This document shows, one piece after another, positions 1 to 64,000 of a DNA stretch of 64,000 bases. Location of the stretch: contig DHJC01000073.1 in assembly GCA_002404155.1 (NCBI GenBank), positions 38,937 to 102,936 on the forward strand, written 5' to 3'. The DNA is from Chloroflexi bacterium UBA4730 (GTDB lineage Bacteria; Chloroflexota; Limnocylindria; P2-11E). The position numbers and the translations under genes are program-made. Numbering within the stretch: position 1 is the first letter of the stretch; each line of letters opens with the position of its first letter. The notes beneath the pieces were generated by a model. The model was not told the DNA's origin, did not search any database, and worked only from the letters and a program-made list of their open reading frames with translations.

Positions 1-1008
1 GTTCTCGAGCGGCTGACCGAGGGCGCCCTCCGGGTACACCCGGTCGAAGATCTCGCCGATGATGTGGAAGTTCGAGTCGACGAAGCCACCGACGCCGAAG
101 TAGATCCGGACCCTCTCGCCGACCTTCGCCGTGAGCGCGCCCGTGCCGGTCAGTGCACCGACCCGGCCGTTGAACAGAACGTAGTCCGGCGACTCGGCGA
201 GCAGCTTGTCGTTGGACAGGTCGTGGTGGCCCGGGATGCCGAACGCGGTCGTGGTGTAGAGCTCGCTCTGCATCACGTAGTACTCGTGATCGACCTTCGG
301 CAGGCCGCCGACCGGCTCGACCAGGATCATCCCGAACATCCCGTTGATGATGTGCGTCGGGATCGGCGCGGTGGCGCAGTGGTAGACGTAGAGCCCGGGG
401 TTGAGCGCCTTGAACGTGAACTTCGCCTCTTGTCCCGGCGAGACGATCGTGGCCCCCGACCCGCCGCCTGGACCGTTGACCGCGTGCAGGTCGATCGAGT
501 GCTGCATCACGTCGCCCGGCGCGTTCTTCAGGTGGAGCTCGACCGTATCGCCCACCCGCACCCGCAGCATCGGCCCCGGCACCGTGCCGTCGAAGGTCCA
601 GTAGCTGTAGGTCTGGCCCTCGTCGAGCTTCGCGATCAATTCCCTGGTTTCAAGAGTGACCACGACGGTCGTCGGCGTCGTCCGCGTGATCGGCGGTGGA
701 ACATCCGACGCCGCGCGCGAGATCTCATTCACGGTGACGGGCTTGGCACTCGCCGCCGGCGCCGCACCTGCCGCCGGCGTGGTGCTGGTCGATACGGGGT
801 CCATCCCGGGCATGGTGGCCGGCATCGCGGTCGCGACGGGACCCGAGACGGTGGCCGCGACCTTGGGCTGACTCGCGGCCGTCAGCACGAGCACCGTCGA
901 GGTGAAGAGCACAGCGACGGTGATGATCGTCAGGAGCAGATAGCGGTAGCCCTCGCCCATTGGATCGAAGACCGGTCGCGACACAGGCTGCACACGGTGT
1001 CCACTCAT
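1..1008 (-). CDS. nirK: Copper-containing nitrite reductase, N-terminally membrane-anchored; 3' end runs off the left edge
   Basis: Not in the ORF track; translated by hand from ATG at 1008. MSGHRVQ..., TM helix (YLLLTIITVAVLFTSTVLVLTAA), P/A/T linker, then WTFDGTVPGPMLRVRVGD, HSIDLHAV (type 1/type 2 Cu His, catalytic Asp), GLYVYHC, THIINGMFG, SNFHIIGEIFDRVY, which are NirK/AniA signatures. Confidence 0.93.
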   Translation of the reverse strand, partial: MSGHRVQPVSRPVFDPMGEGYRYLLLTIITVAVLFTSTVLVLTAASQPKVAATVSGPVATAMPATMPGMDPVSTSTTPAAGAAPAASAKPVTVNEISRAASDVPPPITRTTPTTVVVTLETRELIAKLDEGQTYSYWTFDGTVPGPMLRVRVGDTVELHLKNAPGDVMQHSIDLHAVNGPGGGSGATIVSPGQEAKFTFKALNPGLYVYHCATAPIPTHIINGMFGMILVEPVGGLPKVDHEYYVMQSELYTTTAFGIPGHHDLSNDKLLAESPDYVLFNGRVGALTGTGALTAKVGERVRIYFGVGGFVDSNFHIIGEIFDRVYPEGALGQPLEN

Positions 1009-1065
1009 GCGCTGACGGTATCGGTCATCAGCTAGGCAAGCGCCTGCCGAGGGTCATCGTCTGGC

Positions 1066-1081
1066 AGGGCCGGAGGTCCCG
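1066..1081. promoter_or_regulatory. DosR/OsdR-like operator box (AGGGCCGGAGGTCCCG) upstream of nirK
   Basis: Quasi-palindrome in the short intergenic gap, ~60 nt before the nirK start; same motif recurs at least 15 times in intergenic DNA. Confidence 0.65.
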
Positions 1082-1090
1082 ACCGCGGGG

Positions 1091-2392
1091 CTAGCGGCGG
1101 CGGCCGAAGCGGATCTCGAGCGGCACCGGCGCGCCCGCCGCGACCACCTCGGCGCTCGGACCCCGCAGCGTGCGGACCACGTTCAACGCGAAGAGCACGA
1201 GCGCACCGTAGGCGAGGAGCCCGGAGATGCCGACGATCGCGTCGCTCGGCGCACCCGTGGCTTGAACCAGCTGCGGCCCGACGCGCAGCGCGATCGCCAG
1301 ATTCGCGACCGCGAGCGTCGCCGCTTGCACTCGAAGGCTCCAAAGGCGGCGGCCGAGGAAGGCAGGCAGCGCACGCGACGCCACCGAGTAGATCATCAGC
1401 GTGACGAACCCAAGCGCCAGCGCGTGCCGGGCCGCCGAGACCTGGAGGTACGAGCCCGCGAGTCCCACCGTGCCCGCCGCGATGATCGCGAGTCCGATGA
1501 ACGCCCACAGGAACGCGGAACGCACGCCGATGCGGGTCAGGCGGGCGTGATCATGCAAGGGCTGACGGGCGATGCCCGATCCAAATACGCCCATCGCGCG
1601 GGTCAGCGCCGCAAGACCGACCAGCAGCAGCCATGGCCCCGGGGCCACGCCGAGCGAGAGAGTGAGGACACCCGCGAGCCAAAACGACGCGCCGGTGATG
1701 AGCAGCGGAGGCTTCGCTGGCACAGCGGCCACAAAGCCGGGGGCGAGGCGAGTCCACACGCCGAAGATGAGCGTGCTGAGGCTCCCGAGCAGCATCACCC
1801 ACACCGCCCGGTCATCGATGCCCTGGTCGACGAGCACGGGTGCAGATCCCGCCATCTCGAGGGCGACGAGCAGCGCGGCGATGGGCAGCACGCAGATCCC
1901 CGCGCCGATGAGAAGCTCGTCGGGCCGGTGGGGATTGCGGCCGGTCGCGAGCGATCGGAGTGCCGCGTAGCTGAAGGCGAGCGTTCCCACGCACAACAAC
2001 GCGCCGCTCAGAACAAGCAGCGAACCACGCGCGGGGAGGTCGGGCATCGGTTGGGCGATGGAGCGCAGGGCGAGGCCGCCCAGGGTCCCGAGGTACGTGA
2101 TCCACACGAGCGCCATCCGCGGAGGCGCCGCACCGCGGAATCGTGGCAGCGCGTTCAGCGCGACGCCCATCGCGAAGAGGCCGGCGAAGCCGAACAGCTG
2201 CAGCAGCCCATGGACCTGAACGAGTACGAGCCAGTTCGCGCCGAACATGCTGACGCCCCACACGCGGGCCAACAGCAACCAGAGACCGAGGCCGAAGCCC
2301 GCGCTCAGGCCGATCGCCAGCGAGGTCGCCGCGAAGAGGGCGACCGGCGGCGGACGAGTACTAGTCGACGTGTCGGTCGGCCAGGCCCGCAT
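1091..2392 (-). CDS. nnrS: NnrS-family multi-pass membrane protein (NO-stress associated)
   Basis: 433 aa, ~12 hydrophobic helices, HGLLQLFGFAGLFAMGVA...LPRF and RHALALGFVTLMIYSVASRALPAF repeats typical of NnrS; adjacent to nirK. Confidence 0.72.
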   Translation of the reverse strand: MRAWPTDTSTSTRPPPVALFAATSLAIGLSAGFGLGLWLLLARVWGVSMFGANWLVLVQVHGLLQLFGFAGLFAMGVALNALPRFRGAAPPRMALVWITYLGTLGGLALRSIAQPMPDLPARGSLLVLSGALLCVGTLAFSYAALRSLATGRNPHRPDELLIGAGICVLPIAALLVALEMAGSAPVLVDQGIDDRAVWVMLLGSLSTLIFGVWTRLAPGFVAAVPAKPPLLITGASFWLAGVLTLSLGVAPGPWLLLVGLAALTRAMGVFGSGIARQPLHDHARLTRIGVRSAFLWAFIGLAIIAAGTVGLAGSYLQVSAARHALALGFVTLMIYSVASRALPAFLGRRLWSLRVQAATLAVANLAIALRVGPQLVQATGAPSDAIVGISGLLAYGALVLFALNVVRTLRGPSAEVVAAGAPVPLEIRFGRRR

Positions 2393-2573
2393 CCTGACCG
2401 ACGGGGACCGGACTTACGGCAGCGCAGCGCAGCGCCGGCGTGCCGGCGGAGCGATCCAGATCGAGCAACCAGTTGCATTCTAGGCAGCGCGCGAGATCGA
2501 CCTCCTCGCCCCGCCGAGCGCAGTGCACCCGCCCGCTGGCAAGGACGGGACGCCAGCCACGCTCGCTATTCAT
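2361..2573 (-). CDS. Small Cys-rich hypothetical protein (70 aa), putative metal-binding
   Basis: MNSERGWRPVLASGRVHCARRGEEVDLARCLECNWLLDLDRSAGTPALRC...; ATG overlaps the end of the upstream PCYCGC gene (ATGAATAG), and the ORF overlaps the NnrS start. Confidence 0.55.
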   Translation of the reverse strand: MNSERGWRPVLASGRVHCARRGEEVDLARCLECNWLLDLDRSAGTPALRCAAVSPVPVGQDAGLADRHVD

Positions 2574-3024
2574 CGGGGTATGGGGTCGACGCGGACGGTC
2601 CCATCTCCATCCACTTCGCATCGATCGCGGCCCGAATTTCCTTCAGGCTCATGCCGCTCGCGAGCATGGCCTTCGTGTCGAGCGCGACACCCACGCAGGT
2701 GCCGCAGGCGAAGCCGTGCGGATCGAGGATGAACGTGTCTGGCGCCGTCTCTTCTTTCACGAAGCAGTCCCAGTTGTCACGATGCCCGGGGCCGCAGCCG
2801 CAGAAGCACGGGATGTGGCGCAGCTGCGCCTTGTGATCGACCGCGAACGCGTAGGCCTCGCGGACCGCTTGCGGCGCCTGCGCATAGCGACCGGGCCACA
2901 TGCCGTGCAGCGGCATCGCCAGCAGTGCGTTCGCGGTCGGTGCCGGTGCTGTTGCGACGGCGGGGGCCGCGCACGCGGCGAGCGCGGCACCGGCGAGCGC
3001 GACGAGGAACTCCCGGCGACGCAC
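2566..3024 (-). CDS. PCYCGC-motif lipoprotein
   Basis: GTG start at 3024; RRREFLVALAGAALAAC signal/lipobox; AYAFA, HIPCFCGCG..H..NWDC and HGFACGTC motifs characteristic of the family. Confidence 0.85.
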   Translation of the reverse strand: MRRREFLVALAGAALAACAAPAVATAPAPTANALLAMPLHGMWPGRYAQAPQAVREAYAFAVDHKAQLRHIPCFCGCGPGHRDNWDCFVKEETAPDTFILDPHGFACGTCVGVALDTKAMLASGMSLKEIRAAIDAKWMEMGPSASTPYPDE

Positions 3025-3025
3025 G

Positions 3026-3372
3026 TCAGGCCGACACGGCGGTGTACGGAGCGGTCGCCGGGAAGCCCTTCCCGTTGATCGTGAACCCACCGAGGGCGTC
3101 GCTGAGGATGAACAGCTCGTCCGTGTCGTCGGACGGGTCCACATTCCTCTCTCTTGGTACGACGATCAGCGGTCCAAGCATTCCCAGGCCGACCTGCTCC
3201 GTCGCGTTGTGGTGTGCGTCGTACTGCCGAACGGGCCGGCCGTGAACTCGTACGCGTACGTCAAGCCCGGCTTGATCGGCGGTTGGGTGATAGACGGGAC
3301 GCCGTCCATCGAGTTCGGGACCCGCTGGCCGTGCCGGTGGAACGCGGTGCTCTCAGACGGCGTGTAAGTCAC
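3026..3372 (-). pseudogene. Truncated, frameshifted multicopper-oxidase (cupredoxin domain) relic
   Basis: TAFHRHGQRVPNSMDGVPSITQPPIKPG..YEFTAGPFGS, then a frameshift near 3222 to YDAHHNATEQVGLGMLGPLIV...FTINGKGFPATAPYTAVSA*. HWH has become HRH; no signal peptide; C-terminal Cu-binding part absent. Confidence 0.8.
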
Positions 3373-3417
3373 CTGCCGTCCATGGGCCCAAGCTACGGGC
3401 GGAGTGCGGCCCCACCT

Positions 3418-3456
3418 ACGGCCGCAGGTCCCGACTCGCGTAGGCCGAACGGCCCG
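3418..3456. promoter_or_regulatory. Two DosR/OsdR-like boxes (3418-3433 ACGGCCGCAGGTCCCG; 3441-3456 TAGGCCGAACGGCCCG)
   Basis: Match to the recurrent intergenic motif, upstream of the multicopper-oxidase relic/PCYCGC/NnrS genes. Confidence 0.5.
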
Positions 3457-3468
3457 ACCCCCGCGTTC

Positions 3469-4965
3469 CTACTGCACCAGGAACGCGAAGCGGAAGATCG
3501 GCAGCCGATTTCCCGGATGGTCGTCGAGGGCCGTCAGCTGCGGCATCTTGTAGTTCGCGGGCCGCGTCTCACTTCCCTGGTAGATGCCGGGGTACATGTC
3601 GATGAAGTGCCAACCCGGCTCGCCGGCGACGGTGAGCAGGATCTCGATGTCGCCGGCGCTCTGGAACGCGCAGGAGTAGCCGGCGAAGGCGTTGTCGTAC
3701 ACGAGGTGGTAGATCTGCTCGGTCTCGGTCCACCCGACGCCCTTGAGGTGCACCGACACCTTCGTCCCCGCGGGACCGCGGTCGACCGAGAGCGGGAACG
3801 CGTTCGCGAGGATGTAGAGGTTCGTCTTGGCGACGACGGTGTCGCCGATCTTCGCGGAGAGCACGTGGTCGCCGCCGAGGTCGTCGGGGACCTTGAACGC
3901 CCAGGTGAATGCGCCGTTGCCGTCGGTGCGCGTCGTGCCGAGCGCCTTGGTGCGCTCCTCGAAGCCGGTGACGGACCGGTTGCCGACCATTGTGGTCCAC
4001 CCGATCTCGATGTCGCTGTTCGCGGGGAGGGCCTTCGCGTTCAGCGTCGCGGGCGTGCCGACGATGGCGCCGCCTGGCGAGGTCCAGATGCCCTTGTCGA
4101 CCGGCTTCGCGCCGATGATCGCGAAGCCCTGCTGCTCGACGGGCTCGGGGAGGACGGCCGGGCCGTCGGTGATGGTGAACGGCAGGTGCGGGAACGGCCG
4201 CGATGCGACGACGGGCTGCTGCTGCGGGTTGAGGTACGGAGCGCCGAACTCGCTGTGCCCGAGGGTGATGTAGTGCGCGCCGGGCCTGCCGGTCGCCGGG
4301 ATGACGAACTTCGCGTAGCCGTCGGTCGTGATCGAGGAGACCCAACCGGTGTAGGCGTTGTCCCAGGAGAGCTGAAAGCTGTTCTGGTACGACTGCCAGC
4401 CGATGCCCTTCACCTCGACGGTGATCGGCGTGCCGAGCGGGCCGCTCGTCGGGCTGATGGTGGTGACCATGTCGACGTCGAAGAGGCTCTTGTTCCTGAT
4501 GATGCTCTGCGCGTCGACGACCATGACGTCGTGCGCGTAGCCGAAGCCGCGCGGCACGCTGAACGTCGCCTGGAAGCCGCCGTTCGCGTCGGTGGTCGGG
4601 CTCTGCAGCACGTTCTGGATGAGCGACGCACTGCGGCCCAGAAACTTGCTGCGATCGTCCGAAAGCTTCCATTGGACCTTGCCAGTGGTCCAGACGAGGT
4701 CGTACTTCGTCGACGGCTTCATGCCGGTCACCGTCGCCGTGACCTTCGTGTCCCACGGACCGCGTGCTGGTTCGAGGGCGAACTTGCCGACGACCTCCAT
4801 CGGCTGGACCGATGCGGTCGGGGCGGTGGATGCGACGGCCGCCGCCGCGCTCGCGGCGGGCTTGGCCGTCGCAGCACTCTCCAGACTCCGCGTGGGCGGA
4901 GCCTGGGTCGTGCTGCAGGCCGCGAGGAAGAGCGCCGCCGCGATCGCGACGGCGACACGCCTCAT
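3469..4965 (-). CDS. Lipoprotein of unknown function with repeated Ig/IPT-like beta-sandwich modules (498 aa)
   Basis: Lipobox LFLAAC; repeated module starts EPARGPWDTKVTATVTG / SPTSGPLGTPITVEVKGIGW / SVDRGPAGTKVSVHLKGVGW; repeated YDN(A)Y/F.G and TTDANGGF/TRTDGNGAF. Confidence 0.8.
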   Translation of the reverse strand: MRRVAVAIAAALFLAACSTTQAPPTRSLESAATAKPAASAAAAVASTAPTASVQPMEVVGKFALEPARGPWDTKVTATVTGMKPSTKYDLVWTTGKVQWKLSDDRSKFLGRSASLIQNVLQSPTTDANGGFQATFSVPRGFGYAHDVMVVDAQSIIRNKSLFDVDMVTTISPTSGPLGTPITVEVKGIGWQSYQNSFQLSWDNAYTGWVSSITTDGYAKFVIPATGRPGAHYITLGHSEFGAPYLNPQQQPVVASRPFPHLPFTITDGPAVLPEPVEQQGFAIIGAKPVDKGIWTSPGGAIVGTPATLNAKALPANSDIEIGWTTMVGNRSVTGFEERTKALGTTRTDGNGAFTWAFKVPDDLGGDHVLSAKIGDTVVAKTNLYILANAFPLSVDRGPAGTKVSVHLKGVGWTETEQIYHLVYDNAFAGYSCAFQSAGDIEILLTVAGEPGWHFIDMYPGIYQGSETRPANYKMPQLTALDDHPGNRLPIFRFAFLVQ

Positions 4966-4970
4966 GTCAT

Positions 4971-5525
4971 TTACCTCTTTCCGAGCGGCACGACGGTGAG
5001 AAGGGCCGCGGCGACCTTGAACTGATCCCAGGTGCCAACGGCACCATCGAGCGTCGTTACCTTGATCTGGTAGGTGAATGCGCCCGTTGGGTAGTCCTTT
5101 GGCAGGCTGAAGCCAGAGGTCCAGAAGAAGTCCGTGGGCACTGCGTTCGCACCGCCCGGGTGACCGCCGTACTTGAAGGCCTGGGTCTTTCCGTCCGGGA
5201 GCGTCAGGTCAAACGACTTGATGGCCTTGTCGTCCAGGGCCTTGCCCGAGAGCGGATCGAGCGCCTTGAAGCGCCACACGATGCGCGAGCCCTGCGGGAA
5301 CCGGCTCTGCTGGACGCAGGAGAGGAACGTCTTCTCCTCGTCGGTGAGCGCTTCGGGACTGCGGACCGTGTCGCCCTGCAGGATGAGGAACGATGCGACC
5401 TGCGGCTTCGCCGTGGTGGCCGCGGTCGCGGCGGTCGATTCGCCGGTGCCGCCTCCACACGAGGCAAGCGTGCCGACGACGAACGCGAAGGACGCGGTGG
5501 TCGCGAGGATGCGGCGCAAGATCAT
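4971..5525 (-). CDS. Lipoprotein of unknown function (184 aa)
   Basis: Signal peptide with lipobox LASC, A/T linker, beta-rich domain (SCVQQSRF...VWRFKALDP...YGGHP...FWT...DYPTG); start overlaps the upstream stop. Confidence 0.75.
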   Translation of the reverse strand: MILRRILATTASFAFVVGTLASCGGGTGESTAATAATTAKPQVASFLILQGDTVRSPEALTDEEKTFLSCVQQSRFPQGSRIVWRFKALDPLSGKALDDKAIKSFDLTLPDGKTQAFKYGGHPGGANAVPTDFFWTSGFSLPKDYPTGAFTYQIKVTTLDGAVGTWDQFKVAAALLTVVPLGKR

Positions 5526-6181
5526 GCGGTGTCTCCCTTTCGGCGTGATTCATTCGCGCGGGCGACCACGCCACGCGCGGTACCGAACAACGAAAGCGCG
5601 ATGAGGCCCCAGACCGCGAGCACCACGACCCCGGCCGCGTACGGGACGTACGCACTGAAGGTCGCGAGCGCGGGCCGGTCGACGGTGTACGCGGGCGCGG
5701 CGACGGTGGCCTCGAGCGTCGTGACGCCGAGTGACGGTGTGAGCGTGCCCTGTCCCGCGAAGCGCGCGACGATCTGGTGCGCGCCCGTCATGGCGGGGAG
5801 GTACGAGATCGCGGTGAGACCCTGTCCGTCGGTCACCGCGCTGCCGATGAGCTCCTCCCGCTGGCCGAACAGGTCGACGATGTCGTAGAAGCGGATCGTC
5901 GCGTCGTTCACCGGCATTCCGGCGGGGCTGATGACCGTCACGCTCAGCGTGTATCCGAGCTCCAGCTTCGCGGCGGGCGCCGTCGAGAGTGTCACCCGCG
6001 ATCCGTCGGCCGGCGGGACGATCGGCTGTGGGGCGGCGACCGTCGGCGCGCCGCTGTGCGCATGCGCGTCGTCGCTCGCCGCCGGAGCGCCCGCCACGAG
6101 CGGGAGCCGACCGCTGGCGAAGGCGATCACCGCGAGCGTCGCGACGAGGGCCGAGCCCAATAGCAGAGCTTTCCTGATCAC
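5522..6181 (-). CDS. Membrane-anchored Ig-like domain protein (signal/TM + Ig-like + C-terminal TM); homologous to the C-terminal fusion domain of the NrfD at 61740-63707
   Basis: GTG at 6181 overlaps the NrfD stop (GTGA); G.PV.DATIRF...IGSAVTDGQG.......TGAHQIVARFAG, then TM GVVVLAVWGLIALSLFG. Confidence 0.75.
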   Translation of the reverse strand: MIRKALLLGSALVATLAVIAFASGRLPLVAGAPAASDDAHAHSGAPTVAAPQPIVPPADGSRVTLSTAPAAKLELGYTLSVTVISPAGMPVNDATIRFYDIVDLFGQREELIGSAVTDGQGLTAISYLPAMTGAHQIVARFAGQGTLTPSLGVTTLEATVAAPAYTVDRPALATFSAYVPYAAGVVVLAVWGLIALSLFGTARGVVARANESRRKGDTA

Positions 6182-7512
6182 TTCCCACCGCCCTCGGCGA
6201 ACGTCGGCACGAGCACGATGGCGCGCGGCTCGGGCGTGCCTTCCACCTCTTCCATCTCGTGGACCGACATCACCGGGAAGAAGCGGAAGAAGATGATGAG
6301 GATGAGCGGGATCGCGGCGGCGGAGCCGATCGTGATCGTGACCTCGACCCACGTGGGCGAGTACCGGCCCCAGTCCCACGGCATGATCGGCTCGGCCATG
6401 CCGGGCACCACGATGAGGAACCGCTTCAGCCACATCCCGGCGATGACGAGCGTCGAGGCGCCGACCGCGCGCGCGATCGTGAACCGACCGGGAAACGCGG
6501 CGAGTGCGAGCGGGACGATGAGGCCGAGGATGGTGAAGGACCAGAAGGCCGGCGCGTAGCTGCCGACGAAGATCGCCTCGAGTACCGGCGTGACGCTCTC
6601 CTCGGCGAGGTATCCCTCCGTGAGGTACTCGCTGACCATGAAGTACAGGTAGCCGACGCCCAGGGCGATCATCAGATAGGAGAGGTACCGAAAGTGCCTC
6701 GCGGTGATGAACTCCTGGAGGCCGTAGACCTTGCGGAACGCGGCCACGACGAGGATGACCGCCGCGACGCCCGAGAGCATCGCGGCCAGGACGAACAGCG
6801 GAGCGAAGATCGTGCTGTGCCACCCGCCGCGCGCCGTCACCGCGAAGAGCCACGCGAGGACCGAGTGGACCGAGACCGCGAGCGGGATGATCAGCACGGC
6901 CATGATCCCGATGCCCCGGTGGAGCGAGGCCCGTTGGCCCGGCGTGCCCTTCCACCCGAGCGCGAGGACGCCGTAGATGCGCTGCAGCCTGCTCATGCGG
7001 AGCGAGTCGCGCGTGGTCGCGAGATCCGGGATGAGCGGCAGGTAGAGGAAGACGAGGCTCGCGATCATGTACGTGCTGATCGCGACGACGTCCCACACGA
7101 CCGGTGATCCGACCTGGCCGTACCGGAGGATGTACAGGAAGCGGTCCGGACGGCCCATGTCGATGATCGGGTACACCGCGCCGACGAGGAGCGCCGCGAC
7201 CGCCGTCGTTTCCGCCAGTCGCGTGAGCGGTGCGCGCCACTTCGCGTTCGTGAGACGGAGGATCGCGCTCGTCATCGCGCCGCCGTAGCTCATGCCGATG
7301 AAGAAGACGCAGTTGATGATGTAAAAGCCCCAGGAGACCTGCTGGTTAAGGCCGGTGACCCAGAGGCCGCGCTGGATCTGGTAGATCCAGGCGTAGATGC
7401 CGGCTGCGACGAGCGCGGACAGGACGGAGACCGCGATCCAGAAGTTGCGATCGCCGCGGCCGATGGGCCACGTCGCGCGCTCGATGTAACGGTCGTGCGT
7501 CCGGCGGTCCAT
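6178..7512 (-). CDS. NrfD/PsrC/DsrP-family quinone-interacting membrane subunit
   Basis: 444 aa, ~10 TM; GLWVTGLNQQVSWGFYI, DMGRPDRF, SPVVWD, SVHSVLAWLF, GWHSTIFAPLFV, MWLKRFLIVVPG, YSPTWVE. Confidence 0.9.
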   Translation of the reverse strand: MDRRTHDRYIERATWPIGRGDRNFWIAVSVLSALVAAGIYAWIYQIQRGLWVTGLNQQVSWGFYIINCVFFIGMSYGGAMTSAILRLTNAKWRAPLTRLAETTAVAALLVGAVYPIIDMGRPDRFLYILRYGQVGSPVVWDVVAISTYMIASLVFLYLPLIPDLATTRDSLRMSRLQRIYGVLALGWKGTPGQRASLHRGIGIMAVLIIPLAVSVHSVLAWLFAVTARGGWHSTIFAPLFVLAAMLSGVAAVILVVAAFRKVYGLQEFITARHFRYLSYLMIALGVGYLYFMVSEYLTEGYLAEESVTPVLEAIFVGSYAPAFWSFTILGLIVPLALAAFPGRFTIARAVGASTLVIAGMWLKRFLIVVPGMAEPIMPWDWGRYSPTWVEVTITIGSAAAIPLILIIFFRFFPVMSVHEMEEVEGTPEPRAIVLVPTFAEGGGK

Positions 7513-8292
7513 CTAGAAGTCCAAGAGCTGACCGTGGCCGGCGATGTAGTAGACGCGCGGGCCGGTGCCGAGCTCTTCCTTGTAGCGGAACGCGTCATTC
7601 TCCTTAAGGAACGTCGAGAGGCGTACGGTCCGGTCACCGTTCGTGGCGACGTCCTCGACGAGGTCGCCGATGTAGATCGCCTTCATGGGGCAGCCCTCAA
7701 CGCACGCGGGGAGCTGCCCCTCCGCGGTGCGGTGGACGCAGAACATGCATTTGCCGACGGTGCCCTTCTGCTGCGGCACCGGGAACTCCGGGGTCGCGTG
7801 TCCGAAGGGGTTGTCGTACTTCGGCGGGTCGACGTAGTTGAAGTAGCGGGCGCCGTACGGGCACGCCGCCATGCACATGCGGCAGCCGATGCAGCGGTCC
7901 TGATCGACGAGGACGACGCCGTCGGCTACACGGTAGGTCGCGGCGACCGGGCACACGCGGAGGCACGGGGCGTTCTCGCACTGGAAGCAAGGACGCGGCA
8001 TGAAGTACTCGCCGCCGTGCTTGTCCTTGACCTGGAAGACCTTGATCCACTCGAAGTTCTGCGGGAGGTGGTGCGTCTCCTGGCAGGCCTCCGTGCACTT
8101 CTTGCAGCCGTCGCAATTCCGAAGGTCGATGACCATCGCCCACTGACGCGGCTTGGCGTCGGGTGCGTGTTCCGACTCGGCCGCCGCCTCGAACGTGATC
8201 GGGGACATCCCGGCCGCGACGGCCACAGCGGCGCTGGCGCCCAGACCGCCGAGACCAACCAGGAGCTGCCTGCGGGAGACCGGGCCCGCCAT
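7513..8292 (-). CDS. Tat-exported 4x[4Fe-4S] ferredoxin subunit (NrfC/DsrO/DmsB-like)
   Basis: ATG at 8292 after a GAGGAGAGG RBS; SRRQLL twin-arginine signal; MVIDLRNCDGCKKCTEAC, CFQCENAPCLRVCP, CIGCRMCMAACPY, CMFC...ACVEGCP. Confidence 0.92.
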   Translation of the reverse strand: MAGPVSRRQLLVGLGGLGASAAVAVAAGMSPITFEAAAESEHAPDAKPRQWAMVIDLRNCDGCKKCTEACQETHHLPQNFEWIKVFQVKDKHGGEYFMPRPCFQCENAPCLRVCPVAATYRVADGVVLVDQDRCIGCRMCMAACPYGARYFNYVDPPKYDNPFGHATPEFPVPQQKGTVGKCMFCVHRTAEGQLPACVEGCPMKAIYIGDLVEDVATNGDRTVRLSTFLKENDAFRYKEELGTGPRVYYIAGHGQLLDF

Positions 8293-8368
8293 TTGTCCTC
8301 TCCTCATGCCGCGGTCTGACCAGTCAGCCGGGTTGGCTCCAAGATGGCGGGGGCGCCGGGCGCGAATA

Positions 8369-8384
8369 AGGGCCGTTCGGCCCA
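8369..8384. promoter_or_regulatory. DosR/OsdR-like box (AGGGCCGTTCGGCCCA) upstream of the NrfC/NrfD-nirK operon
   Basis: Near-perfect palindrome; 14/16 identical to the OsdR consensus AGGGCCGATCGGCCCT as I recall it; a degenerate copy sits at 8476-8491. Confidence 0.75.
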
Positions 8385-8550
8385 TACGACCGGGTCTAGG
8401 GGGCCCCTTTTCCCGGGCCCAAGCTCGGCCACGAAAAACGCGGCTCCGGGGTTGCGATCGATGCCGCGCCAGGCATGGGCCGGATGACCTCGCAAGACCG
8501 GTCCGATGGCCCTTGTCATCTCGATCGCACGCCAACAACATCGCGACCGC

Positions 8551-8793
8551 ATGAGGAGCTACGTGCTCGAGTTCGTGGTTACGCATCCAGTTGCGACCGC
8601 CAGCGCGCTTCGTCAACAGCTGCGCAAGAGCCTTCCGTGGGCGCACGAGCTGCTCGTGGTCGGCGACGAGGACGTACTCAAGGTGCATGTGCGAACGGGG
8701 CGTCCCGATCTCGCACTCGGGATCGGCCTGGAGTGCGGCGTGGTCGACGACATCGTGCTCAAGGCCGAGGCGAGTTCGGTGCTCGTCGCCTAA
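8551..8793 (+). CDS. Stand-alone small protein resembling the middle domain of DAK2/FakA fatty-acid kinases
   Basis: LLVVGDEDVLKVHVRTGRPDLALGIGLECGVVDDI resembles the VVGD..VKVHVHT..P motif of FakA/YloV; start could be 8506 or 8551. Confidence 0.55.
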   Translation: MRSYVLEFVVTHPVATASALRQQLRKSLPWAHELLVVGDEDVLKVHVRTGRPDLALGIGLECGVVDDIVLKAEASSVLVA

Positions 8794-8851
8794 GCCTCGC
8801 GACGCCGGCGTTCTTCCCTATCGGGGCCCGTTCAGCCGACCTATGGCGGCG

Positions 8852-9496
8852 CTAGAGGCGCGGCTTGTGCTTCGCCATGTACGCCGCGGCCTCGGCGCGG
8901 CGTGAGAGGCCGAGCTTGTCGAGGATCCGGCTGACGTAGTTCTTCACCGTCTTCTCCGACAGGAAGAGTGCGTCGCCGATCTCGCGGTTCGTCTTTCCTT
9001 CGGCCAGGCCCGAAAGCACCTTGCGCTCCTGCTCGGTGAGCGAAGCGAGTGCAGGATCTTCAGCCCGGCTCTCTCGCAGTCGCTCCAGCACCTTGCCCGT
9101 GACATCGGGATCGAGCAACGAGCGACCGGCGGCGACGGCGGTGATCGCGTCGACGACGGCCTGACCGCGGGTCTGCTTCAACAGATACCCGGAGGCGCCG
9201 GCGATGATCGAGGCGAACAGCGCCTCGTCGTCGGCGTACGAAGTGAGCATGATCACCTTCGTCTCGGGTCGCGCCTCGCGGATCGCGCGGCATGCCTCGA
9301 CTCCGGAGCCATCGGGAAGGCGCACGTCCATGATCACCACATCCGGCTTGGCGCGTGCCGCGGCCTCGATCGATTCGGCCACGCTGCCGGCCTCCCCGAC
9401 CACGCTCATCCCCGCCTGGCGGCTGATTAAGCCGCGAAGTCCCTCCCGTACCACCTCGTGGTCATCGCAGATCAGCACCCGTGTCGTCGTCGTCAT
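8852..9496 (-). CDS. NarL/LuxR-family response regulator, DosR/DevR-like
   Basis: RVLICDDHEVVREGL, DVVIMDVRLPDGSGVEACR, LTSYADDEALFASIIAGASGYLLK, LTEQERKVL..LAEGKTNREIG..LFLSEKTVKNYVSRILDKLG, closely matching DevR. Confidence 0.92.
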   Translation of the reverse strand: MTTTTRVLICDDHEVVREGLRGLISRQAGMSVVGEAGSVAESIEAAARAKPDVVIMDVRLPDGSGVEACRAIREARPETKVIMLTSYADDEALFASIIAGASGYLLKQTRGQAVVDAITAVAAGRSLLDPDVTGKVLERLRESRAEDPALASLTEQERKVLSGLAEGKTNREIGDALFLSEKTVKNYVSRILDKLGLSRRAEAAAYMAKHKPRL

Positions 9497-10863
9497 GCCG
9501 CGGCTCCCTTCGATATAGGCATCCGCATCACCAGGCGGGTCCCGGCGCCCGGGCGCGACTCAAGCTCCAAGCGTGCACCCGCATTGAACGCGCGCTGGCG
9601 GATGTTCCGCAGACCAAGGCCCCCGACCGCACGCTCGGTCTGGAATCCGACGCCGTCGTCCTGGATCTCGAGCACGACCGCACCGTCCTCGTGGCGCAGA
9701 GCGAGCACGACGTGCCGTGCCCGCGCGTGACGCGAGACGTTGCCGAGGGCATCGGCAGCAACGTAGAACACGGCCTCGCGTGCGGCGCGATCCAAGCGCG
9801 CCTCTGCCTCCGGATCGATGCGCACGTCCACGTCCAGCAGCGCGTTGGTCGCGATGTGCTGCGCCAGGGTCGGGAGCGACTCGCGTAGCGGGCGGTCAGA
9901 TCCTCCGATCGGGCGGAGGCCGAGCACGTAGCCGCGCAGATCGGCGATGGCGGCATTGAGTCGGTCGACCGCACGTTCGAGCTGCGCGCGGGCCTCACTG
10001 GGTGCGCGTTCGACCTCTTCGGAAGCGCCCTCGATGAGCAGGCCCAGAGCGTAGAGCGACTGGATCGCGCCGTCGTGCAGATCCATCCCGATGCGATGCC
10101 GCTCCTCGAGCACGGACATCTTGCTGGTCTGGGCGTAGAGACGCGCGTTCTCGATCGCGATCGCGGCTTGCGCGGCCAACGCGAGCAACGCCTCCTCGTC
10201 CTCGACCGTGAACTCGTTGCCGCCCAGTTTCTCGGTCAGGTAGAGATTGCCCACCGACTCACCCCGCCAGCGGATCGGCACACCCAGGAAGCTCTTCATC
10301 GGTGGATGGTTGGGCGGAAAGCCGACGGAGGCCGGATGCGCGCGGAGGTCACGTAGCCGGATCGGGCGACCCTCGCGGGGCAGGAGCCCGAGGATACCTT
10401 TGCCCACTGGCGGCGGGCCGATCCGTTCGTGTGCTTCGTCGCTGATCCCTGACGTGTAGAAGTGCGTGATGCGCCCCTGCTCATCGAACGTGCCCAGCGC
10501 CGCGTACTTGGCATCGCCGACGATGCGCGCAAGCTCGGCGATCTTGTGCAGCAGGGTCTCGGTCTCGAGCTCGGCACTGAGCGCGAGTCCAGCTTCGTTC
10601 AGCGCCCGGAGCCGACGCGACTGCGCGATCTCGCGCAGGTGCAGATCACCCAAGCGTGCCAGGATCGCGATCGCGAAGGTGACGACGCCAGCGGCACCGA
10701 TCGCCAGAAGTGCGGCGTGGCCCGCTGCCGAGGGCAGTGACGGCTCCAGTACCCAATAGTCGAGCCCGACGAGCGCAGCGAGCAGCAGCACGGGAAGCAC
10801 GAGCGCCGCAGCGATGAGGCGAGCGGGATAGACACGCCGACCGGCCAGGACGCCGAGGTTCAC
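9493..10863 (-). CDS. GAF-domain sensor histidine kinase, DosS/DosT-like
   Basis: Two N-terminal TM; GAF with HPASVGFPPNHPPMKSFLGVPI (DosS-type heme His position); HisKA_3 ERHRIGMDLHDGAIQSL; HATPase DDGVGF...GLGLRNI; coupled to the regulator (ATGA overlap). Confidence 0.9.
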   Translation of the reverse strand: MNLGVLAGRRVYPARLIAAALVLPVLLLAALVGLDYWVLEPSLPSAAGHAALLAIGAAGVVTFAIAILARLGDLHLREIAQSRRLRALNEAGLALSAELETETLLHKIAELARIVGDAKYAALGTFDEQGRITHFYTSGISDEAHERIGPPPVGKGILGLLPREGRPIRLRDLRAHPASVGFPPNHPPMKSFLGVPIRWRGESVGNLYLTEKLGGNEFTVEDEEALLALAAQAAIAIENARLYAQTSKMSVLEERHRIGMDLHDGAIQSLYALGLLIEGASEEVERAPSEARAQLERAVDRLNAAIADLRGYVLGLRPIGGSDRPLRESLPTLAQHIATNALLDVDVRIDPEAEARLDRAAREAVFYVAADALGNVSRHARARHVVLALRHEDGAVVLEIQDDGVGFQTERAVGGLGLRNIRQRAFNAGARLELESRPGAGTRLVMRMPISKGAAA

Positions 10864-10871
10864 ACCCTCGA

Positions 10872-11243
10872 TTATCGGACTAGCCCGTGGACCCCGGGCC
10901 CGACGCAGGCGTCCGCGCCTGCGGACGCGACGGCCGTGATGACGGGCTCGTGGCGCCCCTGGGCATCAAGCTGGTCCTTGGCGAAGGCGATCGGGAGCGA
11001 GTGGCTCGCGCGGATCAGCATGAGGGTGAGCTCTGGCGTGAGTGTGGATCGGTCATAGATCGCCAGGTCCGCCTCCGTGTGGAGCGGGCAGTGGGCGCCG
11101 TCGAGGAGCACGCAGAGCACCTGGGGCCCGACGCAACGGAGGGTGCGCATACCGAGCGCCTCGAGGTGGCGCGCCCAGTCGGAACGGACCGCGGAATCCG
11201 CACTGACGACCAGTGCTGTTCGCAGACGAGAGGGGCGGATCAC
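10872..11243 (-). CDS. Hypothetical protein, degenerate receiver-like fold with Cys/His cluster
   Basis: ALVVSADSAVRSDWARHLEALGMRTLRCVGPQVLCVLLDGAHCPLHTEADLAIYD; directly upstream of and co-oriented with the sensor kinase. Confidence 0.6.
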   Translation of the reverse strand: MIRPSRLRTALVVSADSAVRSDWARHLEALGMRTLRCVGPQVLCVLLDGAHCPLHTEADLAIYDRSTLTPELTLMLIRASHSLPIAFAKDQLDAQGRHEPVITAVASAGADACVGPGVHGLVR

Positions 11244-11290
11244 TCCGCCCCTCTCGGAAAAGGAGTGGACGTCACGACGTGGACGTCACG

Positions 11291-11466
11291 TCAGACTGCC
11301 GCGGGCGGCGCGTTGCCGCGGATCCGCGGCGTCTTGTCTTGGTTGACTCGCCACGGGGTGCCGAGGATCGGCAGCAGGCCGATGAGCGCCGGCGAGTGTC
11401 GCTGAAGAGGAACCTCGCGATGGGCGGGTCCGAGATGATGCGCTCTTGGGTGATGATGTTCGCCAC
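11291..11466 (-). pseudogene. Internally deleted DoxX/DoxD-like membrane protein relic
   Basis: GTG start with RBS; N-terminus ANIITQERIISDPPIARFLFSDTR joined out of frame to C-terminus ALIGLLPILGTPWRVNQDKTP...AV*; the central TM region is missing. Family assignment from recalled terminal motifs. Confidence 0.6.
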
Positions 11467-11511
11467 GCGCGCCTCCCCTCGGGCTTCACTGTCGCCCTTG
11501 TGGGGGAGCGC

Positions 11512-11579
11512 CGGAAGGGGCTTTCGGCACCATTGCGCTGGGCAGTTGTCCCGACTGGCCAGAACCTTCACCTCGTCGC
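11512..11579 (-). repeat. Copy 1 of duplicated 5'-leader element (candidate cis-regulatory RNA)
   Basis: 58/63 nt identical to 12201-12263; ends ~45 nt upstream of the DoxX-relic start. Confidence 0.85.
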
Positions 11580-11741
11580 ACGTCGAAAACCCGCCCGATC
11601 GCGGGACTCGGCACGGCGAATGTCTGGCCCGCGGAAGGCCCTTCGACTAACGGAAGGCCCTCCGACCAGTGCGGTGTGCTCGAGCACCGCGCACCCTATT
11701 CGGGGGCTTCCGTTTGTAACTCAGGTCTGGGGAGACCTGGG

Positions 11742-12152
11742 CTAGTTGACCGTGAAGGTCAGGTGCATGCCGGCCGCGTAGTGGCCGACCTCGTTGCACA
11801 TGATCACGTAATGACCGGCCGGGATGGTGATGGTGAACGTCTTGGACTCGCCGACCTTTACCTCACCGGTCTCACCGACGTTTCCGGTCTCGTCCACCTT
11901 GCCGGGCTCTTCCACGTCCGGGGCGAGCTTGTTCTCGGCCAGGTCGGTCTGGATGACGACGAGCTCGTGCTCCATCGTCCCGCTGTTCTTCACCACGAAC
12001 GTGATCGGACCGGCCGGAAGGCTCGTCTTGTCCAGCGCGATCTTCATCTCGGTGAGCGTCGCGTTGACCGTACCGCCCTTCGCGGGGGCGGCGCAGCCCA
12101 TGACGAGGGCCGCAGCGATCGCGAGCATCGCCATGAACTTCAGCTTGCGCAT
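11742..12152 (-). CDS. Type 1 blue copper (cupredoxin) lipoprotein
   Basis: ATG at 12152 after AAGGAG; lipobox LVMGC; MEHELVV and HYVIMCNEVGHYAAGM (His, Cys-x4-His-x4-Met Cu ligands). Confidence 0.9.
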   Translation of the reverse strand: MRKLKFMAMLAIAAALVMGCAAPAKGGTVNATLTEMKIALDKTSLPAGPITFVVKNSGTMEHELVVIQTDLAENKLAPDVEEPGKVDETGNVGETGEVKVGESKTFTITIPAGHYVIMCNEVGHYAAGMHLTFTVN

Positions 12153-12200
12153 ATATCGTGACTCCTTTTCGGCTTCACACTCGGGCCTGACCGGCAGCGT

Positions 12201-12268
12201 CGGAAGGGGCTTTCGGCACCATTGGGCTGGGCAGTTGTCCCGGCTCGCCGGGACCTTCACCTCTTCCG
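12201..12268 (-). repeat. Copy 2 of duplicated 5'-leader element (candidate cis-regulatory RNA)
   Basis: Sense strand CGGAAGAGGUGAAG-GUCCCGG(CGAG)CCGGGAC-AACUGCCCAGCCCAAUGGUGCCGAAAGCCCCUUCCG; ends can pair (CGGAAG/CUUCCG); ~50 nt upstream of the cupredoxin ATG. Confidence 0.85.
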
Positions 12269-12321
12269 AAGGCTGAAAACCGGGCAATCGCCGGCTGGCT
12301 CGCGAGCTGCGCCCTGTCCGT

Positions 12322-12337
12322 CGGGACCTACCGGCCG
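12322..12337. promoter_or_regulatory. DosR/OsdR-like box (CGGGACCTACCGGCCG) upstream of the cupredoxin leader
   Basis: Partial match to the recurrent motif. Confidence 0.4.
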
Positions 12338-12762
12338 AAGAGCGCACGCGCGGGCCAGCCCAGCCAGAGCTGGGTCACGAGCACAGCGGCGCTGACCGAG
12401 AGCGCCGCCACCGGGTTGAACAGCGGCCAGGTCCGATGAAGAGCGCGAGGCCGAGCGTCGAGACGACGGCGGACAGGACTGCGAGCGTCCTCCACGCCTC
12501 GCTCGGAACGAGCACTCCCCAGAACGAGCAGGCGGCGGCGATGAATCCGATCATCGAGACGGCCCAGAAGCCGGTGGCCAGCGGTCGCGATCGGACTCGC
12601 GAGCGACGGCAGCAGCCAGGAGCGCGCGGCGAGCCACCCAGCCTGATCCGCCGCTGCGACGTAGCCCAGCTTCCGAGTGACCAGCGCTCCGATGACTCCC
12701 ACGTGACCGAGCCCATGGATCGAGAGCACGGCCGTGATCCGGTTGAGGTTCTCGGTCGACAC
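12328..12762 (-). pseudogene. Small membrane protein gene with two frameshifts
   Basis: A coherent hydrophobic sequence is obtained only by switching frames: IHGLGHVG...SLASPIAT / LATGFWAVSMIGFIAAACSFWGVLVPSEAWRTLAVLSAVVSTLGLALFIG / TWPLFNPVAALSVSAAVLVTQLWLGWP. Confidence 0.6.
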
Positions 12763-13074
12763 CGGAGCGGCCCCCCTGATGGCGTGACAGGCGAAAGTGC
12801 CTCAAGCGGCCTGCCGGCCATCGACGAGGTATTCATGACACACCTCCCGTCGCGGCGGAGGCGGTCGTGTGATGCCATCGCTGACCGTCGTCGATGCCGC
12901 TCCCGAGGTTGGCCATTGATGAGATCTCTGGCGTCGACCTCTCTCGCAGGTCCCTTGAGGCTCGCTCATCCTTGGCGCCACACGCGCTCATCCGGAAGGG
13001 CCACCCGTCGTGCGCCAGCGGGACCGACGTCATCTCTTGCGTCGTCGTCCGGCGCACAAGCTGATCTCGGCGGG

Positions 13075-14096
13075 TCAATGGGGCAGGGGCGCGGTCCGGT
13101 CCCAGATCTCGGCGATCGAGGGTCGGTCACGGTCGAGCGATCCAGCGGATCCGTGCTCGTCCATCGCGAGAGGAAGTGCGAGCGCGAAAACGCTGCCGGC
13201 GCTGGAGCTGGTCTCCAGCCACAGTCGCCCGCCCTGACGTTCGGCGAGCCGTTGGCTGATGTGCAGGCCCAATCCGGTGCCAGGCACCGAGCGGGTGCTC
13301 GATGATCGAAAGAACGGCGTGAAGAGCCGGCCGCGCTCATCTGCGCGAACACCGACACCGTGGTCCGCGACCCGGACCTGCGCCTCAGCGCCGAGCATCG
13401 TGAGCGAGACCTCGATCGGCGCCTCCGCTGGGCTGTATTTGCGCGCGTTGCCCAGCAGGTTGTCGAGGATCTCTGCGGTCCGATCGAGGTCGCCACGTAC
13501 CGGCACCGGGCCCTCCGGACAGTGGAAGGTGATCCGTCGCGTCGCACCGTCCTCGTGCCGGGCGATCGCGTCCGCGATCGCGGGCGCGAGATCGAAGGCC
13601 ACGACCGTGAGGCTGAGGCCGTTCACGGCGAGGGCTGCTGCGTCCAGCAGCGCGCTGAGCAGCTTCGCCATCCGGTCGACCTGCGCGATCGCGAGGTCGA
13701 ACGTGTCGCGCTCGCGCTCCGGATCCTTCCCGATCTGCCGCCGCCCGAGCTGCAGCTGGCCGCGGATGACGGTGAGCGGCTGGCGCAGCTCATGGACGAT
13801 CGTGGCGAAGAGGTCGGTCTCCGGCCACGCAGCCGCGGGCGGCAAGCCGTCCTTCGGGAAGACGCTGATACCCGCCGCGGGCGCGGCCGGTCCCTCCACC
13901 GCGCTATTCACCGTCGCAAGGAGCTCCTCGACCACGTACGGCTTGGTCGCGAACCCGGCAGCGCGGCTGAAATCGCCCGCCCGCGCTTCGGCGAGCGCAG
14001 CGCTGTCCGCGCTGAAGATCACGACCGGGAGGGTCGGACCTCCGGATGAATGGGTTCAGCGTCATCCTCGACCACGAGTACGTTCTGCGGATCCAT
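13075..14096 (-). pseudogene. Hybrid receiver-histidine kinase with internally deleted, frameshifted receiver domain; HisKA/HATPase part (13075-14022) is an intact ORF
   Basis: RBS GGAGGA + ATG at 14096: MDPQNVLVVEDDAE, then out of frame to PTLPVVIFSAD...FATKPYVVEELL; kinase motifs TIVHELRQPLT, NLLGNARKYS, DHGVG, GTGLGLHIS. Confidence 0.75.
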
Positions 14097-14221
14097 CGGT
14101 TCCTCCGCCAGCTGAGCCGTTCCGTGACCGCCTCCGCTGGTTGATCGGACTTTTCTGGAGGCGCGCCGTCCGGCAGGTCCCTCGGGCTGGAACATCCTCG
14201 CGTGCGTCCGAGCTCGCGACG

Positions 14222-14259
14222 AGGGCCGGTGGTCCCGTTCCGATGGGCCGAAGGTCGGC
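14222..14259. promoter_or_regulatory. Two DosR/OsdR-like boxes (14222-14237 AGGGCCGGTGGTCCCG; 14244-14259 TGGGCCGAAGGTCGGC)
   Basis: Recurrent motif, upstream of the REC-HK gene. Confidence 0.65.
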
Positions 14260-14262
14260 CGC

Positions 14263-16659
14263 CTACGCCGGGCTCATGATCCGGTGCTTCACCAGCTCCA
14301 CGATGCCCAGATACGTAGCGACGACGGCGACGATGAACACGTAGTACGCCGGTGGAAGGGGCACGAAGCCGAGCGCCGTCGCGAACGGGCTGTACGGCAG
14401 GACCAGCCCGACGGCCACCGCCGCGAGCACCGCCAGGAACAACGGGCGGCTCGGACGGTTGCGCAGCGGATCGGCCGCGGTCCGGATCACGAGCAGCACG
14501 AGGGTCTGGGTCGCGAGCGACTCGATGAACCAGCCGGTCTGGAAGGCCGCGGCCCCGAAGCCGAACACGAAGATGAGCGCGCCGAACGTGAGCAGGTCAT
14601 AGGCCGAGCTCACCGGCCCCAGGACCAGCATGAACTTCCACACGAGCTTGATGTCCCAGCGGCGCGGCTTGCGGGTGAAGCTCGGATCGACGTTGTCAGT
14701 CGGGATGGCCATCTGCGACACGTCGTATAGGAAGTCGTTGACCAGGATCTGGCGGGGCATCATCGGGAGGAACGGCAGGAACAGCGACGCCGCGGCCATG
14801 CTGAGGACATTCCCGAAGCTCGAGCTGGTGCCCATGAGCAGGTACTTCACGACGTTCCCGAACGATCGGCGGCCGGCGACGATCCCCGTGTGGAGCACGG
14901 CGAGGGACCGGCTGCGAAGGATGACGTCGGCCGCGTCCTTCGCAACGTCGACGCCGGCAATGACCGAGATGCCGATGTCCGCCGAGTGGAGCGACGGCGC
15001 GTCGTTCACGCCGTCGCCGAGGAAGCCGACGACGTGCCCCCGGCGCTTCAGCGCGCGGATGACGCGCTCCTTCTGATCCGGTGTCACGCGGGCGAAGGCC
15101 CTGGTCGCCTCGGCGACCAGCGGCAGCCGCGCGTCGTCGATGCGATCAAGGTCGCTGCCCACGACGATCGGACCCGGATCCATGCCGATGCGCTCGCACA
15201 CATGCCGTGTGACGAGCTCGTTGTCGCCGGAGAGGATCTTGAGCTCGACGCCGTCGTCCCGCAGCGCGCGCACGACGTCGCCCACGCCCTCCAGCGGTGG
15301 ATCGGCGAACGCCAGGAAGCCCGCGAGCGCCAGGCCGTGCTCGTCCTCGGGACCGTAGGCCGCCTGCTCGGAGATCTCCCGCGAGCCGACCGCGAGGACG
15401 CGGAAGCCGTCCGCAGAGAGCGCGCGATACGTGGCCATCGCCCCCTCCCGCGCGTCCGTGTCGATGACGCAGGTGTCGAGGACGCCCTCCGGGGCGCCCT
15501 TGGTGACCAGCAGCCGCCGCCGGTCGCATGCCACGACGACCGAGGTCCGGCGCCGGGTGAAGTCGAACGGGACCTCGTCGATCTTCCGCGACCGTGCCGG
15601 GTCGGGGCGCTCGCGCGCGAGGATCGCCGCGTCCAACGGGCTCGCGATCCCGGTCTCGTACGCGCTGTTCAGCGCCCCGAGCCGGAGCGGCTCGTCGCAT
15701 GCGACACCGGCCGCATCGACGGCGCGTTCGAGCGCGAGGGCGCCGCTCGTGAGGGTGTTCGTCTTGTCGCTGCAGAGCACGTCGATGCTGCCGAGGTCCT
15801 GGATCGACGCGAGACGCTTCACGATGACGCCCTCGCGCGACATGCGAACCGCCCCCTGCGCGAGCGTGACCGTCATGATCATCGGCAGGTATTCGGGCGT
15901 GAGGCCCATCGCGAGCGCGATCGCGAACAGCAGTGTCTCGAGCGGATCGCGATGCAGCGCGATGTTCACCAGCAGCACGAAGAGGACGAAGAAGAAGACG
16001 GTCCGCATGATGAGGACGCCGAAGGCGCGGGTGCCGCGCTCGAACTCGGTCTCGGGCGGCCGCTGCGTCAGCGACGCCGCGATCCGGCCGAACGCCGTGG
16101 CGCCGCCCGTGCGGACGACCTCGGCCACCGCGAATCCGGCCACCACGGACGTCCCGGCATAGGCGGCGTCGCCGACCGCCTTCTCGGCCGGCACGGATTC
16201 GCCGGTGAGGACGGCCTCCTGGACGTGCAGCTCGCGCTCCTCCCGGAGCTCGGCGTCGGCGGGGACGAGGTCGCCGGCGGACAGCCGGATCAGGTCGCCG
16301 ATGACCAGCTCGCGATGCGGGATCTCGACCCACGCGCCGTCCCGCTGCACGTGGGCGAGCGGAGCGACGAGGGCCCGTAGGGCGGAGGCGGCTCTCTGCG
16401 AGCGATAGGTTTGGACGAACGACAGGGCGGTGCCCATCGCGACCATCGCGACGATTACCGTCGCGTTCACGACCTCGCCGACCGCCGCCGACACCGCGCT
16501 CGCGAGGACCAGGATCACGATCAGGGGGTTCGTCACGAGCGTCGCGAGCTCGCGCGCCGCGCTGAAGCGCTCGCGACGAGCGATCTCGTTCGGACCGTCG
16601 CGGGCGAGCCGCCGCCGCGCCGCGTCGGACGAGAGCCCGGACACCGGCGCGTCCGTCAC
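14263..16659 (-). CDS. mgtA: P-type ATPase, Mg2+-importing MgtA-like
   Basis: GTG at 16659; LTGES, GLTPEYLPMI, DVLCSDKTNTLT (variant), KGAPE, DPP, SGDN, GDGVNDAPSLHSADIGIS, FQTGWFIESLATQTLV (MgtA-type). Confidence 0.82.
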   Translation of the reverse strand: MTDAPVSGLSSDAARRRLARDGPNEIARRERFSAARELATLVTNPLIVILVLASAVSAAVGEVVNATVIVAMVAMGTALSFVQTYRSQRAASALRALVAPLAHVQRDGAWVEIPHRELVIGDLIRLSAGDLVPADAELREERELHVQEAVLTGESVPAEKAVGDAAYAGTSVVAGFAVAEVVRTGGATAFGRIAASLTQRPPETEFERGTRAFGVLIMRTVFFFVLFVLLVNIALHRDPLETLLFAIALAMGLTPEYLPMIMTVTLAQGAVRMSREGVIVKRLASIQDLGSIDVLCSDKTNTLTSGALALERAVDAAGVACDEPLRLGALNSAYETGIASPLDAAILARERPDPARSRKIDEVPFDFTRRRTSVVVACDRRRLLVTKGAPEGVLDTCVIDTDAREGAMATYRALSADGFRVLAVGSREISEQAAYGPEDEHGLALAGFLAFADPPLEGVGDVVRALRDDGVELKILSGDNELVTRHVCERIGMDPGPIVVGSDLDRIDDARLPLVAEATRAFARVTPDQKERVIRALKRRGHVVGFLGDGVNDAPSLHSADIGISVIAGVDVAKDAADVILRSRSLAVLHTGIVAGRRSFGNVVKYLLMGTSSSFGNVLSMAAASLFLPFLPMMPRQILVNDFLYDVSQMAIPTDNVDPSFTRKPRRWDIKLVWKFMLVLGPVSSAYDLLTFGALIFVFGFGAAAFQTGWFIESLATQTLVLLVIRTAADPLRNRPSRPLFLAVLAAVAVGLVLPYSPFATALGFVPLPPAYYVFIVAVVATYLGIVELVKHRIMSPA

Positions 16660-16660
16660 G

Positions 16661-17794
16661 CTAGCCGCCGCTAGATGCGGCGCGGAGGAGCGCGCGGACC
16701 TCGCCCGCGACGACAAGATCCTCGCGCGCCTCGATCCGCAGCACGGCGGGACCGCCACCCCGGCGACCGTCGAGCACCGCATCGATCGCCACGTCGCGCG
16801 CTTCGACACGGGCGATCCCCAGCGTCGCGAGCCGCGCGCACACGGACGCGCGTACGGCCGCCGAACCCTCGCCGATCCCGCCGGTGAACACGACCGCGTC
16901 GAGGCGCGGCAGCGCCGTCGTCGCGGCCGCGATGCCGGCGGCCACCCGGCGCACGAACAGCTCGAGCGCCAGGCGCGCGCGCTCATCACCCTGCCCGGAT
17001 CGCTCCAGCACGTCGCGCATGTCAGCGGTACCGGCGACGCCGAGCAGTCCGGAGCCGCGCTCCAGCACGTGCTCGAGGTCGGCCGCGGAGATGCCGTGAC
17101 GCTGTTGGACGGCGAGCAGGATCCCCGGGTCCACCGATCCGGAGCGCGTCGCCATCATCAGCCCTTCGAGCGGCGTCATCCCCATCGACGTGTCGGCCGA
17201 GCTCCCGCGCCATACGGCGGTGACCGAGCAGCCGCTGCCGAGGTGCGCGACGACCACGCCAAGATCTGCGGCGCGCCGCCGGAGCAGCTCCGCCGCGCGG
17301 CGCACGGCCCACTGGACGGAGAGTCCATGAAAGCCGAAGCGCCGCACGCCCCAGTCCTCGTACCAGCTCCAGGGAAGCGGATAGCGCCATGCGGCAGGCG
17401 GCAGCGCGGCGTGGAATGCGGTGTCGAACGAGGCGACATGCGGGACGATCGGAAAGCGGGCCCGCGCCGCGGCGATCACGGCTTCGGCGAGCGCGTTGTG
17501 CAGCGGGGCAAGGGACCGCACTGCCGCGAGCCGGCCGAGCATCTCGTCGCTCACCCGCGCCGGCGCGGTGAACGCGGTGCCGCCGTGGACGACGCGATGT
17601 CCGACGGCCCCGATGGCGCGGGCATCCACCGCCGCGGCGGCGAGCACGGCGTCGAGGGCCGCGGCCGCGCCGGACGGCTCGCCGTCCCACGGCATCGTGG
17701 CGGCCGCGGGGGTGCGTTCGCCGGCGTCGATGACGCTCGCCTTGAGCGAGCTCGAGCCCGCGTTGAGGACGAGGACCGCGGGCTCGCCGATCAC
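16661..17794 (-). CDS. ackA: Acetate kinase
   Basis: LVLNAGSSSLK, GHRVVHGG, LAPLHN, FDTAFH, RRFGFHGLS, HLGSGCS, DTSMGMTPLEGLMMATRSGSVDP, FTGGIGE; GTG overlaps the xfp stop. Confidence 0.95.
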   Translation of the reverse strand: MIGEPAVLVLNAGSSSLKASVIDAGERTPAAATMPWDGEPSGAAAALDAVLAAAAVDARAIGAVGHRVVHGGTAFTAPARVSDEMLGRLAAVRSLAPLHNALAEAVIAAARARFPIVPHVASFDTAFHAALPPAAWRYPLPWSWYEDWGVRRFGFHGLSVQWAVRRAAELLRRRAADLGVVVAHLGSGCSVTAVWRGSSADTSMGMTPLEGLMMATRSGSVDPGILLAVQQRHGISAADLEHVLERGSGLLGVAGTADMRDVLERSGQGDERARLALELFVRRVAAGIAAATTALPRLDAVVFTGGIGEGSAAVRASVCARLATLGIARVEARDVAIDAVLDGRRGGGPAVLRIEAREDLVVAGEVRALLRAASSGG

Positions 17795-20166
17795 CGCTCG
17801 GACCAGCGCCACCCCGAGATCTCGAGGGGGTCGTCGCCCTCGCGAGTGATGTACGCGCGGTGCTCCGCTAGACGCAGCTCGTAGTCCCGGATCCGCGCGT
17901 CGCCGTCGGCGCCCGGGAGCACGGCCCGGCGGATCGCCTCGATCGCCAGCTGGTATCGGCTCATGCCATTCCGGACGAGCATGTCGAAGGGCGTGGTGGT
18001 CGTTCCTTCCTCGATGTACCCCTTGACGTGGAATCGCTCGGGAGCCGGACGGTCGTACACGAGCTGATGGACCGCCGAGGGGTAGCCGTGAAAGGCGAAC
18101 ACGACGGGGCGGTCCGCGGTGAACAGGTCGGCGAACGCGGAGTCGGAGAGACCGTGCGGATGATGCTTCCGCGAGCCCAGGACCATGAGGTCGGTCACGT
18201 TGACCACGCGCACGCGCAGGCCGGGTAGATCGCGCCGCAACAGCTCCGCCGCCGCGAGCGTTTCGCGGGTCGGGACGTTCCCCGCCGCGGCGAGGACCAG
18301 GTCCGGCTCCTGGCCGCCGTCGATGGAGGCCCACCGCCACACGGACGCACCCGCCGCGCAGTGGGCGACCGCCTCGTCCATCGAGAGCCACTGCGGCATC
18401 GGCTGCTTCGTGGCCACGATGAGGTTGATGTAGTCGGTGGACCGCAGGCAGTGGTCGACCGTCGAGACGAGGGTGTTGGCGTCCGGCGGCAGATAGATCC
18501 GGAGAATGGAGCCCTTCTTGTTCAGCAGGCTGTTGATGAACCCCGGCCCCTGGTGCGAGTAGCCGTTGTGGTCCTGCCGCCAGCCCTCACTCGTCAGCAG
18601 GAACGTGAGGGACGAAAGCGGCGCACGCCACGGCTGCTCGCGGTGGACCTTCAGATACTTCGCGTACTGGCCGACCATCGAGTCGACGATGAGCACGAAG
18701 GCCTCGTAGCAGGGGAAGATACCGTGCCGCCCGGTCTTGAGGTATCCCTCGAGGAACCCCTCGCACAGGTGCTCCGACAGGACCTCGACCACCCGGCCGG
18801 AGGGTGCGAGGTGCTCGTCGTTCGGCCCGGTCGGCCAGACGTACGCGCGATTGGTGACGTCGAGCACCGCGCCGAGCTTGTTGGAGACCAGCTCATCGGG
18901 ACACACGATCCGGAAGTCGCGGCGCCGGTCACTGCGCCGCATGACCTCCGCGAGATACAGGCCGACCTGCTCGAGCGCGCTGTCGTCCACTGCGCCGCGC
19001 GATGGAACGGCGACCGCGGCGATCGCCGGGTCGGGGAGGTCGAGCGGCCGGCGGCGGGACCCGCCGTTCGCGCGCGCGTTCATCCCCATGCGCTTGGACC
19101 CGCGAGGGACGAACGCGCGGATGTCCGCCGCCGGACGGCCGTCGGCGTCGAACAGCTCCTCGGGACGGTACGAGCGCAGCCACGACTCGACGATCGCGCG
19201 GTGCCCGGGATCGGTCCGCGCTCTCTCGGCGGGCACCTGGTGGGAGCGGAAGCTGCCCTCGACCGGAAGACCGTCGACGGACCGCGGACCGGTCCAGCCC
19301 TTGGGCGTACGCAGGACGAGCATCGGCCAGCGCGGCGACGTGGTCAGGACACCGGAGCGGGCGCGGCGCTGGATGTCGGCGATCTCGTCCATCGCCGCGT
19401 CGAACGTCGTCGCGAGCGCTGTGTCGATGCGGTCGTCGGAGCCGGCGATGATGCGCGGTCCCCAGCCGTATCCGGTGAAGAGCTCGGTCAGCTCGTCGTC
19501 GCTCATCGTGCCGAACACCGTCGGCTGGCTGATCTTGTAGCCGTTCAGATGGAGGATCGGGAAGACCGCGCCGCTCGTCGCGGGGTCGAGGAACTTCGTC
19601 GCGTGCCATGCCGCAGCCGTGGGGCCGGTCTCGGCCTCGCCATCGCCGACGATGCACGCGACGAGCAGGTCCGGATCATCGAACGCCGCACCGAACGCCG
19701 TCGCGAGCGCGTACCCGAGCTCCCCGCCCTCGTGGATCGTCCCCGGAAGAGCAGGCGTGAGGTGGCTGGCGAGCCCGCCGGGCCACGAGAATGCCCGCAC
19801 CAACCGCTCGAGGCCCTGCGCCCCATGGGTCAGCTCCGGGTAGATCTGGGCGAGCGAGCCCTCGAGGTAGAGGTTGGCCAGGTTCGCCGCAGCGCCGTGG
19901 CCCGGTCCGGTGACCAAGAGGATGTCGCACTCGCGCTCGGTGATGACGCGATCGAGGTGGGCGTACACGAGGTTGATGCCGGGCGCGGTGCCCCAGTGCC
20001 CGAGGAGTCGGGGTTTGATGTGCTCGGGCCGCAGCGGCTCGCGCAGCAGCACGTTCGCGCGCAAGTAGATCTGCGCCACGGTCAGGTAGTTCGCGGCGCG
20101 GCGGTAGCGCCGGAGCGCGTCGAGCCCGGCGCGGGGCTCGACGATCGCGATGTCCGCGCGGGTCAC
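17791..20166 (-). CDS. xfp: Phosphoketolase (XFP family)
   Basis: RAANYL, IKPRLLGHWGT, GPGHG, HEGGELGY, GDGEAETGP, HLNGYK, RTPKGWTGP, SHQVP, LSEHLCEG, WRQDHNGYSHQ. Confidence 0.96.
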   Translation of the reverse strand: MTRADIAIVEPRAGLDALRRYRRAANYLTVAQIYLRANVLLREPLRPEHIKPRLLGHWGTAPGINLVYAHLDRVITERECDILLVTGPGHGAAANLANLYLEGSLAQIYPELTHGAQGLERLVRAFSWPGGLASHLTPALPGTIHEGGELGYALATAFGAAFDDPDLLVACIVGDGEAETGPTAAAWHATKFLDPATSGAVFPILHLNGYKISQPTVFGTMSDDELTELFTGYGWGPRIIAGSDDRIDTALATTFDAAMDEIADIQRRARSGVLTTSPRWPMLVLRTPKGWTGPRSVDGLPVEGSFRSHQVPAERARTDPGHRAIVESWLRSYRPEELFDADGRPAADIRAFVPRGSKRMGMNARANGGSRRRPLDLPDPAIAAVAVPSRGAVDDSALEQVGLYLAEVMRRSDRRRDFRIVCPDELVSNKLGAVLDVTNRAYVWPTGPNDEHLAPSGRVVEVLSEHLCEGFLEGYLKTGRHGIFPCYEAFVLIVDSMVGQYAKYLKVHREQPWRAPLSSLTFLLTSEGWRQDHNGYSHQGPGFINSLLNKKGSILRIYLPPDANTLVSTVDHCLRSTDYINLIVATKQPMPQWLSMDEAVAHCAAGASVWRWASIDGGQEPDLVLAAAGNVPTRETLAAAELLRRDLPGLRVRVVNVTDLMVLGSRKHHPHGLSDSAFADLFTADRPVVFAFHGYPSAVHQLVYDRPAPERFHVKGYIEEGTTTTPFDMLVRNGMSRYQLAIEAIRRAVLPGADGDARIRDYELRLAEHRAYITREGDDPLEISGWRWSER

Positions 20167-20597
20167 CGCTTCTCGAATCGACCGCTGCGTTCGGCCAGGC
20201 GGATGCGGAACGCCACGCCGGCAAGGCCGGCCTGACCCGCGGGGTGCCCGGCCGGTCCGACCGTCTCGCTCGACGTCAGCGGCGCGAGGCGCGACCGAAG
20301 CAGGTTCATCGCCGCCGTCGCTAGGTCGCCGGACAGCTCCTCGTAGCGGCCCCAGGCGATCGCGCTCCGCCAACTCGCGAGGTCGTCGATCTGATCGACC
20401 TCGAAGCACACGTCCGGGGCGGCGCGCATCATCCGGATCTTGAGTCCGAGCGCCGAATGGCCGTAGACGTTGTCCCCGTCGTAGACGTAGGTGATCGGCA
20501 CGACGTACGTCCGGCCCTCCGCGTGCACACCGATGCGCCCGACCGTCTCCGTGTGGAGGATCCGGTCGATCTGCTCAGGCTCGAGCGTGCCCAGCAT
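20163..20597 (-). CDS. Pyridoxamine-5'-phosphate oxidase-like (split-barrel FMN-binding) protein
   Basis: VGRIG....RTYVVPITY, GLKIRMMR..PDVCFEVD, WRSAIAWGRYEEL. Confidence 0.85.
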   Translation of the reverse strand: MLGTLEPEQIDRILHTETVGRIGVHAEGRTYVVPITYVYDGDNVYGHSALGLKIRMMRAAPDVCFEVDQIDDLASWRSAIAWGRYEELSGDLATAAMNLLRSRLAPLTSSETVGPAGHPAGQAGLAGVAFRIRLAERSGRFEKR

Positions 20598-21514
20598 CAG
20601 ACGGCCTGGCTCGCCGTGGACGGTCGTGCGGCTGCCGCGTCAGCCGCCACCGTCTGCCGCACGATGAGAACGGAGCACGGCGCGTGATAGAGGATCCCGC
20701 GCGCGACGCTGCCGAGCAGCAGTCGGGTGAGCCCCGCGTTCCCACGCGAACCGACGGCGATGAGGTCCGCGTTCGTCGCCGTCGCCGCCTCGATCACGCC
20801 GTAGGCCGCGTCGCCCTGCGGCACCTCGGCGGTGGCGGGGATCCCGTGCTCCGCGAGGCGCTTCGCGGCCGCGGCGGCGATCCTCTCGTGCGAGCTGCGC
20901 TGGTCGTCGATGATCTGCTGATACATCTCGCCGCTGAACGCGGGCCCGCCCGCGGGGTACCACGGGAGGAGCGGCGCGACGCTGACGACCCGCACCGGGA
21001 GTGCGCTGAGGAACGGAAGCGACCGCACGACCTCCTCCGCCCGCCGCGATCCTGGCGAATTGTCGGCCGCCAGGACGATGCGGCTGACCGATGTGCCCCG
21101 GGCGACGAGCACCGGGCAGGGCGCGTGGTCGACGACCTCCGCGGCGACAGAGCCCAAGAGCGCCGACGCGAACGGTCCGTGCCCGCGGCTGCCGAGGACG
21201 ACGAGGTCGGCCCCGATGCGCGCGGCGGTGGCGGAGATGACGCTTGCGGGACGTCCGAACACGACTGTCGTCACGATCTCGCGGCCCGGTCCGCTCAGCG
21301 CGGCCCTCACCGCCGCGAGCTCCTTGTCGGTGTCCTCACGCAGGAGCGTGTGGAGCGCCGAGCGCTGCCGCTCCGGCAGGTCGGTCTCTTCCTCGAACAG
21401 CTGGTCGACGTAGAGCACCTCGACCGTGCTCGGATCGGGCAGCCGCAGGGTGGCGAGCAGGGCCTCGGCACGCTTCGCGGATGGCGAGCCGTCGGTCGCG
21501 AACAAGATCTTCAT
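20597..21514 (-). CDS. Tandem-domain universal stress protein (USP 1)
   Basis: MKILFATDGS; two G.PA..I...ADL(V/I)..GSRG...LLGSVA...APC.VL repeats. Confidence 0.93.
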   Translation of the reverse strand: MKILFATDGSPSAKRAEALLATLRLPDPSTVEVLYVDQLFEEETDLPERQRSALHTLLREDTDKELAAVRAALSGPGREIVTTVVFGRPASVISATAARIGADLVVLGSRGHGPFASALLGSVAAEVVDHAPCPVLVARGTSVSRIVLAADNSPGSRRAEEVVRSLPFLSALPVRVVSVAPLLPWYPAGGPAFSGEMYQQIIDDQRSSHERIAAAAAKRLAEHGIPATAEVPQGDAAYGVIEAATATNADLIAVGSRGNAGLTRLLLGSVARGILYHAPCSVLIVRQTVAADAAAARPSTASQAV

Positions 21515-21549
21515 GGGTCCGACGGTAGGTCCGCGGCGCTCTCCGGCCA

Positions 21550-21627
21550 TGGGCCGAAGGTCACGACTGCGTGTGCCGAAGGGACCGCATGGAGCATCCG
21601 GCCCACGGCCGCGGGCCGTCCGGCCCT
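21550..21627. promoter_or_regulatory. DosR/OsdR-like boxes in the divergent USP/Pat promoter (21550-21565 TGGGCCGAAGGTCACG; 21612-21627 CGGGCCGTCCGGCCCT)
   Basis: Recurrent motif; a weaker copy lies near 21573. Confidence 0.7.
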
Positions 21628-21663
21628 ATTGGCCCGGCCGTACGGACCCGTACCGTCGGGTCG

Positions 21664-24377
21664 ATGGGCGCGACGGCCGTGACCCCCGCGTATCCGGCGT
21701 ACCGCGAGGCCGACGTCGTCCTGCGCGACGGCGGTGTCGCCCGGGTCCGGCCGGTGCGGCCCGATGACGAGCCGGCAGTCCTCGCGCTGCTCGCATCGCT
21801 CGGGTCCGGATCGCGGCTGAACCGCTTCTTCTCGCTCGGGACGGATCTGGCCACCGAGGCTCGGCGCGCTGTGGCTGTCGACTACGACCGGACCTATGCG
21901 CTCGTCGCGACCGCGGGCCCCGACCGACGCATCGTCGCGCATGCTGCGTACTACGCGAAGCCCGAGGGCCCGGCGGAAGTGGCGTGGGTCGTCGCGGACG
22001 ATTGGCAGCGCAACGGCCTCGGGACGCTCCTGCTTGCGCACCTCGCCGAGCACGCCGAGTCGCTCGGGATCGGCCCGTTCATCGCCTACGTGCTGCCCGA
22101 GAACCGCCGGATGGTCGACGTCCTGCGCGAGAGCGGATTCCCCCTCCGCACCTCGCGGACGGTCGGGCAGGTGGTCTTCGAGTTCCCCACGTCGCTGTCG
22201 GCGGCCGCGCGCGATCGCTTCGACCGACGGGAGCGCGTCGCCGCGGCGGCGAGCGTCGGCGCGCTCATCGCACCGCGCTCCATCGCGGTCGTCGGGGCGT
22301 CGCGCTCGCGAGGCACGATCGGCGGTGAGGTATTCCACAACCTGCTCGCCACGGGGTTCACGGGTCCCGTCTTCCCGGTGAACCCCGCTGCGCGGGTGGT
22401 GCAGTCGGTCCTGTCCTACCCATCCATCCGTGACGTGCCCGGCCCGGTCGACCTCGCGGTCATCGTGGTCCCCGCCGCGAGCGTGCTGGACGCCGCGAGG
22501 GAGTGCGCCGCGAAGGGCGTCCACGCGCTGGTCGTCATCTCGGCCGGCTTCGCCGAGACCGGGGCCGACGGCGCACGGCTCCAGCACGAGCTGCTCGCGA
22601 TCTGTCGCGACGCCGGGATGCGGCTCGTCGGACCGAACTGCATGGGGATCATGAATACCGCCGGCGCGGTACGGATGAACGCCACCTTCGCACCGAGCTT
22701 CCCACCGGCCGGCCGCGTCGGGTTCATGTCGCAGAGCGGCGCCCTCGGCCTCGCGATCATCGAGGAGGTCGCGCGCCGCGGGATCGGCCTCTCGTCGTTC
22801 GTGTCGGTCGGCAACAAGGCGGACGTGTCGGGCAACGACCTGGTGCAGTACTGGGCGAGCGACCCGGCGACCGATGTGATGCTCCTCTACCTCGAGTCGT
22901 TCGGGAACCGCGCAAGTTCGCGCGGCTCTCGCGCGAGATCGGACGGACGAAACCGATCCTCGCGGTGAAGAGCGGCCGTTCGGTCGCCGGCGCGCGGGCG
23001 ACCTCATCCCACACCGGCGCGCTCGTCGCGGCGTCCGACGTGACAGTCGACGCGCTCTTCCGCCAGGTCGGTGTGGTCCGTACCGAAACGCTGGCCGAGC
23101 TTCTCGACGCCGCCGCGCTGTTCGCGACGCAGCCGCTGCCGGCGGGCCCCCGCGTCGGGATCGTGACGAACGCCGGCGGACCCGCGATCCTCTGCACCGA
23201 CGCGTGCGAGGCGCGCGGCCTCGTCGTGCCGCAGCTCCCCGAGAGCGTTCGCGCGGCGTTGCGGGCGTTCCTACCGGCCGAGGCTTCGGTCGCGAACCCG
23301 GTCGACATGATCGCCTCGGCCACACCGGAGCAGTACGCCCGGGCGATCACGACGCTCGCCGCGAGCGACGCGGTCGACGCGATCGTCGCGATCTTCATCC
23401 CACCGCTCGTCACGCGGGTCGCGGAGGTCGCCCGTGCGATCGCGGCCGCCGCGCGCGAGCTGCCGCGGCGTGTCCCACTCATCGCCGTGCTCATGTCCGA
23501 GGACCGGGCCCAGGCTGTCCTCGCCGAGGCTCGCGTACCCGTTTATCCGTATCCCGAGGACGCCGCGCGCGCGCTGGCCCACGCCGCCGCGCACGCACGA
23601 TGGCGCGCGCGGCCCGAGGGGACCGTGCCCGCGTTCGCGGACGTCCGCACGGCCGACGCATCGGCGCTCGTCGGGTCGGCGCTCCGCGAGGGCCGCGGCT
23701 GGCTCGATCCGCGCGAGGTCGCCGAGCTGCTGTCCTGCTACGGCCTCTCCGTCGCGCCGTACCGGATCGCGACCGCGCCCGAGACCGCGGGCGTGGCCGC
23801 GGCGGAGCTCGGCGGCGACGTCGCGCTCAAGGCGATCGCGCCCGGCCTCGTGCACAAGACGGAGGCGAATGCCGTCCGGCTCGGGCTCGCAGGGCCGCTG
23901 GCGACGGAGGCCGCGGCGCGCGAGCTCGCCGCCGGCGTCGCGCGCGCCGGGCATCAGCTCGAGGGCTACCTCGTGCAGCGGATGATCGGCCCGGGCGTCG
24001 ACATGCTCGTCGGCATGGTCCACGACCCGTCGTTCGGCCCGGTCGTGGTCTGCGGCTCGGGCGGCACGGCGGTCGAGCTGCTGAAGGACGTGAGCGTCCG
24101 CGTGACCCCGCTCACCGACCGCGACGCGGCGGACATGCTGCGCTCGCTCCGGACGTTCCCCCTCCTCGACGGCTACCGTGGCCGGCCGAAGGCCGACGTC
24201 GGAGCGCTCGAGGGCACGATCCTCCGGATCGCGGCGCTGGTCGAGGCGCATCCCGAGATCGCGGAGCTCGACTGCAATCCGGTGATGGTGCTCGCCGTCG
24301 GCGCGGTCGTGGTCGACGCGCGCATCCGCCTCGAGGCGGTCACGCCGTGGCCACCGATGGGCGCGCTACAGCGGTGA
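21664..24377 (+). pseudogene. GNAT + CoA-binding + ATP-grasp protein (Pat/YfiQ-type acetyltransferase / ADP-forming acyl-CoA ligase), frameshifted
   Basis: N-terminal GNAT (VLRDG...RPVRPDD...QRNGLGT), PRSIAVVGAS, GPNCMG, SQSGA, SVGNKAD; one base missing at ~22909 (LESFGN-CG-CGC should be NPR); continues KSGRS..G..ATSSHTG, NAGG, NPVDM, DCNPV. May be a sequencing indel. Confidence 0.85.
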
Positions 24378-24653
24378 TCTCCGCCGGCGCGAGCGCGTCG
24401 ATGCGGTGAATGTCGGCCGGAAGGTCAGCAGATCTGCGTGGCTGGTGGGCTGTATCGGTCTCCACTCGTGTGTTCCGTCGTAGCCGCTACCGCAGTACGC
24501 CCACGAATCGCGATAGATCGTCACCGGTGAGCGATCACCGGCCGCCGGCCGGTGGGCGATGCAGTAGTAGCGAACGACGGCACCGCCAACGAGCGTGGGC
24601 GATCGCGTTCGTTTGGACGCCGGTGCGTGGCGTTCGTCGATCTGTGCGGACAT
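24366..24653 (-). CDS. Small hypothetical protein with CxxH / YC..H motifs
   Basis: RBS-like GGGAGG before ATG 24653; YYCIAH...WAYCGSG..GTHEWRPI. Confidence 0.5.
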   Translation of the reverse strand: MSAQIDERHAPASKRTRSPTLVGGAVVRYYCIAHRPAAGDRSPVTIYRDSWAYCGSGYDGTHEWRPIQPTSHADLLTFRPTFTASTRSRRRRSPL

Positions 24654-24702
24654 GAGAACCCCTCCCATCTCTCTGGCGCGTGGGCAACGTGCCCAGGTCT
24701 CT

Positions 24703-25278
24703 TCAGCCGGTGCCTCTCGAAGCCGTGGGCGCCGGATCGCGGCGCGGCTCCGGGATCCGAGCACTCGGGGCCAGGTGCGGCGTGGGCTCGCGCGCGACGT
24801 CGATCCAGATATGGTCCTCCGCGCGTCCGCCCAGGGGGCAGAACGCGGGTCGACCGCGGAAGAGCTGAGGCACTCCGTCTGACGGCCGAAGTGTGCAGTG
24901 ATCGTGTTGCTCGACCGATGGTCCGGTCACCAGCCAGCGCCGGTCGCGCAGTCGCATCGCGTCGCGACGTGCTGCGACGAGGTGATGATCCGGATTCGCG
25001 CAGCTGAAGCCGGTGTCTTTCACCCGACCTGGTTCCGTCGTCTCGCGCAGCTCACCGAGCGATCTCGATCGATCGCCTCCGCCGGGTCGAGCGGAGCTGC
25101 GTCCGGTGGCCGCGAAGCGCGTTGGCTCTCGGACGAAGATCTCTCGGCACGTCGGTGAGCAAAAGACGTACTCGCGATCTTCGTACTCGATCGCGAGGGC
25201 GTGCTCGAGCGATTCGTTCGATTCGACCGTCGAGCCGCACACGGGGTCGACCGCGTACTCGAGTGTCGTCGTGGTCAT
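24703..25278 (-). CDS. YHS-domain protein (C-terminal extension doubtful)
   Basis: MTTTTLEYAVDPVCG...EYEDREYVFCSPTCREIFVREPTRF is a YHS signature; the sequence after about residue 60 is low-complexity and may be non-coding read-through. Confidence 0.65.
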   Translation of the reverse strand: MTTTTLEYAVDPVCGSTVESNESLEHALAIEYEDREYVFCSPTCREIFVREPTRFAATGRSSARPGGGDRSRSLGELRETTEPGRVKDTGFSCANPDHHLVAARRDAMRLRDRRWLVTGPSVEQHDHCTLRPSDGVPQLFRGRPAFCPLGGRAEDHIWIDVAREPTPHLAPSARIPEPRRDPAPTASRGTG

Positions 25279-25309
25279 GTCACACCCCCAGCCAAGACCG
25301 AATTCACAC

Positions 25310-25810
25310 TCACGGCAGCCTGCGGAGCGATCCCGGATAGCGAGTGCCGCGCTGCGCGTACGCGAGGATCGCGCCCCCCGCGCCGATGGCGACGCCGGTC
25401 GAGACCACGAGCTCGACGAGCAGCTCGACCGCGGCCTGATATGGCGGGTTGCCGCGTTCGATGGACGTGACAACGATCGCGAAGGCCGCGTAGATCGCGA
25501 GCAGTGCGACGCTCCCGCCCGCGATGAGGAGCGCGACCCCGACGTCCCGATGCTGACCGCTGCGGATCATGACGAGGCCGGACCCGAGCGCGCCGGCAGC
25601 GAAGCCGACCGGAGTCACGACGAGCGCGATGAAGCGGTCGATACCCTCGGGGAGGCCGAGCTGCCCGCCGAACAGGGCCGCGAGTGGACCGACGACGACC
25701 GACCCGATGAGCACGAGCGTCCACCGCTGCGCGTCGGGCACGTCGTCGCGGACGAGGGCGACGACGATCGTGACGGCCAGCGCGCAGCCGAGCACGAACA
25801 GGTAGAACAC
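25310..25810 (-). CDS. Hypothetical multi-pass membrane protein
   Basis: 166 aa with ~5 hydrophobic helices; co-oriented with neighbours. Confidence 0.6.
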   Translation of the reverse strand: MFYLFVLGCALAVTIVVALVRDDVPDAQRWTLVLIGSVVVGPLAALFGGQLGLPEGIDRFIALVVTPVGFAAGALGSGLVMIRSGQHRDVGVALLIAGGSVALLAIYAAFAIVVTSIERGNPPYQAAVELLVELVVSTGVAIGAGGAILAYAQRGTRYPGSLRRLP

Positions 25811-25817
25811 CTGTGGC

Positions 25818-25856
25818 CTACGCGGTCGAGCCGCTGTCGGCGAACAGGATCTTCAT
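25818..25856 (-). pseudogene. 12-codon relic of a USP gene start
   Basis: GGAGGGAG RBS + MKILFADSGSTA*, compared with MKILFATDGSPSA of USP 1. Confidence 0.6.
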
Positions 25857-26365
25857 CGCGGTCTCCCTCCATGGCTGCCGGTCACGCTCGCTCGTCCCGC
25901 GATCAGCGCGCGACGGCCGGGTGTCCGAGGCCGCCGGTGCGCCGGCCGCTTCGGCGACGGCCCGAAGGCGTGCGCCGTCTCCAGGAGCGCCTCCTCGATG
26001 AGGGCGAAGTCGCGCTCGCTGATGAGGCGTAGCACGCCAAGCACATCGAACCGCCGTTGGACGGACCACCCGCGTGCCGCGGCGAGCCGCGGGCCGAGCG
26101 AGGTCACCGAGATCTCGTGACCCGGGACGGGCGCCACGCGATGGCGGAGCCGCAGCGCGCGCGTCTCGCGAGAGAGCTTCGTGACGGTCGCGGTCCCAGC
26201 GAGCACGGATCGGCGGTCGACGCCGCGATCGGGCCAGCTGACGATCGCTACACGGTCGCGCAGCGCGAGCTCGTCGGGGACCGGAAGGAGCTCGGCGAAC
26301 CAATCGTGCTCGCCGAACGACGGCGCACTCGCCGCCGTGACGAGGAGCCACGTACGACCGGTCAT
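25853..26365 (-). CDS. Hypothetical protein, possibly EVE/PUA-like
   Basis: MTGRTWLLVT...DRVAIV...LAGTATVT...LRLISERDFALIEEAL pattern recalls EVE domains; overlaps both neighbours by 4 nt. Confidence 0.5.
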   Translation of the reverse strand: MTGRTWLLVTAASAPSFGEHDWFAELLPVPDELALRDRVAIVSWPDRGVDRRSVLAGTATVTKLSRETRALRLRHRVAPVPGHEISVTSLGPRLAAARGWSVQRRFDVLGVLRLISERDFALIEEALLETAHAFGPSPKRPAHRRPRTPGRRALIAGRASVTGSHGGRPR

Positions 26366-26628
26366 GTCGCGGCCTCGCGAGCCGCCTCGTGCTGCCGCCA
26401 GATCGGGACCGATCCGAGCTCGAGGAGCAGGCGGCCATGGCAGCGCGGGCAATGCGGGGTGAGCGTTGCATCCCAGAGGGGCCGGAACCCGGATTCCGCG
26501 GTGCCGAGCGCGCGACGGACCGCGGCCCGGCTCAGCTCGTCGATCCGGATCTCGATGCTGGGCGTGTCCAGGCCGCACATCAGGCAGCTGAAGGAGACCT
26601 TCACCAGCCGCGACCTCGATGCCGACAT
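26362..26628 (-). CDS. Small zinc-ribbon protein
   Basis: CLMC ... CPRC pair in 88 aa; ATGA overlap with the next gene. Confidence 0.6.
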   Translation of the reverse strand: MSASRSRLVKVSFSCLMCGLDTPSIEIRIDELSRAAVRRALGTAESGFRPLWDATLTPHCPRCHGRLLLELGSVPIWRQHEAAREAAT

Positions 26629-26687
26629 TTCGCCTCGACGCTACGCAGGGCGCCGCCGTCCCGCGAGGGCCATCCGTCTCCGGTCGG

Positions 26688-26703
26688 TGGTCCGGTCGGC
26701 CCT
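26688..26703. promoter_or_regulatory. DosR/OsdR-like box (reverse strand AGGGCCGACCGGACCA) in divergent promoter
   Basis: Recurrent motif between the Zn-ribbon gene and the P-type ATPase. Confidence 0.6.
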
Positions 26704-26749
26704 ATCCGCGACGCCGGTCGAGCCCCAGCCTCGACCGGGCGTGACCATC

Positions 26750-29239
26750 ATGCTGGACCCGCGCGTGCAACCTACCTCCCCTGAGCCGCCCGGTCTGACC
26801 ACGGCGGAGGCGCGGCTGCGGCTCGCGCGCTCCGGACCGAACGAGCTGGTCCCGCCAGCCCGTCCGCCTGGCGCGCTCACGTGGCTGCGCCGGGTCATCA
26901 CGGATCCGATGGTCGTGCTGTTGCTCGTCGCGGGCGCCGTGTACGCCAGCGTCGGGGACTACGGCGACGCGGCGGTCAGCCTGATCGCGCTCGTCGCGAT
27001 CACCGCGGTGAGCGTGGTCCTCGAGCTGCGGACCGAGCGCGCCCTCGAGGCGCTGCAGCGGCTCACCAGCCCGGTCGCCGCGGTCTGGCGCGATGGCCAG
27101 CTCCGCACGATCGCGGCGAGCGAGATCGTACCGGGCGATCGCATCGTCCTTCGGGAAGGCGACGTCATCCCGGCGGACGCGGCGCTCGTCGCGGACGGGC
27201 GGCTGATGGTCGACGAGTCGTCGCTCACCGGCGAGTCCCATCCGGTCGACAGGGAGCGCGACGAGGCGGCGTGGGCGGGGACGACGGTCCTCTCGGGCCG
27301 CGCCGACGCCGTCGTCGTCGAGACGGGCGCGCGAACGCGCTATGGGAAGATCGGCGTGCTCGTCGCGGGGATCACCGAGCCCCCCACACCGCTGCAGCGC
27401 GGGATCCGCCGGTTCGTCACATCGCTCGGCGTCGTCGCGGGCGTCGCTTCCGTCTTGGTCATCGCCGTCGAGCTCGCCCACGGGGCCGGCTGGGCGGCCG
27501 CGATCGTCGCCGGCATCTCGCTCGCGATGGCGGCGATCCCCGAAGAGTTCCCGATGGTCTTCGCGCTCTACCTCGCTCTCGGCGCGTGGCGTCTCGCGCG
27601 GGATCACGCACTCATCCGCCGGCTGGCGAAGGTCGAGACGCTCGGCTCGACGACGGTCATCGCGACGGACAAGACGGGCACGCTCACCGCCGGCCGGCTC
27701 GAGCTGCGCGCCCTCGCATCGGCCGACGGACACATCGTCGACGGCACCGAGCGCGTGGCGCTCCTCGAGGCCGCGACCCTCGCGAGCGAGCCGAGCGGAC
27801 ACGATCCGTTCGACGCGGCGATCCTCCGCCACGCCGCCGGCGTCGCCGCCGGCGAGCTCGTCGCGAGCTATCCGTTCGACCCGAGGGGCAGGCACACCGT
27901 GCAGGTGTGGCGTCGCGACGGCCGGCTCGAGTCGTACGCGAAGGGCGCGCTCGAGCCGATGCTCGACCGGACCGCGGCGAGCCCGGTCGTGCGGGCCGGC
28001 GCCGAAACGGCGAACGCCGGCTTCGCGGATCGCGGCATGCGGATCCTCGCGCTCGCCTCGGGTGCGCCGGCGACCGGCACGACGCGCGCGGACGCCGAGG
28101 CCGGACTGCGGTTCCTGGGACTGATCGCGTTCGCGGACCCGGTCCGCGAGGGGGTGCGCGAGGCGCTCGACGAGTGCCGATCCGCCGGCATCCGGGTCGT
28201 CATGATCACCGGCGACCACCCGGCCACGGCGCGGGCCGTGGCGCGCGATCTCGGCCTCGCCGGCGCCGACCGGGTCCTGACCGGCGAGCAGCTCACGCTC
28301 CTGTCCGGCGACGAGCGCGCACGAGCCGTCGGGGACGTCACGGTGTTCGCGCGGATCGAGGCCGCGCAGAAGTACGAGCTCGTGCGCGCGCTGCACGCGC
28401 GCGGCGCGGTCGTGGCGATGACCGGCGACGGCACGAACGACGCGCCCGCGCTCCGGGAGGCCGACATCGGCATCGCGATGGGCCGCCGCGGCACCGAGGT
28501 CGCTCGCTCGGCCGCGACGATGGTCCTCCTCGACGACAACTTCGCGACGATCGTTCGCTCGATCCGCGACGGCCGGCGCATCTTCGAGAACCTCCGCCGC
28601 GCGTTCTCCTATCTGATCGCGTTCCACATCCCGCTGCTGCTCGCTGCGGTCACAATCCCGTTCCTCGGCGCGCCGCTGCTCTTGCTGCCGGTGCATCTCG
28701 TCTGGCTCGAGATCGTCGTGCACCCGACGTCGTCGCTCGTCTTCGAGGCCGACCCGCCGCCGCCCGACATCATGCGGCGGCCCCCTCGGACGTCGTCCGC
28801 CGCGGAGCTCATCACCCTTGCCGACCTTCGACGGCCGGCGCTCCTCGGCGCCACGCTGACCGTGGCGGTGCTGGGGCTCTACCTCGCCGACCTGGGGCGC
28901 GGCTCGCAGGTCGAGCACGCGCGGGCCCTCGCCCTCACCGCGCTCCTCTGCGGCCAGCTCCTGCTTGTGCTCGTCACGCGATCGCCGCAGCGGGCGTTCT
29001 GGCGCACCCCGGCCGCGGGGAACCGCGCGCTGCCGCTCGTCGTCGGTGGTGCGGCAGTGTCGCTCGTCGCGGTGCTGCAGGTTCCCGTGTTCGCCCGCTT
29101 CTTCGAGGTGGCCCCGCTCGATCCGCTCGAGTGGGCGGCGGCGCTCGGCATCGCGGTCCTCGCGACCCTCTGGTCCGAGCCGCTGAAGCGGTCAGCGCCC
29201 GGCGGGCAGGACCCGGGAGCGGCCGCGCTCGGCGAGTAG
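26750..29239 (+). CDS. Cation-transporting P-type ATPase (P2-type, CtpF-like)
   Basis: GLTTAEA..RL...GPNEL, DESSLTGES, IPEEFP, DKTGTLT, KGALE, DPVR, ITGDH, MTGDGTNDAPAL..ADIGIAMG. Confidence 0.92.
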   Translation: MLDPRVQPTSPEPPGLTTAEARLRLARSGPNELVPPARPPGALTWLRRVITDPMVVLLLVAGAVYASVGDYGDAAVSLIALVAITAVSVVLELRTERALEALQRLTSPVAAVWRDGQLRTIAASEIVPGDRIVLREGDVIPADAALVADGRLMVDESSLTGESHPVDRERDEAAWAGTTVLSGRADAVVVETGARTRYGKIGVLVAGITEPPTPLQRGIRRFVTSLGVVAGVASVLVIAVELAHGAGWAAAIVAGISLAMAAIPEEFPMVFALYLALGAWRLARDHALIRRLAKVETLGSTTVIATDKTGTLTAGRLELRALASADGHIVDGTERVALLEAATLASEPSGHDPFDAAILRHAAGVAAGELVASYPFDPRGRHTVQVWRRDGRLESYAKGALEPMLDRTAASPVVRAGAETANAGFADRGMRILALASGAPATGTTRADAEAGLRFLGLIAFADPVREGVREALDECRSAGIRVVMITGDHPATARAVARDLGLAGADRVLTGEQLTLLSGDERARAVGDVTVFARIEAAQKYELVRALHARGAVVAMTGDGTNDAPALREADIGIAMGRRGTEVARSAATMVLLDDNFATIVRSIRDGRRIFENLRRAFSYLIAFHIPLLLAAVTIPFLGAPLLLLPVHLVWLEIVVHPTSSLVFEADPPPPDIMRRPPRTSSAAELITLADLRRPALLGATLTVAVLGLYLADLGRGSQVEHARALALTALLCGQLLLVLVTRSPQRAFWRTPAAGNRALPLVVGGAAVSLVAVLQVPVFARFFEVAPLDPLEWAAALGIAVLATLWSEPLKRSAPGGQDPGAAALGE

Positions 29240-29806
29240 CCGGCGCCAGTCGATGCGGGTGAACAGGACGAGCGCGGCGAGGGCGAGGATCTCGAGCCCG
29301 ATGAGGACGCCGTTGCGCAGCTCGGCGGCGAAGAGATCGCCGAGACGCGTGACCGCGAGGTGCGCCGTGCTCACCCAGAACGTGTAGCTGAGCAACCGGC
29401 CGACGAAGAACGCGCCGACGATCGGGACGAGGTTCGCCGTCGTGAGCCCCGCGGCGATGAAGAGCTGGTTGGAGGGGATCGGGCCGAAGCTGTAGACGAG
29501 CATCGCGACCGGCGCCGCGACCTTGCCCTTCGTATCGATCCACTCGCCGAGCGCGGCGAGGTTCTCGCGCCGGTCGCGGCTGAGGAACCGCCGTCCGCCG
29601 CGGCGGCTCGCGAGGGCCAGCGCGAGGCGTCCCGCGCTGGCGGCGATCGCGCCGCCGATCGCCAGCGGTAGGACCGGCAGCTGGAAGGTGATGGCGAAGA
29701 ACGCGAGGATCGACCAGGTCGGCGGCATGAACGCCGGCGCGAGGTTGATCGCGAAGACGACGACGTAGGCCGCGAGCAGCATGGCCACGTCCTCGACGCT
29801 AGGCAC
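29192..29806 (-). CDS. Hypothetical membrane protein
   Basis: VVFAINLAPAFMPPTW, FGPIPSNQLFIAAG, FFVGRLLSY; 4-5 TM; start may be 29782. Confidence 0.7.
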   Translation of the reverse strand: MPSVEDVAMLLAAYVVVFAINLAPAFMPPTWSILAFFAITFQLPVLPLAIGGAIAASAGRLALALASRRGGRRFLSRDRRENLAALGEWIDTKGKVAAPVAMLVYSFGPIPSNQLFIAAGLTTANLVPIVGAFFVGRLLSYTFWVSTAHLAVTRLGDLFAAELRNGVLIGLEILALAALVLFTRIDWRRLLAERGRSRVLPAGR

Positions 29807-29823
29807 GGGGCCGCCCAGCCGAT

Positions 29824-29839
29824 AGGGCCGGAGGTCGCC
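29824..29839. promoter_or_regulatory. DosR/OsdR-like box (AGGGCCGGAGGTCGCC)
   Basis: Recurrent motif just upstream of the membrane protein gene. Confidence 0.6.
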
Positions 29840-29927
29840 CGCGGTCAGGGTCGAACGGGGGGTGGACGGCAGCGAACGGCCGCGCCGGCGGATCGCCGGC
29901 GCGGCCGGGGCCCGGGGTGAGAGGGGG

Positions 29928-30596
29928 TCAGTGGATGACGGCGAGCTTGTTCGTCAGATCCTTGACGCCACGGGTCGCCCACGTGATCGTCTCGGCCTCA
30001 CGGACGATCCGGTACGTCGGGACGCGGCCCTGCAGGATCACGATGCCGTTGTTGACGGCAACGTCGAGGTGCTCGAACGGGAACCGGCGCATGAGCGCGG
30101 CCTTCAACTCGTCGTGGATCTCCGTGTCCGTCCGGATGGGCGGCGCGAGCACGATGTGGTTGTTCACGCTGACGACGCCGAGCAGGTGGGCGACGGCGTC
30201 GGCCACGGCCTTCCGCTGGTACCAGTAGTCGACCGTGCCCTTGAGCGTGACCACGCCGTTGCGGACGATGGACTCGATCTTCTCCTCGGGGACCGTCACG
30301 TCCCACTCGAGGGCGTTGCGGACCGCCCGGGCGATCGCGGTATCGTCACGCGGCGCGCCGACGAGCGCGACGGTGAGCTTGTTCGCCACGTCCTTGACAC
30401 TCGGGACCATGGACGCGATGTCCGCGGCCTCGCCGACCTTGAGGTAGCTCGAGACTGTCCCGGTGAGGGTGACGATCCCGTCGTCGACCTCGACACCGAT
30501 CTCTGCGGGCTTGAAGTAGAAGTCGCGCTCGATGTCAGCGAGTACGTCGAGCTGGATCTGCTTGTCGGTCTTGGAGCGAGTCTGCGTGATGGTCAT
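29928..30596 (-). CDS. Triple-BON-domain (OsmY-like) protein (BON 1)
   Basis: Three D..I...V...L...V.V.DGIVTLTG.V...A....GV..V.N.L repeats. Confidence 0.9.
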   Translation of the reverse strand: MTITQTRSKTDKQIQLDVLADIERDFYFKPAEIGVEVDDGIVTLTGTVSSYLKVGEAADIASMVPSVKDVANKLTVALVGAPRDDTAIARAVRNALEWDVTVPEEKIESIVRNGVVTLKGTVDYWYQRKAVADAVAHLLGVVSVNNHIVLAPPIRTDTEIHDELKAALMRRFPFEHLDVAVNNGIVILQGRVPTYRIVREAETITWATRGVKDLTNKLAVIH

Positions 30597-30600
30597 CGCC

Positions 30601-31044
30601 TTATCCCTTCGCTTTGACTTGCACGCGCGCGGGCTTGGTGACCTCGGCCTTGGGCATCGTGACGGTGAGGATGCCATCGGCCTGGACGGCGTCGATCTGC
30701 GCGGGGCTGATCGGCAGCGGCAGCGCGAAGCTCCGCTTGAAGACGCCGGCCTGACGCTCCTGGCGGAGGTAGGTCGCGTCCGTGATGGTCGCCTCGCTCT
30801 TGTACTCGCCGGCGATGCTGACGCTGTCGGCCGTCGCCGTGATGTCGATGTCCTCCGGCTTGATGCCGGGGAGCGATGCCTTGAGCATGTATGCGTCCGT
30901 CGTCTCGCTCAGATCGACCGCGAACGTCGTGGATGGTCCTTCGAACAGCCCGAACGGCCAGACCATGCTCTCCTCGACGATGCGGTCCAGGGCCTCGCGC
31001 AACGACATGAAATCGCGCTTGATCGGGGTCGGTGCGAGCTTCAT
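30601..31044 (-). CDS. Hsp20/alpha-crystallin small heat-shock protein
   Basis: VDLSET.DAY.LKASLPGIKPEDIDI, ERQAGVFKRSFALP, DGILTVTMPK. Confidence 0.93.
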   Translation of the reverse strand: MKLAPTPIKRDFMSLREALDRIVEESMVWPFGLFEGPSTTFAVDLSETTDAYMLKASLPGIKPEDIDITATADSVSIAGEYKSEATITDATYLRQERQAGVFKRSFALPLPISPAQIDAVQADGILTVTMPKAEVTKPARVQVKAKG

Positions 31045-31151
31045 GGAACGATTCTCCTTTCGGTGGGCTCCACCTCGCGATCCATCGATCGCGGGCCATC
31101 CTTCAGGGTCGCTCGCTGAGCACCGATCCGCGAGGGTCGTTACGCCCGAAG

Positions 31152-31637
31152 TCAGAGGGCCTTCGACACCATCGCGCTGCGCGGGGCGTCGACGCGCGCC
31201 GGACGCCCGCTGAGGAGCCGACGACGCGACGGATCGCGCACCGTGACGTCCCGCCGGGCCTTCTCGACGGCGTCCCTGAAGAGCGGCGCCATCGTCCGCG
31301 CAACCTTGCGCGCGTGCGCCGCGCTCGGGAGCCGGGAGACGTCGGGCGCCAGATTCACCGAGCGGTACGGGCCGACCTCGGGCAGCTCGATCGGGTACGC
31401 CGCGTAGTCGCGGCCGCTCATCTGGATCGTCGGGGGAAAGCGGTCATCCGGCGGGAAGGCCAGCGCGTTCAAGGTCCACGGCGTGATCAGGATGAGCGTC
31501 GGCGTATCGCCTGCCATGCCGGCGTCGACGACCTCGACCTTGAGCTGCGGGTTGGTCGTCGGGTCGAGCAGGAACACCGAATGATGGATCCGTTCGAACG
31601 CCTGGCCTACGCGGCCGGCGAGATCGACCTCGGGCAT
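31152..31637 (-). CDS. hybE: [NiFe]-hydrogenase assembly chaperone, HybE/HupJ-like
   Basis: F.RI....FLLDP..NPQLKVEVV...LILITPWTLN and C-terminal SRRRLL; divergent from the hydrogenase operon. Confidence 0.7.
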   Translation of the reverse strand: MPEVDLAGRVGQAFERIHHSVFLLDPTTNPQLKVEVVDAGMAGDTPTLILITPWTLNALAFPPDDRFPPTIQMSGRDYAAYPIELPEVGPYRSVNLAPDVSRLPSAAHARKVARTMAPLFRDAVEKARRDVTVRDPSRRRLLSGRPARVDAPRSAMVSKAL

Positions 31638-31671
31638 GGCCCGACCGTAGGGAGAGACCGCCGACCGCAGT

Positions 31672-31709
31672 AGGGCCTGAGGTCCCGCATTTCGGGGCCG
31701 GACGGCCCT
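31672..31709. promoter_or_regulatory. Two DosR/OsdR-like boxes (31672-31687 AGGGCCTGAGGTCCCG; 31694-31709 GGGGCCGGACGGCCCT) in the hybE/hydrogenase divergent promoter
   Basis: Recurrent motif. Confidence 0.7.
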
Positions 31710-31782
31710 CTCACGACTGACCAGTTAGTCAGGAACATGGCCGTCATGGGGGTCGCCGCAACGGGCCCCACCCGGAGGCAGC

Positions 31783-32883
31783 ATGGCCACCCTCCTCGAG
31801 CGCCTTGAGGCGAACGGGATCTCGCGTCGCTCCTTCCTCACCTACTGCGCATCCCTCACCACCATGCTCGCGCTCCCCGCGAGCTTGACCCCGCAGATCG
31901 CGAACGCGCTGTCCAAGGTCGACAAGCCAAGCATCATCTGGCGCGAGTTCCAGGACTGTGCCGGCAACACGGAATCGTTCCTGCGCTCCCGCAACCCGGG
32001 CGTCGCCGACCTCATCCTCGATCTCCTCTCCGTCGACTACCACGAGACGATCATGGCCGCGGCCGGCCGGCAGGCCGAGGCGGCAAGCGACGCGGCCGCG
32101 AAGAAGGGCGGTTACATCCTCGTCGTCGAGGGCTCGGTGCCGCTCAAGGACGACGGCGTGTACTGCACGATCGCCGGCAAGACCGCGAAGCAGCATCTCG
32201 AGGAACTCTCGAAGGGCGCCGCGGCCATCGTGAACGTGGGCACCTGCTCGAGCTACGGGGGCATTCCCGCGGCGAACCCGAATCCGACCGGCGCCGTGGG
32301 CGTGCCATCGCTCGTGTCGAACGTCCCGATCGTGAACCTGCCCGGGTGCCCGGCGAACGCGGACAACATCACCGCGACGTTCGTCCACTACCTGACCTTC
32401 GGGTCGCTGCCGGCGCGCGATCAGCTCGGCCGGCCGCTGTTCGCGTACGGCGAGCGCATCCACGACTCGTGCGAGCGGCGCGCGCATTTCGACGCGGGCC
32501 AGTTCGCGCTCGCGTTCGGCGACGAAGGCCATCGCAAGGGCTGGTGTCTGTACAAGCTCGGCTGCAAGGGACCGAACACGTTCAACAACTGCCCCGCGAT
32601 CCGCTGGAACGGCGGCACGAGCTGGCCGGTCGGCGCCGGTCACGGGTGCGTCGGGTGTTCCGAGCCGGAGTTCTGGGACGCGATGGGTCCGCTCTACCAG
32701 CACCTGCCCAATGTTTCCGGCTTCGGCGTGGAGGCGACCGCCGACCAGTTCGGCGTCGCGCTCGTCGGCGCCACCGCCCTCGCCTTCGCGGCGCACGGCG
32801 TCGCGAAGTACGCCCAGCACCGCATCACAGCCGAGCCAGCCGCGCAGCCGGTCGCGGCGGGCCAGCCCACCGAGGAGGACTAG
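31783..32883 (+). CDS. hyaA: Group 1 [NiFe]-hydrogenase small subunit, Tat-exported, C-terminal membrane anchor
   Basis: SRRSFLTYC Tat signal; FQDCAGNTES, VGTCSSYGG, PGCP, IHDSCERR, WCLYKLGCKGP, NNCP..RWN..TSWPVGAGHGCVGC; C-terminal TM. Confidence 0.95.
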   Translation: MATLLERLEANGISRRSFLTYCASLTTMLALPASLTPQIANALSKVDKPSIIWREFQDCAGNTESFLRSRNPGVADLILDLLSVDYHETIMAAAGRQAEAASDAAAKKGGYILVVEGSVPLKDDGVYCTIAGKTAKQHLEELSKGAAAIVNVGTCSSYGGIPAANPNPTGAVGVPSLVSNVPIVNLPGCPANADNITATFVHYLTFGSLPARDQLGRPLFAYGERIHDSCERRAHFDAGQFALAFGDEGHRKGWCLYKLGCKGPNTFNNCPAIRWNGGTSWPVGAGHGCVGCSEPEFWDAMGPLYQHLPNVSGFGVEATADQFGVALVGATALAFAAHGVAKYAQHRITAEPAAQPVAAGQPTEED

Positions 32884-34602
32884 ATGGCCCGCGTCGTCGT
32901 CGATCCGATCACCCGCATCGAGGGACACCTCCGCATCGAGGCCCAGGTAGACGCCGGGAAGATCACCAACGCGTGGTCATCGGGCACGATGTGGCGCGGC
33001 ATCGAGACGATCCTGCACGGGCGCGACCCGCGCGAGGCCTGGTACTTCGCGCAGCGCATCTGCGGGGTCTGCACGACGGTGCACGCGCTCACTTCGGTGC
33101 GAGCGGTCGAGGACGCCCTCGGGATCATCCCGCCGCTCAACGCGATCCTCATCCGCAACCTCATCACGTTGTCACAGTTCGTGCAGGACCACGCCGTCCA
33201 CTTCTACCACCTGCACGCGCTCGATTGGGTCGACATCGTGTCCGCGCTCGACGCGGATCCGGTCGCGACGTCGAAGCTCGCGCAGTCGATCTCCGACTAT
33301 CCGCGCTCGAGCCCGAAGCTCTTCTCCGCGGTCAAGGACCGCCTCACCTCGTTCGTGAAGGCGGGCCGACTCGGACCGTTCGCCAACGGCTACTGGGGCC
33401 ATCCGGCCTACAAGCTCCCGGCCGAGGCGAACCTCATGGCGGTGAGCCATTACCTTGACGCGCTCGACTTCCAGCGCGACTACATCCGCATCCACTCGAT
33501 CCTCGGCGGGAAGAACCCGCACCTCCAGACGTACCTCGTCGGCGGGATGAGCGTGCCGATCGATCCCAACAGCCAGGCCGCGATCAACGCCGGGACGCTC
33601 GCGGAGCTGCGGGTCATCCTGCAGAAGGGCCTCGACTTCGTCACCCAGGCCTACGTCCCGGACCTCATCGCGATCGCCTCCTTCTACACGGACTGGACCG
33701 CGATCGGCGGTGGGCTCGGCAACTACCTCTCGTTCGGCGAGTTCCCGACCGCCGCGACGAACCTCTCGAAGACCGACGCGGGCCTGTTCCTGCCGCGCGG
33801 CCTCGTCCTCGGGAAGGACCTCTCGAAGGTCCTGCCGGTCGATCCGCTCAAGGTCGCCGAGTACATCTCGCACTCCTGGTACTCCTACACGGTCGGCAAC
33901 GACAAACCGCTGCCGCCGTTCGAGGGCGAGACGACGCCGTCGTACACCGGCCCGAAGCCGCCGTACGACCAGCTCGACGTGGCGAGCAAGTACTCCTGGC
34001 TGAAGTCGCCGCGCTACGACGATCGCGCCGTCGAGGTCGGCCCGCTCGCACGGATGCTCGTCGCGTACGCCGCTGGCCACCCGCGGGTGAAGGAGCTCGT
34101 CGGGTACGTGCTCGGCCAGCTCAAGGTCGGCCCGGAGGTGCTCTTCTCGACGCTCGGCCGGACGGCCGCGCGGGGCATCGAGAGTCAGCTCCTCGCGGAA
34201 CAGTCGCTCAAAGTACTCGACCAGCTCGAGGCGAACATCGCCGGCGGGGACCTCCGCGTCCACGACGGCGCGAAGTGGGATCCAGGTACGTGGCCGGCCC
34301 GGGCGCAGGGCTTCGGCCTCCACGAGGCACCGCGCGGCTCGCTCTCGCACTGGGTGACGATCCAGAACACCAAGATCGAGGCCTACCAGATCGTGGTGCC
34401 CTCGACCTGGAACGCCGGCCCGCGCGATGCGAAGGGCCAGCGCGGCGCGTACGAATCCGCGCTCCTGAACACGCCCGTCGCCGATCCGGAGAAGCCGCTC
34501 GAGATCCTCCGCACCGTCCACTCGTTCGACCCGTGCATGGCCTGCGCCGCCCACATCCTCGATCCGCGCGGGAACGAGCTCGTCGAGGTGACGATCGCAT
34601 GA
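32884..34602 (+). CDS. hyaB: Group 1 [NiFe]-hydrogenase large subunit
   Basis: VVDPITRIEGHL, L1 QRICGVCTTVH, EAPRGSLSHW, VVPSTWN, L2 SFDPCMACAAH followed by a cleavable C-terminal tail. Confidence 0.97.
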   Translation: MARVVVDPITRIEGHLRIEAQVDAGKITNAWSSGTMWRGIETILHGRDPREAWYFAQRICGVCTTVHALTSVRAVEDALGIIPPLNAILIRNLITLSQFVQDHAVHFYHLHALDWVDIVSALDADPVATSKLAQSISDYPRSSPKLFSAVKDRLTSFVKAGRLGPFANGYWGHPAYKLPAEANLMAVSHYLDALDFQRDYIRIHSILGGKNPHLQTYLVGGMSVPIDPNSQAAINAGTLAELRVILQKGLDFVTQAYVPDLIAIASFYTDWTAIGGGLGNYLSFGEFPTAATNLSKTDAGLFLPRGLVLGKDLSKVLPVDPLKVAEYISHSWYSYTVGNDKPLPPFEGETTPSYTGPKPPYDQLDVASKYSWLKSPRYDDRAVEVGPLARMLVAYAAGHPRVKELVGYVLGQLKVGPEVLFSTLGRTAARGIESQLLAEQSLKVLDQLEANIAGGDLRVHDGAKWDPGTWPARAQGFGLHEAPRGSLSHWVTIQNTKIEAYQIVVPSTWNAGPRDAKGQRGAYESALLNTPVADPEKPLEILRTVHSFDPCMACAAHILDPRGNELVEVTIA

Positions 34603-35258
34603 CCATCTTGGTGTGGGAGCGCCCGGTCCGTCTCATCCACTGGACGATCTTCATCGCGGTGATCGTCCTCGCGGTGACCGGCTTCTACATCGGCAATCCG
34701 ATCCTCGTGTCAGGCGGCGCGCCGACGGACTTCCTCATGGGGACGTATCGCGCGATCCATGTCGCCGCCGCGTGGGTCTTCGGCGTCGCGGTCGTCGCCC
34801 GACTCATCTGGGCGTTCATCGGCAACCGCTACTCGCGCTGGGACCAGTTCGTCCCGGTGAGCCGGGCGCGCCGCGCCGATATCAAGACCAGTTTCAAGTA
34901 CTACCTGTTCATGCAGCGCGAGACGCCGCCCGGCCCGGGGCACAACCCGCTGGCCGGACTGACGTACCTCGTCCTGTACGCGATGTTCGCGGTGCAGATC
35001 TGGACCGGGCTGGCCCTCGCGTCGCTTGCCGACCCGGGAAGCTTCCTGTGGAGCGTGAGCGGCTGGACGTTCTCGCTCGTGCCGATCCCGACGATCCGAT
35101 TCGTCCACCACCTCATCCTGTGGCTCACCCTCGGCTTCATCGTCCACCACGTGTACTCGGCAACGCTCATCGACGTCGAGGAACGCAGCGGCGTGCTGTC
35201 CTCGATCGTCACCGGGTGGAAGCGCATCCGTCCAGGACAGGCGGGGCAGGCGGAATGA
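34599..35258 (+). CDS. hyaC: Ni/Fe-hydrogenase b-type cytochrome subunit
   Basis: VWERPVRLIHW, RAIH, GHNPLAGLTY, RFVHH...IVHHVY; ATGA overlap. Confidence 0.93.
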   Translation: MTILVWERPVRLIHWTIFIAVIVLAVTGFYIGNPILVSGGAPTDFLMGTYRAIHVAAAWVFGVAVVARLIWAFIGNRYSRWDQFVPVSRARRADIKTSFKYYLFMQRETPPGPGHNPLAGLTYLVLYAMFAVQIWTGLALASLADPGSFLWSVSGWTFSLVPIPTIRFVHHLILWLTLGFIVHHVYSATLIDVEERSGVLSSIVTGWKRIRPGQAGQAE

Positions 35259-35737
35259 CCGCGCCATACCTCGCGCTCGGGCTGGGGAACATCCTCTTCC
35301 AGGACGAGGGCGTCGGCGTCGCGGCCGCGGAGCGACTCGCGGAGCACGAGCTCGACGGCGTCGAGGTGCTGGATGGCAGCACCCTCGGCATTGCGCTCCT
35401 GCCGATGATCGCCGGCCGGCGCGGCCTGGTCGTCCTCGACGCCCTCGCGTCGAGCGCCGCAGAGCCCGGGACGGTCGTGCGCCTCGACGATACCGACATC
35501 GAGCGGCATCGCCGAATGGCGTTCTCGGTGCATCAGATCGATCTGGTCGACGCGCTCCTCGCGGCGGAGCTCAGTGGCTGCGCGCCAAGGTACGTCGCGA
35601 TCGTGGGCCTGGTGCCCGCATCCATCGAGACCGGCTACGGCCTCACGCCCAGGGCGGAGGCCGGGCTCGACGAGATGGTCCGGCGTGCGCTCGAGATCCT
35701 TGCCGAGTGGGGCGTCCGGGAGCGCGTCCGTGCATGA
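35255..35737 (+). CDS. hyaD: Hydrogenase maturation protease
   Basis: LGLGNILFQDEGVG, VLDGSTLG, VLDA, SVHQ. Confidence 0.92.
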   Translation: MTAPYLALGLGNILFQDEGVGVAAAERLAEHELDGVEVLDGSTLGIALLPMIAGRRGLVVLDALASSAAEPGTVVRLDDTDIERHRRMAFSVHQIDLVDALLAAELSGCAPRYVAIVGLVPASIETGYGLTPRAEAGLDEMVRRALEILAEWGVRERVRA

Positions 35738-36041
35738 GCAGGGTCTGTTGGCGAAGGCGGCCGCGCGCCTGCTCGGCGGCGAGCCCGTCCGCGCGATCCG
35801 CGTGTCGATCGGCCCGCGCGCGGACCGCGACGTCGTCGAGATGAGCTGGCCCAACCTCGTCGCCGGGACGCCGCTCGCAGAGGCCGAGGTCACGTTCGCG
35901 GACGTCCGGGACCCGATGGTGTGCCTCGAGTGCGCCGCCGAATACGAGGGCAGCACCCTCGCGAGCTGCCCGGCATGCGGCGGCAACGGCCTGCCGGTCG
36001 GGCTCGCGCCGGACGTCGACGTCGAGGTCGTGGAACGCTGA
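35730..36041 (+). CDS. hypA: Hydrogenase nickel insertion protein HypA
   Basis: GTG start MHE motif; CLEC ... CPACGG zinc site. Confidence 0.85.
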   Translation: MHEQGLLAKAAARLLGGEPVRAIRVSIGPRADRDVVEMSWPNLVAGTPLAEAEVTFADVRDPMVCLECAAEYEGSTLASCPACGGNGLPVGLAPDVDVEVVER

Positions 36042-36274
36042 TGTGCCTCGGGATGATCGGCCGCGTCGAGCGGCGGTGGGACGCGGGCGGCGTGCCGATG
36101 GCCGCGGTCTCACTCGACACCGGCGAGGCCGCGGTGTGCCTGCTGTACGAGCCGGAGGCCGTGGTCGGTGAGCACGTGCTCGTTCAGTTCGGATTCGTCA
36201 TCGAGCGGCTCGACGACGCGCGAGCGGCGGACGCCGTCGCGCTGCGATCGAGCTTCACCTCGCGGAATGCATAA
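36041..36274 (+). CDS. hypC: HypC/HupF-family hydrogenase chaperone
   Basis: MCLGMIGRV...VGEHVLVQFGFVIERLD; TGATG overlap with hypA. Confidence 0.85.
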   Translation: MCLGMIGRVERRWDAGGVPMAAVSLDTGEAAVCLLYEPEAVVGEHVLVQFGFVIERLDDARAADAVALRSSFTSRNA

Positions 36275-36287
36275 GGAGGACCGTGCC

Positions 36288-37229
36288 ATGTCACGCCGCG
36301 CATCGGGCATTGCTCTCGCGTTCGTCACGGCCGCGATCAGCGGCGTGGCGGTGTTCCTGAACGGCTACGCCGTGAAGGAGTTCGGGAACGCGACGCTCTA
36401 CACCACCGCCAAGAATCTCGTTGCAGCGATCCTGCTCGTCGCGATCCTCGCTGTCGCCAGCCGCGCCAAGCTGCCGGGCGCGATCCATTCCAGCTGGGGA
36501 TTCACCCGGCCGCGCGGCGCTCGGGAGATCGCGGGGCTCGTCGCAGTAGGCATCATCGGGGGCGGCATCCCGTTCGTCCTCTTCTTCGAGGGCCTCGCCC
36601 GGACATCGTCGACGTCCGCGGCCTTCATCCAGAAGATGCTCGTGATCTTCGTCGCGGTCCTCGCGGTCACGTTCCTCAAGGAGCGCTTCACGATCCTGCA
36701 CGCGGCGGCGATCGGTGTCCTCGTGCTCGGCCAGGCGATCGTCGCGGGCGGTCTGGGTCACCCCGCGCTCGACGCCGGAGAGGCGATGGTCTTCGCAGCC
36801 ACGATCCTCTGGTCGATCGAGATCGCGATCGCGAAGCCGCTCCTTGGCCGGCTCTCCGCGTTGACGGTCGGCGCGGGCCGGATGGCCATCGGCTTGGTGG
36901 TGCTCGCCGGCTTCTCGGTCTCGAGCGGCGCGATCGCGCAGCTCTCGCACGTCACGCCGACGGGGTGGCTCTGGGCCGTCGCCACCGGGATCATCCTCAC
37001 CGCCTACGTCGCGACGTGGTACGCCGCGCTCGCGCGGGCCCAGGCGACCGACGTCACCGCGGTCCTCGTGTCCGCGGCCATCGTCACGGCGGTCCTCAAC
37101 GCCGGCGTCAAGGGCGCGAGCCTCGCCCCGACCGCGTTCGGCCTCTCGCTCATCGTGGCGGGAGCCATGGCGATCGCGGTCCTCGCGGTCCGTCCCCACC
37201 AGACGGCCGCGGGGATGCGCGCGGCGTGA
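36288..37229 (+). CDS. DMT/EamA-family transporter
   Basis: AAGGAGG RBS; ~10 TM in two repeats; FVLFFEGLART...AAFIQK..VIFVAVLAVTFLKERF. Confidence 0.85.
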   Translation: MSRRASGIALAFVTAAISGVAVFLNGYAVKEFGNATLYTTAKNLVAAILLVAILAVASRAKLPGAIHSSWGFTRPRGAREIAGLVAVGIIGGGIPFVLFFEGLARTSSTSAAFIQKMLVIFVAVLAVTFLKERFTILHAAAIGVLVLGQAIVAGGLGHPALDAGEAMVFAATILWSIEIAIAKPLLGRLSALTVGAGRMAIGLVVLAGFSVSSGAIAQLSHVTPTGWLWAVATGIILTAYVATWYAALARAQATDVTAVLVSAAIVTAVLNAGVKGASLAPTAFGLSLIVAGAMAIAVLAVRPHQTAAGMRAA

Positions 37230-37990
37230 GCGTCGCGGGACCGCTGCTGTTCGCGCGGTACGCATATCCGCCGAACGCGCTCGGCTATTGCGGCCCCGCG
37301 GATCACGACGCCCTCCTCGGCTACGGAACGGCCGGTGTCGTCGACACCGGCCTCCGTGATCTCGCCAAAGGCTTCGAGGGCGCGTGGCCGTACCTCGAGC
37401 TCATCGCGCGCGCGAACGCGATCAGCGATCCACTCGACAAGCGGGTCGTCGAGGCGTACTGGGTCGGCAACGCGCTGCTGGACCGCGTCGGCCCGCGGCT
37501 CTTCGCCGACTCGCTCGATGACCGGTTCCGCCGGCGCGCCGGCCGCACCTTCGACCGGATCGCCGCCCCGCTCGCGGCCGGCGGCGTGCCGCACCACAGC
37601 TTCCACGTGTTCGCCGTCTACCCGTGGGTCGGGCTGATGCGATCGGGATCGATCGAGCAGCCCCTCCAGGTCATCGACCAATGCCGGATCCGCTGGGGCC
37701 ACGTCGAGGCGGTCGAGGGAGACCGTGTCGCCGTACGTTCGCGTCCGCTGATTTGGACCGGAGGCCGGCTCATCCTCGGCGAGCCCCGCCGCGAGGTGGC
37801 GCGGGCGGCGATCGATGGCGTCGGCTTCGTGAGCGGCCTCGCCGCGGGCGACTGGATCGCGCTCCATTGGGATTGGGTGTGCGATCGCCTGGACGCGCGC
37901 CGGCTCGCGCAGCTACGCGCGTACACCGGACGCCACCTCGCGATCGTGAACAGCGCCGCCTACCCGGCGCCGGCGGCGGTGCTCGCCTAG
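37226..37990 (+). CDS. Conserved hypothetical (DUF6390-like) protein with HypC-like C-terminus
   Basis: LFARYAYPPNALGYCGP, FEGAWPYLELIA, DKRVVEAYWVGN, PHHSFHV, IDQCRIRWG, GDWIALHWDWVC; family name from recall. Confidence 0.7.
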   Translation: MSVAGPLLFARYAYPPNALGYCGPADHDALLGYGTAGVVDTGLRDLAKGFEGAWPYLELIARANAISDPLDKRVVEAYWVGNALLDRVGPRLFADSLDDRFRRRAGRTFDRIAAPLAAGGVPHHSFHVFAVYPWVGLMRSGSIEQPLQVIDQCRIRWGHVEAVEGDRVAVRSRPLIWTGGRLILGEPRREVARAAIDGVGFVSGLAAGDWIALHWDWVCDRLDARRLAQLRAYTGRHLAIVNSAAYPAPAAVLA

Positions 37991-38072
37991 GCTGACCGCA
38001 ACGCAGCCGAATTTTGTCGTTCCGTCTCTCGATGAGACGATCGAGCGAATTGAGACCGGCCGCGGCCTGGGC

Positions 38073-38552
38073 TCAGGCTCGTTCGCGTCCGGCCGGCGGC
38101 ACATGGAAGTGCCGTCCTGTGATTTCCGATGGCTTGATAGCCATCCAGTGCCAGCGGTCGCCGGGAGCGACGGGCTGGACAGGCACCCAGCGGAGATGCT
38201 CCGCTACCCGACCTGGATTGGTCGTGACCTCTTCGGCGCGGCCCCTGGCCACCACGCTCCAGCCGATGCCCGAATCAGGGTCCCAATTCTCCACTTCAAA
38301 GGCGACTGATGTCCTGGACACCGCATCCAGCTTGGTGCCAGCGCCGGTCCGGAAGACGATTATCTTGCCCTCCATGCCGTAGTTGACCGGGAAGATCTCG
38401 ACCTTGCCTTCGAAGTCAAAGGCGATCCGGCCCACCTCGCGCGATCGGAGGAGCGCAAGACAATCGTCCTCTGTCAGAACCGTTGCTGAATCGTCGAATG
38501 TCACCTGCTCAAGACGTGGCGTACGCATACCCGTGTCGAGGCGACTGCTCAC
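38073..38552 (-). CDS. Pyridoxamine-5'-phosphate oxidase-like protein (second copy)
   Basis: LTEDDCLALLRSREVGRIAF...IFPVNY...IVFRTGAGTKL...VAFEVE.....GWSVVARG. Confidence 0.88.
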   Translation of the reverse strand: MSSRLDTGMRTPRLEQVTFDDSATVLTEDDCLALLRSREVGRIAFDFEGKVEIFPVNYGMEGKIIVFRTGAGTKLDAVSRTSVAFEVENWDPDSGIGWSVVARGRAEEVTTNPGRVAEHLRWVPVQPVAPGDRWHWMAIKPSEITGRHFHVPPAGRERA

Positions 38553-38938
38553 GGCGCCGCCTCACGTTCGACGGACCGCTCGCGCTCGACGTCGCGCGCG
38601 GCCTGCGGTCGCGCGACGAGACGATCGAGCGGGATCGGACGGCCGCAGTCGACGCACATGCCGTACGTGCCCGCGCCCATGCGTCCGAGCGCGGCCTCGA
38701 CGTCGTACCGGTCGCGCTTGAACGCGGTGATCTCGGCGAGCCGCAGCTCGCGCTCGTAGAGGTCCGCCGCAGCGCCGTGTGCGATCTCGTCGTCGTCCTG
38801 CGCCGCGGCTGTCGCCAGCTCGCGCTCGCCGTCGGCGACCTCCTGCCGCAGCGACGAGCGGAACGTCTCGAGGTCGGTGCGACGCAGCGGAAGACGCTCC
38901 TGCAACAGGACCGGGATGTGTCCGGTAATGGCGGCCAT
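38549..38938 (-). CDS. TraR/DksA-family protein, two-cysteine variant
   Basis: Coiled coil followed by DVEAALGRMGAGTYGMCVDCGRPIPLDRLVARPQAARDVERE; the second CxxC is absent. Confidence 0.8.
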   Translation of the reverse strand: MAAITGHIPVLLQERLPLRRTDLETFRSSLRQEVADGERELATAAAQDDDEIAHGAAADLYERELRLAEITAFKRDRYDVEAALGRMGAGTYGMCVDCGRPIPLDRLVARPQAARDVERERSVEREAAP

Positions 38939-39020
38939 CGCGATCAGAGTCGTGCCCGCCCACCGCCACGGGTAGTGCCGGTGGTCCCGGCCGAGGTGGT
39001 CGTTCGGACCAATGGCCGCG

Positions 39021-39331
39021 TCAACGCGCCGGACCGCCCCAGACCGGCGCGTAGTGGCTGTACCAAGCGTCCCGCGAGACCTCCCGGCCGTCCTGGAGCA
39101 CGCCGTTCGTCGAACGCCACTCGCTGCCCTCACCGACGACCGCCACGACCACGGCCTCGAGCACCGCGGACTGGGCGAGCAGTCGCTCGCGCGCCGACGC
39201 GGCGGAGCGCCCGCCGATGTCGATCCCGCGGCGCGGACGCCCGGAACGATGTCATCGCCGAGCGACGTCGCGGCCCAGCCGAGGCCGGCGGCCGTCGCGA
39301 AGAGGAGCACGAGGATCGCGATATGCCGCAT
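39021..39331 (-). pseudogene. Frameshifted/truncated relic resembling the N-terminus of VanW-like / PG-binding exported proteins
   Basis: MRHIAILVLLFATAAGLGWAATSLGDDIVPGVRAA, frameshift at ~39225 to GIDIGGRSAASARERLLAQ...AR*. Confidence 0.45.
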
Positions 39332-39450
39332 CGGTCCCATCGTGTGCCGCGATGCGCAACGTGGCGGCGGCCGAACGTCGCGTTGTGGTTGAGCACTACG
39401 GCACCGCATCGCTCCTCGCGGCGCGGAACACGAGAGGAGCGGATCGCTTG

Positions 39451-40380
39451 TCACACGGCAATAGCCGCCGTCGGAGGCTTCTCGACGGGCGGTGCGCCCA
39501 CGGACTGCCGGACGATGAGCACCGAGCACGGGGCTTGGTACAGAACGGTCCGCGCCACGCTGCCCAAGAGCAGGCGCGCGAGGCCGGTGTTGCCGCGCGA
39601 GCCCACGACGATCAGCTGTGCGTGTGCGGCGGCGATCGCATCCAGCAGACCGTCGGCAGAGGCTCCGGCACGGACCTCCGCGCTCGCCGTGAGTCCACGT
39701 TCGACCAGCCGCGCTGTGGCCGCATTTGCGACGCGCGCGCTTCTAGCGCGGCGCTCGTCGAGCACCTCTTGCAGGAACTCGTCAGTGATGCCCGAACTCA
39801 TCCCGGCGTCGGCGGTCATGTACCAGGGCGGGAGCAGGGGGCTCACACTGACCACGCGCACGGTCTCGTGGGCGAGGAACGGCCACGTCGCCACAAGCTC
39901 TTCAGCGTGCTTCGCGCCCTCCGACCCGTCGTGCCCGAGCACGATCGGCCCCAGGCTCGAGGAGCGGGCGACCAGCACCGGGCACGGAGCGTGGTCCACG
40001 ACCTCGGCCGCGACCGATCCGAGCGTGAACGACGCGAACGCCCCGTGGTTGTGGCTCCCGATGAGCACCAACTCCGAGCCGAGCTGGCCCGCCTCGGAGA
40101 CGATGGCGGTGGCTGGCCGGCCGAAGATGACACGTGCATGAACCGTGCGACCCGGACCGCTCAGCTCCTCCACCAGCGCGGCCAAGCGATCGTCGATCTC
40201 GTGGCGCCGCGCGGCGTACGCGGCCGCGAAGCGCTGCGGCCGCAGATCGATCTCGTCATCGATGAACTGATCGACCCGGAGCACCTCGATGACGGTGCCG
40301 GCCGGCCATGTGGTCGCGGCGGCGAGCGCCTCCGCGTGCTTGGCTGAAGGCGAGCCATCGGTCGCGAGCAGGATCTTCAT
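39451..40380 (-). CDS. Tandem-domain universal stress protein (USP 2)
   Basis: MKILLATDGSPSAKHAE; LGSVAAEVVDHAPCPVLVAR; GSRGNTGLARLLLGSVA; close paralog of USP 1. Confidence 0.93.
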   Translation of the reverse strand: MKILLATDGSPSAKHAEALAAATTWPAGTVIEVLRVDQFIDDEIDLRPQRFAAAYAARRHEIDDRLAALVEELSGPGRTVHARVIFGRPATAIVSEAGQLGSELVLIGSHNHGAFASFTLGSVAAEVVDHAPCPVLVARSSSLGPIVLGHDGSEGAKHAEELVATWPFLAHETVRVVSVSPLLPPWYMTADAGMSSGITDEFLQEVLDERRARSARVANAATARLVERGLTASAEVRAGASADGLLDAIAAAHAQLIVVGSRGNTGLARLLLGSVARTVLYQAPCSVLIVRQSVGAPPVEKPPTAAIAV

Positions 40381-40402
40381 CAACGTTCTCCCACTTTCGG
40401 AG

Positions 40403-40585
40403 CTACGCGGCGCTCCGTACCCTGCGGTCCGCAGCACCGCGGCGCAGCGCCAACTCGAGTCGCCAATCGTTGCGCCGGCGCCAGGCGTCGGCGTAGCCAC
40501 GGTCGTACGCCGCGATCGCGAGGAACGTCATCGCGATCGCGCCGACCGCGGCTCCGGCCACGAGTCCGATCAGCAAGAGGCCCAC
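40403..40585 (-). CDS. Small single-pass membrane protein (60 aa)
   Basis: Hydrophobic N-terminus followed by YDRGYADAW; fills the gap between co-oriented genes. Confidence 0.55.
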   Translation of the reverse strand: MGLLLIGLVAGAAVGAIAMTFLAIAAYDRGYADAWRRRNDWRLELALRRGAADRRVRSAA

Positions 40586-40587
40586 CG

Positions 40588-40866
40588 TTACGCCGGCGTC
40601 TGGCTCTCGCGCCGCTCCACCACGACGGTGGCATCGGCCACGATCGTCGCGATCGTCGCGATCGCGGCCCAGATCGGAAGCAGCATCGCGCCGACGACGC
40701 CGATGGTGAGCGGAGCTTCGATCAGCGTGACGCCGTCACGGTCCTTCACGATCAGACGGCGCACGTTGCCTTCGTGGATCAGGGCCTTGATCTTCTCGAT
40801 GACCCGGTCCACGCCCTCGTCGTCGAGGTGGAAGGTCTCGCAGATCGTTTCCTTGGTGAGCGGCAC
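40588..40866 (-). CDS. DUF4342-domain protein
   Basis: VIEKIKALIHEGNVRRLIVK...LIEAPLTIGVVGAMLLPIWAAIA...ATVVVER. Confidence 0.85.
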   Translation of the reverse strand: MPLTKETICETFHLDDEGVDRVIEKIKALIHEGNVRRLIVKDRDGVTLIEAPLTIGVVGAMLLPIWAAIATIATIVADATVVVERRESQTPA

Positions 40867-41012
40867 GGGACGCCTCCTTGGATTCTTCGAACAAGCATCG
40901 CCACGCGTGTCCCCGCCAACTAGGGCCAGTCGGCTCATCAAAGCGAGCCGCTCGGCTCTCGTCCCTGGTGGCCATGCGGCGACGCTGTTCGCACTCCGCC
41001 TCGAGGAGTGAG

Positions 41013-41567
41013 ATGAAAATCGTTGGCACCTGCGCTCTGATCGTGTTCGCCGTGATGTCATGTACGGCACCGGCGGCACGGCCGAGCGCGTCACCGACAC
41101 CGACCGCCACGACCGTCGCCTCAGCGTCACCGTCCCCGGGGACGGCGAGCTGGGTCGTGTACTTCGCGCGTGACCTCGCGAGTCCCGTCCCGGTGACGCT
41201 CGAGGGACCTGCTCCGGGCGCCGGCATCGAGCTGCGCGTGCGACAGCGGATGGAGCTCCTCGCCAACGGACCACGCAGCCGCGACGGCGGCGCGTTCAAC
41301 GTGCTCCCTGGAATGAACGCGCGCCTCGCGACCGTCACGGTCGCCGCTGATCTGGCCACGCTGGATTACCTCGTGCCCGAGGACGACTGGGGTCTGAACG
41401 GCAGCGCGACGCTGCGGGCCTTCGTCCAGCAGATGATCTTCACGGCCTCCGAGGAGCCGGGGATCGTCCGCGTCCTCATCACCCAGAACGGCGGGCATCA
41501 AGCCATCGTCGGTGGTGAGGGGCTCGTCGTCTCGGCTCCCCAGACCCGCGCAGGGCTTGGCTACTAG
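41013..41567 (+). CDS. GerMN-domain lipoprotein
   Basis: Lipobox VMSC, S/P/T linker, VYFARD...LANGP...ATLDY...VQQMIFTASEEPGIVRVLI. Confidence 0.75.
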   Translation: MKIVGTCALIVFAVMSCTAPAARPSASPTPTATTVASASPSPGTASWVVYFARDLASPVPVTLEGPAPGAGIELRVRQRMELLANGPRSRDGGAFNVLPGMNARLATVTVAADLATLDYLVPEDDWGLNGSATLRAFVQQMIFTASEEPGIVRVLITQNGGHQAIVGGEGLVVSAPQTRAGLGY

Positions 41568-41773
41568 CTCTCATGCCGAACCAAGCAGCGCGCGTGATAG
41601 GGATGAGCGTGACCAGCGCGCATCCGCTGCTGGTGCCGAACGGGATCCCGGATAACTGGACGGCCGCGGTCGATGCGGATCGAGCGGCGTGCCGTACGTC
41701 CCGGGCGCCAGCGGACTCACCGATACGGAGTTCTGGCGGCTCGCCAACTCGCTCCACCCGAACCAGATCTAGC

Positions 41774-41789
41774 GGGGTCGAAGGTCCGG
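41774..41789. promoter_or_regulatory. DosR/OsdR-like box (GGGGTCGAAGGTCCGG) upstream of BON 2
   Basis: Partial match to the recurrent motif. Confidence 0.4.
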
Positions 41790-41919
41790 GGAAACCGGGC
41801 CACTCGGCACTCGTCGCGCCACCCCTCACGGAGCACGCTCGCGGTCGCGCGGCGCGCGCGCGCCACGGACCGGAGATCCGTGGGCTTCCGCGTCGAACGC
41901 GGAGCAGGAAGGACCCGAC

Positions 41920-42585
41920 ATGACGCTCACCCGAGGCCGCGCCAAGACCGACCAAGAGATCCAGCTCGACGTTCTCGCGGAGATCGCTCGCGACTTCCGC
42001 TTCAAGCCGGCCGAGCTCGGGGTCGAGGTCGATGGCGGCATCGTCACGCTCACCGGCACCGTCTCCGGCTTCCGCAAGATCGGGGAGGCGGCCGAGCTCG
42101 CCACCGGCGTGCCAGGCGTCCGAGATGTCGCCAACGAGCTGACGGTCAACCCGGTCGCAACGTTCCGTGACGACACGGCCATCGCGCGAGCCGTCCGCAA
42201 CGCGCTCGAGTGGGACGCGGTCGTTCCCGACGACCGGATCGACAGCATCGTTCGCCACGGCGTCGTGACGCTGACCGGCACCGTCGACTACGGCTTCCAG
42301 CGCAAGATGGCGGCGGATGCGATCGCCAACCTCAACGGCGTGGTATTCGTGAACAATCACATCCGCATCGTGCCGCCGGTCCGCTCCGATGCCGACATCT
42401 ACGGCGAGCTCACGGCTGCGCTGCGCCGCCGCTTCCCGTCCGAGGACCTCGACGCGATCGTCGACGCCGGCACCGTCACGCTCATGGGGACGGTCCCGAG
42501 CTATCGGATCCGCCGGGAGGCCGAGGGCGTCGCCTGGGCCACGCACGGCGTCCAAGCGCTCACGAACAACATCGTCATCGCCTGA
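41920..42585 (+). CDS. Triple-BON-domain protein (BON 2)
   Basis: Close paralog of BON 1 (KTD.EIQLDVLAEI.RDF.FKPAE.GVEVD.GIVTLTG). Confidence 0.92.
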   Translation: MTLTRGRAKTDQEIQLDVLAEIARDFRFKPAELGVEVDGGIVTLTGTVSGFRKIGEAAELATGVPGVRDVANELTVNPVATFRDDTAIARAVRNALEWDAVVPDDRIDSIVRHGVVTLTGTVDYGFQRKMAADAIANLNGVVFVNNHIRIVPPVRSDADIYGELTAALRRRFPSEDLDAIVDAGTVTLMGTVPSYRIRREAEGVAWATHGVQALTNNIVIA

Positions 42586-42623
42586 TCGAGGGAGAGACCA
42601 CCACTCGAAGATGGAAGTGTGAG

Positions 42624-43412
42624 ATGACCCAGACGATCGTTCGACCGACCGACGCGGCCGAGGTTCGCGTTCCACGCCTACAGAACAAGGTGGCGATCGT
42701 CACCGGTGCCGGTTCCGGCATCGGCCGGGCGACCGCGGAGCTCTTCCACCGAGAGGGCGCGATGGTCGTAGCGGTCGATCAGGTTGCCGCCGGGCTCGCC
42801 CAGCTACCGGCGGACGAGCGCATGCAGAGCGTCGTCGCCGATGTCTCCAGGCGGGCCGACGACGAGCGAGCCGTGGCGACGGCGGTCGATCGTTTCGGCC
42901 GGCTCGACGCGCTGTGCAACGTCGCCGGCATCGTGGACCGACTACTCCCGGTCGGCGAGCTCACCGACGAGGTGTGGGAGCACGTCCTGGCCGTGAACCT
43001 CACCGGTCCGATGCTGGCGATGCGCGCCGCCATCCCGGCGATGTTGCTGGGAGGAGGTGGCGTCATCGTCAATATCTCATCGATCGGTGGGCTGTTCGGC
43101 GCACGCGGCGGCGCGGCGTACGCGGCCAGCAAGCACGGGCTCATCGGCCTCACGAAAAACGTGGCCGCGACCTACGGCCGCGAGGGCATCCGCGCGGTCG
43201 CTGTGTGTCCGGGCGCGGTCGACACCGGGATCAGCCTGGGCGGAGACCCCAGCCCCAGGGGCCTCGAGGCGCTGAACGCAACACTGCCAGCGAACCCGCG
43301 CGCCGCCGCCGCGCTCGAGATCGCGAATCTCATCCTGTTCCTCGCGTCGGACGAGGCCAGCTTCGTCAACGGCGCAGCCATCGTCGCCGACGGGGGTTGG
43401 ACCGCCGCGTAA
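42624..43412 (+). CDS. Short-chain dehydrogenase/reductase
   Basis: TGAGSGIG, CNVAGI, NISS, YAASKHG, VCPG, DGGWTA. Confidence 0.93.
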   Translation: MTQTIVRPTDAAEVRVPRLQNKVAIVTGAGSGIGRATAELFHREGAMVVAVDQVAAGLAQLPADERMQSVVADVSRRADDERAVATAVDRFGRLDALCNVAGIVDRLLPVGELTDEVWEHVLAVNLTGPMLAMRAAIPAMLLGGGGVIVNISSIGGLFGARGGAAYAASKHGLIGLTKNVAATYGREGIRAVAVCPGAVDTGISLGGDPSPRGLEALNATLPANPRAAAALEIANLILFLASDEASFVNGAAIVADGGWTAA

Positions 43413-43447
43413 CGGCCTCGGTTCGGGGGACGGTCCGCCCCATATCC

Positions 43448-43463
43448 GGTGACCTTCGGCCCT
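43448..43463. promoter_or_regulatory. DosR/OsdR-like box (reverse strand AGGGCCGAAGGTCACC) upstream of the microprotein-aconitase unit
   Basis: Recurrent motif. Confidence 0.65.
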
Positions 43464-43498
43464 ATTGACCGCCGAGCGGCGAGCCGAAGATTTGAGGC

Positions 43499-43639
43499 AT
43501 GGACTTCGGAATCATGCTCACGACGGTGATCCTTTTCGCAGTCATGATCGCGACCGTTGCCGGCTTCGTCGCCGCACGCGTGCTGATGCACGCGGCCGAG
43601 ACAAGATCGCCGAAGGGTCGTGAATCACATGACCGCTGA
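43499..43639 (+). CDS. Single-pass membrane microprotein (46 aa)
   Basis: GAGG RBS; MDFGIMLTTVILFAVMIATVAGFVAARVLMHAAETRSPKGRESHDR*; below the ORF-track cutoff. Confidence 0.55.
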   Translation: MDFGIMLTTVILFAVMIATVAGFVAARVLMHAAETRSPKGRESHDR

Positions 43640-43772
43640 TGCGCTCGTCTTTCTCGTCGCGCTTGTCCTTCCGATCATGACCCTCGCCATCCTCGTCGGG
43701 TTGATCACCGGAGTCGCTGAGCTCGAACGCTCGCGCGACGAGCTCATCGAGCTCAGCGCGTCGAAGAGGTAG
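43629..43772 (+). CDS. Single-pass membrane microprotein (47 aa)
   Basis: MTADALVFLVALVLPIMTLAILVGLITGVAELERSRDELIELSASKR*; overlaps the previous ORF by 11 nt. Confidence 0.55.
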   Translation: MTADALVFLVALVLPIMTLAILVGLITGVAELERSRDELIELSASKR

Positions 43773-43837
43773 GGTGGTGTTCTGGAAGAAGCGCGACCGC
43801 GCCCTACGGCAAGCGACTGCCTGAGCTCACGCTCTCG

Positions 43838-45790
43838 GTGACCGGCTCGGTCACGGAAACGATCCTCCGTGAGCATCTGATCGAGGGTGAGCTCACGCCG
43901 GGGAGCGAGATCGCGATCCGCATCGATCACACCCTGACCCAGGATGCGACCGGGACGTTGGCGTATCTGCAGTTCGAGGCCCTCGGTCTCGAGCGCGTAC
44001 GCAACGAGCTCGCGGTTTCCTATATCGACCACAACATGCTGCAGACCGGTTTCGAGAACGCGGACGACCACCGGTTCCTGCAGAGCACGGCGGCGAGGTT
44101 CGGCGCGCACTTCTCGCGGCCGGGCAACGGGATCTGCCACCAGGTGCATCTGGAGCGCTTCGCCGCACCGGGCAAGACGCTGCTCGGCAGCGACTCGCAC
44201 ACCCCGACCGCCGGCGGGATGGGCATGCTCGCGATCGGTGCGGGCGGCCTCGACATCGCGATGGCCATGGCGGGAGAGCCGTTCATTCTCGAGATGCCGA
44301 CGGTGGTGGCCGTCCGGCTGCACGGCGCACTCATGCCGATGGTCTCGGCCAAAGACATCATCCTCGAGCTGCTCCGGCGACTGAGCGTGCGCGGCGGCCG
44401 CGGGCGGATCTTCGAGTACATCGGCCCCGGCGTCGACGGGCTCTCGGTGCCCGAGCGGGCGACGATCACGAACATGGGCGCCGAGCTCGGCGCGACGACC
44501 TCGATCTTCCCCAGCGACGAGCAGACCCGCCGCTACCTGCGCGCGCAGGGCCGCGAGCTCACCTGGCGTCGGCTGCTCGCCGATGCCGCCGGGTCGTACG
44601 CGGAGGAGCTCGCGATCGATCTGACGACCCTTGGACCGCTCGTAGCGCTGCCGCACTCGCCAGACCACGTCGTGCCCATCACCGGCGTCGTCGGCACCCC
44701 CATCCAGCAGGTCGCGATCGGCTCGTGCACCAATTCGAGCTACCGGGACCTCCTGATCGCGGCGAAGATCCTCGAGGGTCACAGCATCGACCCGAGCGTT
44801 TCGCTCGTGGTGAGCCCTGGGTCGCGTCAGGCGTTCCTGATGGCCGAGCGCGAGGGCGTGATCGAGACCTTCGTGCGGGCCGGGGCACGGATCCTCGAGT
44901 CAGCCTGCGGCCCCTGCATCGGGATGGGTCAGGCGCCGGCGTCAGGCTCGGCGTCGCTGCGCTCGTTCAACCGCAACTTCAGCGGCCGCTCCGGAACCGC
45001 GGATGCCGGCGTGTACCTCGCCAGCCCCGAGGTCTGCGCCGCGAGCGCGCTGAGCGGCCGGATCAGCGATCCGCGCGACCTCGAGCGCATTCCTGAGGTG
45101 CGCGCGATCCCCGCTGCGTACCAGATCGACGACTCGCAGATCCTCGCGCCCGCACCGACCAGCGACGTTGCGATCGTCCGCGGTCCGAACATCGCCCCAC
45201 TCCCCACCTTCGGCCCGCTTCCGGCGACGGTCGCGGGTCCGCTGCTCAAGAAGCTCGGCGACGACATCTCCACCGACGACATCCTCCCCGCCGGGGCCGA
45301 GATCCTGCCGTTCCGCTCGAACATCCCGGTGCTCGCGCGATTCACGTTCAAGCGCCTGGACCCGAGCTTCGCCACCCGCGCGGCAGCGCAGTCCGGCTCG
45401 TTCATCGTGGCGGGGCGCAACTACGGTCAAGGGAGCTCGCGCGAACACGCAGCCATGGTGCTGCGCTACCTCGGCGTCCAGGTCGTCATCGCGGAGTCCT
45501 TCGCCCGGATCCACGCAGCCAATCTGGTGAACTTCGGGATCGTCCCGCTGACCTTCGATGATCCGCGCGATCTGCAGCTGCTCCAAGAGGGCGACACGCT
45601 CGCGATCGAGGACATCGCCGGAGCGCTTGCTGTCGAGTCGGTGCCGATCCGGCTGGAAGTGTCGCGTCTGGAGCGGCCGGTGCTGCTCCGCCACCAGCTG
45701 ACCGAGCGGCAGATCGCGATCCTCCAGGCCGGCGGGCTCCTCAACCGGGCCCGGCGCGCGGATCGCTCGAAGGCGGCGGCGCTGGCCTGA
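43838..45790 (+). CDS. Aconitate hydratase (short ~650 aa type)
   Basis: DHTLTQDATG, YIDHN, PGNGICHQ, GSDSHT, IGSCTNSS, CGPCIGMG, RSFNRNF.GRSG, ISTDDI, NYGQGSSREHA. Confidence 0.92.
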   Translation: MTGSVTETILREHLIEGELTPGSEIAIRIDHTLTQDATGTLAYLQFEALGLERVRNELAVSYIDHNMLQTGFENADDHRFLQSTAARFGAHFSRPGNGICHQVHLERFAAPGKTLLGSDSHTPTAGGMGMLAIGAGGLDIAMAMAGEPFILEMPTVVAVRLHGALMPMVSAKDIILELLRRLSVRGGRGRIFEYIGPGVDGLSVPERATITNMGAELGATTSIFPSDEQTRRYLRAQGRELTWRRLLADAAGSYAEELAIDLTTLGPLVALPHSPDHVVPITGVVGTPIQQVAIGSCTNSSYRDLLIAAKILEGHSIDPSVSLVVSPGSRQAFLMAEREGVIETFVRAGARILESACGPCIGMGQAPASGSASLRSFNRNFSGRSGTADAGVYLASPEVCAASALSGRISDPRDLERIPEVRAIPAAYQIDDSQILAPAPTSDVAIVRGPNIAPLPTFGPLPATVAGPLLKKLGDDISTDDILPAGAEILPFRSNIPVLARFTFKRLDPSFATRAAAQSGSFIVAGRNYGQGSSREHAAMVLRYLGVQVVIAESFARIHAANLVNFGIVPLTFDDPRDLQLLQEGDTLAIEDIAGALAVESVPIRLEVSRLERPVLLRHQLTERQIAILQAGGLLNRARRADRSKAAALA

Positions 45791-45799
45791 CGCCGACGG

Positions 45800-45970
45800 C
45801 AGCGGGATCACGACGATGGTGCGATCCGGGTCCGCGACCGCTCTGGCAGGGAGTTCGCGATCAGCGTGCGGGGTCACACCCTGCCCAGTGGTCAACCGCG
45901 CGATGGACCACTGCACCGTCAGCCAGACCCTGCGGTACCCGCCCCGGGTGGAGCTGCTCGTGGCTGATAC
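45800..45970 (+). pseudogene. Internally deleted OsmC-like relic
   Basis: One frame gives IRVRDRSGREFAISVRGHTL (OsmC-like N-terminus), another gives RAMDHCTVSQTLRYPPRVEL (C-terminal HCTV..TL motif); the middle and a start codon are missing. Confidence 0.55.
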
Positions 45971-46115
45971 GGGCGCGCTCAGCACCAGCGAGCTCATCGA
46001 GCGATCGGGGCCGTTCGACCCGCGGCCTGCGGGCCGTTCGCCTCGAGGTGCGAGCGTCACGGCGACCGATGCTTGGCGGCAGCCTCGCACGTCGCGAGGC
46101 AGCAGGGAGACGGTG

Positions 46116-46400
46116 ATGGGCGCTCTTGCTCTCACGGTCATCGTTGGCGCCGGGCTGGTCATCGGCTTCGGCGTGCAGTACCTGACGCACCCCCGGACCC
46201 AGCTGGACTGGCTGTTCGTGGCAATCGCCACGGGCATCGGCGCGTCCCTCGGCCGCGAGGTGCTGGCGAACGTGTTCGGCGTCATGGCCGGCGGCCCCGA
46301 GATCGACGGGCTTGTCATCATCCCCGCGGTCATCACGGGTCTGGTCCTCGGCCTGCTGGCCGACGCGTTCGTCCGTTATATCGCGCTCGAGCCCGCCTAG
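46116..46400 (+). CDS. Small membrane protein, GlsB/YeaQ/YmgE-like
   Basis: GGGAG RBS; three Gly-rich TM helices. Confidence 0.65.
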   Translation: MGALALTVIVGAGLVIGFGVQYLTHPRTQLDWLFVAIATGIGASLGREVLANVFGVMAGGPEIDGLVIIPAVITGLVLGLLADAFVRYIALEPA

Positions 46401-46505
46401 CCCCCGCCCGACGCCTGGGCCCATTTCCCTCATGGCGACGCCGCCGCGGTCCCCACCACGGCGGCGTCACACCGTCTCGCAGACGGGTCATTCGTCTTGC
46501 CACGA

Positions 46506-46521
46506 CGAGTCGTTCGGCCCT
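46506..46521. promoter_or_regulatory. DosR/OsdR-like box (reverse strand AGGGCCGAACGACTCG) upstream of USP 3
   Basis: One strong half-site of the recurrent motif. Confidence 0.45.
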
Positions 46522-46570
46522 CTCCCCCACCCGACGTGCGCGGTAGGTTCGCCGTCGGAGGTTCGAGCTC

Positions 46571-47491
46571 ATGAAGGTGCTGTTCGCGACCGATGGATCC
46601 CCGGAAGATCAGCAGGCCCGTCACTTCGTGGCCGCGGCGTCCTGGCCGGCCGGCACCCAGATCGAGCTGTTCGGGGTCATGGCGCCAGTCGCGCTCGCGG
46701 TGTCAGGTGAGCTGCTCGATCGGAACGCGCGCGACTTCGAGCACGAGCTCGACTACCTTGCCACGAGCCTCCCCCGCCGTGACGCCACGGTGACCTGGCG
46801 GGACGCGGTCGGGCAGCCGGCTGACGCGATCGCGGCGCGGGCACGGGCGATGGAGGCCGATCTCATCGTGGTCGGTTCGCGTGGACGTGGACCCCTCGCC
46901 ACGAGCATCCTCGGTTCGGTCTCGGCCGGCGTGATCGACCGTGCACCCTGTCCGGTGCTCGTCGCACGGCGCGCGCGGACCGAGCGGATCGTGCTCGCCG
47001 ACGACGGATCGGTCGGCGCCGCGACCGCCGCCGCGTTCTTCGATGAATGGCCGATCTTCGGCGAGACCTCGCTCCAGGTCGTGACCGTGGTCGACGTGGG
47101 TCGTCCGCTCTCGGCCTCCGACGACGCGCCGATGCTTTACTCCGCGGGCGAGCGGCTGTACATCGAGTCGCTCGACGAGGAGCGCGAGCGCGCGCGTCAG
47201 ACGGTCGCCGCGCGCGCGAAGGGGTTGAAGCCGCGAGCTCGCACGATCAAGACGTGCATCCGCGAGGGCGCCGCGGCCGACGAGATCCTCACCGCGGCGC
47301 ACGACTTCGCCGCCGATCTCATCGTGATGGGCTCGCGCGGCCACACCGGGCTCGCCCGGTTTTTTGCCGGCAGTGTCGCGCGGCAGGTGCTGCTGGGGGC
47401 GACGTGCTCGGTGCTCATCGCGCGCGGCTCGGCGCAGCTGGTGCGTGAGCGCGAGCACCCGACACCGTTCGGTGTCGTGGCGCTGGCCTGA
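46571..47491 (+). CDS. Tandem-domain universal stress protein (USP 3)
   Basis: MKVLFATDGS; GSRGRGP...LGSVSAGVIDRAPCPVLVAR; GSRGHTG...GSVARQVL. Confidence 0.92.
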   Translation: MKVLFATDGSPEDQQARHFVAAASWPAGTQIELFGVMAPVALAVSGELLDRNARDFEHELDYLATSLPRRDATVTWRDAVGQPADAIAARARAMEADLIVVGSRGRGPLATSILGSVSAGVIDRAPCPVLVARRARTERIVLADDGSVGAATAAAFFDEWPIFGETSLQVVTVVDVGRPLSASDDAPMLYSAGERLYIESLDEERERARQTVAARAKGLKPRARTIKTCIREGAAADEILTAAHDFAADLIVMGSRGHTGLARFFAGSVARQVLLGATCSVLIARGSAQLVREREHPTPFGVVALA

Positions 47492-47510
47492 GCCGTTGAG
47501 CACGAAGACG

Positions 47511-48173
47511 ATGACTGTGCCGCGCCCGCCGAAGTCCGACCGCGAGATCCAGAGCGAGGTGCTGGCCGAGCTCGATCGCGACGGCCGCCTCTCTGCGGCG
47601 GAGGTCGGCGTCGCGGTGGCGGGTGGCGTCGTCACCCTGACCGGTACCGTGTCTTGCTGCGAGAAGGTCGAAGCCACGTCGGACACCGCCGTGAGCGTTG
47701 CGGGGGTGCGCGACGTTGCCAACAAGCTCGCGGTCGAGGGCGATGGGCATGAGCACGACGATACGAAAATCGCCCGCACGATCCGCCACGCGCTGGGTTG
47801 GAACACGGCAGTGCCCGCGGAGCAGATCGACACCATCGTCCGCCGCGGCGTGGTGACCCTGCGCGGCAGCGTCGAACACTGGTACCAGCGCAAGGCCGCC
47901 GAGGGGACGGTCGCGGGCGTCGCGGGCGTCGTGTCGGTGAGCAACCAGATCCAGCTCTTGGCCACGCCCACGAATGACGAGATCCTCCGCGAGGAGGTCG
48001 AAGACGCGCTGGCGCATCTGCCGAGCTGCGGCGACGTCGATGTTTGGGTCGCAGACGGCGTCGTCACGCTGGTCGGCGAGGTCGGCTCGAGCCCGCTGCG
48101 CCGGCACGCCGAGACGCTCGCGGCGGCCGCGTGCGGCGTGCGTTCGGTCATCAACCAGCTGCGGTCGCGCTAG
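47511..48173 (+). CDS. Triple-BON-domain protein (BON 3)
   Basis: KSDREIQSEVLAEL, GVVTLTG, DDTKIAR.IRHAL.WN..VP, GVVTLRG. Confidence 0.9.
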   Translation: MTVPRPPKSDREIQSEVLAELDRDGRLSAAEVGVAVAGGVVTLTGTVSCCEKVEATSDTAVSVAGVRDVANKLAVEGDGHEHDDTKIARTIRHALGWNTAVPAEQIDTIVRRGVVTLRGSVEHWYQRKAAEGTVAGVAGVVSVSNQIQLLATPTNDEILREEVEDALAHLPSCGDVDVWVADGVVTLVGEVGSSPLRRHAETLAAAACGVRSVINQLRSR

Positions 48174-48878
48174 GTGACGGTCAGCCTGACCAGCCAGCAC
48201 ATCGAGCGGCACTTCCGCGGCAGCGCCGTGGTGCGCGACGTCGTGATCGGGATGTCCGATGGACTCACGGTGCCATTCGCGTTGGCGGCCGGACTCTCCG
48301 GCGCGGTCGCCTCCTCAGGCATCGTGGTGACCGCGGGGCTCGCGGAGATCGCCGCGGGGTCGATCGCGATGGGTCTAGGGGGCTTCCTCGCGGCGCAGAG
48401 CGAGGCCGAGCACTACGCCTCCGAGCGCGCTCGCGAGGAGCGGGAAGTCCGCGCGGTCCCGGAGCTGGAGCGGCGGGAGGTCGAGCACATCCTCCGTTCG
48501 TACGGCCTCTCGCAGGGGTCAACGGAGACGATCGCCCGCACCCTGGCGCGTCGGCCGAGGCGGTGGGTCGACTTCATGATGCGATTCGAGCTCGGCCTCG
48601 AGACGCCCGATCCACGCCGCGGAGCGCGCAGCGCCATCACGATCGGCGGCTCCTACGCCATCGGCGGCCTGGTGCCGCTGCTCCCGTACATGCTCATGGC
48701 GCGCGCGGCGAGCGCGTTGCTCGTTTCGGCCGTGTTCACGCTGGCCACTCTCCTGGTCTTTGGCTACGTGAAAGGGCGATTCACCGGCGGGCCCGCAATT
48801 CGAAGCGCGGTGCAGTCGCTGCTCATCGGCGGCGTCGCTGCGGCCGCCGCGTTCGCGCTCGCGCGGGCGATCTCATGA
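48174..48878 (+). CDS. VIT1/CCC1-family Fe/Mn transporter
   Basis: RDVVIGMSDGLTVPFALAAGLSGA, AGSIAMGLGGFLA, EREVRAVPELE, MMRFELGL, GGLVPLLPY. Confidence 0.93.
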   Translation: MTVSLTSQHIERHFRGSAVVRDVVIGMSDGLTVPFALAAGLSGAVASSGIVVTAGLAEIAAGSIAMGLGGFLAAQSEAEHYASERAREEREVRAVPELERREVEHILRSYGLSQGSTETIARTLARRPRRWVDFMMRFELGLETPDPRRGARSAITIGGSYAIGGLVPLLPYMLMARAASALLVSAVFTLATLLVFGYVKGRFTGGPAIRSAVQSLLIGGVAAAAAFALARAIS

Positions 48879-48972
48879 CGGCCCTCCGGCCGAGCGAATT
48901 TCATCCAAGCACGAATTGATACCAGCTTCGCGTCGAAACCGACGTTTCGCGCGGCGAGAGTCCCGCCCACGT

Positions 48973-48988
48973 GGGGCCGAATGGCCCT
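48973..48988. promoter_or_regulatory. DosR/OsdR-like box (GGGGCCGAATGGCCCT)
   Basis: Near-palindromic copy of the recurrent motif ~45 nt before the ATG at 49035. Confidence 0.7.
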
Positions 48989-49034
48989 ATCCGGGCCTCC
49001 TGGGCAGCGAGACCATCAGGCTCGGAGTACGAAG

Positions 49035-49682
49035 ATGACTGGTTCCACCTCCACCGTGGCCGATCGAGCGCGACGCTCCCACGTCCTTTCGATGCCCTCA
49101 GCGCCAGTCCTCGTCCTGGTCGTGCTCGCCCTTCTTGCCGGCGTGCTCGTGGTCGCCGTGAGTGCGCCGTCCGCGGTGCCCAGCGTCGCGAGTGACCTCC
49201 GCCAGACCGCGACGGTCATGGATCAGCACGCGGACACGATGACTGCCGACGGGCAACGGCTCGCCGACCAAGCGCGCGCGGTCACCGGTACCGATCGCGA
49301 TCTCTGGGTCGCGACGGCCCAGCACATGATCTCCGACGGAACCAGCCTCCGGGCGATGGCGCAACGCTTGCGCGCGAGCGCCAGCATCCTCGGTGACGAG
49401 CCGACGTACCGCGCGAACGCGAATCCGACCTCGCTCGTTGCGCAGGCGGCACTGCTGCGGGCAGACGGTCAAGCCGCCCTCGATCATGGGCGCCTCATGA
49501 TCGACCAGGCCGCGTTCATGGCCACGCTTGCGCGCAGGCCGGGAAGCGGGATCACGGAGCAGGACGCTTCGCTCATGGCGACGGACGCCACTCGGATCAT
49601 CGACGCGGGAGAGCGGACGCTCGCGCTCGCGAGCCGCCTCGACGCCGACGCGGACCAGCTTCGCCGAGGTCTCAGCCGCTGA
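49035..49682 (+). CDS. Membrane-anchored all-helical Met/His-containing hypothetical protein
   Basis: One TM followed by helical repeats (MDQHADTMTADG, QHMISDG, LDHGRLMIDQA, LMATDA). Confidence 0.65.
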   Translation: MTGSTSTVADRARRSHVLSMPSAPVLVLVVLALLAGVLVVAVSAPSAVPSVASDLRQTATVMDQHADTMTADGQRLADQARAVTGTDRDLWVATAQHMISDGTSLRAMAQRLRASASILGDEPTYRANANPTSLVAQAALLRADGQAALDHGRLMIDQAAFMATLARRPGSGITEQDASLMATDATRIIDAGERTLALASRLDADADQLRRGLSR

Positions 49683-49822
49683 TATAGGTGAGCTCTTCGT
49701 AGACCTGGGTCACACGCCACCGGTCTAACGAGCGTCGGGCACACCTCTTCGACTTTTCCCGTGGTACCTTGCTGCTCAAGACGCGGGTGGGGCGGCAACA
49801 TCACGGGGAGCCGGAGGCCCGA

Positions 49823-50986
49823 GTGTCGGCACGCGGGAGCGCAGGCAACGCGCCTCGCGGTCACCTGCCCTTCCTCATCCTGCTGATCGTTGTCGCCAGC
49901 GGCTGCGGCGGCGTGAGGCAGAACGCATCATCAGCGGCCGTTCTCTTGCCCGCACGGCATGGTTCCTCCGAGCCAGCGCCGTCTGAGCGGATCCTCTGGG
50001 CCACGTCGCTCCAACCGCTCGTGGCGTCCTTCGACGGCGATGCGACCGTGTGGATCGCGCGACCGGACCAGGCGGAGCCGCTCTTCTCCGTGGATCCGGA
50101 TCGGCCGGTGCTGGCCGCCTCGCTCTACAAGCTCGCCGTGATGCTCGAGGTCGAGCGGCGGGTCGAGGCAGGTGGCTGGTCGTACGAGAACCCAGTGGTG
50201 ATCCGCGACGAGGACGTCACGATCGACGGCTCGAACGAGTTTCCCGGCACCGTCCTGACGGTCGATGCGGCGCTCGAAGAGATGATCACGTACTCGGACA
50301 ACGGCTCCGCGCTTGCGCTCCTCCGGCTGGTCGGCGCCCAGCGGGTAAACGCGACCCTCGGCGCCGCGGGCCTGGGCAACTTCCATGTGGCGCTGAACGC
50401 GGATGACGATCACACGGTCACCGCGCGGGCCGTCGGTACGTTCTTCGCACTGCTCGGCCGTGGCGAGCTGCTGTCGCCCGCCGCGTCTCGACGCATGCTC
50501 GAGCGGCTCCAGCGGCAGCACATCAACGACCGCATGCCCGCCAAGCTCCCGGCAGGGACAGTGGTCGCGCACAAGACCGGGGACCTCGTCGGCTACACCC
50601 ACGACGGCGGCATCATCCAAAGTTCGAGTGGGCCACTGATCTTCGTCGCGCTGACTCAGGACGCCCCTCAGGATGACGCGCGGCAGTTCATCGCTCAGGC
50701 CGCGGCGCTTGCGTATCACGGCGCGAGCAGCGCCGATCCAGCGACCGATGCCGGTTCCGGCACGCGCACCGCTGCGCACCTATTGGTCGCTCCCCCAGCG
50801 TTCACGGCCGCACCTGGCTGGCGCGACTGGGCCGGGGCGGGCGGTCTCCTTCTTGTTGCCTACGGGTACGCGCGCACTCGTCGTCGTCGTACATGGACAA
50901 GCGCATACGGCTCGCGAGGTCCGGTGCGCCGGAAAGCCAGGTCGACAAAGAGGATGGCCGTGCCCGACACGCGCCGGCGCCACTGA
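49823..50986 (+). CDS. Class A beta-lactamase-like serine hydrolase, membrane-tethered
   Basis: AASLYKL (SxxK), MITYSDN (SDN), AHKTG (KTG); lipobox-like VASGC; C-terminal TM; GTG at 49823 after GGAGG. Confidence 0.85.
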   Translation: MSARGSAGNAPRGHLPFLILLIVVASGCGGVRQNASSAAVLLPARHGSSEPAPSERILWATSLQPLVASFDGDATVWIARPDQAEPLFSVDPDRPVLAASLYKLAVMLEVERRVEAGGWSYENPVVIRDEDVTIDGSNEFPGTVLTVDAALEEMITYSDNGSALALLRLVGAQRVNATLGAAGLGNFHVALNADDDHTVTARAVGTFFALLGRGELLSPAASRRMLERLQRQHINDRMPAKLPAGTVVAHKTGDLVGYTHDGGIIQSSSGPLIFVALTQDAPQDDARQFIAQAAALAYHGASSADPATDAGSGTRTAAHLLVAPPAFTAAPGWRDWAGAGGLLLVAYGYARTRRRRTWTSAYGSRGPVRRKARSTKRMAVPDTRRRH

Positions 50987-51071
50987 ACGACGAGTCCATG
51001 GCGGGGGCTCGCGAACAGGCGGCTTCAGCGCTCACAGGAGATTCACAGGCGTCACGGGCGACACTTGATCC

Positions 51072-51743
51072 ATGGCCGGCTTGCGCGTTCTAGTGGTCGA
51101 GGATGAGCCGACCCTTGCGCGGCTGGTGGCCCGAGCACTGACTGAAGACGGCAGCGACGTGCGCGTCGTCCACGATGGGCAACTCGGGCTCAAGTCGGCG
51201 CTCGCCGAGCCGCCAGATGTCGTCGTGCTCGACCTGATGTTGCCCCGGCTCGACGGCATAGCGCTCTGTCGCGAGCTGCGTCGTCTCGCCAGCCCCTCGG
51301 GCATCCTGATGCTCACCGCTCGCGACGCAGTTCCCGACCGCGTGCGCGGACTCGACGCCGGCGCCGACGACTACTTGGTAAAACCGTTCGCGCTCGACGA
51401 GCTGCTGGCGCGCGTACGCGCGGTCGCACGTAGAACAGGAGGCGGTGGGACCCTGCGGGTCGATGATCTGGTTCTGGATGCAGACCGGCGCACGGTGAAC
51501 CGCGCCGGTTCCGCGGTCCAGCTGAGTCCGACGGAGTTCCGCCTCCTCGAGCATCTCGTGCGGAACGCTGGGCGTGTCGTCGCCAAGGAGCGGCTGCTCG
51601 AGCGTGTGTGGGGCGACGAAACCGAGGCGACCGAAAACGTCGTCGAAACGTACATCCACTACCTGCGGACGAAGCTGGACCGCCCGCCGGCCAAGCCGTT
51701 GATCCACACCGTGCGCGGCGCCGGGTACATCTTACGGTCGTGA
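51072..51743 (+). CDS. OmpR-family response regulator
   Basis: VLVVEDE, VLDLMLP, LMLTARD, GLDAGADDYLVKPF, LSPTEFRLL, IHTVRGAGY. Confidence 0.95.
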   Translation: MAGLRVLVVEDEPTLARLVARALTEDGSDVRVVHDGQLGLKSALAEPPDVVVLDLMLPRLDGIALCRELRRLASPSGILMLTARDAVPDRVRGLDAGADDYLVKPFALDELLARVRAVARRTGGGGTLRVDDLVLDADRRTVNRAGSAVQLSPTEFRLLEHLVRNAGRVVAKERLLERVWGDETEATENVVETYIHYLRTKLDRPPAKPLIHTVRGAGYILRS

Positions 51744-52993
51744 AGGCGGAACTCACGCGGACACGCCGCCGCCTCGTCGCGATCGACCTCGCCGTGATCG
51801 CGCTGCTCCTTGTCGTCGCGGGGGCCGCGGTCTACGGGACGTTCGCGGTCACGCTGCTCGATCCGGTCGATGCTGCCCTCGGGGTGAGCTCCGCCGAACT
51901 GCAGCAGGGTGGCTCGCGCGAGATCGCTGAGCACTTCGGCGCCGGCTACCGCGGCGGCCAGTTCGTGCTGGTGGTCGGCGCTGAGGGGGGCATCCTGGCC
52001 GATCCGCAAGGCGTCGGTCTTGCGAATGGCGCCGCTCTCACCGCCCCGGGGCTGCACACCGTCCCGCTTGCGAACGGCGACGCACGCGTGCTCGCCACTC
52101 CCTTGGGTGCGAACCCTCCTGCGACGCTGGTGATTGGCAGCTCGCTGGTGACCCAGGAAGAATTCCTGCGGCACGTCATCGTCGTGTTGGTCGCGACCGG
52201 CTTCGGCGCATTTGTGCTGGCGTTCATCGCGGCTGAGCTTCTCGCCCGTCGTGCACTGGTGCCGATCGGCGAGGCGTTCCGTCGCCAGCAGGAGTTCGTC
52301 GCCGATGCGTCACACGAGCTCCGGACCCCGCTGACGATCCTGCGCACTGCACTGGAGCTCCTGGTGCGATCACCGGATCGGACCGTGGCAGAGAGCGCGG
52401 ATCTGGTCGCAGACGCGCATGGCGAGGTGCTTCAGATGGAGCACATGGTGGCCGACCTGCTCACCCTGGCACGCTCCGATCTCGACGCGCTGCCGCTCAC
52501 CCTCAGAGCAGTTGATGGTGCGGCGCTCATCCAGGAGGCCGCGGAGAGAGTCCGCGCACTCGCGGAGACCAAGGGCATCACCCTCCGTGTGCTGGCGCCG
52601 CTGCCGTGCCGGATCGAAGCCGACAGCGAGCGCATCGCGCAAGCGCTGCTCGCACTTACGGACAATGCCCTCCAGCACACGCCAGCGAGCGGCAAGGTCA
52701 CGCTCTCGGCGCAGCGCGAAGGCGAGACGGTCGTGCTCGCGGTCGCCGACACCGGTGAGGGCATCACCTCAGAGGATCTTGCGCGCGTTACCGACCGGTT
52801 CTACCGCGCGGGCCGCGCCCGCGCGCGCGCCGGAGGTGGCGCAGGGCTGGGCTTGGCGATCGTCCGCTCGATCGTCGAGGCGCATGGCGGGACGCTCACG
52901 ATCACCAGCGAGCCCGGTGCGGGAACGACGGTCCAGCTCCGACTGCGCGGCGTCCGGCAAGAGGTCGGCGCGCCCCTCGAGGCGGCGGCGTGA
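51740..52993 (+). CDS. Sensor histidine kinase (HisKA)
   Basis: Two TM; FVADASHELRTPLT; DNALQHT; DTGEG; GAGLGLAIV. Confidence 0.93.
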   Translation: MKAELTRTRRRLVAIDLAVIALLLVVAGAAVYGTFAVTLLDPVDAALGVSSAELQQGGSREIAEHFGAGYRGGQFVLVVGAEGGILADPQGVGLANGAALTAPGLHTVPLANGDARVLATPLGANPPATLVIGSSLVTQEEFLRHVIVVLVATGFGAFVLAFIAAELLARRALVPIGEAFRRQQEFVADASHELRTPLTILRTALELLVRSPDRTVAESADLVADAHGEVLQMEHMVADLLTLARSDLDALPLTLRAVDGAALIQEAAERVRALAETKGITLRVLAPLPCRIEADSERIAQALLALTDNALQHTPASGKVTLSAQREGETVVLAVADTGEGITSEDLARVTDRFYRAGRARARAGGGAGLGLAIVRSIVEAHGGTLTITSEPGAGTTVQLRLRGVRQEVGAPLEAAA

Positions 52994-54312
52994 GAGGGCG
53001 CGCTCTTCTCTGGCTCTTCGTCTTGAATGTCGTCGCCATCCTGGTGTTCTGGCATGCGGCGAGCGGCTCGGAGCCCATCGTCAGCGTCGGCGAGCGGTGG
53101 AACGCGATCGGTCGGGTCACCGGATTGGTGGGCACCTACCTCGTCCTCGTCCAGTTGCTGCTGATCTCGCGCGTGCCGTGGCTCGAGGACGCCGTTGGGA
53201 TGGAGCGTCTGCTGGTATTCCACCGCTGGAACGCCTATGCGTCGCTGAGCCTGATCGTCGGGCACGCGGGGTTCCAGACCGTGGGCTACGCCGCGGTCAA
53301 TCGTCTTGGTATCGCCTCGCAGCTCGGAGACTTCGTCCTCCATTACGACGGGCTGCTCGGCGCGATCGTGGCGCTCGGGCTCCTGATCGGCGTGACCGTG
53401 CTGTCGGTCGCGATCGTCCGGCGGTTGCTCGCGTACCACGCCTGGTATTTCGTCCATCTGTACGCGTACCTCGCCGTCGCCCTCGCGTTCGGGCATCAGC
53501 TGGCCACCGGCGTGGACTTCGTCTCGAACCCCACCTTTCAGGCGTACTGGTGGGCGCTCTACGCCGTCGTCGCCGGGTCGCTCCTCTACTTCCGCGTGGC
53601 CCAGCCGCTCCTGCGTTTCGCGCGGCACCGCTTCCGGGTGGAGCGCATCGAGCGCGAGGCGACCGGGGCGGTCTCGATCTATGTCGGCGGCCGGGACCTG
53701 CGCACGTTTGCCTTCGAGCCCGGTCAGTTCGCGATCTGGCGCTTCCTCGATGGCCGACGCTGGTGGGAGGCGCATCCGTTCACGCTCTCGACCCTCCCGA
53801 GCGATCGCCGGCTGCGCCTCACGGTGAAGGGCAGTGGTGACTTCTCCTCACGACTCACGAACCTCCGAGTCGGCACGCCTGTTCTGGTGGAGGGCCCGTT
53901 CGGCCACTTCACCGTCGACGGAGCGACCAAGCCCAAGGTGCTGCTCATCGCCGGCGGGATCGGCATCACCCCGATCCGGGTCCTCGCGGAGCGATTCGCC
54001 CAGACTGGTCGGGATGTCTGTTTGCTCTACCGCTGCCGGCACGAGCGGGACCTGACGTTTCGCAAGGAGCTCGACAAGCTGGCGGTCGATCGGGGTATCC
54101 GGGTCGAGTACCTGCTCAGTGACCGGCCGCTCCTTGGTCGAGTCGGCTCGGAGTGGCTGCAGCCGACGGATCTTGGCGTGCTGGTCCCGGATGTACGCGA
54201 GCGCGAGGTGTACGTGTGCGGCCCGGACGGCTTGATCGCCCAGATCAAGCGCGCCCTTACGGCACTAGGCATCGAAGCTGGGCAAATCCATTCGGAGGTC
54301 TTTCATTTCTGA
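52990..54312 (+). CDS. Ferric-reductase-like transmembrane oxidoreductase with FAD/NAD(P)H-binding domains
   Basis: Heme His pairs (FHRW...GH; FVHLYAYL...FGH), HPFTLS, EGPFG, LIAGGIGITP, VYVCGP, HSEVF. Confidence 0.9.
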   Translation: MRGRALLWLFVLNVVAILVFWHAASGSEPIVSVGERWNAIGRVTGLVGTYLVLVQLLLISRVPWLEDAVGMERLLVFHRWNAYASLSLIVGHAGFQTVGYAAVNRLGIASQLGDFVLHYDGLLGAIVALGLLIGVTVLSVAIVRRLLAYHAWYFVHLYAYLAVALAFGHQLATGVDFVSNPTFQAYWWALYAVVAGSLLYFRVAQPLLRFARHRFRVERIEREATGAVSIYVGGRDLRTFAFEPGQFAIWRFLDGRRWWEAHPFTLSTLPSDRRLRLTVKGSGDFSSRLTNLRVGTPVLVEGPFGHFTVDGATKPKVLLIAGGIGITPIRVLAERFAQTGRDVCLLYRCRHERDLTFRKELDKLAVDRGIRVEYLLSDRPLLGRVGSEWLQPTDLGVLVPDVREREVYVCGPDGLIAQIKRALTALGIEAGQIHSEVFHF

Positions 54313-54758
54313 TGACTAGAGTCACTGCGGCACTCACCGCGACCGTGGCGGGGCTGATCCTGATCGCGACGTTCAAGGTGAGCCCGGAAGACGCAGCCGG
54401 TCTGGAGCCGACGCCCTCAGCCTCGGCGGGAGCCGGTCGTCTGACCGGACCGACGCCGTCGACCGGGCGGCCTGCCAGCAGCGGCACGGTCACCGGAGAT
54501 TCGGTCCAGACCATCTTCGGCAACGTGCAGGTCGCGATCACGGTCTCCGGGACCAAGCTGGTCGACGTGCAGGCACTCACGCTCCCAAGCGACCGGAGTC
54601 GCTCGGCCAGGATCAGCGACTACGCCGGACCCATGTTGCGCAGCGAGGCGATCCAGGCACAGAGCGCGCAGATCCACGTGGTCTCGGGCGCGACGTACAC
54701 GAGCCGTGCGTATAGCCAGTCGCTCGCGAGCGCCTTGAAGAAGGCGCACCTCGGGTAG
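54312..54758 (+). CDS. Membrane-anchored FMN-binding (flavinylated) domain protein
   Basis: N-terminal anchor, P/S/T linker, FGNVQV, VVSGATYTS (S/T-GA-T flavinylation motif). Confidence 0.88.
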   Translation: MTRVTAALTATVAGLILIATFKVSPEDAAGLEPTPSASAGAGRLTGPTPSTGRPASSGTVTGDSVQTIFGNVQVAITVSGTKLVDVQALTLPSDRSRSARISDYAGPMLRSEAIQAQSAQIHVVSGATYTSRAYSQSLASALKKAHLG

Positions 54759-54764
54759 CTGTCG

Positions 54765-55535
54765 GTGCAGGTCATCAAAGAGGTGATGGGCATGCCGATC
54801 ACGGTCGACGTCCGGGACCCAGATCCACCCGCGTCCGCCGTGGCCGAGGCCTTCGCGGACCTTGCGGCCGTCGACCGAACGTTCAGTCCGTTCGTGGCCG
54901 AGAGCGCGGTCAGTCGGATCAATGCCGGGCGGCTGCAGCCGTCCGAGGCCGAGCCGCTCGTCCAAGAGGTGCTCGCGCTCTGCCGGCGCTACGAGCGCGC
55001 GACCGACGGCTACTTCGCGGCGTGGATCGCTGGGCGTCTTGACCCATCGGGTCTGGTGAAGGGCTGGGCGATCGCCCGGGCCTGCGCGATCCTCGACCGC
55101 CACGGCTGCCAGAACTATTTCGTCGACGCCGGGGGTGACGTGCAAACCCGCGGATGGAGCGAGCCGCGGGTCCCCTGGCGGGTGGGCATCAGACATCCGG
55201 TGGAGAAAGACAAGGTCACCCGGGTGATCCGTGCGACCGGTCTCGGGGTCGCGACCTCCGGCACCTACGAGAAGGGGGCCCACATCCTCGACCCGCACAC
55301 CGGACACCCGGCGACCGAGCTCCTCTGCATGACCGTCGTCGGGCCGGACATCCTGGAGGCAGACGTGTATGCGACGGCGGCCTTCGCCATGGGTCGCCGG
55401 GGGCTCGACTTCATCGAGCGGCTCCCGGGGTTGGAGGCCTATGCGATCGGGCCCGACCTGGTCGCCTCGTGGACCGCCGGCTTCGACGCCTACTGCGAGG
55501 CCGCGGCTCCAGCTCGCGGGGTGCGGCGCACCTAG
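54765..55535 (+). CDS. apbE: FAD:protein FMN transferase
   Basis: VMGMPITV, FSPF...SAVSRIN, TDGYF, LDPSGLVKGWA, DAGGDV, VATSGTYE..HILDP, ADVYATAAFAMG. Confidence 0.92.
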   Translation: MQVIKEVMGMPITVDVRDPDPPASAVAEAFADLAAVDRTFSPFVAESAVSRINAGRLQPSEAEPLVQEVLALCRRYERATDGYFAAWIAGRLDPSGLVKGWAIARACAILDRHGCQNYFVDAGGDVQTRGWSEPRVPWRVGIRHPVEKDKVTRVIRATGLGVATSGTYEKGAHILDPHTGHPATELLCMTVVGPDILEADVYATAAFAMGRRGLDFIERLPGLEAYAIGPDLVASWTAGFDAYCEAAAPARGVRRT

Positions 55536-56167
55536 CCGCGCTCGACGAGGCCCTCGCGGACCGCGCGGGTAGCGAGCTCGACCCGGCTCTCCGCGTGAAG
55601 CTTCTCGAGGATGTTCTTCAGGTGGAATTTGGCGGTGTTCTCGGTGATCCCCAGCGTCGCCGCGATCTCCTTGTTACGAAGCCCCGTGGTGACGAGGCGA
55701 AGCACCTCGACTTCGCGGTCGGTGAGCCGATCAGGATCGGCGCGCACGCGCTCGGGGTGCTGAAATTCGTCGAGGATCCGGGCCGCGGTCGCGGGGGTGA
55801 TCGCCGCCTCGCCGCGCTCGACGGCGCCGAGCATGAGCCGGAACTGGGCGCTCTCCAGGTTCTTCTGCAGGTAGCCCTGCGCTCCGGCCTTGATCGCGTT
55901 GAACAGATCGTCTTCGTCCTCGCTCACCGTGAGCATCACGATCGCGATGTCCGGATGGCGTGCCCTGATGAGCTTGGTCGTCTCGACACCGGAGGGGCCG
56001 GGCATCCGCACGTCCATGAGGACGAGCTCCGGAAGCACCCGATCGACGAGCGCGATCGCCTCGGTCCCGTTGGCCGCTTGGCCGACGACGGTGTGGCCCC
56101 AGGCTTCGAGGAGGGCGCCGACGCCGTCGCGGAAGAGGGCGTGGTCGTCGACCAGGACGATCCGCAT
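55532..56167 (-). CDS. NarL/LuxR-family response regulator
   Basis: MRIVLVDDHALFRDG, LMDVRMP, MLTVSED, GAQGYLQK, LTDREVEVL...GLRNKEIA..L.ITENTAKFHLKNILEKL. Confidence 0.93.
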   Translation of the reverse strand: MRIVLVDDHALFRDGVGALLEAWGHTVVGQAANGTEAIALVDRVLPELVLMDVRMPGPSGVETTKLIRARHPDIAIVMLTVSEDEDDLFNAIKAGAQGYLQKNLESAQFRLMLGAVERGEAAITPATAARILDEFQHPERVRADPDRLTDREVEVLRLVTTGLRNKEIAATLGITENTAKFHLKNILEKLHAESRVELATRAVREGLVERG

Positions 56168-56168
56168 G

Positions 56169-57416
56169 TCAGCCGGCCAGGCCGACCGCGTGACCGATCG
56201 GCACGCGGAGGCGCAGGACGGTGCCCGCGCCGGGCTCGGTGGACCACGACACGGAGCCGCCGACGGAGGCCGCCCGCTCGCGGATCGCCCGCATGCCATA
56301 TCGAGGCCAGTCCTCCGGACCGGACGCACGAAGATCGAACCCCGTGCCGTCGTCCTCCACGAGGAGCACGAGCTCGCGATCGCGGGCGTCGACCTCCACA
56401 CGCGCGCGCCCGGCCGACGCGTGCTTCCGGATGTTCGTGAGGCCCTCCTGGACGATGCGGAACACCTGCGCCTGGATCTCCGGCGGGAGCTGAACGACGC
56501 GCGCCAGGGGGCTCGCGTCGACCTGGGTGACCAGCTTCGACGCTTCCGAGAACCGGACCGCGTATTCCTCGAGCGCGCCGACGAGGCCGCGCTCCGGCAC
56601 GATCGGGCTGGAGAGGCCGAGGATGGCTTCGCGCACGTCGACGTAGACGGAGCGCGCGGCCGCAGAGAGCTCGGCGAGCTGCTGCCGGGCCCGATGGGTG
56701 TTCCCCGCGGAGAGCAGCTCCTCGACCGCCTGGGCCTTCGTGTTCACGTATCCGAGGACCTGCGCGAGGCCGTCGTGCATTTCGTGCGCGATCCGGTCGC
56801 GCTCTCCCCTGATGGCGAGCTCACGTAGCTCCCGCTGCAGCCGGACGTTCTCGAGCGCGACGGCCGCTTGGGCGGCGAGCGCAGACAGCATCTCGAGGTC
56901 CTCGGGTCCGTAGCGGCGCCCGTCGGACAGCGATCCGACCGCGAGCGTGCCGATGGTCGCCGGTCCCCGCTGCAACGGCGCGACGAGGCGGGCGCTCCGC
57001 GCCCTGGGATCGCCGTCCATGATGGCGATCTGTTCCGAGCCGTCGGGCGCGACGAGCGTCGTGAAGGCCGCGTCCGTTTCGAGCAGGAGCCGCGCATCGG
57101 CGACGACCGCACGCAGGATCTCGTCGCTCCCGACGAGGGTCGTCATCTTCATGCCGAGGCGACGCAGGGCCTGGAGCGACGCGTTCCGCCGCTCGAGCGT
57201 CGCGTTGCGCTCCCGCAGGGTGTCCGAGAGACGGTCGATCCGCCGGAACGCGATCCGCCCGAGGACGAGCGACAGGAGGAGCACCGCGGTCGGAATGACG
57301 AGGACGTCGAACGGCGCCGGGAGGATCCGGTCGAGGATGCTGTCGCTCGCGAACTCGAGGAGGCCGACCAGCACCACCGGCAGGGCGATGACGGACCAGC
57401 GGATCTTCGACAGCAT
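56169..57416 (-). CDS. Sensor histidine kinase (HisKA_3, NarX/NarQ-like architecture)
   Basis: Two TM, short GAF-like segment, ERDRIAHEMHDGLAQ, EGLTNIRKHA, DDGTGF, YGMRAIRERA. Confidence 0.9.
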   Translation of the reverse strand: MLSKIRWSVIALPVVLVGLLEFASDSILDRILPAPFDVLVIPTAVLLLSLVLGRIAFRRIDRLSDTLRERNATLERRNASLQALRRLGMKMTTLVGSDEILRAVVADARLLLETDAAFTTLVAPDGSEQIAIMDGDPRARSARLVAPLQRGPATIGTLAVGSLSDGRRYGPEDLEMLSALAAQAAVALENVRLQRELRELAIRGERDRIAHEMHDGLAQVLGYVNTKAQAVEELLSAGNTHRARQQLAELSAAARSVYVDVREAILGLSSPIVPERGLVGALEEYAVRFSEASKLVTQVDASPLARVVQLPPEIQAQVFRIVQEGLTNIRKHASAGRARVEVDARDRELVLLVEDDGTGFDLRASGPEDWPRYGMRAIRERAASVGGSVSWSTEPGAGTVLRLRVPIGHAVGLAG

Positions 57417-57450
57417 CAGTTGAGGCTAGCCGTCGCCACAGGCTCGCCAG

Positions 57451-57466
57451 AGGGCCGTCCGGCGGC
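57451..57466. promoter_or_regulatory. DosR/OsdR-like box (AGGGCCGTCCGGCGGC) in the divergent HK / flavoprotein-operon promoter
   Basis: One strong half-site; related GCCGAACGGC words at ~57476 and ~57498. Confidence 0.4.
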
Positions 57467-57580
57467 TTCATTGGTGCCGAACGGCCTTCCTGCAAGTGCC
57501 GAACGGCACCAATCGGCCCATTCGATGGAGCAGGTCTCGGCCCACCCGGTCGCGTGTGGTGGCCCTCCGCGGCGAGAACG

Positions 57581-59542
57581 ATGCTCGTGACCGTGGCGTA
57601 TACGTTCCAGGTCGAGCGGTCGGGCTGCCTGAACTGTGGCGTCTGCATGGACGTCTGTCCGGTGCACGCCCTGGACATGACGCGGCGCACGGGGACATCG
57701 ATCGAGTCAGGAGCGGTCCGGCACCGGGCGTCGGCGGACGCCGGGGGTCAGGACTGGATGATGGAATTCCCGATCCAGACCGGGGTCTGCGTCGGCTGCC
57801 AGCTCTGCGCGACCGAGTGCCCCACGAGCGTGATCACGATCACCGCGGCTGTGGGGCGGACCGCGCTCGCACCTCCGCAGGGCCCGATCACGGCCGCGCC
57901 CGAGACGACCGGATGGGCGCCGCTCTCCGCCTACACGCACGATGCGCTGCGCGAGCCGCGGGGCGATCCGTGGGGTGCGCTCGCCGAGTGGCGTCCGGTG
58001 AACCGCCCTGACGCCTGGCAGACGTGGCGCGGCTGGGGCGATCCGGCGACGGCGCGATTCCTCGCGCCGTGCCAGGAGGCGTGCCCGGTCGGCACCGACG
58101 CGGGCCTCTATGTCGCGCTCGTCGGCGAAGGTCGCTATGCGGAGGCGTTCGCGGTGGCCGCCGAGTACAACCCGTTCCCGTCGATCTGCGGACGCGTGTG
58201 CACGGCTCCGTGCGAGATCGCGTGCCGGCGCGGCGTGCTCGACGAGCCCATCGCCATCCGTGAGCTGAAGCGGTTCGCCGCCGATCACGGGGCGGCCGGG
58301 TATCCCCGTCCGGTCCCCGCCGAGCGGCGCCGGGTCGAGCGGGTGGCGATCGTCGGCGCCGGCCCGACCGGGCTCAGCGCCGCGTACGCGCTGATCCGCT
58401 CCGGGTACGGCGTGACCGTCTTCGACGCGATGCCCGTCGCCGGCGGGATGATGGCGATCGGGATCCCCGAGTACCGCCTGCCCAAGGACGTGCTGCGAGC
58501 GGATGTCGATCGCATCGTCGGCCTCGGCGTGGAGCTGCGACTCAACACCGCGCTCGGGCGCGACATCAGCCTCGAGCAGCTCAAGGCCGAGGGCTACGAC
58601 GCCATCCTCCTCGCGACGGGTGCCTCGAAGAGCCAGCGCCTCGGGATCGCGGGCGAGGATGCCGAAGGGGTCTGGCCCGCGACGCTGTTCCTGAAGAAGG
58701 TGAACCTGGGCGAGCCCGTGGAGCTGACCGGTGAGGCGCTGGTCGTCGGTGGGGGCTCCACCGCGCTGGATGCCGCACGCACCGCCTGGCGAGCGGGGGC
58801 CCGGACCGTTCGCATCCTCTATCGCCGCACGAAAGAGGACATGCCCGCGCAGCACGAGGAGCTTCGCGCCGCCGACCACGAAGGCGTGGTCATCGAGCCG
58901 CTCGTGGCTCCGATCGAGGTGCTTCGCAAGAACGGTTGGATGACCGGCGTGCGCTGCGTGCGCCTCGCGATCACCGGTCGCGACGCCGATGGGCGGAGCG
59001 CGGTGGCGCCGATCCCCGGCAGCGAGTTCGTGATCGAGGCGTCCGCGCTCATGGTCGCGGTCGGCGAAGCCCCCGATCCGTCGATCCTGCCGGAAGGATC
59101 GAACATCCAGGTCGCCGAATGGGGCGGTGTCGTCGTCGACGCCGAGTCGCTCGCGACGGCGCAGCGCGGGATCTTCGCCGCGGGCGACGTGGCGACCGGT
59201 CCGCGGAGCGTCATCGAGGGAGCGGCCCAAGGGCAGCGCGCCGCGTGGGCGATCGATCGGTATCTACGGCACCAGGACGACGGCACCGACGTGGCCACAT
59301 ACGTGCCGAGCTGGCGCGTCACGCCGTCAGTTCCCAGCACGAAAACCGTCGCCGTCGACCTCGCGCAACGACCGCGCGCGGAGGCCGCCCTCGCGAGCGT
59401 TCGCGGGACGCCGGCGAGCTACGCGGAGGTCTCGCTCGGTCTCACCGAAGCCACCGCTCGCGCGGAAGCGACGCGCTGCTTCCGCTGCGACGTGATCGCG
59501 CAGTGCCCGGCCGTCCAAGTCCAAGGGAGGAGATCAGCATGA
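57581..59542 (+). CDS. 2x[4Fe-4S] ferredoxin fused to a GltD/NfnB-like FAD/NAD(P)H oxidoreductase
   Basis: CLNCGVCMDVCP and CVGCQLCATECP; APCQEACP, CGRVCTAPCEIAC; GAGPTG; GIPEYRLP; GGGSTALD; LYRR; AAGD; C-terminal EATRCFRC. Confidence 0.9.
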   Translation: MLVTVAYTFQVERSGCLNCGVCMDVCPVHALDMTRRTGTSIESGAVRHRASADAGGQDWMMEFPIQTGVCVGCQLCATECPTSVITITAAVGRTALAPPQGPITAAPETTGWAPLSAYTHDALREPRGDPWGALAEWRPVNRPDAWQTWRGWGDPATARFLAPCQEACPVGTDAGLYVALVGEGRYAEAFAVAAEYNPFPSICGRVCTAPCEIACRRGVLDEPIAIRELKRFAADHGAAGYPRPVPAERRRVERVAIVGAGPTGLSAAYALIRSGYGVTVFDAMPVAGGMMAIGIPEYRLPKDVLRADVDRIVGLGVELRLNTALGRDISLEQLKAEGYDAILLATGASKSQRLGIAGEDAEGVWPATLFLKKVNLGEPVELTGEALVVGGGSTALDAARTAWRAGARTVRILYRRTKEDMPAQHEELRAADHEGVVIEPLVAPIEVLRKNGWMTGVRCVRLAITGRDADGRSAVAPIPGSEFVIEASALMVAVGEAPDPSILPEGSNIQVAEWGGVVVDAESLATAQRGIFAAGDVATGPRSVIEGAAQGQRAAWAIDRYLRHQDDGTDVATYVPSWRVTPSVPSTKTVAVDLAQRPRAEAALASVRGTPASYAEVSLGLTEATARAEATRCFRCDVIAQCPAVQVQGRRSA

Positions 59543-60171
59543 CACCCGATCAGCTCGCGGACGCGATCGTCAAAGCTTTCCTGCAAGGTGGTGAGGGGTT
59601 CCTCGAGGGGACCATGGCGGCGGCGCTGCCGATCATCTGGCTGCTCGCCCTCGCCCTGCACCTCGCCCGTCCCTACATGCTCCGCATGACCCAGAAATTC
59701 ACCCTGCGGCTCGCCGCGGACATCTGGTGGGTGCTCTACATCGCGCTCCGCGATGGCCTCCTGGCGGTCGCTTTCATCATGAGCTTCATGTTCCTCTTCC
59801 CCGACGTCCTGCTCGCCGATGCTCTGCCGATCGGCGGATCGATCGCGACGGCGCTGCTGTTCGGGGTGCTGCTCACCAAGCTCGTCGCGGACACGGACGA
59901 TGACCCGCGCGCCTTCCGCCTGGTCTCGGGTCTGCTCGCCGGCGGCGTGGCCGTCTACGTCCTCCCGACGATTATCGGCGTGCAGGTGAGCGCGCTCGAT
60001 CTCGGAGATCCCTGGAACAGCATCGGGCAGTCGCTCGTGACGTCCACGAACGGAGCCCTGGCGATCACGTTCTGGTGGATCTCGCTCCTGGCGATCGGCG
60101 TGATGGGCGTCGTGGCGGTGTGGTTCAACCTGCGTACGCCCGGAATGACCCTTGGGAGGGCCGCACGATGA
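59539..60171 (+). CDS. Hypothetical multi-pass membrane protein, paralog A
   Basis: GGGAGG RBS; MTPDQLADAIVKAF; LHLARPY; FTLRLAADIWW..Y...RD; KL..D.DD. Confidence 0.8.
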   Translation: MTPDQLADAIVKAFLQGGEGFLEGTMAAALPIIWLLALALHLARPYMLRMTQKFTLRLAADIWWVLYIALRDGLLAVAFIMSFMFLFPDVLLADALPIGGSIATALLFGVLLTKLVADTDDDPRAFRLVSGLLAGGVAVYVLPTIIGVQVSALDLGDPWNSIGQSLVTSTNGALAITFWWISLLAIGVMGVVAVWFNLRTPGMTLGRAAR

Positions 60172-60815
60172 CACCCGATCAGATCACCGAGGCGATCACC
60201 AAGGCCTTTGTCGAAGGCGGGCAGCAGTGGCTCGTCCTCACGATCGCGGCATTCATGCCCGCGCTCTGGGCGTTCACGCTGATGCTCCATCTCGCGCGCC
60301 CCTACGTGATCCGCACGCTGCGCAAGCTGTCCCTGCGCTTCGGCGCCGACGTGTGGTGGCTGACCTACGTCCTCGTGCGCGACGCCGTGACCATCCTCAC
60401 GTTCGGTCTCAGCTTCATCTTCCTGATGCCGAACCTCATCCTCACGTTCGACCTCCCGCTCACCGCGCCGCTCGCCACGCTGTTCCTCTTCTGGGCGCTC
60501 TACGTGAAACTGCTCTACGACGCCGACGACAACTTCGGGGCGTACCGGCTCGTCACCGCGCTGCTCGTGATCGGCGCGACGCTCTACTTCGTCCCGCAGA
60601 CGCTCGGGCTCGAGTCGAACTCGCAGGACTACCTGGCAGGACTCGTCTCCTTCTTCGATTCGACGAAGAACCAGGCATGGGCTGGGCCGATCCTGATCGT
60701 CGCGCTCATCGGGTCTGCAGTGACGGCCGGGGCGATCTTCTGGCGCGTCGTGCTCGCTCCTGCGGGGTCGGCGGCCGCTGCGACCGGCGGGCAGCCGCGT
60801 CCGGCGACACGTTGA
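60168..60815 (+). CDS. Hypothetical multi-pass membrane protein, paralog B
   Basis: GGGAGG RBS; MTPDQITEAITKAF; LHLARPY; LSLRFGADVWW..Y...RD; KL..D.DD; ATGA overlap with paralog A. Confidence 0.8.
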   Translation: MTPDQITEAITKAFVEGGQQWLVLTIAAFMPALWAFTLMLHLARPYVIRTLRKLSLRFGADVWWLTYVLVRDAVTILTFGLSFIFLMPNLILTFDLPLTAPLATLFLFWALYVKLLYDADDNFGAYRLVTALLVIGATLYFVPQTLGLESNSQDYLAGLVSFFDSTKNQAWAGPILIVALIGSAVTAGAIFWRVVLAPAGSAAAATGGQPRPATR

Positions 60816-60864
60816 GCCGGTCGACGCAGGCGTCGGACATCGGTCCAAGCGTGGAAGGGATGAG

Positions 60865-61752
60865 ATGAGGGGCTCGATCTCGCGGCGAGGGTTCCTTGCT
60901 CGGCTGGGCGTGGGTGCGGGCGCCGCGGTGGTGGCCACCGGATTCGTGCCGATCCATTTCGACGCAGCGGCCTCGCCGCAGGCGACCGCGGCCGCCACGA
61001 ACAAGCGCCTGCGCCGCTGGTCGATGGTCATCGACTTACGGCGGTGCGACGGCTGTCAGGCGAACGGCACGCCACCGCAGTGCACCGAGGCGTGCATCCA
61101 GGGTCACTTCGTGCCAGAGCCGATGGAGTGGATCCAGGTGTACGAGGCGCCGCTCGACGCTGGTGGCAAGGCAACGCAGTTCATCCCCGCACCGTGTCAG
61201 CAGTGCCAGAACCCGCCGTGCGTGAACGTCTGCCCGGTCGCGGCGACCTACTCGACGCCCGAAGGCGTTGTCCTGATCGACCAGCAGCGCTGCATCGGCT
61301 GCCGGCTGTGCATGGAGGCGTGCCCCTACGACCGCCGCTTCTTCAACTGGGGCAACCCGCCGCAGCCGCCGGAGGCGATGTTCATGGACTACTCGCCCGA
61401 GCACCAGACACCGGCCATCCGCGGGACGGTGATGAAGTGCGACTTCTGCCCGGATATGGCGCGCGCCGGGCGCCTGCCGTATTGCTGCCAGGGTTGCCCG
61501 AACAACGCGATCTACTACGGCGACCTCGAGGAGGACGTCGCGACCAACGGGGTCGAGGTGGTCAAGCTCTCCAAGTTCCTCGCCGACCACACCGGCTACC
61601 GGCTGAAGGAAGAGCTCGGTACCGAGCCCCGAGTCCACTACATCCCCGGGCATGGCGAGCTCATCGGCCGGGATCCGACCAAGACGGGCCGCAAGCCAAC
61701 GACCTGGCCCTGGGTAAAGCTCATCCAAGGAGCGCTGACATGGACGCGCTGA
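60865..61752 (+). CDS. Tat-exported 4x[4Fe-4S] ferredoxin subunit (NrfC/DsrO-like), second copy
   Basis: SRRGFL Tat signal; MVIDLRRCDGC...CTEAC, CQQCQNPPCVNVCP, CIGCRLCMEACPY, CDFC...CCQGCP. Confidence 0.92.
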   Translation: MRGSISRRGFLARLGVGAGAAVVATGFVPIHFDAAASPQATAAATNKRLRRWSMVIDLRRCDGCQANGTPPQCTEACIQGHFVPEPMEWIQVYEAPLDAGGKATQFIPAPCQQCQNPPCVNVCPVAATYSTPEGVVLIDQQRCIGCRLCMEACPYDRRFFNWGNPPQPPEAMFMDYSPEHQTPAIRGTVMKCDFCPDMARAGRLPYCCQGCPNNAIYYGDLEEDVATNGVEVVKLSKFLADHTGYRLKEELGTEPRVHYIPGHGELIGRDPTKTGRKPTTWPWVKLIQGALTWTR

Positions 61753-63707
61753 GCTCGCACGAGGCCCCTGGCGTCACACCCCAGTGGCGGGAGCGCCTCG
61801 AGCGGCGCGCGCTCGCACCCCTCGCCTCGACCGGGCGGCGGTACTGGCTGTGGATCGGTTTTCTCCTGCTCACCATCAGCTGGGGGCTCTACGCCTGGTC
61901 GACGCAGTTGGAGAACGGCCTGATCGTCACCGGCCTGCGCGACCGCATCTCCTGGGGCGTGTACATCGCGAGCTTCGTCTTCTTTATCGGCATCAGCCAC
62001 GCCGGGACGCTCCTCTCGGCGATCCTCCGCGCGACCAAGGCGCGCTGGCAGCTCTCGATCACCCGCATGGCCGAGCTCATCACTGTCGTGGCGCTGTGCG
62101 TGGGGGCGCTGTTCCCCTTCATCGACATGGGCCACCCCGAACGCTTCATGAATCTGGTGTTCTTCGGCCGCTGGCAGTCGCCGCTCATCTGGGACATCCT
62201 CGCGATCACGACCTATCTCACCGGGTCGTCGCTCTACCTGCTGCTGCCGCTCATCCCCGACTTCGCGCTCGCCCGCGATCGGCTCGGCGCCACCGCGTCG
62301 CGCTTTCACCGCACCCTCTTCACCTTGGCCGCGGTCGGCTACCACGGGACGCCAGCTCAGCGGAAGGCGCTTGAGCGGGCGATGACTGTGATGATGATCA
62401 TCATCATCCCGGTCGCGGTGTCCGTGCACACCGTGGTCTCCTGGATCTTCGCGATGACCCTGCGGGTCCCGATGAACACCACGGTGTTCGGGCCCTTCTT
62501 CGTCGCTGGCGCGATCTACTCGGGCATCGCCGCGATCGTGTTGCTGATGGCGGTGCTGCGCAAGGTCCTGCACCTCGAGGAGTTCATCACGATCACGCAG
62601 TTCAGGTGCCTGGGCTATCTCCTGGGAGCGTTCACGCTGATCATGGCCTACTTCAACCTGCAGGAGTACGCGGTCCATGGCTACAAGCTCGAGGCCGGCA
62701 TGCCGTTCCACTTCGCCCAGCTCATGACCGGACCCTTCTGGCCACTCTTCTGGTTCTACATCCTGGGCGGCATCGTCCTTCCCGGTCTGCTCATCCTCAA
62801 TCCGGGTACCCGCACGATCCGGGGCATCGTCGCCGCCTCCGCGCTCGCGCTTCTCGGCATGTGGGGCGAGCGGTATCTGATCGTGGTGACGGGCTTCCGA
62901 GTGCCGCTCATGCCCTACGCGCCGTCGGACTACACCCCGACCTGGGTCGAGTGGTCGATCCTCGCGGGCGCGCTCGGCCTCTTCGCGCTGATCATCTCGA
63001 TCTTTGCCAAGCTCTTCCCGGTCATCTCGGTCTGGGAGGTGACCGAGCACCGCGGCCCAGAGCCCGTTGCCGAGTACCAGGCCCCGGCCCGTCGGCGGGT
63101 CGGCGCCGCGGCGGGAGCGGGCCTCCTCACCCTGCTCATGGTCGGCGGGACCGCGGCGGGCTTCATCCTCGGCTCGCAGGCGAGCGCCGACGGACGGACA
63201 GCGACCCAGATCACCGTGGCCGTTCCCGGGCAGGTGGCACTCGGCCAGACCATCGAGGCCCAGGCGCGGCTGCTCGACGGGACCGGCACACCCATCGCGA
63301 AGGCCATCATCCAGTTCACGGTCCCGCTCGCCTTCCTCGAATCGAGCAGCGACGTGGTGCTCGCCCAGGCGACGACCGACAAGAGTGGAATCGCGGACGT
63401 GCGGTTCGATATCCGGACCTCCGGAGCGCTCGAGGTGCACGCGGTCTACGCCGGGGACGATCGCTACGCGCCCGGGACCGCTGTCGCCCCGGTGACTGTC
63501 AACGGCGATCAGCAGCTCTACGTGCAGCACGCGGGCGTACCGGTGCCTGGGCTGAATGAGGCGCCTTCCCAGGTGTCCGCCGCTGACTCGCTGTGGCCTG
63601 GCTTGAGCGGATGGCCGATCGCGCTCGTGCTCATCGTCGTCTGGTCGCTCTTCGCCTTCGTCGCGGTGCTCGTCGCCCGCATCGCGCGAGTCCAGGAGGT
63701 CCCGTAG
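61740..63707 (+). CDS. NrfD/DsrP-family membrane subunit fused to a C-terminal TM + Ig-like + TM module
   Basis: GLIVTGLRDRISWGVYI, DMGHPERF, SPLIWD, SVHTVVSWIF, YTPTWVE; after the NrfD end comes a TM, then GTPIAKAIIQF...AQATTDKSG...SGALEVHAVYAGD and WPIALVLIVVWSLFAFVA. Confidence 0.9.
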   Translation: MDALSSHEAPGVTPQWRERLERRALAPLASTGRRYWLWIGFLLLTISWGLYAWSTQLENGLIVTGLRDRISWGVYIASFVFFIGISHAGTLLSAILRATKARWQLSITRMAELITVVALCVGALFPFIDMGHPERFMNLVFFGRWQSPLIWDILAITTYLTGSSLYLLLPLIPDFALARDRLGATASRFHRTLFTLAAVGYHGTPAQRKALERAMTVMMIIIIPVAVSVHTVVSWIFAMTLRVPMNTTVFGPFFVAGAIYSGIAAIVLLMAVLRKVLHLEEFITITQFRCLGYLLGAFTLIMAYFNLQEYAVHGYKLEAGMPFHFAQLMTGPFWPLFWFYILGGIVLPGLLILNPGTRTIRGIVAASALALLGMWGERYLIVVTGFRVPLMPYAPSDYTPTWVEWSILAGALGLFALIISIFAKLFPVISVWEVTEHRGPEPVAEYQAPARRRVGAAAGAGLLTLLMVGGTAAGFILGSQASADGRTATQITVAVPGQVALGQTIEAQARLLDGTGTPIAKAIIQFTVPLAFLESSSDVVLAQATTDKSGIADVRFDIRTSGALEVHAVYAGDDRYAPGTAVAPVTVNGDQQLYVQHAGVPVPGLNEAPSQVSAADSLWPGLSGWPIALVLIVVWSLFAFVAVLVARIARVQEVP

Positions 63708-63709
63708 CG

Positions 63710-64000
63710 ATGGACGTCTACATCGAGATAGCGGTGGGTATCGCAGCGCTTCTCGTGCTGAGCCGCATCGTTGCCGGCGTCCCGGGCGAACGCGCCTATC
63801 GCCGGGCCACCGTGTTCATTGGCGTGCTCCTGGTCTGCGTCGCGCTCACGATCCTCACGATCGGCGCGCGCAGCCCGTACACCCACGCGAACCTCAGCGC
63901 CGGCTACGACCCGCACTACGATTTCACCGCCCAGATCAGCACCGGCGACGACACGAGCTTCATGGGCGTGAGCCCGCAGGCCGCCCCAACCGCGGCTGAT
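63710..64000 (+). CDS. Membrane protein, 5' part only (runs off the right edge)
   Basis: GGAGG RBS; MDVYIEIAVGIAALLVLSRIV...VFIGVLLVCVALTILTIGARSPYTHANL...; two TM then a soluble segment. Confidence 0.7.
   Translation, partial: MDVYIEIAVGIAALLVLSRIVAGVPGERAYRRATVFIGVLLVCVALTILTIGARSPYTHANLSAGYDPHYDFTAQISTGDDTSFMGVSPQAAPTAAD

Follow-up and report, generated by a model that had tools for sequence, protein, structure and literature searches.

In the soil Chloroflexota member Chloroflexi bacterium UBA4730, NrfCD, Ig-fold and lipoprotein genes lie together with nnrS and nirK, all on the minus strand of the 64-kb stretch of DNA analysed here (the window). This gene string is best explained as two genetically separable units beneath one DosR-like two-component regulon: the first would be a five-gene operon encoding a haem-free, molybdopterin-free complex resembling the core of alternative complex III (ACIII), and the second the copper hardware, comprising a dead two-domain multicopper oxidase (MCO), a PCYCGC lipoprotein, NnrS and a membrane-anchored NirK. 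We tentatively suggest, with somewhat less than even confidence, that the first unit is a quinol:copper-protein module of which NirK is a lineage-specific, co-regulated client. No description of such a haem-free NrfCD-Ig-lipoprotein module was found in the literature searched.

Results

The minus-strand order is GAF kinase, NarL/DosR-type regulator, nrfC, nrfD, Ig protein, lipo184, lipo498, MCO relic, PCYCGC, nnrS and nirK, and all the named genes from nrfC to nirK were found where the original prediction had placed them. The five genes from nrfC to lipo498 are translationally coupled, with spacings of 0, -4, -4 and +5 nt; downstream of lipo498 the successive gaps are ~440, 173 and 82 nt, and nirK has its own box, so that the proposed single string holds for gene content but not as one operon. 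As had been claimed, no CxxCH motif is present in the products of the module/nnrS/nirK string, and none occurs in any ORF of at least 100 aa in the six frames of the whole 64-kb window. The description "cytochrome-c-free" applies to the locus only, since elsewhere the genome encodes several CxxCH proteins, along with Ccm/Ccs genes and two genes for cytochrome b.

The first gene of the module, nrfC (7513..8292, minus strand), encodes a Tat-exported NrfC/DsrO/ActB2-like ferredoxin of 259 aa with the Tat motif SRRQLL and four Cys4 motifs. It scores 205.9 bits against NCBIfam DsrO (cut-off 200) and 144 bits against NCBIfam NrfC (cut-off 378); its PDB relatives are ArrB, PsrB and the C-terminal domain of ActB, and a MopB domain is absent. 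The adjoining nrfD (6178..7512, minus strand; 444 aa, Pfam NrfD 133 bits) encodes an ActC-type membrane subunit whose PDB sequence matches are solely ACIII ActC (6F0K_C at 215.7 bits, 6LOD_C, 6BTM_C and 8K9E_C; range 193-216 bits). At the quinol site of R. marinus ActC, Asp169 is kept while His139 is replaced by Asp and Asp253 by Leu; that only one of the three charged residues is retained is a point against our main reading. The third product (5522..6181, minus strand) is a bitopic membrane protein of 219 aa with a TM segment, an Ig-like (Big_3_5-like) domain and a C-terminal TM segment, weakly matching Pfam Big_3_5 and CarboxypepD_reg. Its start overlaps the nrfD stop (GTGA), it is an annotated gene in public records, and it is kept after nrfD in Chloroflexota loci. 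The prediction that NrfCD is a quinone-type module is borne out to the extent that it is free of molybdopterin and haem and has an ActC-like membrane subunit; all module partners face outward.

We infer that the module oxidises quinol: the ActC-type subunit would react with (mena)quinol, the ferredoxin would carry four FeS clusters at the outer face, and electrons would travel along this FeS wire to the cell surface. The reverse flow, in which an external or periplasmic donor would deliver electrons through the surface proteins to a quinone-reducing, Qrc/DsrOP-like NrfCD with NirK unrelated, strikes us as improbable. The best NCBIfam matches of the NrfCD pair (DsrO, DsrP, QrcC and QrcD), quinol-site residues unlike those of ACIII and a NiFe hydrogenase in the same regulon island would suit it; however, the nearest solved relatives are ActC subunits of ACIII, quinol oxidisers, the operon is without a donor-oxidising enzyme, and the partners in relatives (NirK, MCO, cupredoxin, bc1) are acceptors or carriers.

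The module ends in two lipoproteins. Of these, lipo184 (4971..5525, minus strand; 184 aa, lipobox LASC) is a single beta-sandwich with invariant Cys70, Arg85, His122 and Trp135, and lipo498 (3469..4965, minus strand; 498 aa, lipobox LAAC) has four beta-sandwich domains arising from internal duplication and invariant His145, His231, His367, Cys432, His453 and Asp456. Pfam, NCBIfam and PDB sequence searches with lipo184 gave no match to any known family, and neither did family searches (Pfam, NCBIfam and further) with lipo498. The AF2 models show a generic Ig/MG fold for lipo184 (pLDDT 84) and, for lipo498 (pLDDT 85, pTM 0.81), only generic macroglobulin/Ig structure matches at a TM of about 0.2. 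Homologues of lipo498 number 670 cluster representatives at E<=1e-3, lipo184 lies directly upstream in 56 of the 57 loci with upstream sequence, and the pair has a mean column identity of 70%. Where the original prediction named two Ig-like lipoproteins, the Ig-fold proteins total three, the third being the bitopic membrane protein. In the reading that we favour, these proteins would form a docking or relay point, perhaps with a Cys/His metal site, from which electrons would pass to a type-1-copper protein, whether a cupredoxin, NirK or a two-domain MCO. Counting against this, the three Ig-fold proteins hold lone conserved Cys/His only, and we recognised no redox cofactor motif in any of them.

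A lone invariant Cys together with invariant His in each lipoprotein could instead serve copper handling: the module would deliver reducing power to the surface, where copper would be reduced (Cu(II) to Cu(I)) or loaded during the maturation of NirK, MCO and cupredoxin, with the Cys/His lipoproteins and PCYCGC as chaperones. Sec export means that the lipoproteins could acquire metal only once outside; a Cys-rich lipoprotein of the PCYCGC type is again found near the module in L009, L015 and L022, a DsbD-like protein adjoins the cupredoxin in L057, and in Xanthobacteraceae loci the gene after the pair encodes DUF6152 (mature N-terminus HHSF). We nevertheless consider this decidedly unlikely, as an energy-coupled ActC-type quinol module would be an expensive way to load metal, NirK matures in sister species that lack it, and the pair does not resemble CopC, PCuAC, Sco or CusF.

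The copper unit ends in NirK (1..1008, minus strand), which is membrane-anchored, as predicted: the 398-aa protein has an N-terminal TM anchor and an Ala/Pro-rich linker and matches TIGR02376 at 347.6 bits (cut-off 296). The gene runs 186 nt past the left end of the window, placing the last 62 aa outside, and the full length was taken from the contig (C64); the visible motifs HSIDLH and HC...H....M contain standard T1/T2 copper ligands. NnrS (1091..2392, minus strand), a membrane protein of 433 aa (Pfam NnrS 53 bits, cut-off 28), precedes it, an adjacency kept in sister genomes. Upstream lies the PCYCGC-family lipoprotein (2566..3024, minus strand; motif PCFCGC, Pfam PF13798 81.6 bits), with a probable GTG start at 3024 and 152 aa as in the public calls; the long ORF reaches 3144. 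Between it and lipo498 is a pseudogene relic of a two-domain MCO (approximately 3025..3345, minus strand), with one frameshift and both ends missing, which covers residues ~176-279 of an intact homologue and appears in one public record as a 68-aa Cu-oxidase_3 call. That homologue (Pfam Cu-oxidase_3/_2; 77% identity) follows lipo498 in L009, and the gene originally after the module here was an MCO, since dead. A candidate carrier is the sulfocyanin/plastocyanin-like lipoprotein cupredoxin at 11742..12152 (minus strand; C-x4-H-x4-M; Pfam Cupredoxin_1, SoxE, Copper-bind), whose position upstream of the kinase is conserved in L011, L024, L030 and G103. Elsewhere in the genome is an anchored di-cupredoxin whose TM anchor sequence is common with NirK. 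Checking the genome for bc1 or ACIII, as originally proposed, revealed bc-type complexes; with the cytochrome c maturation genes and the cupredoxins, NirK could be supplied conventionally.

The sensor kinase (9493..10863, minus strand) has N-terminal TM segments, GAF, HisKA_3 and HATPase domains (Pfam GAF_2 66 bits, HisKA_3 53 bits), and in relatives accompanies the module or nnrS-nirK. The NarL/DosR-type response regulator (8852..9496, minus strand) combines a receiver with a GerE HTH (Pfam Response_reg 94 bits, GerE 68 bits); its NCBIfam MadR/NarL-like matches are under the cut-offs. The DosR-like box that the original prediction placed at the head of the string is a perfect palindrome, GGGCCGTTCGGCCC (8370..8383), 78 nt upstream of nrfC, and a second predicted box, GGGACCTCCGGCCC (minus strand; 1067..1080), lies 59 nt upstream of nirK. 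In L030 the same box precedes nrfC at a distance of 89 nt, and in both L011 and L030 nirK is preceded by a box at 73-74 nt; one box type is common to the nrfC and nirK upstream regions here and in L030. Of the 32 sites in the genome that match GGG[AC]CN4G[GT]CCC, seven fall within the window (binomial p = 2e-6), and its boxes also precede universal-stress-protein and NiFe-hydrogenase genes. Judging from these sites, a low-oxygen/NO-type regulator is probably common to the module and nirK.

Our survey covered 64 related loci, 27 with NrfCD coupled to the lipoprotein pair and 37 without; the pair is their invariant core. NrfCD and the Ig protein stand ahead of it in Chloroflexota only (26 loci), where the five-gene order is conserved; in many Proteobacteria the pair occurs alone, and in Acidimicrobiia it is fused to qcrCAB, overlapping qcrC. 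Copper genes (NirK, two-domain MCO or cupredoxin) lie near 10 of the 27 NrfCD-coupled loci versus none of the 37 others (Fisher p = 6e-5, a statistic that ignores phylogeny); in about two thirds of the NrfCD-pair loci a copper gene is absent within reach, which counts against our main reading. The slot just 3' of lipo498 is taken by nirK in L011 and L030 (+117 nt), by an MCO in L009 (+182 nt) and by a cupredoxin in L053 (+5 nt), L062 (+73 nt) and L057 (+234 nt). In the sister locus G103 (92% identical), the regulator is followed by a dihaem cytochrome b in place of the module, and then by MCO relic-PCYCGC-nnrS-nirK; this arrangement fits a slot where a quinol dehydrogenase feeds copper enzymes. 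The window also carries a paralogous module on the plus strand: NrfC2 (60865-61752) is 50% identical to its counterpart, and NrfD2 (61740-63707; 44% identity) is fused in frame to TM, Ig and TM segments, so that NrfD and Big_3_5, the counterpart of the Ig protein, share one ORF; a di-cupredoxin lipoprotein (Cupredoxin_1 x2) follows just beyond the window.

Linkage to nirK in particular did not survive the survey, because nirK follows the module in only three species (UBA4730, L011 and L030), 12 other genomes with both carry them on separate contigs, and same-genus sister genomes have HK-RR-nnrS-nirK with the module absent genome-wide; NrfCD-lipoprotein clusters are generally unlinked to nirK, and linkage to other copper enzymes is seen in part of them. 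Within the family, NirK is found in 13 of 18 lipo498-positive genomes and 13 of 33 lipo498-negative ones (p = 0.04). Because relatives link the module to copper enzymes in general, it is probably not a dedicated NirK feeder.

These observations also bear on a reading that we regard as a serious possibility, if a doubtful one, namely that the two units are regulon neighbours only: they would lie side by side because genes induced by hypoxia/NO cluster within one island, the module would end in the pair, itself a novel terminal oxidoreductase or a binding station, and NirK would be fed by a bc-type complex via a cupredoxin. The very strong conservation of the pair across phyla, with invariant His/Cys and also without NrfCD and without copper genes, speaks for it, as do the regulon island and the genome's cytochrome b, Ccm/Ccs and the di-cupredoxin that has the TM anchor of NirK; the box of nirK itself and the nnrS-nirK of sisters lacking the module favour it and are points against our main reading. 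It accounts less well for copper-protein genes recurring just 3' of lipo498 in independent Chloroflexota lineages, for the cytochrome b that in G103 takes the module's place ahead of these copper genes, and for the di-cupredoxin paired with the paralogous module; moreover, the pair shows no cofactor motif and no catalytic fold.

Discussion

The predicted branch from quinol via NrfCD to NirK is supported in part by the quinone-type module, its outward partners, the copper enrichment, the cytochrome b slot swap and the common box type; the few species with nirK after the module, the many loci without copper genes, the sister genomes, the separate contigs, the MCO as original neighbour and the conventional feeders weigh against it. 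In the quinol:copper-protein reading that we favour, NirK would be the surviving client here, reached directly or via the nearby cupredoxin.

The regulation recalls the mycobacterial DosS/DosT-DosR dormancy regulon, which likewise has a GAF kinase, a NarL-type regulator and a 14-bp GGGnCn4GnCCC palindrome before several operons, including USP-like and hydrogenase ones; the kinase here differs in its membrane segments and single GAF domain, and the predicted box core is GGGCCGWWCGGCCC, not GGGACTWWAGTCCC.

With the NrfCD of NrfABCD and with MccCD, the module shares the logic of a two-subunit quinol dehydrogenase serving a periplasmic nitrogen- or sulfur-oxide reductase. Those systems feed multihaem cytochromes (NrfB/NrfA, MccA), whereas this locus is without a haem protein, its FeS subunit falls below the NrfC equivalog cut-off, and its membrane subunit resembles ActC rather than a true NrfD. 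For NosGH the client is a copper enzyme, NosZ; NapH and NosH are 4-TM FeS proteins, and electrons from NosGH still go through cytochromes c. As far as Kern and Simon are quoted in PMC3475470, NapGH/NosGH are, like the module, haem-free FeS quinol dehydrogenases tied to periplasmic denitrification-type reductases; NapH/NosH belong to a different protein family from the module's NrfD.

In canonical NirK supply, electrons pass from bc1 or ACIII through pseudoazurin, azurin or cytochrome c to NirK; the standard ligands and the cupredoxins nearby and elsewhere in the genome agree with this, whereas a haem-free ActC/NrfC module would here replace bc1, and NirK is membrane-anchored by a segment common with the di-cupredoxin.

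The closest parallel is ACIII itself (ActABCDEF; 6F0K, 6BTM, 6LOD, 8K9E; quinol:cytochrome c/HiPIP/auracyanin oxidoreductase). ACIII alone has the pentahaem ActA, the monohaem ActE, the second NrfD-like subunit ActF, ActD and the MopB-like ActB1 domain, none of which is at this locus, where three Ig-fold proteins stand in place of the extra subunits, and two of three charged quinol-pocket residues are changed. Both have an ActC-type membrane subunit and an outward-facing FeS protein, the module's resembling the C-terminal ferredoxin domain of ActB. Chloroflexus ACIII reduces auracyanin, a cupredoxin. In general, ACIII is known as a quinol:auracyanin/cytochrome c oxidoreductase (PMC5928083; PMC8076601).

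Organization of the nirK locus

The minus-strand genes at 1-10863 (window C64:38937-102936, 66-71% G+C; source assembly of 3.27 Mb in 92 contigs, 83% complete) begin, in the order of transcription, with a membrane GAF histidine kinase (9493-10863) and a NarL/DosR-type regulator (8852-9496). These are followed by nrfC (7513-8292), whose product is a ferredoxin with a Tat signal and four Cys4 motifs, and by the genes for an NrfD-family membrane protein (6178-7512), for a 219-aa protein with an Ig-like domain between hydrophobic N- and C-termini (5522-6181), and for two lipoproteins of 184 aa (lipo184, 4971-5525) and 498 aa (lipo498, 3469-4965). Further downstream lie the relic of a two-domain multicopper oxidase (MCO, ~3025-3345), a PCYCGC protein (2566-3024, with a probable start), NnrS (1091-2392) and the 398-aa NirK, which starts at 1008, ends 186 nt past the window and has an N-terminal TM anchor and an Ala/Pro-rich linker. 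All the genes that the original prediction had named, from the Tat FeS subunit to NirK, are confirmed on the minus strand, and it was also right that their products are free of CxxCH motifs; none is found in any window ORF of at least 100 aa, in six frames. Identical copies of the window's proteins are known from MAG records, and nearly identical ones carry the label Candidatus Limnocylindria (Chloroflexota).

The gene order stands, but the string is not a single unit. Translational coupling links the genes from nrfC to lipo498, which are spaced by 0 nt, overlap twice (ATGA/GTGA) and leave one gap of 5 nt. The gaps after lipo498 are much wider, ~440 nt up to the probable start of PCYCGC and then 173 nt and 82 nt, and DosR-like boxes stand separately before nrfC and nirK. 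A sigma-70 promoter and terminator scan was uninformative, with 0 promoters, and terminators at chance level. The five coupled genes, here called the module, combine an ActC-type subunit with an exported ferredoxin of four clusters and with three outer-face proteins of Ig fold; this conserved unit has neither haem nor molybdopterin. The MCO relic sits inside the ~440-nt gap between lipo498 and PCYCGC; it corresponds to residues ~176-279 of an intact homologue, with one frameshift and both ends missing. An intact two-domain MCO occupies this position in a related locus (L009), and another fragment of the same gene is kept in the relative G103.

NirK scores 347.6 bits against TIGR02376 (cut-off 296.3), and its T1/T2 ligand motifs (HSIDLH, YHC...H....M) are visible in the translation inside the window, the C-terminal His falling beyond it; NnrS matches Pfam PF05940 with 53.2 bits (cut-off 28) over residues 26-412 of 433. 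The PCYCGC protein (motif PCFCGC) scores 81.6 bits against PF13798 (cut-off 25), a family without an assigned function (PMC13068155). On the other side of the module, a 123-aa ORF of family F40 (10872-11243, minus strand) lies directly upstream of the kinase, and is found beside the same kinase in L011, L030 and L057. A cupredoxin is encoded at 11742-12152; the 14-mer TGGGCAGTTGTCCC occurs twice, at 11539-11552 and 12228-12241, upstream of this gene and of a neighbouring small ORF.

The lipoprotein pair is the invariant core

Neither lipo184 nor lipo498 has sequence relatives in Pfam, NCBIfam or the PDB. Their AlphaFold models are confident (pLDDT 84 and 85, respectively), with one beta-sandwich in lipo184 and four in lipo498, and a fold search with both gave generic macroglobulin/Ig matches only (TM ~0.2 for lipo498) and no functional fold. 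Both are nonetheless under strong constraint, with a mean column identity of 70% among 56 homologues. Invariant across phyla are His145, His231, His367, Cys432, His453 and Asp456 of lipo498, which is internally duplicated so that His145 corresponds to His367 and His231 to His453, and Cys70, Arg85, His122 and Trp135 of lipo184. We rejected the idea that the two are cupredoxins: they have no Pfam cupredoxin match, their sandwiches are of the generic Ig/macroglobulin kind, and their Cys and His residues do not follow the cupredoxin pattern. Since both are Sec lipoproteins, any cofactor has to be picked up outside the cell.

A pattern scan of 185,579 species genomes yielded 64 loci, and lipo184 adjoins lipo498 in 56 of the 57 that have upstream sequence. 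The pair occurs in Chloroflexota, Alphaproteobacteria, Burkholderiales, Acidimicrobiia and Gemmatimonadaceae, while NrfC, NrfD and the Ig protein precede it in 26 loci, essentially all from Chloroflexota. In two uncultured Acidimicrobiia (L050 and L063, 9246-14297) the pair overlaps the start of qcrC, encoding a dihaem cytochrome c, and is translationally coupled to it; the Rieske gene (CTH...CPCH) and the cytochrome b gene follow, completing qcrCAB. In Proteobacteria the pair stands among changing neighbours (Bug/TctC, GMC oxidoreductase, DUF6152, unrelated enzymes) and is not next to any quinol module.

Part of the module can also be seen in a second form. A paralogous NrfC/NrfD module lies on the plus strand at 60865-63707 (NrfC 50% and NrfD 44% identical to the first), and its NrfD reads on in frame into a TM helix, a Big_3_5-type Ig domain and a further TM helix at the C-terminus; the fused segment is the 219-aa protein of the first module as a domain. 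This fusion shows that NrfD has a bitopic partner in the 219-aa protein, whose two ends are cytoplasmic. The next gene, just outside the window (C64:103167-104216), encodes a lipoprotein with two Cupredoxin_1 domains that keep their His/Cys/His/(Met or Gln) ligands. Genes for a GltD-like FeS flavoprotein (57554-59542) and for a pair of paralogous membrane proteins without a known family (~59530-60815) lie upstream of the second module.

Copper proteins as neighbours of the module

Linkage to nirK or other copper enzymes is recurrent but not universal. The nirK gene lies directly downstream of lipo498 in L011 and L030 (+117 nt). In L009 it is the intact MCO (+182 nt), together with PCYCGC; MCO and/or PCYCGC are also found near the NrfCD-type locus in L015, L022 and L024. 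Cupredoxin lipoproteins follow lipo498 in L053 (+5 nt, with a di-cupredoxin also present), L062 (+73 nt) and L057 (+234 nt, with a DsbD-like protein). Counting the window, copper genes are present at 10 of 27 NrfCD-type loci and at none of the loci without NrfCD (Fisher p = 6e-5, phylogeny ignored). Many loci end early at contig ends. A clade flanked by an OmpR-type system has only a pirin gene and hut genes downstream.

The association with NirK itself is looser. The pair is present in 20 of 151 sampled genomes of the class (3 of 13 in the genus) and a bona fide NirK in 29 of the 151; within the family, NirK occurs in 13 of the 18 genomes that have the pair and in 13 of the 33 that lack it (p = 0.04). 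Pair and NirK also coexist in 12 other genomes, where they always lie on different contigs. Sixteen NirK loci of the family were examined; G001 and G058, of the same genus, read HK-RR-nnrS-nirK (histidine kinase, response regulator), and G010 reads HK-RR-nirK. These three genomes lack the module, both at the locus and anywhere else, so NirK functions without it in close relatives. The two-component system belongs equally to nnrS-nirK and to the module.

These observations bear on the main rival explanation, itself fairly plausible, in which the pair would be a terminal enzyme of a new kind or a binding station, and NirK a regulon neighbour fed by a bc-type complex. The module-free NirK loci and the proteobacterial pairs that stand apart from any quinol module fit this view, as do the two cytochrome b genes of the source genome; the copper genes that recur beside NrfCD, and are seen at no locus without it, argue for a connection between module and copper proteins. 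Taken together, the evidence points to NirK as a facultative client of the module. The prediction of a quinol-to-NirK branch is partly supported, by copper adjacency and a shared type of box, but not in the sense of a dedicated pathway.

A cytochrome b replaces the module in a sister species

Both flanks of the module are collinear between the window and G103, a genome of the same genus, with 91-92% nucleotide identity; one flank consists of nirK-nnrS-PCYCGC-MCO relic, the other of RR-HK-cupredoxin. In between, the 5.25 kb that hold the whole module (window 3224-8473) give way to 1.33 kb with the gene for a 384-aa dihaem cytochrome b (L091 10768-11919, minus strand; Pfam Cytochrome_B 64 bits; two His-x13-His pairs). 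This protein shares only ~25% identity with the bc-type cytochromes b found in the genome of the window. The slot upstream of the same copper genes can thus hold either of two unrelated, quinone-reactive membrane proteins. Seen in one genome only, this swap hints more strongly than any other single observation that a quinol-side donor for the downstream copper proteins is encoded here, and it offers a natural comparative experiment between sister species.

The description of the branch as cytochrome-c-free holds for the locus and the window but not for the organism: the genome encodes Ccm/Ccs-type proteins, two cytochromes b, a single COX1 and a few CxxCH proteins, so that we reject an organism without cytochromes c. 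In the 83%-complete genome the search for a NOR-type haem-copper oxidase gave the COX1 match only. A further candidate for electron transfer is an anchored di-cupredoxin of 298 aa (C45:14311-15207, minus strand), each domain of which shares ~70% identity with the cupredoxin of the window. At the N-terminus it has a TM anchor that resembles that of NirK (59% identity over 90 residues, with near-identical helices, LLLTIITVAVLFTSTVLVL); the shared anchor is possibly a device for co-localisation in the membrane, or else the product of recent recombination. The di-cupredoxin could be the immediate donor to NirK, whichever complex reduces it.

A putative DosR-type regulon island

Boxes of the classical core GGGACN4GTCCC are not enriched when two mismatches are allowed (69 found vs 77 expected in this search), and only the refined pattern GGG[AC]CN4G[GT]CCC was informative. 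It occurs 32 times in the genome, 7 of them in the window, which is 2% of the genome (0.63 expected, p = 2e-6). All seven precede start codons: the box at 8370 lies 78 nt before nrfC and that at 1067 59 nt before nirK, while the others are found before a kinase gene (14223), a universal-stress-protein-like gene (21613), the NiFe-hydrogenase small subunit (a double box, 31673 and 31695) and one more gene (48974). In L030, nrfC is preceded by boxes at distances of 89 and 113 nt and nirK by one at 73 nt; in L011, a box is kept 74 nt ahead of nirK. With boxes of their own, nrfC and nirK appear to be separate transcription units of one DosR-like regulon, that is, co-regulated and not co-transcribed. 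Regulation common to the module and nirK is indicated by this arrangement, and on the same sequence grounds the window can be read as a putative hypoxia/NO regulon island of the DosR type.

A possible route from quinol to copper

We suggest that the ActC-like site would oxidise quinol, that the FeS wire of the ferredoxin would carry the electrons onward, and that the Ig-fold proteins may act as a docking or relay station, perhaps with a Cys/His metal site, from which a cupredoxin, MCO or NirK could take them up. Because the original downstream MCO is dead here, NirK and the cupredoxin are left as candidate clients, and an electron path would then run from the module to NirK. A bolder reading, which we regard as rather unlikely as a whole, would make the pair an extracytoplasmic metalloprotein of a new class, whose metal, probably copper, is bound by the lone invariant Cys and the invariant His residues of both chains. 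Several quinol-oxidising modules would share it as their end-station: ActC/NrfC in Chloroflexota, bc1 in Acidimicrobiia and perhaps also a cytochrome b on its own. Joined to NrfCD and the Ig anchor, it would make up a haem-free counterpart of complex III that wires the quinone pool directly to copper enzymes, NirK and two-domain MCO, under hypoxia or NO.

The locus bears on how NirK and other surface copper enzymes of monoderm soil bacteria are supplied with electrons. If the proposed route is correct, a haem-free ActC/NrfC core with Ig-fold partners would be a new, simple link between the quinone pool and copper proteins, relevant to NO and N2O production by abundant uncultured soil Chloroflexota. 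The pair family, widespread, outside any known family and with ~670 clusters at 50% identity, is also a handle for function discovery.

Comparison with known quinol-oxidising complexes

Full-text literature searches did not return a description of the module, and a review of the NrfD family lists none of this composition (PMC8076601). Adjacency to type-1-copper proteins is a recurrent, though not universal, feature of it; new here are the variable copper slot (NirK, MCO or cupredoxin), the DosR-like regulon island, the in-situ cytochrome b swap and NirK as a facultative client.

Several known systems were considered and rejected. The ferredoxin reaches 144.5 bits against TIGR03149 (NrfC; cut-off 377.6) and the window has no haem c proteins, which excludes NrfABCD. 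It also scores just above the cut-off for DsrO of DsrMKJOP (205.9 vs 200 bits), with further matches to TtrB and QrcC, but DsrP reaches only 127 of 350 bits and the operon neighbours are Ig-fold proteins instead of DsrMKJ. A complex iron-sulfur molybdoenzyme (Psr/Phs/Ttr/Arr type) would need a MopB gene, and there is none at the locus; the only MopB and NrfD set in the genome is a separate Fdh/Fqo-like locus on another contig. At this locus (C23:5779-10864) a third NrfD-family gene accompanies a Tat-signal, formate-dehydrogenase-like molybdopterin gene and an NrfC-like gene, which fits the FqoABC type assigned to Chloroflexi (PMC8076601); the molybdopterin gene is apparently split into two ORFs (201 aa and 859 aa), perhaps by a selenocysteine codon or a frameshift.

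In a phmmer search of all PDB sequences, the NrfD-like protein had ActC chains as its sole matches, those of the four solved structures of alternative complex III (ACIII), with 193-216 bits over residues 22-426 of 444 (best 6F0K_C, E = 1e-62), and did not reach PsrC; this places it with the ten-helix, ActC-type quinol subunits. Of the proposed quinol-pocket residues of R. marinus ActC, His139, Asp169 and Asp253 (PMC5928083), the alignment keeps Asp169 (as Asp141), with Asp118 and Leu222 in place of His139 and Asp253; Trp82, Ile86, Pro136, Ser245 and His247 are also kept. The pocket is thus related to that of R. marinus ActC without being the same, and the catalytic direction cannot be read from the sequence. 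The module is nonetheless not an ACIII. The pentahaem ActA and monohaem ActE are absent from the locus, in line with the CxxCH-free ORFs of the window, and CxxCH proteins genome-wide are of the mono- and di-CxxCH kind only, with no pentahaem protein among them; ActF and the MopB-like B1 domain of ActB are likewise absent, from the genome as from the locus, the operon has a single NrfD gene, and the third NrfD of the genome is that of the Fdh/Fqo-type locus. With four defining components missing, the module falls outside the ACIII family. The nearest known system is the ActB2/ActC core of ACIII: the ferredoxin, which resembles ArrB, PsrB and the C-terminal domain of ActB, consists in its 259 aa of a ferredoxin alone, without a MopB-like part, and the topology of the Ig protein recalls that of ActD, although the two are not homologous.

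Follow-up and report, generated by a model that had tools for sequence, protein, structure and literature searches.

The window considered here, a 64-kb stretch of DNA analysed at its full length, derives from an uncultured soil bacterium whose taxonomic placement is in the class Limnocylindria of the Chloroflexota, and not among the actinomycetes. It contains adjacent genes for a response regulator and a sensor kinase, together with ~17 promoters or transcription units bearing a 16-bp palindromic box, which comprise ~45 genes and are predicted targets of the regulator (Table 1).

Table 1. Genes and boxes in the window (PWM, score with the position weight matrix described in the text).
Positions	Strand	Feature	Basis or details
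1..1008	-	nirK, copper nitrite reductase with N-terminal membrane anchor; continues past window edge	TIGR02376
1066..1081		nirK box	PWM 14.5; centre ~66 nt before ATG at 1008
1091..3024	-	NnrS and PCYCGC genes, downstream of multicopper-oxidase remnant	Pfam; remnant read from sequence
3418..3456		Tandem boxes 3418 and 3441, 23 bp apart, before oxidase remnant-PCYCGC-NnrS	PWM 11.7, 14.1
3469..8292	-	4Fe-4S, NrfD, Ig-like and two unknown proteins	Pfam
8369..8384		Highest-scoring box of the window, divergent region before 4Fe-4S/NrfD operon	PWM 18.8
8852..9496	-	DevR/DosR-orthologous response regulator, REC + GerE HTH	Pfam, PDB match, tree
9493..10863	-	DevS-like sensor kinase: N-terminus with two hydrophobic segments, then a single haem-type GAF-A, HisKA_3, HATPase	Pfam
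13075..14022	-	Orphan histidine kinase, HisKA + HATPase	Pfam
14222..14259		Box pair upstream of orphan HisKA kinase gene: 14222 (proximal) and 14244 (distal, weak), spacing 22 bp	PWM 15.0, 7.7
14263..21514	-	Tandem USP, PNPOx-like, phosphoketolase, acetate kinase, MgtA-type P-ATPase	Pfam; TIGR01524 for ATPase
21550..21627		Two boxes, divergent USP / GNAT-ACS region	PWM 14.3, 17.9
21664..24377	+	GNAT and ADP-forming acyl-CoA synthetase (ACS), two ORFs	Pfam, NCBIfam
26666..26703		Distal box 26666 and proximal box 26688, 22 bp apart, before P-type ATPase 2	PWM 7.2, 14.9
26750..29239	+	P-type ATPase 2, type-IIA-like (CtpF-like)	Pfam, NCBIfam
29824..29839		DedA/VTT gene box	PWM 12.6; -10 TAGCGT at +30
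29928..31637	-	HybE-like, Hsp20, BON genes	Pfam
31672..31709		Tandem boxes 31672 and 31694, HybE-like / hydrogenase operon interval	PWM 13.1, 14.6
31783..35737	+	Group-1-type [NiFe] hydrogenase: Tat small subunit, large subunit, cytochrome b, protease	Pfam, NCBIfam
38974..39011		Boxes 38974 and 38996, 22 bp apart, before DksA-type zinc-finger gene	PWM 11.8, 7.3
40922..40959		Boxes 40922 and 40944, divergent DUF4342 / Germane region	PWM 11.8, 7.5
41688..41703		BON-SDR upstream box	PWM 12.0
43426..43463		Distal box 43426 and proximal box 43448, small-ORF/aconitase operon	PWM 8.8, 13.7
43499..45790	+	Two conserved small ORFs, then 650-aa aconitate hydratase	Alignment; NF005558
46506..46521		Tandem USP-BON-VIT1 box	PWM 12.8, leave-one-out 8.1; -10 TAGGTT at +30
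46571..48878	+	Tandem USP, BON, VIT1 genes	Pfam
48973..48988		Box before 196-aa protein of no known family	PWM 17.9
57451..57510		Three boxes (57451, 57473, 57495), 22-bp phasing	PWM 10.9, 12.7, 13.9

The regulator 8852-9496 is a protein of 214 aa with the Pfam domains PF00072 and PF00196, in line with the REC plus GerE/LuxR-type HTH architecture of about 215 aa that is the norm for its class. Its best match among solved structures is Mycobacterium tuberculosis DevR (3c3w; E = 1e-58 over the full length, about 50% identity), with a bit score of 201, compared to 165 for VraR and 106 for NarL. In the alignment the recognition helix EKTVKNYVSR is the same in both proteins and contains K179, K182 and N183, which we take to be the base-contacting residues in the DosR-DNA structure. 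Asp54 and Thr82 of DevR are also kept, Thr82 being the cooperativity residue in DevR (PMC4973870). In the phylogenetic tree the protein lies within the DevR/OsdR clade (support 100/99), outside the actinobacterial clade, and a branch of length 1.09 sets the DevR/OsdR clade apart from the paralogues. Four paralogues in the genome score >100 bits against it, the closest being 42% identical, and it is the sole DevR/DosR orthologue. Judged by its sequence, 8852-9496 is thus a true DevR/DosR orthologue.

In the product of the adjoining kinase gene 9493-10863, residues 101-246 match the solved structures of DevS GAF-A (E = 1e-42). The equivalents of His149 and Tyr171, the proximal and distal haem residues of DevS GAF-A (PMC4082495), are retained, as are the motifs NHPPM and LYLT. 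Pfam places PF07730 (HisKA_3) at residues 254-318 and PF02518 (HATPase_c) at residues 364-450; no GAF-B was found in this kinase, in which HisKA_3 (from residue 254) follows closely on GAF-A (to residue 246). The distance from GAF to regulator is ~630 nt at all Limnocylindria loci, leaving no room there for a second GAF. This putative haem sensor is a DevS variant with a single GAF domain and probably a membrane anchor.

An earlier note on this DNA had reported at least 15 intergenic copies of a quasi-palindrome resembling the Streptomyces OsdR site, and three weaker ones. All 18 sequences were found where it placed them, and the 15 strong boxes are without exception intergenic. Their 16-bp consensus is AGGGCCG-NN-CGGCCCT, with GGGAC and GTGMC as half-site variants, and equals the published OsdR consensus, which was verified by EMSA in Streptomyces coelicolor (PMC5069765). 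Several tests independent of the site list of that note bear on its significance. The window contains 7 copies of the core dyad GGGMC-N4-GKCCC, all in intergenic DNA, which is far above the 1.06 ± 0.91 expected from 100 dinucleotide shuffles of the window, while control dyads with N3, N5 and N6 spacers have no intergenic copies in the window. Genome-wide there are 13 intergenic and 19 coding copies of the dyad, a 4.4-fold excess in intergenic over coding density, and the window, with 1.5% of all intergenic DNA in the genome, accounts for 7 of the 13. The OsdR consensus AGGGCCGNNCGGCCCT at ≤3 mismatches gives 27 matches in the window (13.1 ± 3.4 expected; none of 100 shuffles reaches 27); at ≤1 mismatch it has 6 intergenic matches and 1 coding match in the whole genome, and at ≤2 mismatches 5 of its 20 intergenic matches lie inside the window (P = 1e-5). 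The most enriched 7-mers of the window's intergenic DNA, TAGGGCC, GGGACCT and AGGGCCG, are pieces of the box.

Individual sites were scored with a position weight matrix (PWM) trained on the sites of the earlier note; refinement on genome-wide matches lowered its specificity. At a score of ≥12 it has 38 intergenic and 55 coding matches genome-wide, and ~10% of the other intergenic regions score 8 or more. Given this training set and the many coding matches of moderate score in GC-rich sequence, individual weak sites are unreliable. Leave-one-out scores are ≥9 at 13 of the 15 strong sites, and the remaining two, 14244 (5.7) and 46506 (8.1), each stand in the expected geometry. Among the three weaker sites, 57451 is supported by its 22-bp phase with 57473 and 57495; 12322 (6.8) and 41774 (4.3) were rejected, their scores being at background level. 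Boxes 38974, 40922 and 41688 and several distal partner boxes had not been listed before. A naive ORF call puts box 26688 in coding DNA, but the true start codon is likely the ATG at 26750, 54 nt downstream of the box. In front of devS-devR this genome has no strong box (best PWM score 9.7).

Of 39 primary intergenic boxes, 12 are accompanied by a second box at a distance of exactly 22 bp and 3 by one at 23 bp; other offsets between 14 and 60 bp are almost unrepresented. In M. tuberculosis, DevR must bind tandem sites cooperatively (PMC4973870). Of 40 oriented pairs, 7 have a TANNNT element beginning +29 to +31 from the box centre and another 4 have one at +52/+53; at other offsets the element is nearly absent. 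The strict TANNNT at +30 is limited to 7 of the 40 pairs. A TACCGT -10 element lies 30-31 nt downstream of each box in 21550..21627, and boxes 31672..31709 have TACGGT at +30 and the HybE ATG at +42. Placement 30 nt upstream of the -10 element would put the box centre near -42. A box at -42 is compatible in principle with repression instead of activation. Start codons lie ~42 to 44 nt from the box at the USP, GNAT-ACS, DedA, HybE, small-ORF/aconitase, DsbA-like and FeS-flavoprotein promoters (43 nt from the box centre for the DksA-type gene), and several target genes appear to be leaderless.

Among the box-bearing genes, full-length NirK scores 346.9 bits against TIGR02376 (cut-off 296.3) and the aconitate hydratase 914 bits against NF005558 (cut-off 612). 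Box 8369, with 1 mismatch to the OsdR consensus, precedes genes (3469..8292) predicted to encode a quinol-oxidising FeS/NrfD module like a stripped-down alternative complex III. The genes in 14263..21514 are tightly spaced and therefore probably form one operon, and the two GNAT-ACS ORFs correspond to a single ORF of 904-913 aa in relatives. The three-box array 57451..57510 is located between a second GAF kinase/NarL-like regulator and a GltD-like operon; its half-sites are GTG-type, and this second regulator may bind there. Box-bearing families comprise USP (three in the window and one on C45), Hsp20, a PNPOx-like protein, P-type ATPases and a phosphoribosyltransferase. These families overlap those of the known DosR/OsdR regulons. 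A CtpF-like assignment, as proposed in the earlier note, fits ATPase 2; ATPase 1 is instead of MgtA type. Predicted members outside the window are citrate synthase, pyruvate:ferredoxin oxidoreductase (POR), the phosphoribosyltransferase and another USP/ATPase pair.

DevR orthologues are present in 23 of 31 related genomes, and a box scoring ≥12 was found in 16 of the ~3.6-kb devR loci of 25 relatives, compared to roughly 0.1 expected per locus. In relatives, including other Limnocylindria families, a box lies directly beside devS-devR, unlike in this genome. Alignments show the nirK box at an equal position in three same-genus genomes, and the proximal box of the aconitase operon, with the ATG 43 nt downstream, in three genomes. 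One relative (G017) has a box at the place equivalent to the 3418/3441 tandem and another before the orthologue of the 196-aa protein, and boxes 57473 and 57495 recur there with identical sequences. At another locus (L005) the orthologous 4Fe-4S/NrfD string adjoins devR. HybE-like and Hsp20 genes carry boxes in relatives, and the orthologues of the nirK, aconitase, HybE-like, devS and USP genes have boxes in front of them in other genomes and families.

This conservation across genomes supports the predicted control of nirK and the aconitase operon by the box, to both of which the earlier note had extended the regulon. Its third extension, to the hydrogenase (small-subunit Tat motif RRSFL), is plausible but weaker: a box occurs ~150 nt upstream of the hydrogenase in a genome of another family (G023), and both boxes on the hydrogenase side are ideally placed for the divergent HybE-like gene.

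We consider it very likely that the 16-bp palindrome is the operator of the DevR/DosR orthologue 8852-9496, as part of a proposed hypoxia/NO-type activation pathway with a haem-GAF kinase. The boxes could be real operators for another NarL-family regulator, with the DevR orthologue as a bystander. Candidate binders are the second GAF-kinase/NarL-like pair (55532-57416), whose REC + GerE regulator adjoins the three-box array, and two 42%-identical paralogues on contig C58, and four paralogues do exceed 100 bits against the DevR orthologue. We regard this as very improbable, as the DevR recognition helix is found in the 8852-9496 protein only, the second regulator best matches NarL (130.6 bits, compared to 94.4 to DevR), the box is the same as the OsdR/DevR box, and boxes in relatives directly adjoin devS-devR. 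Conceivably the palindromes are not protein-binding sites but structural elements, either intrinsic terminators or hairpins of the REP type, or have arisen by chance in DNA of 70% G+C; perfect copies fold to stable hairpins (-10 to -13 kcal/mol), and GC-rich near-matches are common in coding DNA. However, several good sites fold weakly (-2 to -3 kcal/mol), a neighbouring T-run is present at 1 of 37 sites, and the sites are rarest in convergent intergenic regions (0.047 compared to 0.10-0.11 per kb), while promoter regions between divergent genes hold 11 of them. Phasing at exactly 22 bp and a fixed 30 nt to the -10 element are promoter properties, and the observed counts were never reached by shuffles. 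We regard this origin as extremely improbable.

The regulator might also bind the boxes mainly as a repressor that occludes the -35 element, the island being on when it is unphosphorylated. A box centre near -42 overlaps the -35 place and NarL-family proteins are able to repress, but a -10 element in the absence of a recognisable -35 is typical of class II activation, and DevR and OsdR activate from the same arrangement. Activation in M. tuberculosis needs tandem cooperative sites (PMC4973870), and the target functions suit an inducible low-oxygen programme; repression is very improbable.

From the observed sites, their statistics, geometry and cross-genome conservation, and from regulator and sensor-domain orthology, we infer that the regulator binds the box, that it activates and does not repress, and what the signal is. 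In the activation pathway we propose, the DevS-type haem GAF-A of kinase 9493-10863 would sense falling O2, NO or CO, and the kinase would phosphorylate the regulator on the conserved Asp54 equivalent. Regulator dimers would bind the proximal box, centred ~42 nt upstream of the transcription start in place of the -35 element, and often also another box lying two helical turns, exactly 22 bp, upstream of the first, and would activate sigma-70-type promoters, several of them apparently leaderless. Targets would include nitrite reduction (nirK, NnrS), the quinol-oxidising FeS/NrfD module, tandem USPs, Hsp20, BON proteins, the PNPOx-like protein, phosphoketolase with acetate kinase, acyl-CoA synthetase, two P-type ATPases and aconitase, with the group-1 hydrogenase a probable target. 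Control of the island by the local DevR-like regulator, as suggested earlier, is supported by its sole orthologue status, identical helix and clade and by the adjoining DevS-type kinase. Since the host belongs to the Chloroflexota, the evidence also supports the presence of an actinobacterial DosR-type stress regulon in another phylum, the extension foreseen for a non-actinomycete host. The regulon itself is known from actinobacteria; the phylum and part of the targets are new.

In M. tuberculosis, DevR(DosR) with DevS/DosT controls a roughly 48-gene dormancy regulon through Dev boxes. The two systems share an orthologous regulator with the same recognition helix, a haem-type GAF-A with the same His and Tyr, the dyad core GGGMC-N4-GKCCC, tandem boxes with the proximal one at the -35 position (predicted here), and, among the predicted targets, the tandem USP, Hsp20, PNPOx-like, P-type ATPase and phosphoribosyltransferase families. 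They differ in the Chloroflexota host and the regulator branch outside the actinobacterial clade, in the sensor, with one GAF and two N-terminal hydrophobic segments here compared to two GAF domains in DevS, and in the half-site, GGGCC and not GGGAC. Many targets here are apparently leaderless, and nirK/NnrS, the FeS/NrfD quinol module, phosphoketolase-acetate kinase, aconitase, citrate synthase and POR are additional predicted targets.

The S. coelicolor OsdK-OsdR system, with its SCO0167-SCO0219 island (PMC5069765), has the same 16-bp consensus AGGGCCGATCGGCCCT, a regulon clustered around the regulator gene and a predominance of USP genes among the targets. The Streptomyces island belongs to a different phylum and has a nitrate reductase (nar), where nirK is found here. 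OsdR acts on its own gene through a box at -81, and development genes are likewise under its control (PMC5069765); the strong autoregulatory box of M. tuberculosis and Streptomyces is absent in this genome. A DosR-type regulator is tied to hydrogen metabolism under hypoxia in M. smegmatis as well, a precedent for the hydrogenase extension. The M. smegmatis enzyme is the cytosolic, fermentative group 3b Hyh, whereas the one here is a Tat-exported, cytochrome-b-linked group-1-type uptake hydrogenase, whose control we suggest from the boxes shared with the divergent HybE-like gene and the one G023 box.

In Proteobacteria, nirK and nnrS are controlled by NnrR/NsrR/FNR-type regulators, which belong to the Crp/FNR or Rrf2 families and use other boxes. 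The predicted arrangement here likewise places nirK and nnrS under an NO- or low-oxygen-responsive regulator, but here this role would fall to a response regulator of the NarL family that receives its signal from a haem-GAF kinase.

The earlier note had quoted 18 box sequences, all of which are present where it placed them. To keep the statistics independent of that list of sites, the motif tests were chosen without reference to it. The core dyad GGGMC-N4-GKCCC occurs seven times in the window (1.06 ± 0.91 in dinucleotide shuffles), and all seven copies are intergenic, while spacer controls of 3, 5 and 6 gave 0 intergenic copies there. Over the whole genome the dyad was counted 13 times in intergenic and 19 times in coding DNA, and the window, with 1.5% of the intergenic DNA, holds 7 of the 13. 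The published OsdR consensus, with its two central bases left free and ≤3 mismatches allowed, matches the window 27 times compared to 13.1 ± 3.4 in shuffled DNA. Both patterns exceed shuffled sequence, in which an equal frequency would have told against the note. Across the genome this consensus has 6 intergenic and 1 coding matches at ≤1 mismatch, and at ≤2 mismatches the window contains 5 of the 20 intergenic matches (P = 1e-5). The 7-mers most enriched in intergenic DNA of the window, relative to other intergenic DNA, are fragments of the box.

With a matrix derived from the 15 strong sites, 38 intergenic matches scored ≥12, compared with 8.9 ± 3.1 after shuffling of the intergenic DNA, and 18 scored ≥14, compared with 2.0; 13 of the 15 sites kept a leave-one-out score ≥9. 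When the matrix was refined with intergenic hits from the whole genome, G+C content weighed more heavily in it and specificity fell; the refined version was therefore dropped, the first matrix was retained, and the statistics rest on the a-priori patterns. Genome-wide enumeration of exact 5+5 dyads was too strict (GGGCC-N4-GGCCC, 7 intergenic and 9 coding copies). Site 26688, seemingly coding, sits 54 nt 5' of the codon at which the ATPase gene probably begins. Among the sites that the note had called weaker, 12322 and 41774 score no better than background and are given up, and 57451 gains support from lying in 22-bp phase with 57473 and 57495. Intergenic DNA also contains another palindrome that is unrelated to the box: AGGGG-N7-CCCCT has 12 intergenic copies and 1 coding copy genome-wide (P = 4e-10).

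The boxes show recurrent spacings. Of the 39 primary intergenic boxes, 12 are paired with a second box at exactly 22 bp and 3 with one at 23 bp, partners being nearly absent at the remaining offsets of 14-60 bp; within the window, the partner is the box farther from the gene. In 7 of 40 oriented box-gene pairs a TANNNT hexamer begins 29-31 nt from the centre of the box, in another 4 pairs it begins at 52-53 nt, and it is nearly absent at other offsets. By this measure the centre of the proximal box falls near -42 and that of the distal box near -64. The USP, GNAT-acyl-CoA synthetase, DedA, HybE-like, small-ORF/aconitase, DsbA-like and FeS-flavoprotein promoters have their start codon ~42-44 nt from the centre of the box, implying leaderless mRNAs. 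A reading of the boxes as terminators or hairpins was excluded, as a T-run adjoins 1 of 37 sites, convergent regions are depleted of boxes, and several sites fold weakly.

Among solved structures, the candidate regulator, a protein of 214 aa, is closest to M. tuberculosis DevR (3c3w; E = 1e-58, full length), with an identical EKTVKNYVSR helix and with Asp54 and Thr82 retained. It is the sole DevR-type protein that the genome encodes, its next paralogue being 42% identical, and the second regulator of the window is NarL-like. Residues 101-246 of the neighbouring kinase match haem GAF-A structures of DevS (E = 1e-42), and the proximal His and distal Tyr, whose roles in GAF-A have been described (PMC4082495), are retained. 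Since HisKA_3 begins at residue 254, GAF-B is absent; residues 1-75 contain two hydrophobic stretches. The single-GAF architecture and the class-wide presence of the system are derived from the sequences analysed here. No strong autoregulatory site was found before devS-devR in UBA4730, the best score being 9.7 within a duplicated 138-nt element; a box does precede devS in other Limnocylindria families. Both copies of the element hold the same weak box-like 20-mer, GAAGGGGCTTTCGGCACCAT, with that score.

The window (69.6% G+C) belongs to the longest of 92 contigs in an assembly of 3.27 Mb, in which a codon-bias model called 3,227 genes (87% coding). The genome is larger than those of its 18 same-genus relatives (1.6-2.6 Mb).

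Features of the window and box-bearing genes elsewhere in the genome. Window genes were annotated with Pfam and NCBIfam; most stand directly behind a box.
Feature	Position (strand)	Remarks
nirK		passes TIGR02376 at full length
NnrS, PCYCGC protein		
Multicopper oxidase remnant	3029-3400 (-)	HRHG and HHNATEQ...GMLGPLIV motifs; ends ~3027; one-base frame change near 3235; between boxes 3418/3441 and PCYCGC gene
4Fe-4S/NrfD module with Ig-like proteins		
devR (regulator)	8852-9496 (-)	
devS (its kinase)	9493-10863 (-)	
Direct repeat, 138 nt	11468-11605 and 12157-12294	76% identity; one copy upstream of small gene preceding devS, the other upstream of cupredoxin gene
Cupredoxin, orphan kinase		
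Tandem USP, PNPOx-like protein, phosphoketolase, acetate kinase, MgtA-type ATPase		gene string
GNAT-acyl-CoA synthetase (ADP-forming)	21664-24377 (+)	two overlapping ORFs, 434 and 470 aa; Succ_CoA_lig domain divided
Type-IIA-like ATPase; DedA		
HybE-like, Hsp20, BON genes		
[NiFe] hydrogenase		group-1-type, Tat-exported, with cytochrome b
DksA-type zinc finger; further USP and BON genes; SDR; VIT1		
Two small ORFs	43499-43772 (+)	~40-50 aa, first hydrophobic; between box and aconitase gene
Aconitate hydratase, 650 aa		passes NF005558
Second GAF kinase and NarL-like regulator	55532-57416	
FeS flavoprotein	outside window	behind best box of genome (19.0)
Citrate synthase	outside window	three boxes upstream
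Pyruvate:ferredoxin oxidoreductase, phosphoribosyltransferase	outside window	strong boxes upstream
USP/P-type ATPase pair, cupin, small membrane proteins	outside window	strong boxes upstream
Small membrane proteins without Pfam family	contigs C8:112508-113452, C16:20-352	bear boxes

Three of these features merit comment. The multicopper oxidase remnant, similar fragments of which occur in the related genomes G007 and G017, reflects either gene decay or a mistake in the assembly. The GNAT-acyl-CoA synthetase is one ORF of 904-913 aa at the relatives' loci L003 and L112, and its split here is a frameshift or an assembly error. The orthologue of C8:112508-113122 lies directly upstream of devS-devR, behind a box, in three other Limnocylindria genomes (loci L002, L003 and L004), and this small membrane protein may assist the sensor as an accessory partner in the membrane.

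The nearest loci belong to MAGs of Limnocylindria, a class within Chloroflexota, with regulators 77-88% identical and syntenic housekeeping neighbours. The earlier note had made the extension to a new lineage conditional on the host not being an actinomycete, and this placement settles the matter in its favour. DevR orthologues were found in 23 of 31 related genomes, including 13 of 18 from the same genus, many of those genomes being incomplete, and 16 of 25 relatives' loci (~3.6 kb each) carry a box scoring ≥12 where ~0.1 is expected per locus. Gene order in the island is shuffled among genomes G003, G005, G007 and G017, with clustering around devSR retained.

Individual targets were compared in the same way. 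The nirK box keeps its position in three other same-genus genomes; a weaker proximal box, hinted at by a conserved block in the alignment of this upstream region, scored <3 at offsets of 21-23 bp. In a second Limnocylindria family a NirK-like gene is divergent from devS, with a box scoring 16.9 in one genome. For aconitase, both the box and the small-ORF ATG 43 nt downstream of its centre are kept in three genomes, as are the two small ORFs themselves, and this spacing suggests a leaderless small membrane peptide. The HybE-like gene and Hsp20 both have boxes in relatives. The group-1 hydrogenase is present in 3 of the 31 relatives, one of which has a box ~150 nt upstream, and in none of the 18 same-genus genomes, UBA4730 alone among them having the enzyme. 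Since the two boxes on its side in the window are centred at -42 and -64 relative to the HybE-like gene, which is transcribed divergently, control of the hydrogenase by the regulator is plausible, and inseparable from that of HybE.

In a maximum-likelihood tree the DevR family forms one clade (100/99), within which the Limnocylindria regulators are monophyletic (100/99), sister to one Dehalococcoidia and one 'Bacillota' MAG (97/89), and outside the large Actinomycetota clade (99/83), to which M. tuberculosis DevR and the Streptomyces proteins belong. This position argues for an old low-O2/NO response common to several Gram-positive-related phyla, and thus that the DosR switch is not an actinobacterial speciality. 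Eighty DevR-like loci spread over many phyla showed only modest box enrichment in their 20-kb flanks. Eight low-GC Anaerolineales/Chloroflexia regulators (L027, L033, L037, L040, L051, L062, L070 and L075) form a separate, nearly identical clade with the helix GEGTVRNYVSS, and no GGGMC-N4-GKCCC box was found within 10 kb of them. Their operator probably differs, and because of their other helix and boxless surroundings the regulon is not claimed for all Chloroflexota.

We conclude that a real DevR/DosR-type regulon can be predicted from this DNA, in a phylum new for it, and that regulator, haem sensor and a shared operator constitute a predicted conserved, class-wide regulon in Limnocylindria. 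In at least two Limnocylindria families a nirK or NirK-like gene adjoins devSR. One possible reading of these observations, put forward tentatively, is that Limnocylindria DevS/DevR is an ancient, minimal switch, membrane-anchored, with a single haem GAF and not recently taken from actinomycetes. On this reading the switch would be partnered primarily with copper nitrite reductase, and it may mainly sense the NO that NirK produces, or else the oxygen level at which nitrite reduction becomes possible. Through leaderless class-II promoters it would direct nitrite reduction, hydrogen use, the protection of proteins, and substrate-level ATP synthesis from acetyl phosphate by phosphoketolase and acetate kinase. 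Acetyl phosphate, a product of phosphoketolase, is also an in vitro phosphodonor for DevR/OsdR, so this low-oxygen programme could feed back positively on its own regulator. Limnocylindria are an abundant uncultured lineage of soil and freshwater, and the regulon offers a sequence-only prediction of their life without oxygen (nitrite reduction, phosphoketolase fermentation and hydrogen use) that soil metatranscriptomes could test.

To our knowledge, DosR/DevR has been studied almost exclusively as a mycobacterial switch for dormancy and drug tolerance, with Streptomyces OsdR as its environmental counterpart, and no paper on a DosR/DevR regulon in Chloroflexota was found in the literature searched. 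Hydrogenase under DosR control is already known in M. smegmatis. In the regulon of UBA4730 the operator and promoter logic are canonical, the sensor is a variant and the target set is partly new. The box equals the OsdR consensus of S. coelicolor, AGGGCCGATCGGCCCT, and the regulon is clustered in both organisms, the Streptomyces island being SCO0167-0219 (PMC5069765). Tandem cooperative sites are needed for activation by DevR in M. tuberculosis (PMC4973870), and the tandem layout of the boxes in UBA4730 agrees with them.

Follow-up and report, generated by a model that had tools for sequence, protein, structure and literature searches.

Genes at the Locus

The window, that is, the whole stretch of 64,000 nucleotides of Chloroflexi bacterium UBA4730 that was analyzed, contained an Fe-S flavoprotein gene (57554..59542, plus strand; Pfam Fer4_7, Fer4_20, and Pyr_redox_2; NCBIfam PRK12771) followed on the same strand by two genes for membrane proteins, referred to here as A (59539..60171, 210 aa) and B (60168..60815, 215 aa). 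The stop of the flavoprotein and the start of A overlapped in ATGA (59539-59542), as did the stop of A and the start of B (60168-60171), whereas B and the following gene were separated by 49 nt without overlap. Overlaps in keeping with the translational coupling that had been read from the sequence alone are thus present at the flavoprotein/A and A/B junctions but not at the downstream one. The gene beyond this gap (60865..61752, plus strand) encodes an NrfC/DsrO-like four-cluster Fe-S protein with a Tat signal (SRRGFL), whose matches to Fer4_11 and to the DsrO/NrfC/TtrB models all remained below cut-off; no terminator-like site was found between B and this gene. Its end overlaps by 13 nt the start of the next gene (61740..63707, plus strand), which encodes an NrfD/DsrP-like quinone-interacting membrane subunit (Pfam NrfD, 8.5e-34) with a C-terminal Ig-like domain and a TM helix, and which also gave a Big_3_5 match below the Pfam cut-off. 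A two-component system recognized by Pfam is transcribed divergently on the minus strand (55532..57416) and may regulate the operon; its sensor kinase is of GAF-HisKA_3 type (56169-57416) and its response regulator of LuxR/NarL type. The window also encodes NirK, a [NiFe] hydrogenase, a NOX-like reductase, and a second NrfCD, and can be described as a respiratory island.

Orthologs of the flavoprotein begin with M(A/G)YxF, which makes the ATG at 57581 its probable true start. Three regions were distinguished in the protein. Residues ~15-170 (about 57596-58063, plus strand) form a 2x[4Fe-4S] ferredoxin module that has a tail rich in Trp and Arg; residues ~171-575 form a GltD/NfnB-like 2x[4Fe-4S]-FAD-NAD(P)H module; and C642, C645, and C651 are conserved in the C-terminal tail. 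Of the 18 Cys, C468 was conserved in 55 of 61 orthologs and each of the other 17 in 59 or more. Fer4_20 (3e-19) and Pyr_redox_2 (1.6e-29) were both above the Pfam cut-offs, whilst no equivalog-level NCBIfam cut-off was reached; the closest PDB chains were 9bov_A, 9n5u_A (NfnA), 8oh5_C (E 7.1e-99), and 4ylf_B (5.7e-83). Domains and homology with solved structures place the protein among the GltD/NfnB-like Fe-S flavoproteins, and its homology to NfnB, StnC, and GltD identifies it as an NADPH-FAD-2x[4Fe-4S] input module. Residues 16-167 were homologous to an archaeal stand-alone ferredoxin (P0274; 35% identity, E 2e-26). The best named match of this ferredoxin module was NuoI, yet it was weak (43 bits for TIGR01971 vs. 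a cut-off of 113) and the remaining NuoI models also scored far under their cut-offs, so that the module was not assigned to NuoI/TYKY.

Features of the Membrane Protein Family

A and B displayed 44% identity over 154 aa (BLASTP, E 2e-46) and five predicted TM helices each, also present in the secondary structure of the AF2 models, with the N-terminus of A outside and its C-terminus inside; this bears out their description as tandem paralogous membrane proteins. The motifs quoted in the sequence-only reading were found (MTPDQ, AI.KAF..GG, LHLARPY, LR..AD(I/V)WW..Y...RD, and KL..D.DD), except for the form F(T/S)LR, since B has LSLR. That the pair matches no recognized family was likewise corroborated. 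Neither protein had a Pfam match at E ≤ 1, an NCBIfam match, or a consistent match among PDB sequences or PDB profiles, and Foldseek comparison of the AF2 models (pLDDT 92.5 for A and 92.7 for B; pTM 0.85 in both cases) retrieved no neighbor in PDB (best E 0.46 for A and 0.74 for B), the query-normalised TM-scores being mostly ≤0.30 with a maximum of 0.34. No description of the family was found in literature searches. A and B therefore belong to a family of five-helix membrane proteins so far without description, in which they are ancient duplicates.

The family, as delimited here, comprises proteins with five TM helices and the motifs (H/Q)xxR(P/G)Y, LRxxAD.WW, and RD in the middle of TM2, all of them carried by both A and B. 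Among 33 diverse members, D61 and R71 were invariant whilst R44, Y46, R57, W64, D72, and P88 reached at least 90% conservation. R71-D72 are located mid-TM2 and D61 also lies within this helix, one face of which carries the conserved stripe R57-D61-W64-Y67-R71; conserved polar residues (D/N89, Q/E149, and S/T168) were found at the outer face. Positive residues amounted to 10 on the predicted inside vs. 1 outside, and some distant members have a signal peptide and an extracytoplasmic domain ahead of TM1. This charge bias, together with the N-terminal signal peptides, places H/Q41, R44, Y46, R57, D61, K114, and D120 at the cytoplasmic face, the side where a signal-less ferredoxin would sit. The extracytoplasmic domains of some distant members are His/Asp/Glu-rich or Ig-like and one distant member adjoins a multicopper oxidase gene, which hints at metal chemistry outside.

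In the phylogenetic tree A and B formed separate clades (support 100/98 and 97/86), and the archaeal pairs appeared as the product of an independent duplication; the tree thus showed that duplication into pairs happened repeatedly and independently. At least two copies were present in 26 of the 28 positive genomes of the phylum sample, in tandem wherever positions were listed. The retention of two diverged copies, one of the claims made from the sequence alone, accordingly reflects an ancient duplication whose products fall into well-supported clades and are nearly always kept side by side. The heterodimer proposed at the same time was supported by comparison of A and B orthologs, since the residues conserved specifically in each paralog agree with an obligate heterodimer: E19, E23, G24, F54, D89, D118, Q149, G190, and A193 in A, and R49, W63, T78, D121, R127, E149, and Q153 in B, where N89 was the majority residue only (62 of 73 orthologs). 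Positions 49 and 118, on the cytoplasmic loops, are complementary between the paralogs, A having D and B having R at both. As regards natural A-B or membrane-ferredoxin fusions, the only long matches (P0148, P0259, and P0129) were apparently frameshifted read-throughs and were discarded. Carriers of the family were found in Chloroflexota (about 9% of the sampled genomes), Dormibacterota, Micrarchaeota, Marsarchaeota, and Nitrososphaerota; the hosts are aerobic respirers with the quinone-dependent enzymes cytochrome bd, COX1, and NuoH.

Variation of His41

The His of LHLARPY in each protein had been suggested to jointly ligate a heme, and an alignment of homologs had been set beforehand as the test that could refute it. 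His41 was kept in all 73 B orthologs and in 72 of the 80 A orthologs (Q or L was counted in 6 of 77 A orthologs, and Gln in 5-7), but across 431 family members this position was occupied by H in 298, by Q in 122, and by other residues in 11, and it was Gln in 100 of the 101 archaeal members. No conserved Cys appeared in 153 A/B orthologs, and each subunit offers one semi-conserved His without a second conserved ligand pair. A bis-His heme is thus no feature of the family, since His41 is often replaced by Gln and conserved Cys are lacking; these alignments show the absence of conserved heme or Fe-S ligands from A/B. Moreover, His41 is placed at the cytoplasmic end of TM1, so that a single heme there could not span the membrane. 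The axial His of SdhC/SdhD type was not conserved family-wide, no similarity to Sdh_cyt or Fumarate_red_C/D was obtained (Pfam at E ≤ 1, PDB sequence and profile searches, and Foldseek), and the four conserved His on two helices that mark the dihemic NarI/DsrM/HdrE/HmcE proteins were not found in A/B.

Genomic Linkage with a Dedicated Ferredoxin

Related genome loci were gathered by contig search with a 12-sequence alignment. The gene order flavoprotein-A-B was kept in about 71 of 80 such loci, from Limnocylindria, Dormibacterota, Ktedonobacteria, and Thermomicrobia (Thermomicrobiaceae); the Ktedonobacteria include the cultured Ktedonobacter sp. SOSP1-85 and Dictyobacter aurantiacus. Three further loci had a stand-alone ferredoxin ahead of A or between A and B, and loci L021 and L042 contained a second A/B pair without a ferredoxin nearby. 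In all seven distant contexts (L084, L087, L088, L089, L152, L153, and L154), which include Micrarchaeota, Nitrososphaerota, and other lineages, the membrane gene or genes, single or paired, were followed by a stand-alone dicluster ferredoxin of 148-197 aa. Flavoprotein residues 16-167 aligned with the stand-alone ferredoxins of L084, L087, L088, and L089, and stand-alone ferredoxins and this flavoprotein segment have in common the insert WMMEFPIQ and the Trp/Arg-rich tail DPWG..W(R)..R..QTWR. The linkage between the membrane family and the ferredoxin family is thereby shown to be near-obligate in bacteria and archaea.

In contrast, NrfC/NrfD genes did not adjoin the pair in any of the 79 other genome loci, not even in one with 94% identity, and among metagenome loci centered on NrfC the pair adjoined in only 3 of 62 (L104, L145, and L111). 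The adjacency with NrfC-NrfD-Ig occurred in two gene orders, one in the window, L104, and L145, and the other in L111. The position of the pair between a flavoprotein and an FeS subunit, as described in the sequence-only reading, is therefore true of the window but not conserved, and the association with redox proteins, although very strong on the ferredoxin side, does not extend to NrfC. The conserved unit is flavoprotein, A, and B, and not flavoprotein, pair, and NrfC; its deeper core is the membrane protein with a dedicated 2x[4Fe-4S] ferredoxin, whilst the adjacent NrfC/NrfD is a separate quinol-linked module and an occasional neighbor only. As this adjacency is not conserved, a conduit from the flavoprotein to the periplasmic NrfC, as had been put forward, is unlikely.

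All-against-all clustering of neighbors found no third conserved partner in the 80 loci, the only recurring extra neighbors being two-component regulators (12-18 of 80 loci). As a separate observation, a phosphoketolase gene recurred in five loci, with acetate kinase beside it in the two that were inspected (L016 and L030).

Proposed Mechanism and Alternative Explanations

Because the linkage with the ferredoxin is nearly always kept, A/B is probably the heme-free membrane half of an electron-transfer enzyme. The interpretation toward which we lean, with modest confidence, is that A/B is a heme-free heterodimeric membrane module and that electrons of the flavoprotein pass via the ferredoxin to a membrane acceptor, most likely quinone. 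A and B, with their previously undescribed five-helix fold, would be the two subunits of one integral membrane module that would dock a dedicated 2x[4Fe-4S] ferredoxin module at its cytoplasmic face. In UBA4730 the docked module would be the N-terminal domain of the NfnB/GltD-like NAD(P)H flavoprotein and, as a result of this fusion, flavoprotein, A, and B would form a membrane-bound NAD(P)H-oxidizing enzyme. Electrons would run from NAD(P)H to FAD, through two GltD-type and then two ferredoxin-type [4Fe-4S] clusters, to the acceptor held by A/B. We infer that this acceptor is most likely a membrane quinone, and the direction of electron flow and the ion coupling are proposed on the same footing. 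The polar and aromatic cluster of the cytoplasmic face (H/Q41, R44, Y46, R57, D61, and W64) would provide the quinone site. No quinone-binding motif was assignable in A/B; binding is plausible in that either residue, H or Q, can donate a hydrogen bond, and the acceptor could be other than quinone. The mid-membrane R71-D72 and the polar residues of the outer face may form a route for protons or stabilize the dimer.

An ion path would account for these same residues no less well than a quinone site, and A/B might instead translocate ions or metals (H+, Na+, or a metal cation, for instance), either as a redox-driven pump or as a redox-gated channel or transporter. The ferredoxin would then supply driving force or control rather than reduce a lipid-soluble acceptor. 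The stripe leading to R71 on one face of TM2, the polar outer face, and the putative metal-related domains and multicopper oxidase neighbor of distant members agree with such a role. We nevertheless regard it as unlikely: an electron input needs a sink, and the conserved unit encodes none besides the membrane acceptor, similarity to a known transporter or pump fold was not found, and the metal-related extras are limited to a few branches.

It is likewise improbable that A/B serves only as a passive membrane anchor for the ferredoxin or flavoprotein, which would exchange electrons with a membrane enzyme encoded elsewhere; here the partner might be the NrfCD-Ig complex, or otherwise a desaturase, a reductase, or a respiratory complex. 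The lack of cofactor ligands in A/B, the recurrence of NrfC-NrfD-Ig in two gene orders, and the respiratory island around the locus would be in keeping with an anchor. However, the conservation of charged and aromatic residues inside the bilayer and at both faces far exceeds what a simple tether needs, and a third partner was not conserved across the loci. Finally, an SdhC/SdhD-like arrangement with heme b ligated by one His each from A and B, conducting electrons from the cytoplasmic flavoprotein to the periplasmic NrfC-like protein, could appeal to the His present in both window proteins and in most orthologs, and to the flavoprotein and Tat-exported Fe-S protein that flank the pair, but is very improbable given the replacement of His41 by Gln, its location at one end of TM1, the missing second ligand pair, the absence of NrfC/NrfD from the other genome loci, and the lack of sequence or fold similarity to SdhC/D, NarI, and other cytochromes b.

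Comparison with Known Systems

The heme-free module that we favor resembles SdhC/SdhD and FrdC/FrdD in having two small paralogous membrane subunits that would form a heterodimer, dock an Fe-S subunit at the cytoplasmic face, and hold a quinone site near the last cluster. FrdC/FrdD of E. coli are heme-free. A and B differ from these proteins in that each spans the membrane five times instead of three, in showing no sequence or fold similarity to them, and in having a His that is not conserved; what they would dock is a 2x[4Fe-4S] ferredoxin and not a three-cluster protein of SdhB type. Extended 2x[4Fe-4S] ferredoxin-fold proteins seated on a membrane subunit are also represented by NuoI (TYKY) on NuoH in complex I and by PsaC on PsaA/PsaB in photosystem I; the ferredoxin module differs from them by its own insert and Trp/Arg tail, and neither NuoH nor PsaA/B is related to A/B.

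Flavoprotein residues about 171-647 are homologous to NfnB, GltD, StnC, and NfnA(Bfu) (E 1e-115 to 1e-59; structures 4ylf_B, 5jca_L, 8oh5_C, 9n5u_A, and 9bov_A), with which the Fer4_20 and Pyr_redox_2 domains are shared. Whereas the known members work with soluble partners (NfnA, GltB, Fdh-like, or hydrogenase-like subunits), the flavoprotein of the window has an N-terminal ferredoxin module and two membrane-protein genes, and no soluble partner.

A cofactor-free membrane subunit between quinone and a docked poly-Fe-S protein is, in concept, what NrfCD, DsrOP, QrcCD, and ActBC represent, and in NrfD-type proteins conserved charged residues have been proposed for proton paths (PMC8076601). A/B is not homologous to these proteins: neither A nor B matched PF03916, the model scored by the neighbor at 61740-63707, and they have five TM helices as compared to eight or more and a cytoplasmic instead of a Tat-exported Fe-S partner. 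RnfA/RnfE and NqrD/NqrE are, similarly, tandem paralogous membrane subunits of ~200 aa that form heterodimers in ferredoxin- or NADH-linked redox complexes, but they have opposite topologies and an intramembrane Fe-S centre held by conserved Cys; A and B lack such Cys and gave no Rnf-Nqr Pfam match.

The re-oxidation of ferredoxin and the link from NADPH to the respiratory chain are only partly understood in aerobic archaea and in many soil bacteria. It is possible, though doubtful, that the family and its ferredoxin constitute an unrecognized class of respiratory enzyme common to bacteria and archaea, a heme-free ferredoxin:quinone oxidoreductase (NADPH:quinone where GltD is fused), proton-coupled via the mid-membrane Arg-Asp. 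If so, the enzyme run in reverse would use quinol and the proton-motive force to produce NADPH or reduced ferredoxin, to the benefit of aerobic H2- or CO-oxidizing soil bacteria and of aerobic archaea. The occurrence in cultured Ktedonobacteria makes the module directly testable and, since every family member encountered was annotated as 'hypothetical protein', the module would also bring a new protein family and fold to annotation. If the proposal is true, a heme-free module of new fold with its dedicated ferredoxin would be a further site at which low-potential electrons enter or leave the respiratory chain of the membrane.

Results

ORFs A (59539-60171, forward strand, 210 aa) and B (60168-60815, forward strand, 215 aa) shared 44% identity across 154 residues (E 2e-46), in agreement with the two paralogous ORFs proposed by the sequence-only reading of this DNA; the common motifs listed there were present in both proteins, apart from LSLR in B where A has FTLR. 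The ATG of A overlapped the stop codon of the upstream Fe-S flavoprotein gene (57554-59542, forward strand) and the ATG of B that of A, both as ATGA. That reading had recognised no family, and our searches gave the same result: even with the cut-off set at E ≤ 1, neither A nor B matched Pfam or NCBIfam, 33 diverse members gave just scattered noise against Pfam, each match in a single member, PDB sequence and profile searches with A and B were empty, and the best values in Foldseek comparison of both models with the PDB were E 0.46 and TM about 0.3. An exhaustive HMMER search retrieved only 208 relatives among 1.84 billion cluster representatives, and all members with a source name were annotated "hypothetical protein". 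Near-identical proteins bore names of Candidatus Limnocylindria (phylum Chloroflexota), which assigns the window to this group. A and B are members of an undescribed family of membrane proteins that partners a dedicated ferredoxin.

Hydropathy and two AlphaFold2 models (pLDDT 92.5 for A and 92.7 for B; pTM 0.85 each) agreed on five TM helices preceded by an N-terminal amphipathic helix. The loops following TM1, TM3 and TM5 held 10 Lys plus Arg residues vs. 1 in the remaining loops, and distant homologs carried a signal peptide and an extracytoplasmic domain ahead of TM1. Both factors indicated an N-terminus outside and a C-terminus inside, which would place LHLARPY, R57, D61, K114, and D120 at the cytoplasmic face and R71-D72 midway along TM2. 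This helix was 30 residues long, with R57-D61-W64-Y67-R71 forming a conserved stripe on one face; in alignments of members, R44, Y46, R57, D61, W64, R71, D72, and P88 were invariant or near-invariant across the family.

One genome per species was scanned, yielding 468 matching stretches, and the five proteins of the window were mapped onto the best 80 loci of these. The order flavoprotein-A-B appeared in about 71 of the best 80, distributed over Limnocylindria, Dormibacterota, Ktedonobacteria, and Thermomicrobiaceae and including the cultured Ktedonobacteria Ktedonobacter sp. SOSP1-85 and Dictyobacter aurantiacus S27. A stand-alone ferredoxin took the place of the flavoprotein at three loci (before A in L025, between A and B in L049 and L073), two others (L021 and L042) were second A/B copies with no ferredoxin close by, and the remainder were truncated contigs. 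A placement of the pair between a flavoprotein and an FeS subunit, as had been read from the window, was not the rule elsewhere: NrfC/NrfD adjoined A/B in none of the 79 other loci, among them L001 (A 94% identical; 3.5 kb available 3' of B), and in a reciprocal NrfC-centred scan of 62 metagenome loci the flavoprotein unit adjoined in only three (L104 and L145 with the gene order of the window, L111 with NrfC-NrfD-Ig followed by flavoprotein and A). NrfCD-Ig is therefore a recurring yet occasional neighbour, outside the core; no terminator-like site was found between B and NrfC in the window. No further conserved neighbour family was seen among the 80 loci. Two-component regulators recurred at 12-18 of them, and in the window a GAF-HisKA_3 kinase and a LuxR-type regulator were transcribed divergently from the unit. 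A phosphoketolase cluster was found in 5 of the 80 loci, with phosphoketolase and acetate kinase genes near the unit in a Ktedonobacter (L030:972-4703) and a Dormibacterota locus (L016:11070-14541). The unit of L014, a record labelled Nitrosotalea sp., was about 60-67% identical to those of Limnocylindria/Dormibacterota and looks like a bacterial contig mis-binned into an archaeal MAG.

Seven distant members from other lineages (L084, L087, L088, L089, L152, L153, and L154) were inspected, the archaeal relatives bearing the names Micrarchaeota, Marsarchaeota, and Nitrososphaerota. All seven contexts presented the membrane gene(s) and then a dicluster ferredoxin of 148-197 aa, directly following in six and separated by a multicopper-oxidase-like gene in L087. 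The archaeal ferredoxin P0274 was 35% identical (E 2e-26) to flavoprotein residues 16-167 of the window, and seven aligned ferredoxin modules had in common an insert separating the two Cys motifs (WMMEFPIQ) and a tail rich in Trp and Arg (QGP..GW.PL.AYT...DPWG...W(R)..R..QTWR). Their best named matches were NuoI/TYKY, FwdF, and PsaC, all far under family cut-offs. Flavoprotein residues about 171-647 were clearly homologous to NfnB, StnC, NfnA(Bfu), and GltD, which points to this part as a bacterial add-on providing NAD(P)H-FAD-2x[4Fe-4S] input; among the families tested, GltD/NfnB was the only one to which a protein of the unit, the flavoprotein, belonged. Seventeen of its 18 Cys were kept in at least 59 of 61 orthologs, those of the C-terminal C642-x2-C645-x5-C651 included. 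Of the 61 orthologs, 60 kept this last motif (window 59464-59542, residues 642-651). EA.RC comes before it, as in StnC and 9bov_A; the motif could be a vestige or, with its three Cys, a site for a fifth cluster.

In two archaeal contigs, from a branch including a Nitrososphaerota-labelled member, a second small ferredoxin gene (90-97 aa; L153:6398-6670 and L154:6492-6785) adjoined the membrane-protein/ferredoxin pair and may encode a soluble redox partner. On the low-GC metagenome contig L087 (940-3511), a single-copy member with signal peptide was followed by the multicopper-oxidase-like protein and the dedicated ferredoxin; this gene, together with the His/Asp/Glu-rich extracytoplasmic N-termini of the relatives P0172, P0184, and P0151, hints at metal chemistry at the outer face.

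A 66-member tree resolved bacterial A and B into separate clades (support 100/98 and 97/86) and showed the paralogs of archaeal pairs as sisters within the archaeal clade, thus indicating that the pair-forming duplication occurred at least twice. Single-copy forms were present in L087-L089 and L152-L154, and the ancestral protein probably formed a homodimer; heterodimers would have evolved repeatedly, as expected for a symmetric dimer binding one asymmetric partner. Of 301 genomes sampled from the phylum, 28 carried the family, 26 of them with at least two copies, in tandem where positions were listed; the window's own genome had this pair alone. Ortholog alignments showed D in A vs. R in B at positions 49 and 118, the conserved paralog-specific residues of the predicted cytoplasmic loops being partly charge-complementary, and small residues in TM5 (G190 and A193) in A only.

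The window forms a respiratory island: it encodes NirK and a [NiFe] hydrogenase, two NrfCD modules, and a NOX-like reductase accompanied by FMN_bind and ApbE. The first NrfC-NrfD module (5522-8300, reverse strand) had a separate Ig-like/TM gene after NrfD, and in the second (60865-63707, forward strand) this part was fused to the NrfD C-terminus; metagenome relatives included split and fused forms, some in the order NrfD-NrfC-Ig. No catalytic subunit was evident for either module in the window. Near the first lay a NirK-type ORF (copper nitrite reductase-like, cupredoxin; 1-1008, reverse strand), with an N-terminal TM segment and extending past the window start, and a 498-aa lipoprotein-like periplasmic protein (3469-4965). 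The hydrogenase small (Tat signal) and large subunits (31783-34602, forward strand; large subunit PF00374, E 5.5e-225) place the unit in an island including an uptake-type hydrogenase. The NOX-like reductase is a membrane flavocytochrome of the ferric-reductase-like NOX/FRE type, with FAD and NAD domains, and the genes for an FMN_bind protein and an ApbE flavin transferase come after it (52990-55535, forward strand). These genes, which lie just upstream of the two-component system, are a second set for electron transfer from NAD(P)H to the outside.

Discussion

A and B very probably constitute the haem-free heterodimeric anchor, with a putative acceptor site, of a membrane-bound NAD(P)H (ferredoxin) oxidoreductase. 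The sequence-only reading is supported in part: its heterodimeric anchor is very probable, and a bis-His haem has to be given up as a family property. The closest functional analogies can be drawn with the haem-free FrdC/FrdD-type anchors, with NuoI docked on NuoH, as the ferredoxin module would be on A/B, with NrfD-type cofactor-free quinone subunits (reviewed in PMC8076601), and with the paralog pairs RnfA/E and NqrD/E; tests of sequence, profile or fold placed neither A/B nor the ferredoxin module in any of these families.

It is unlikely that A/B is an ion or metal translocator. We consider it equally improbable that the pair is a passive tether for another membrane enzyme.

A haem conduit is very improbable. 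The His of LHLARPY was present in 73/73 B and 72/80 A orthologs, but across 431 family members the position held H in 298, Q in 122, and other residues in 11, with Gln in 100 of 101 archaeal members, and no conserved Cys was found in the family alignments. Gln cannot ligate haem, and a bis-His haem is therefore not a family property; a lack of His conservation had been named by the sequence-only reading itself as grounds against joint ligation. A haem confined to the bacterial clade, though conceivable, would sit at the cytoplasmic surface, leaving the membrane unbridged to NrfC. The H/Q interchange would suit a residue that acts by hydrogen bonding, for instance with a quinone carbonyl.

In the mechanism that we regard as most likely for this haem-free oxidoreductase, the signal-less ferredoxin module would dock via its Trp/Arg tail on the A/B dimer, whose cytoplasmic face is acidic and aromatic. 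FAD and four [4Fe-4S] clusters would then relay electrons from NAD(P)H to an acceptor within A/B. Since the membrane part lacks metal or haem ligands, quinone would be the most economical acceptor, and quinone-dependent respiratory enzymes were present in the carriers examined. The buried R71-D72 pair and the polar residues conserved on the outer face could provide a path for protons or lock the dimer together; an energy-coupled or reverse-running enzyme would be conceivable.
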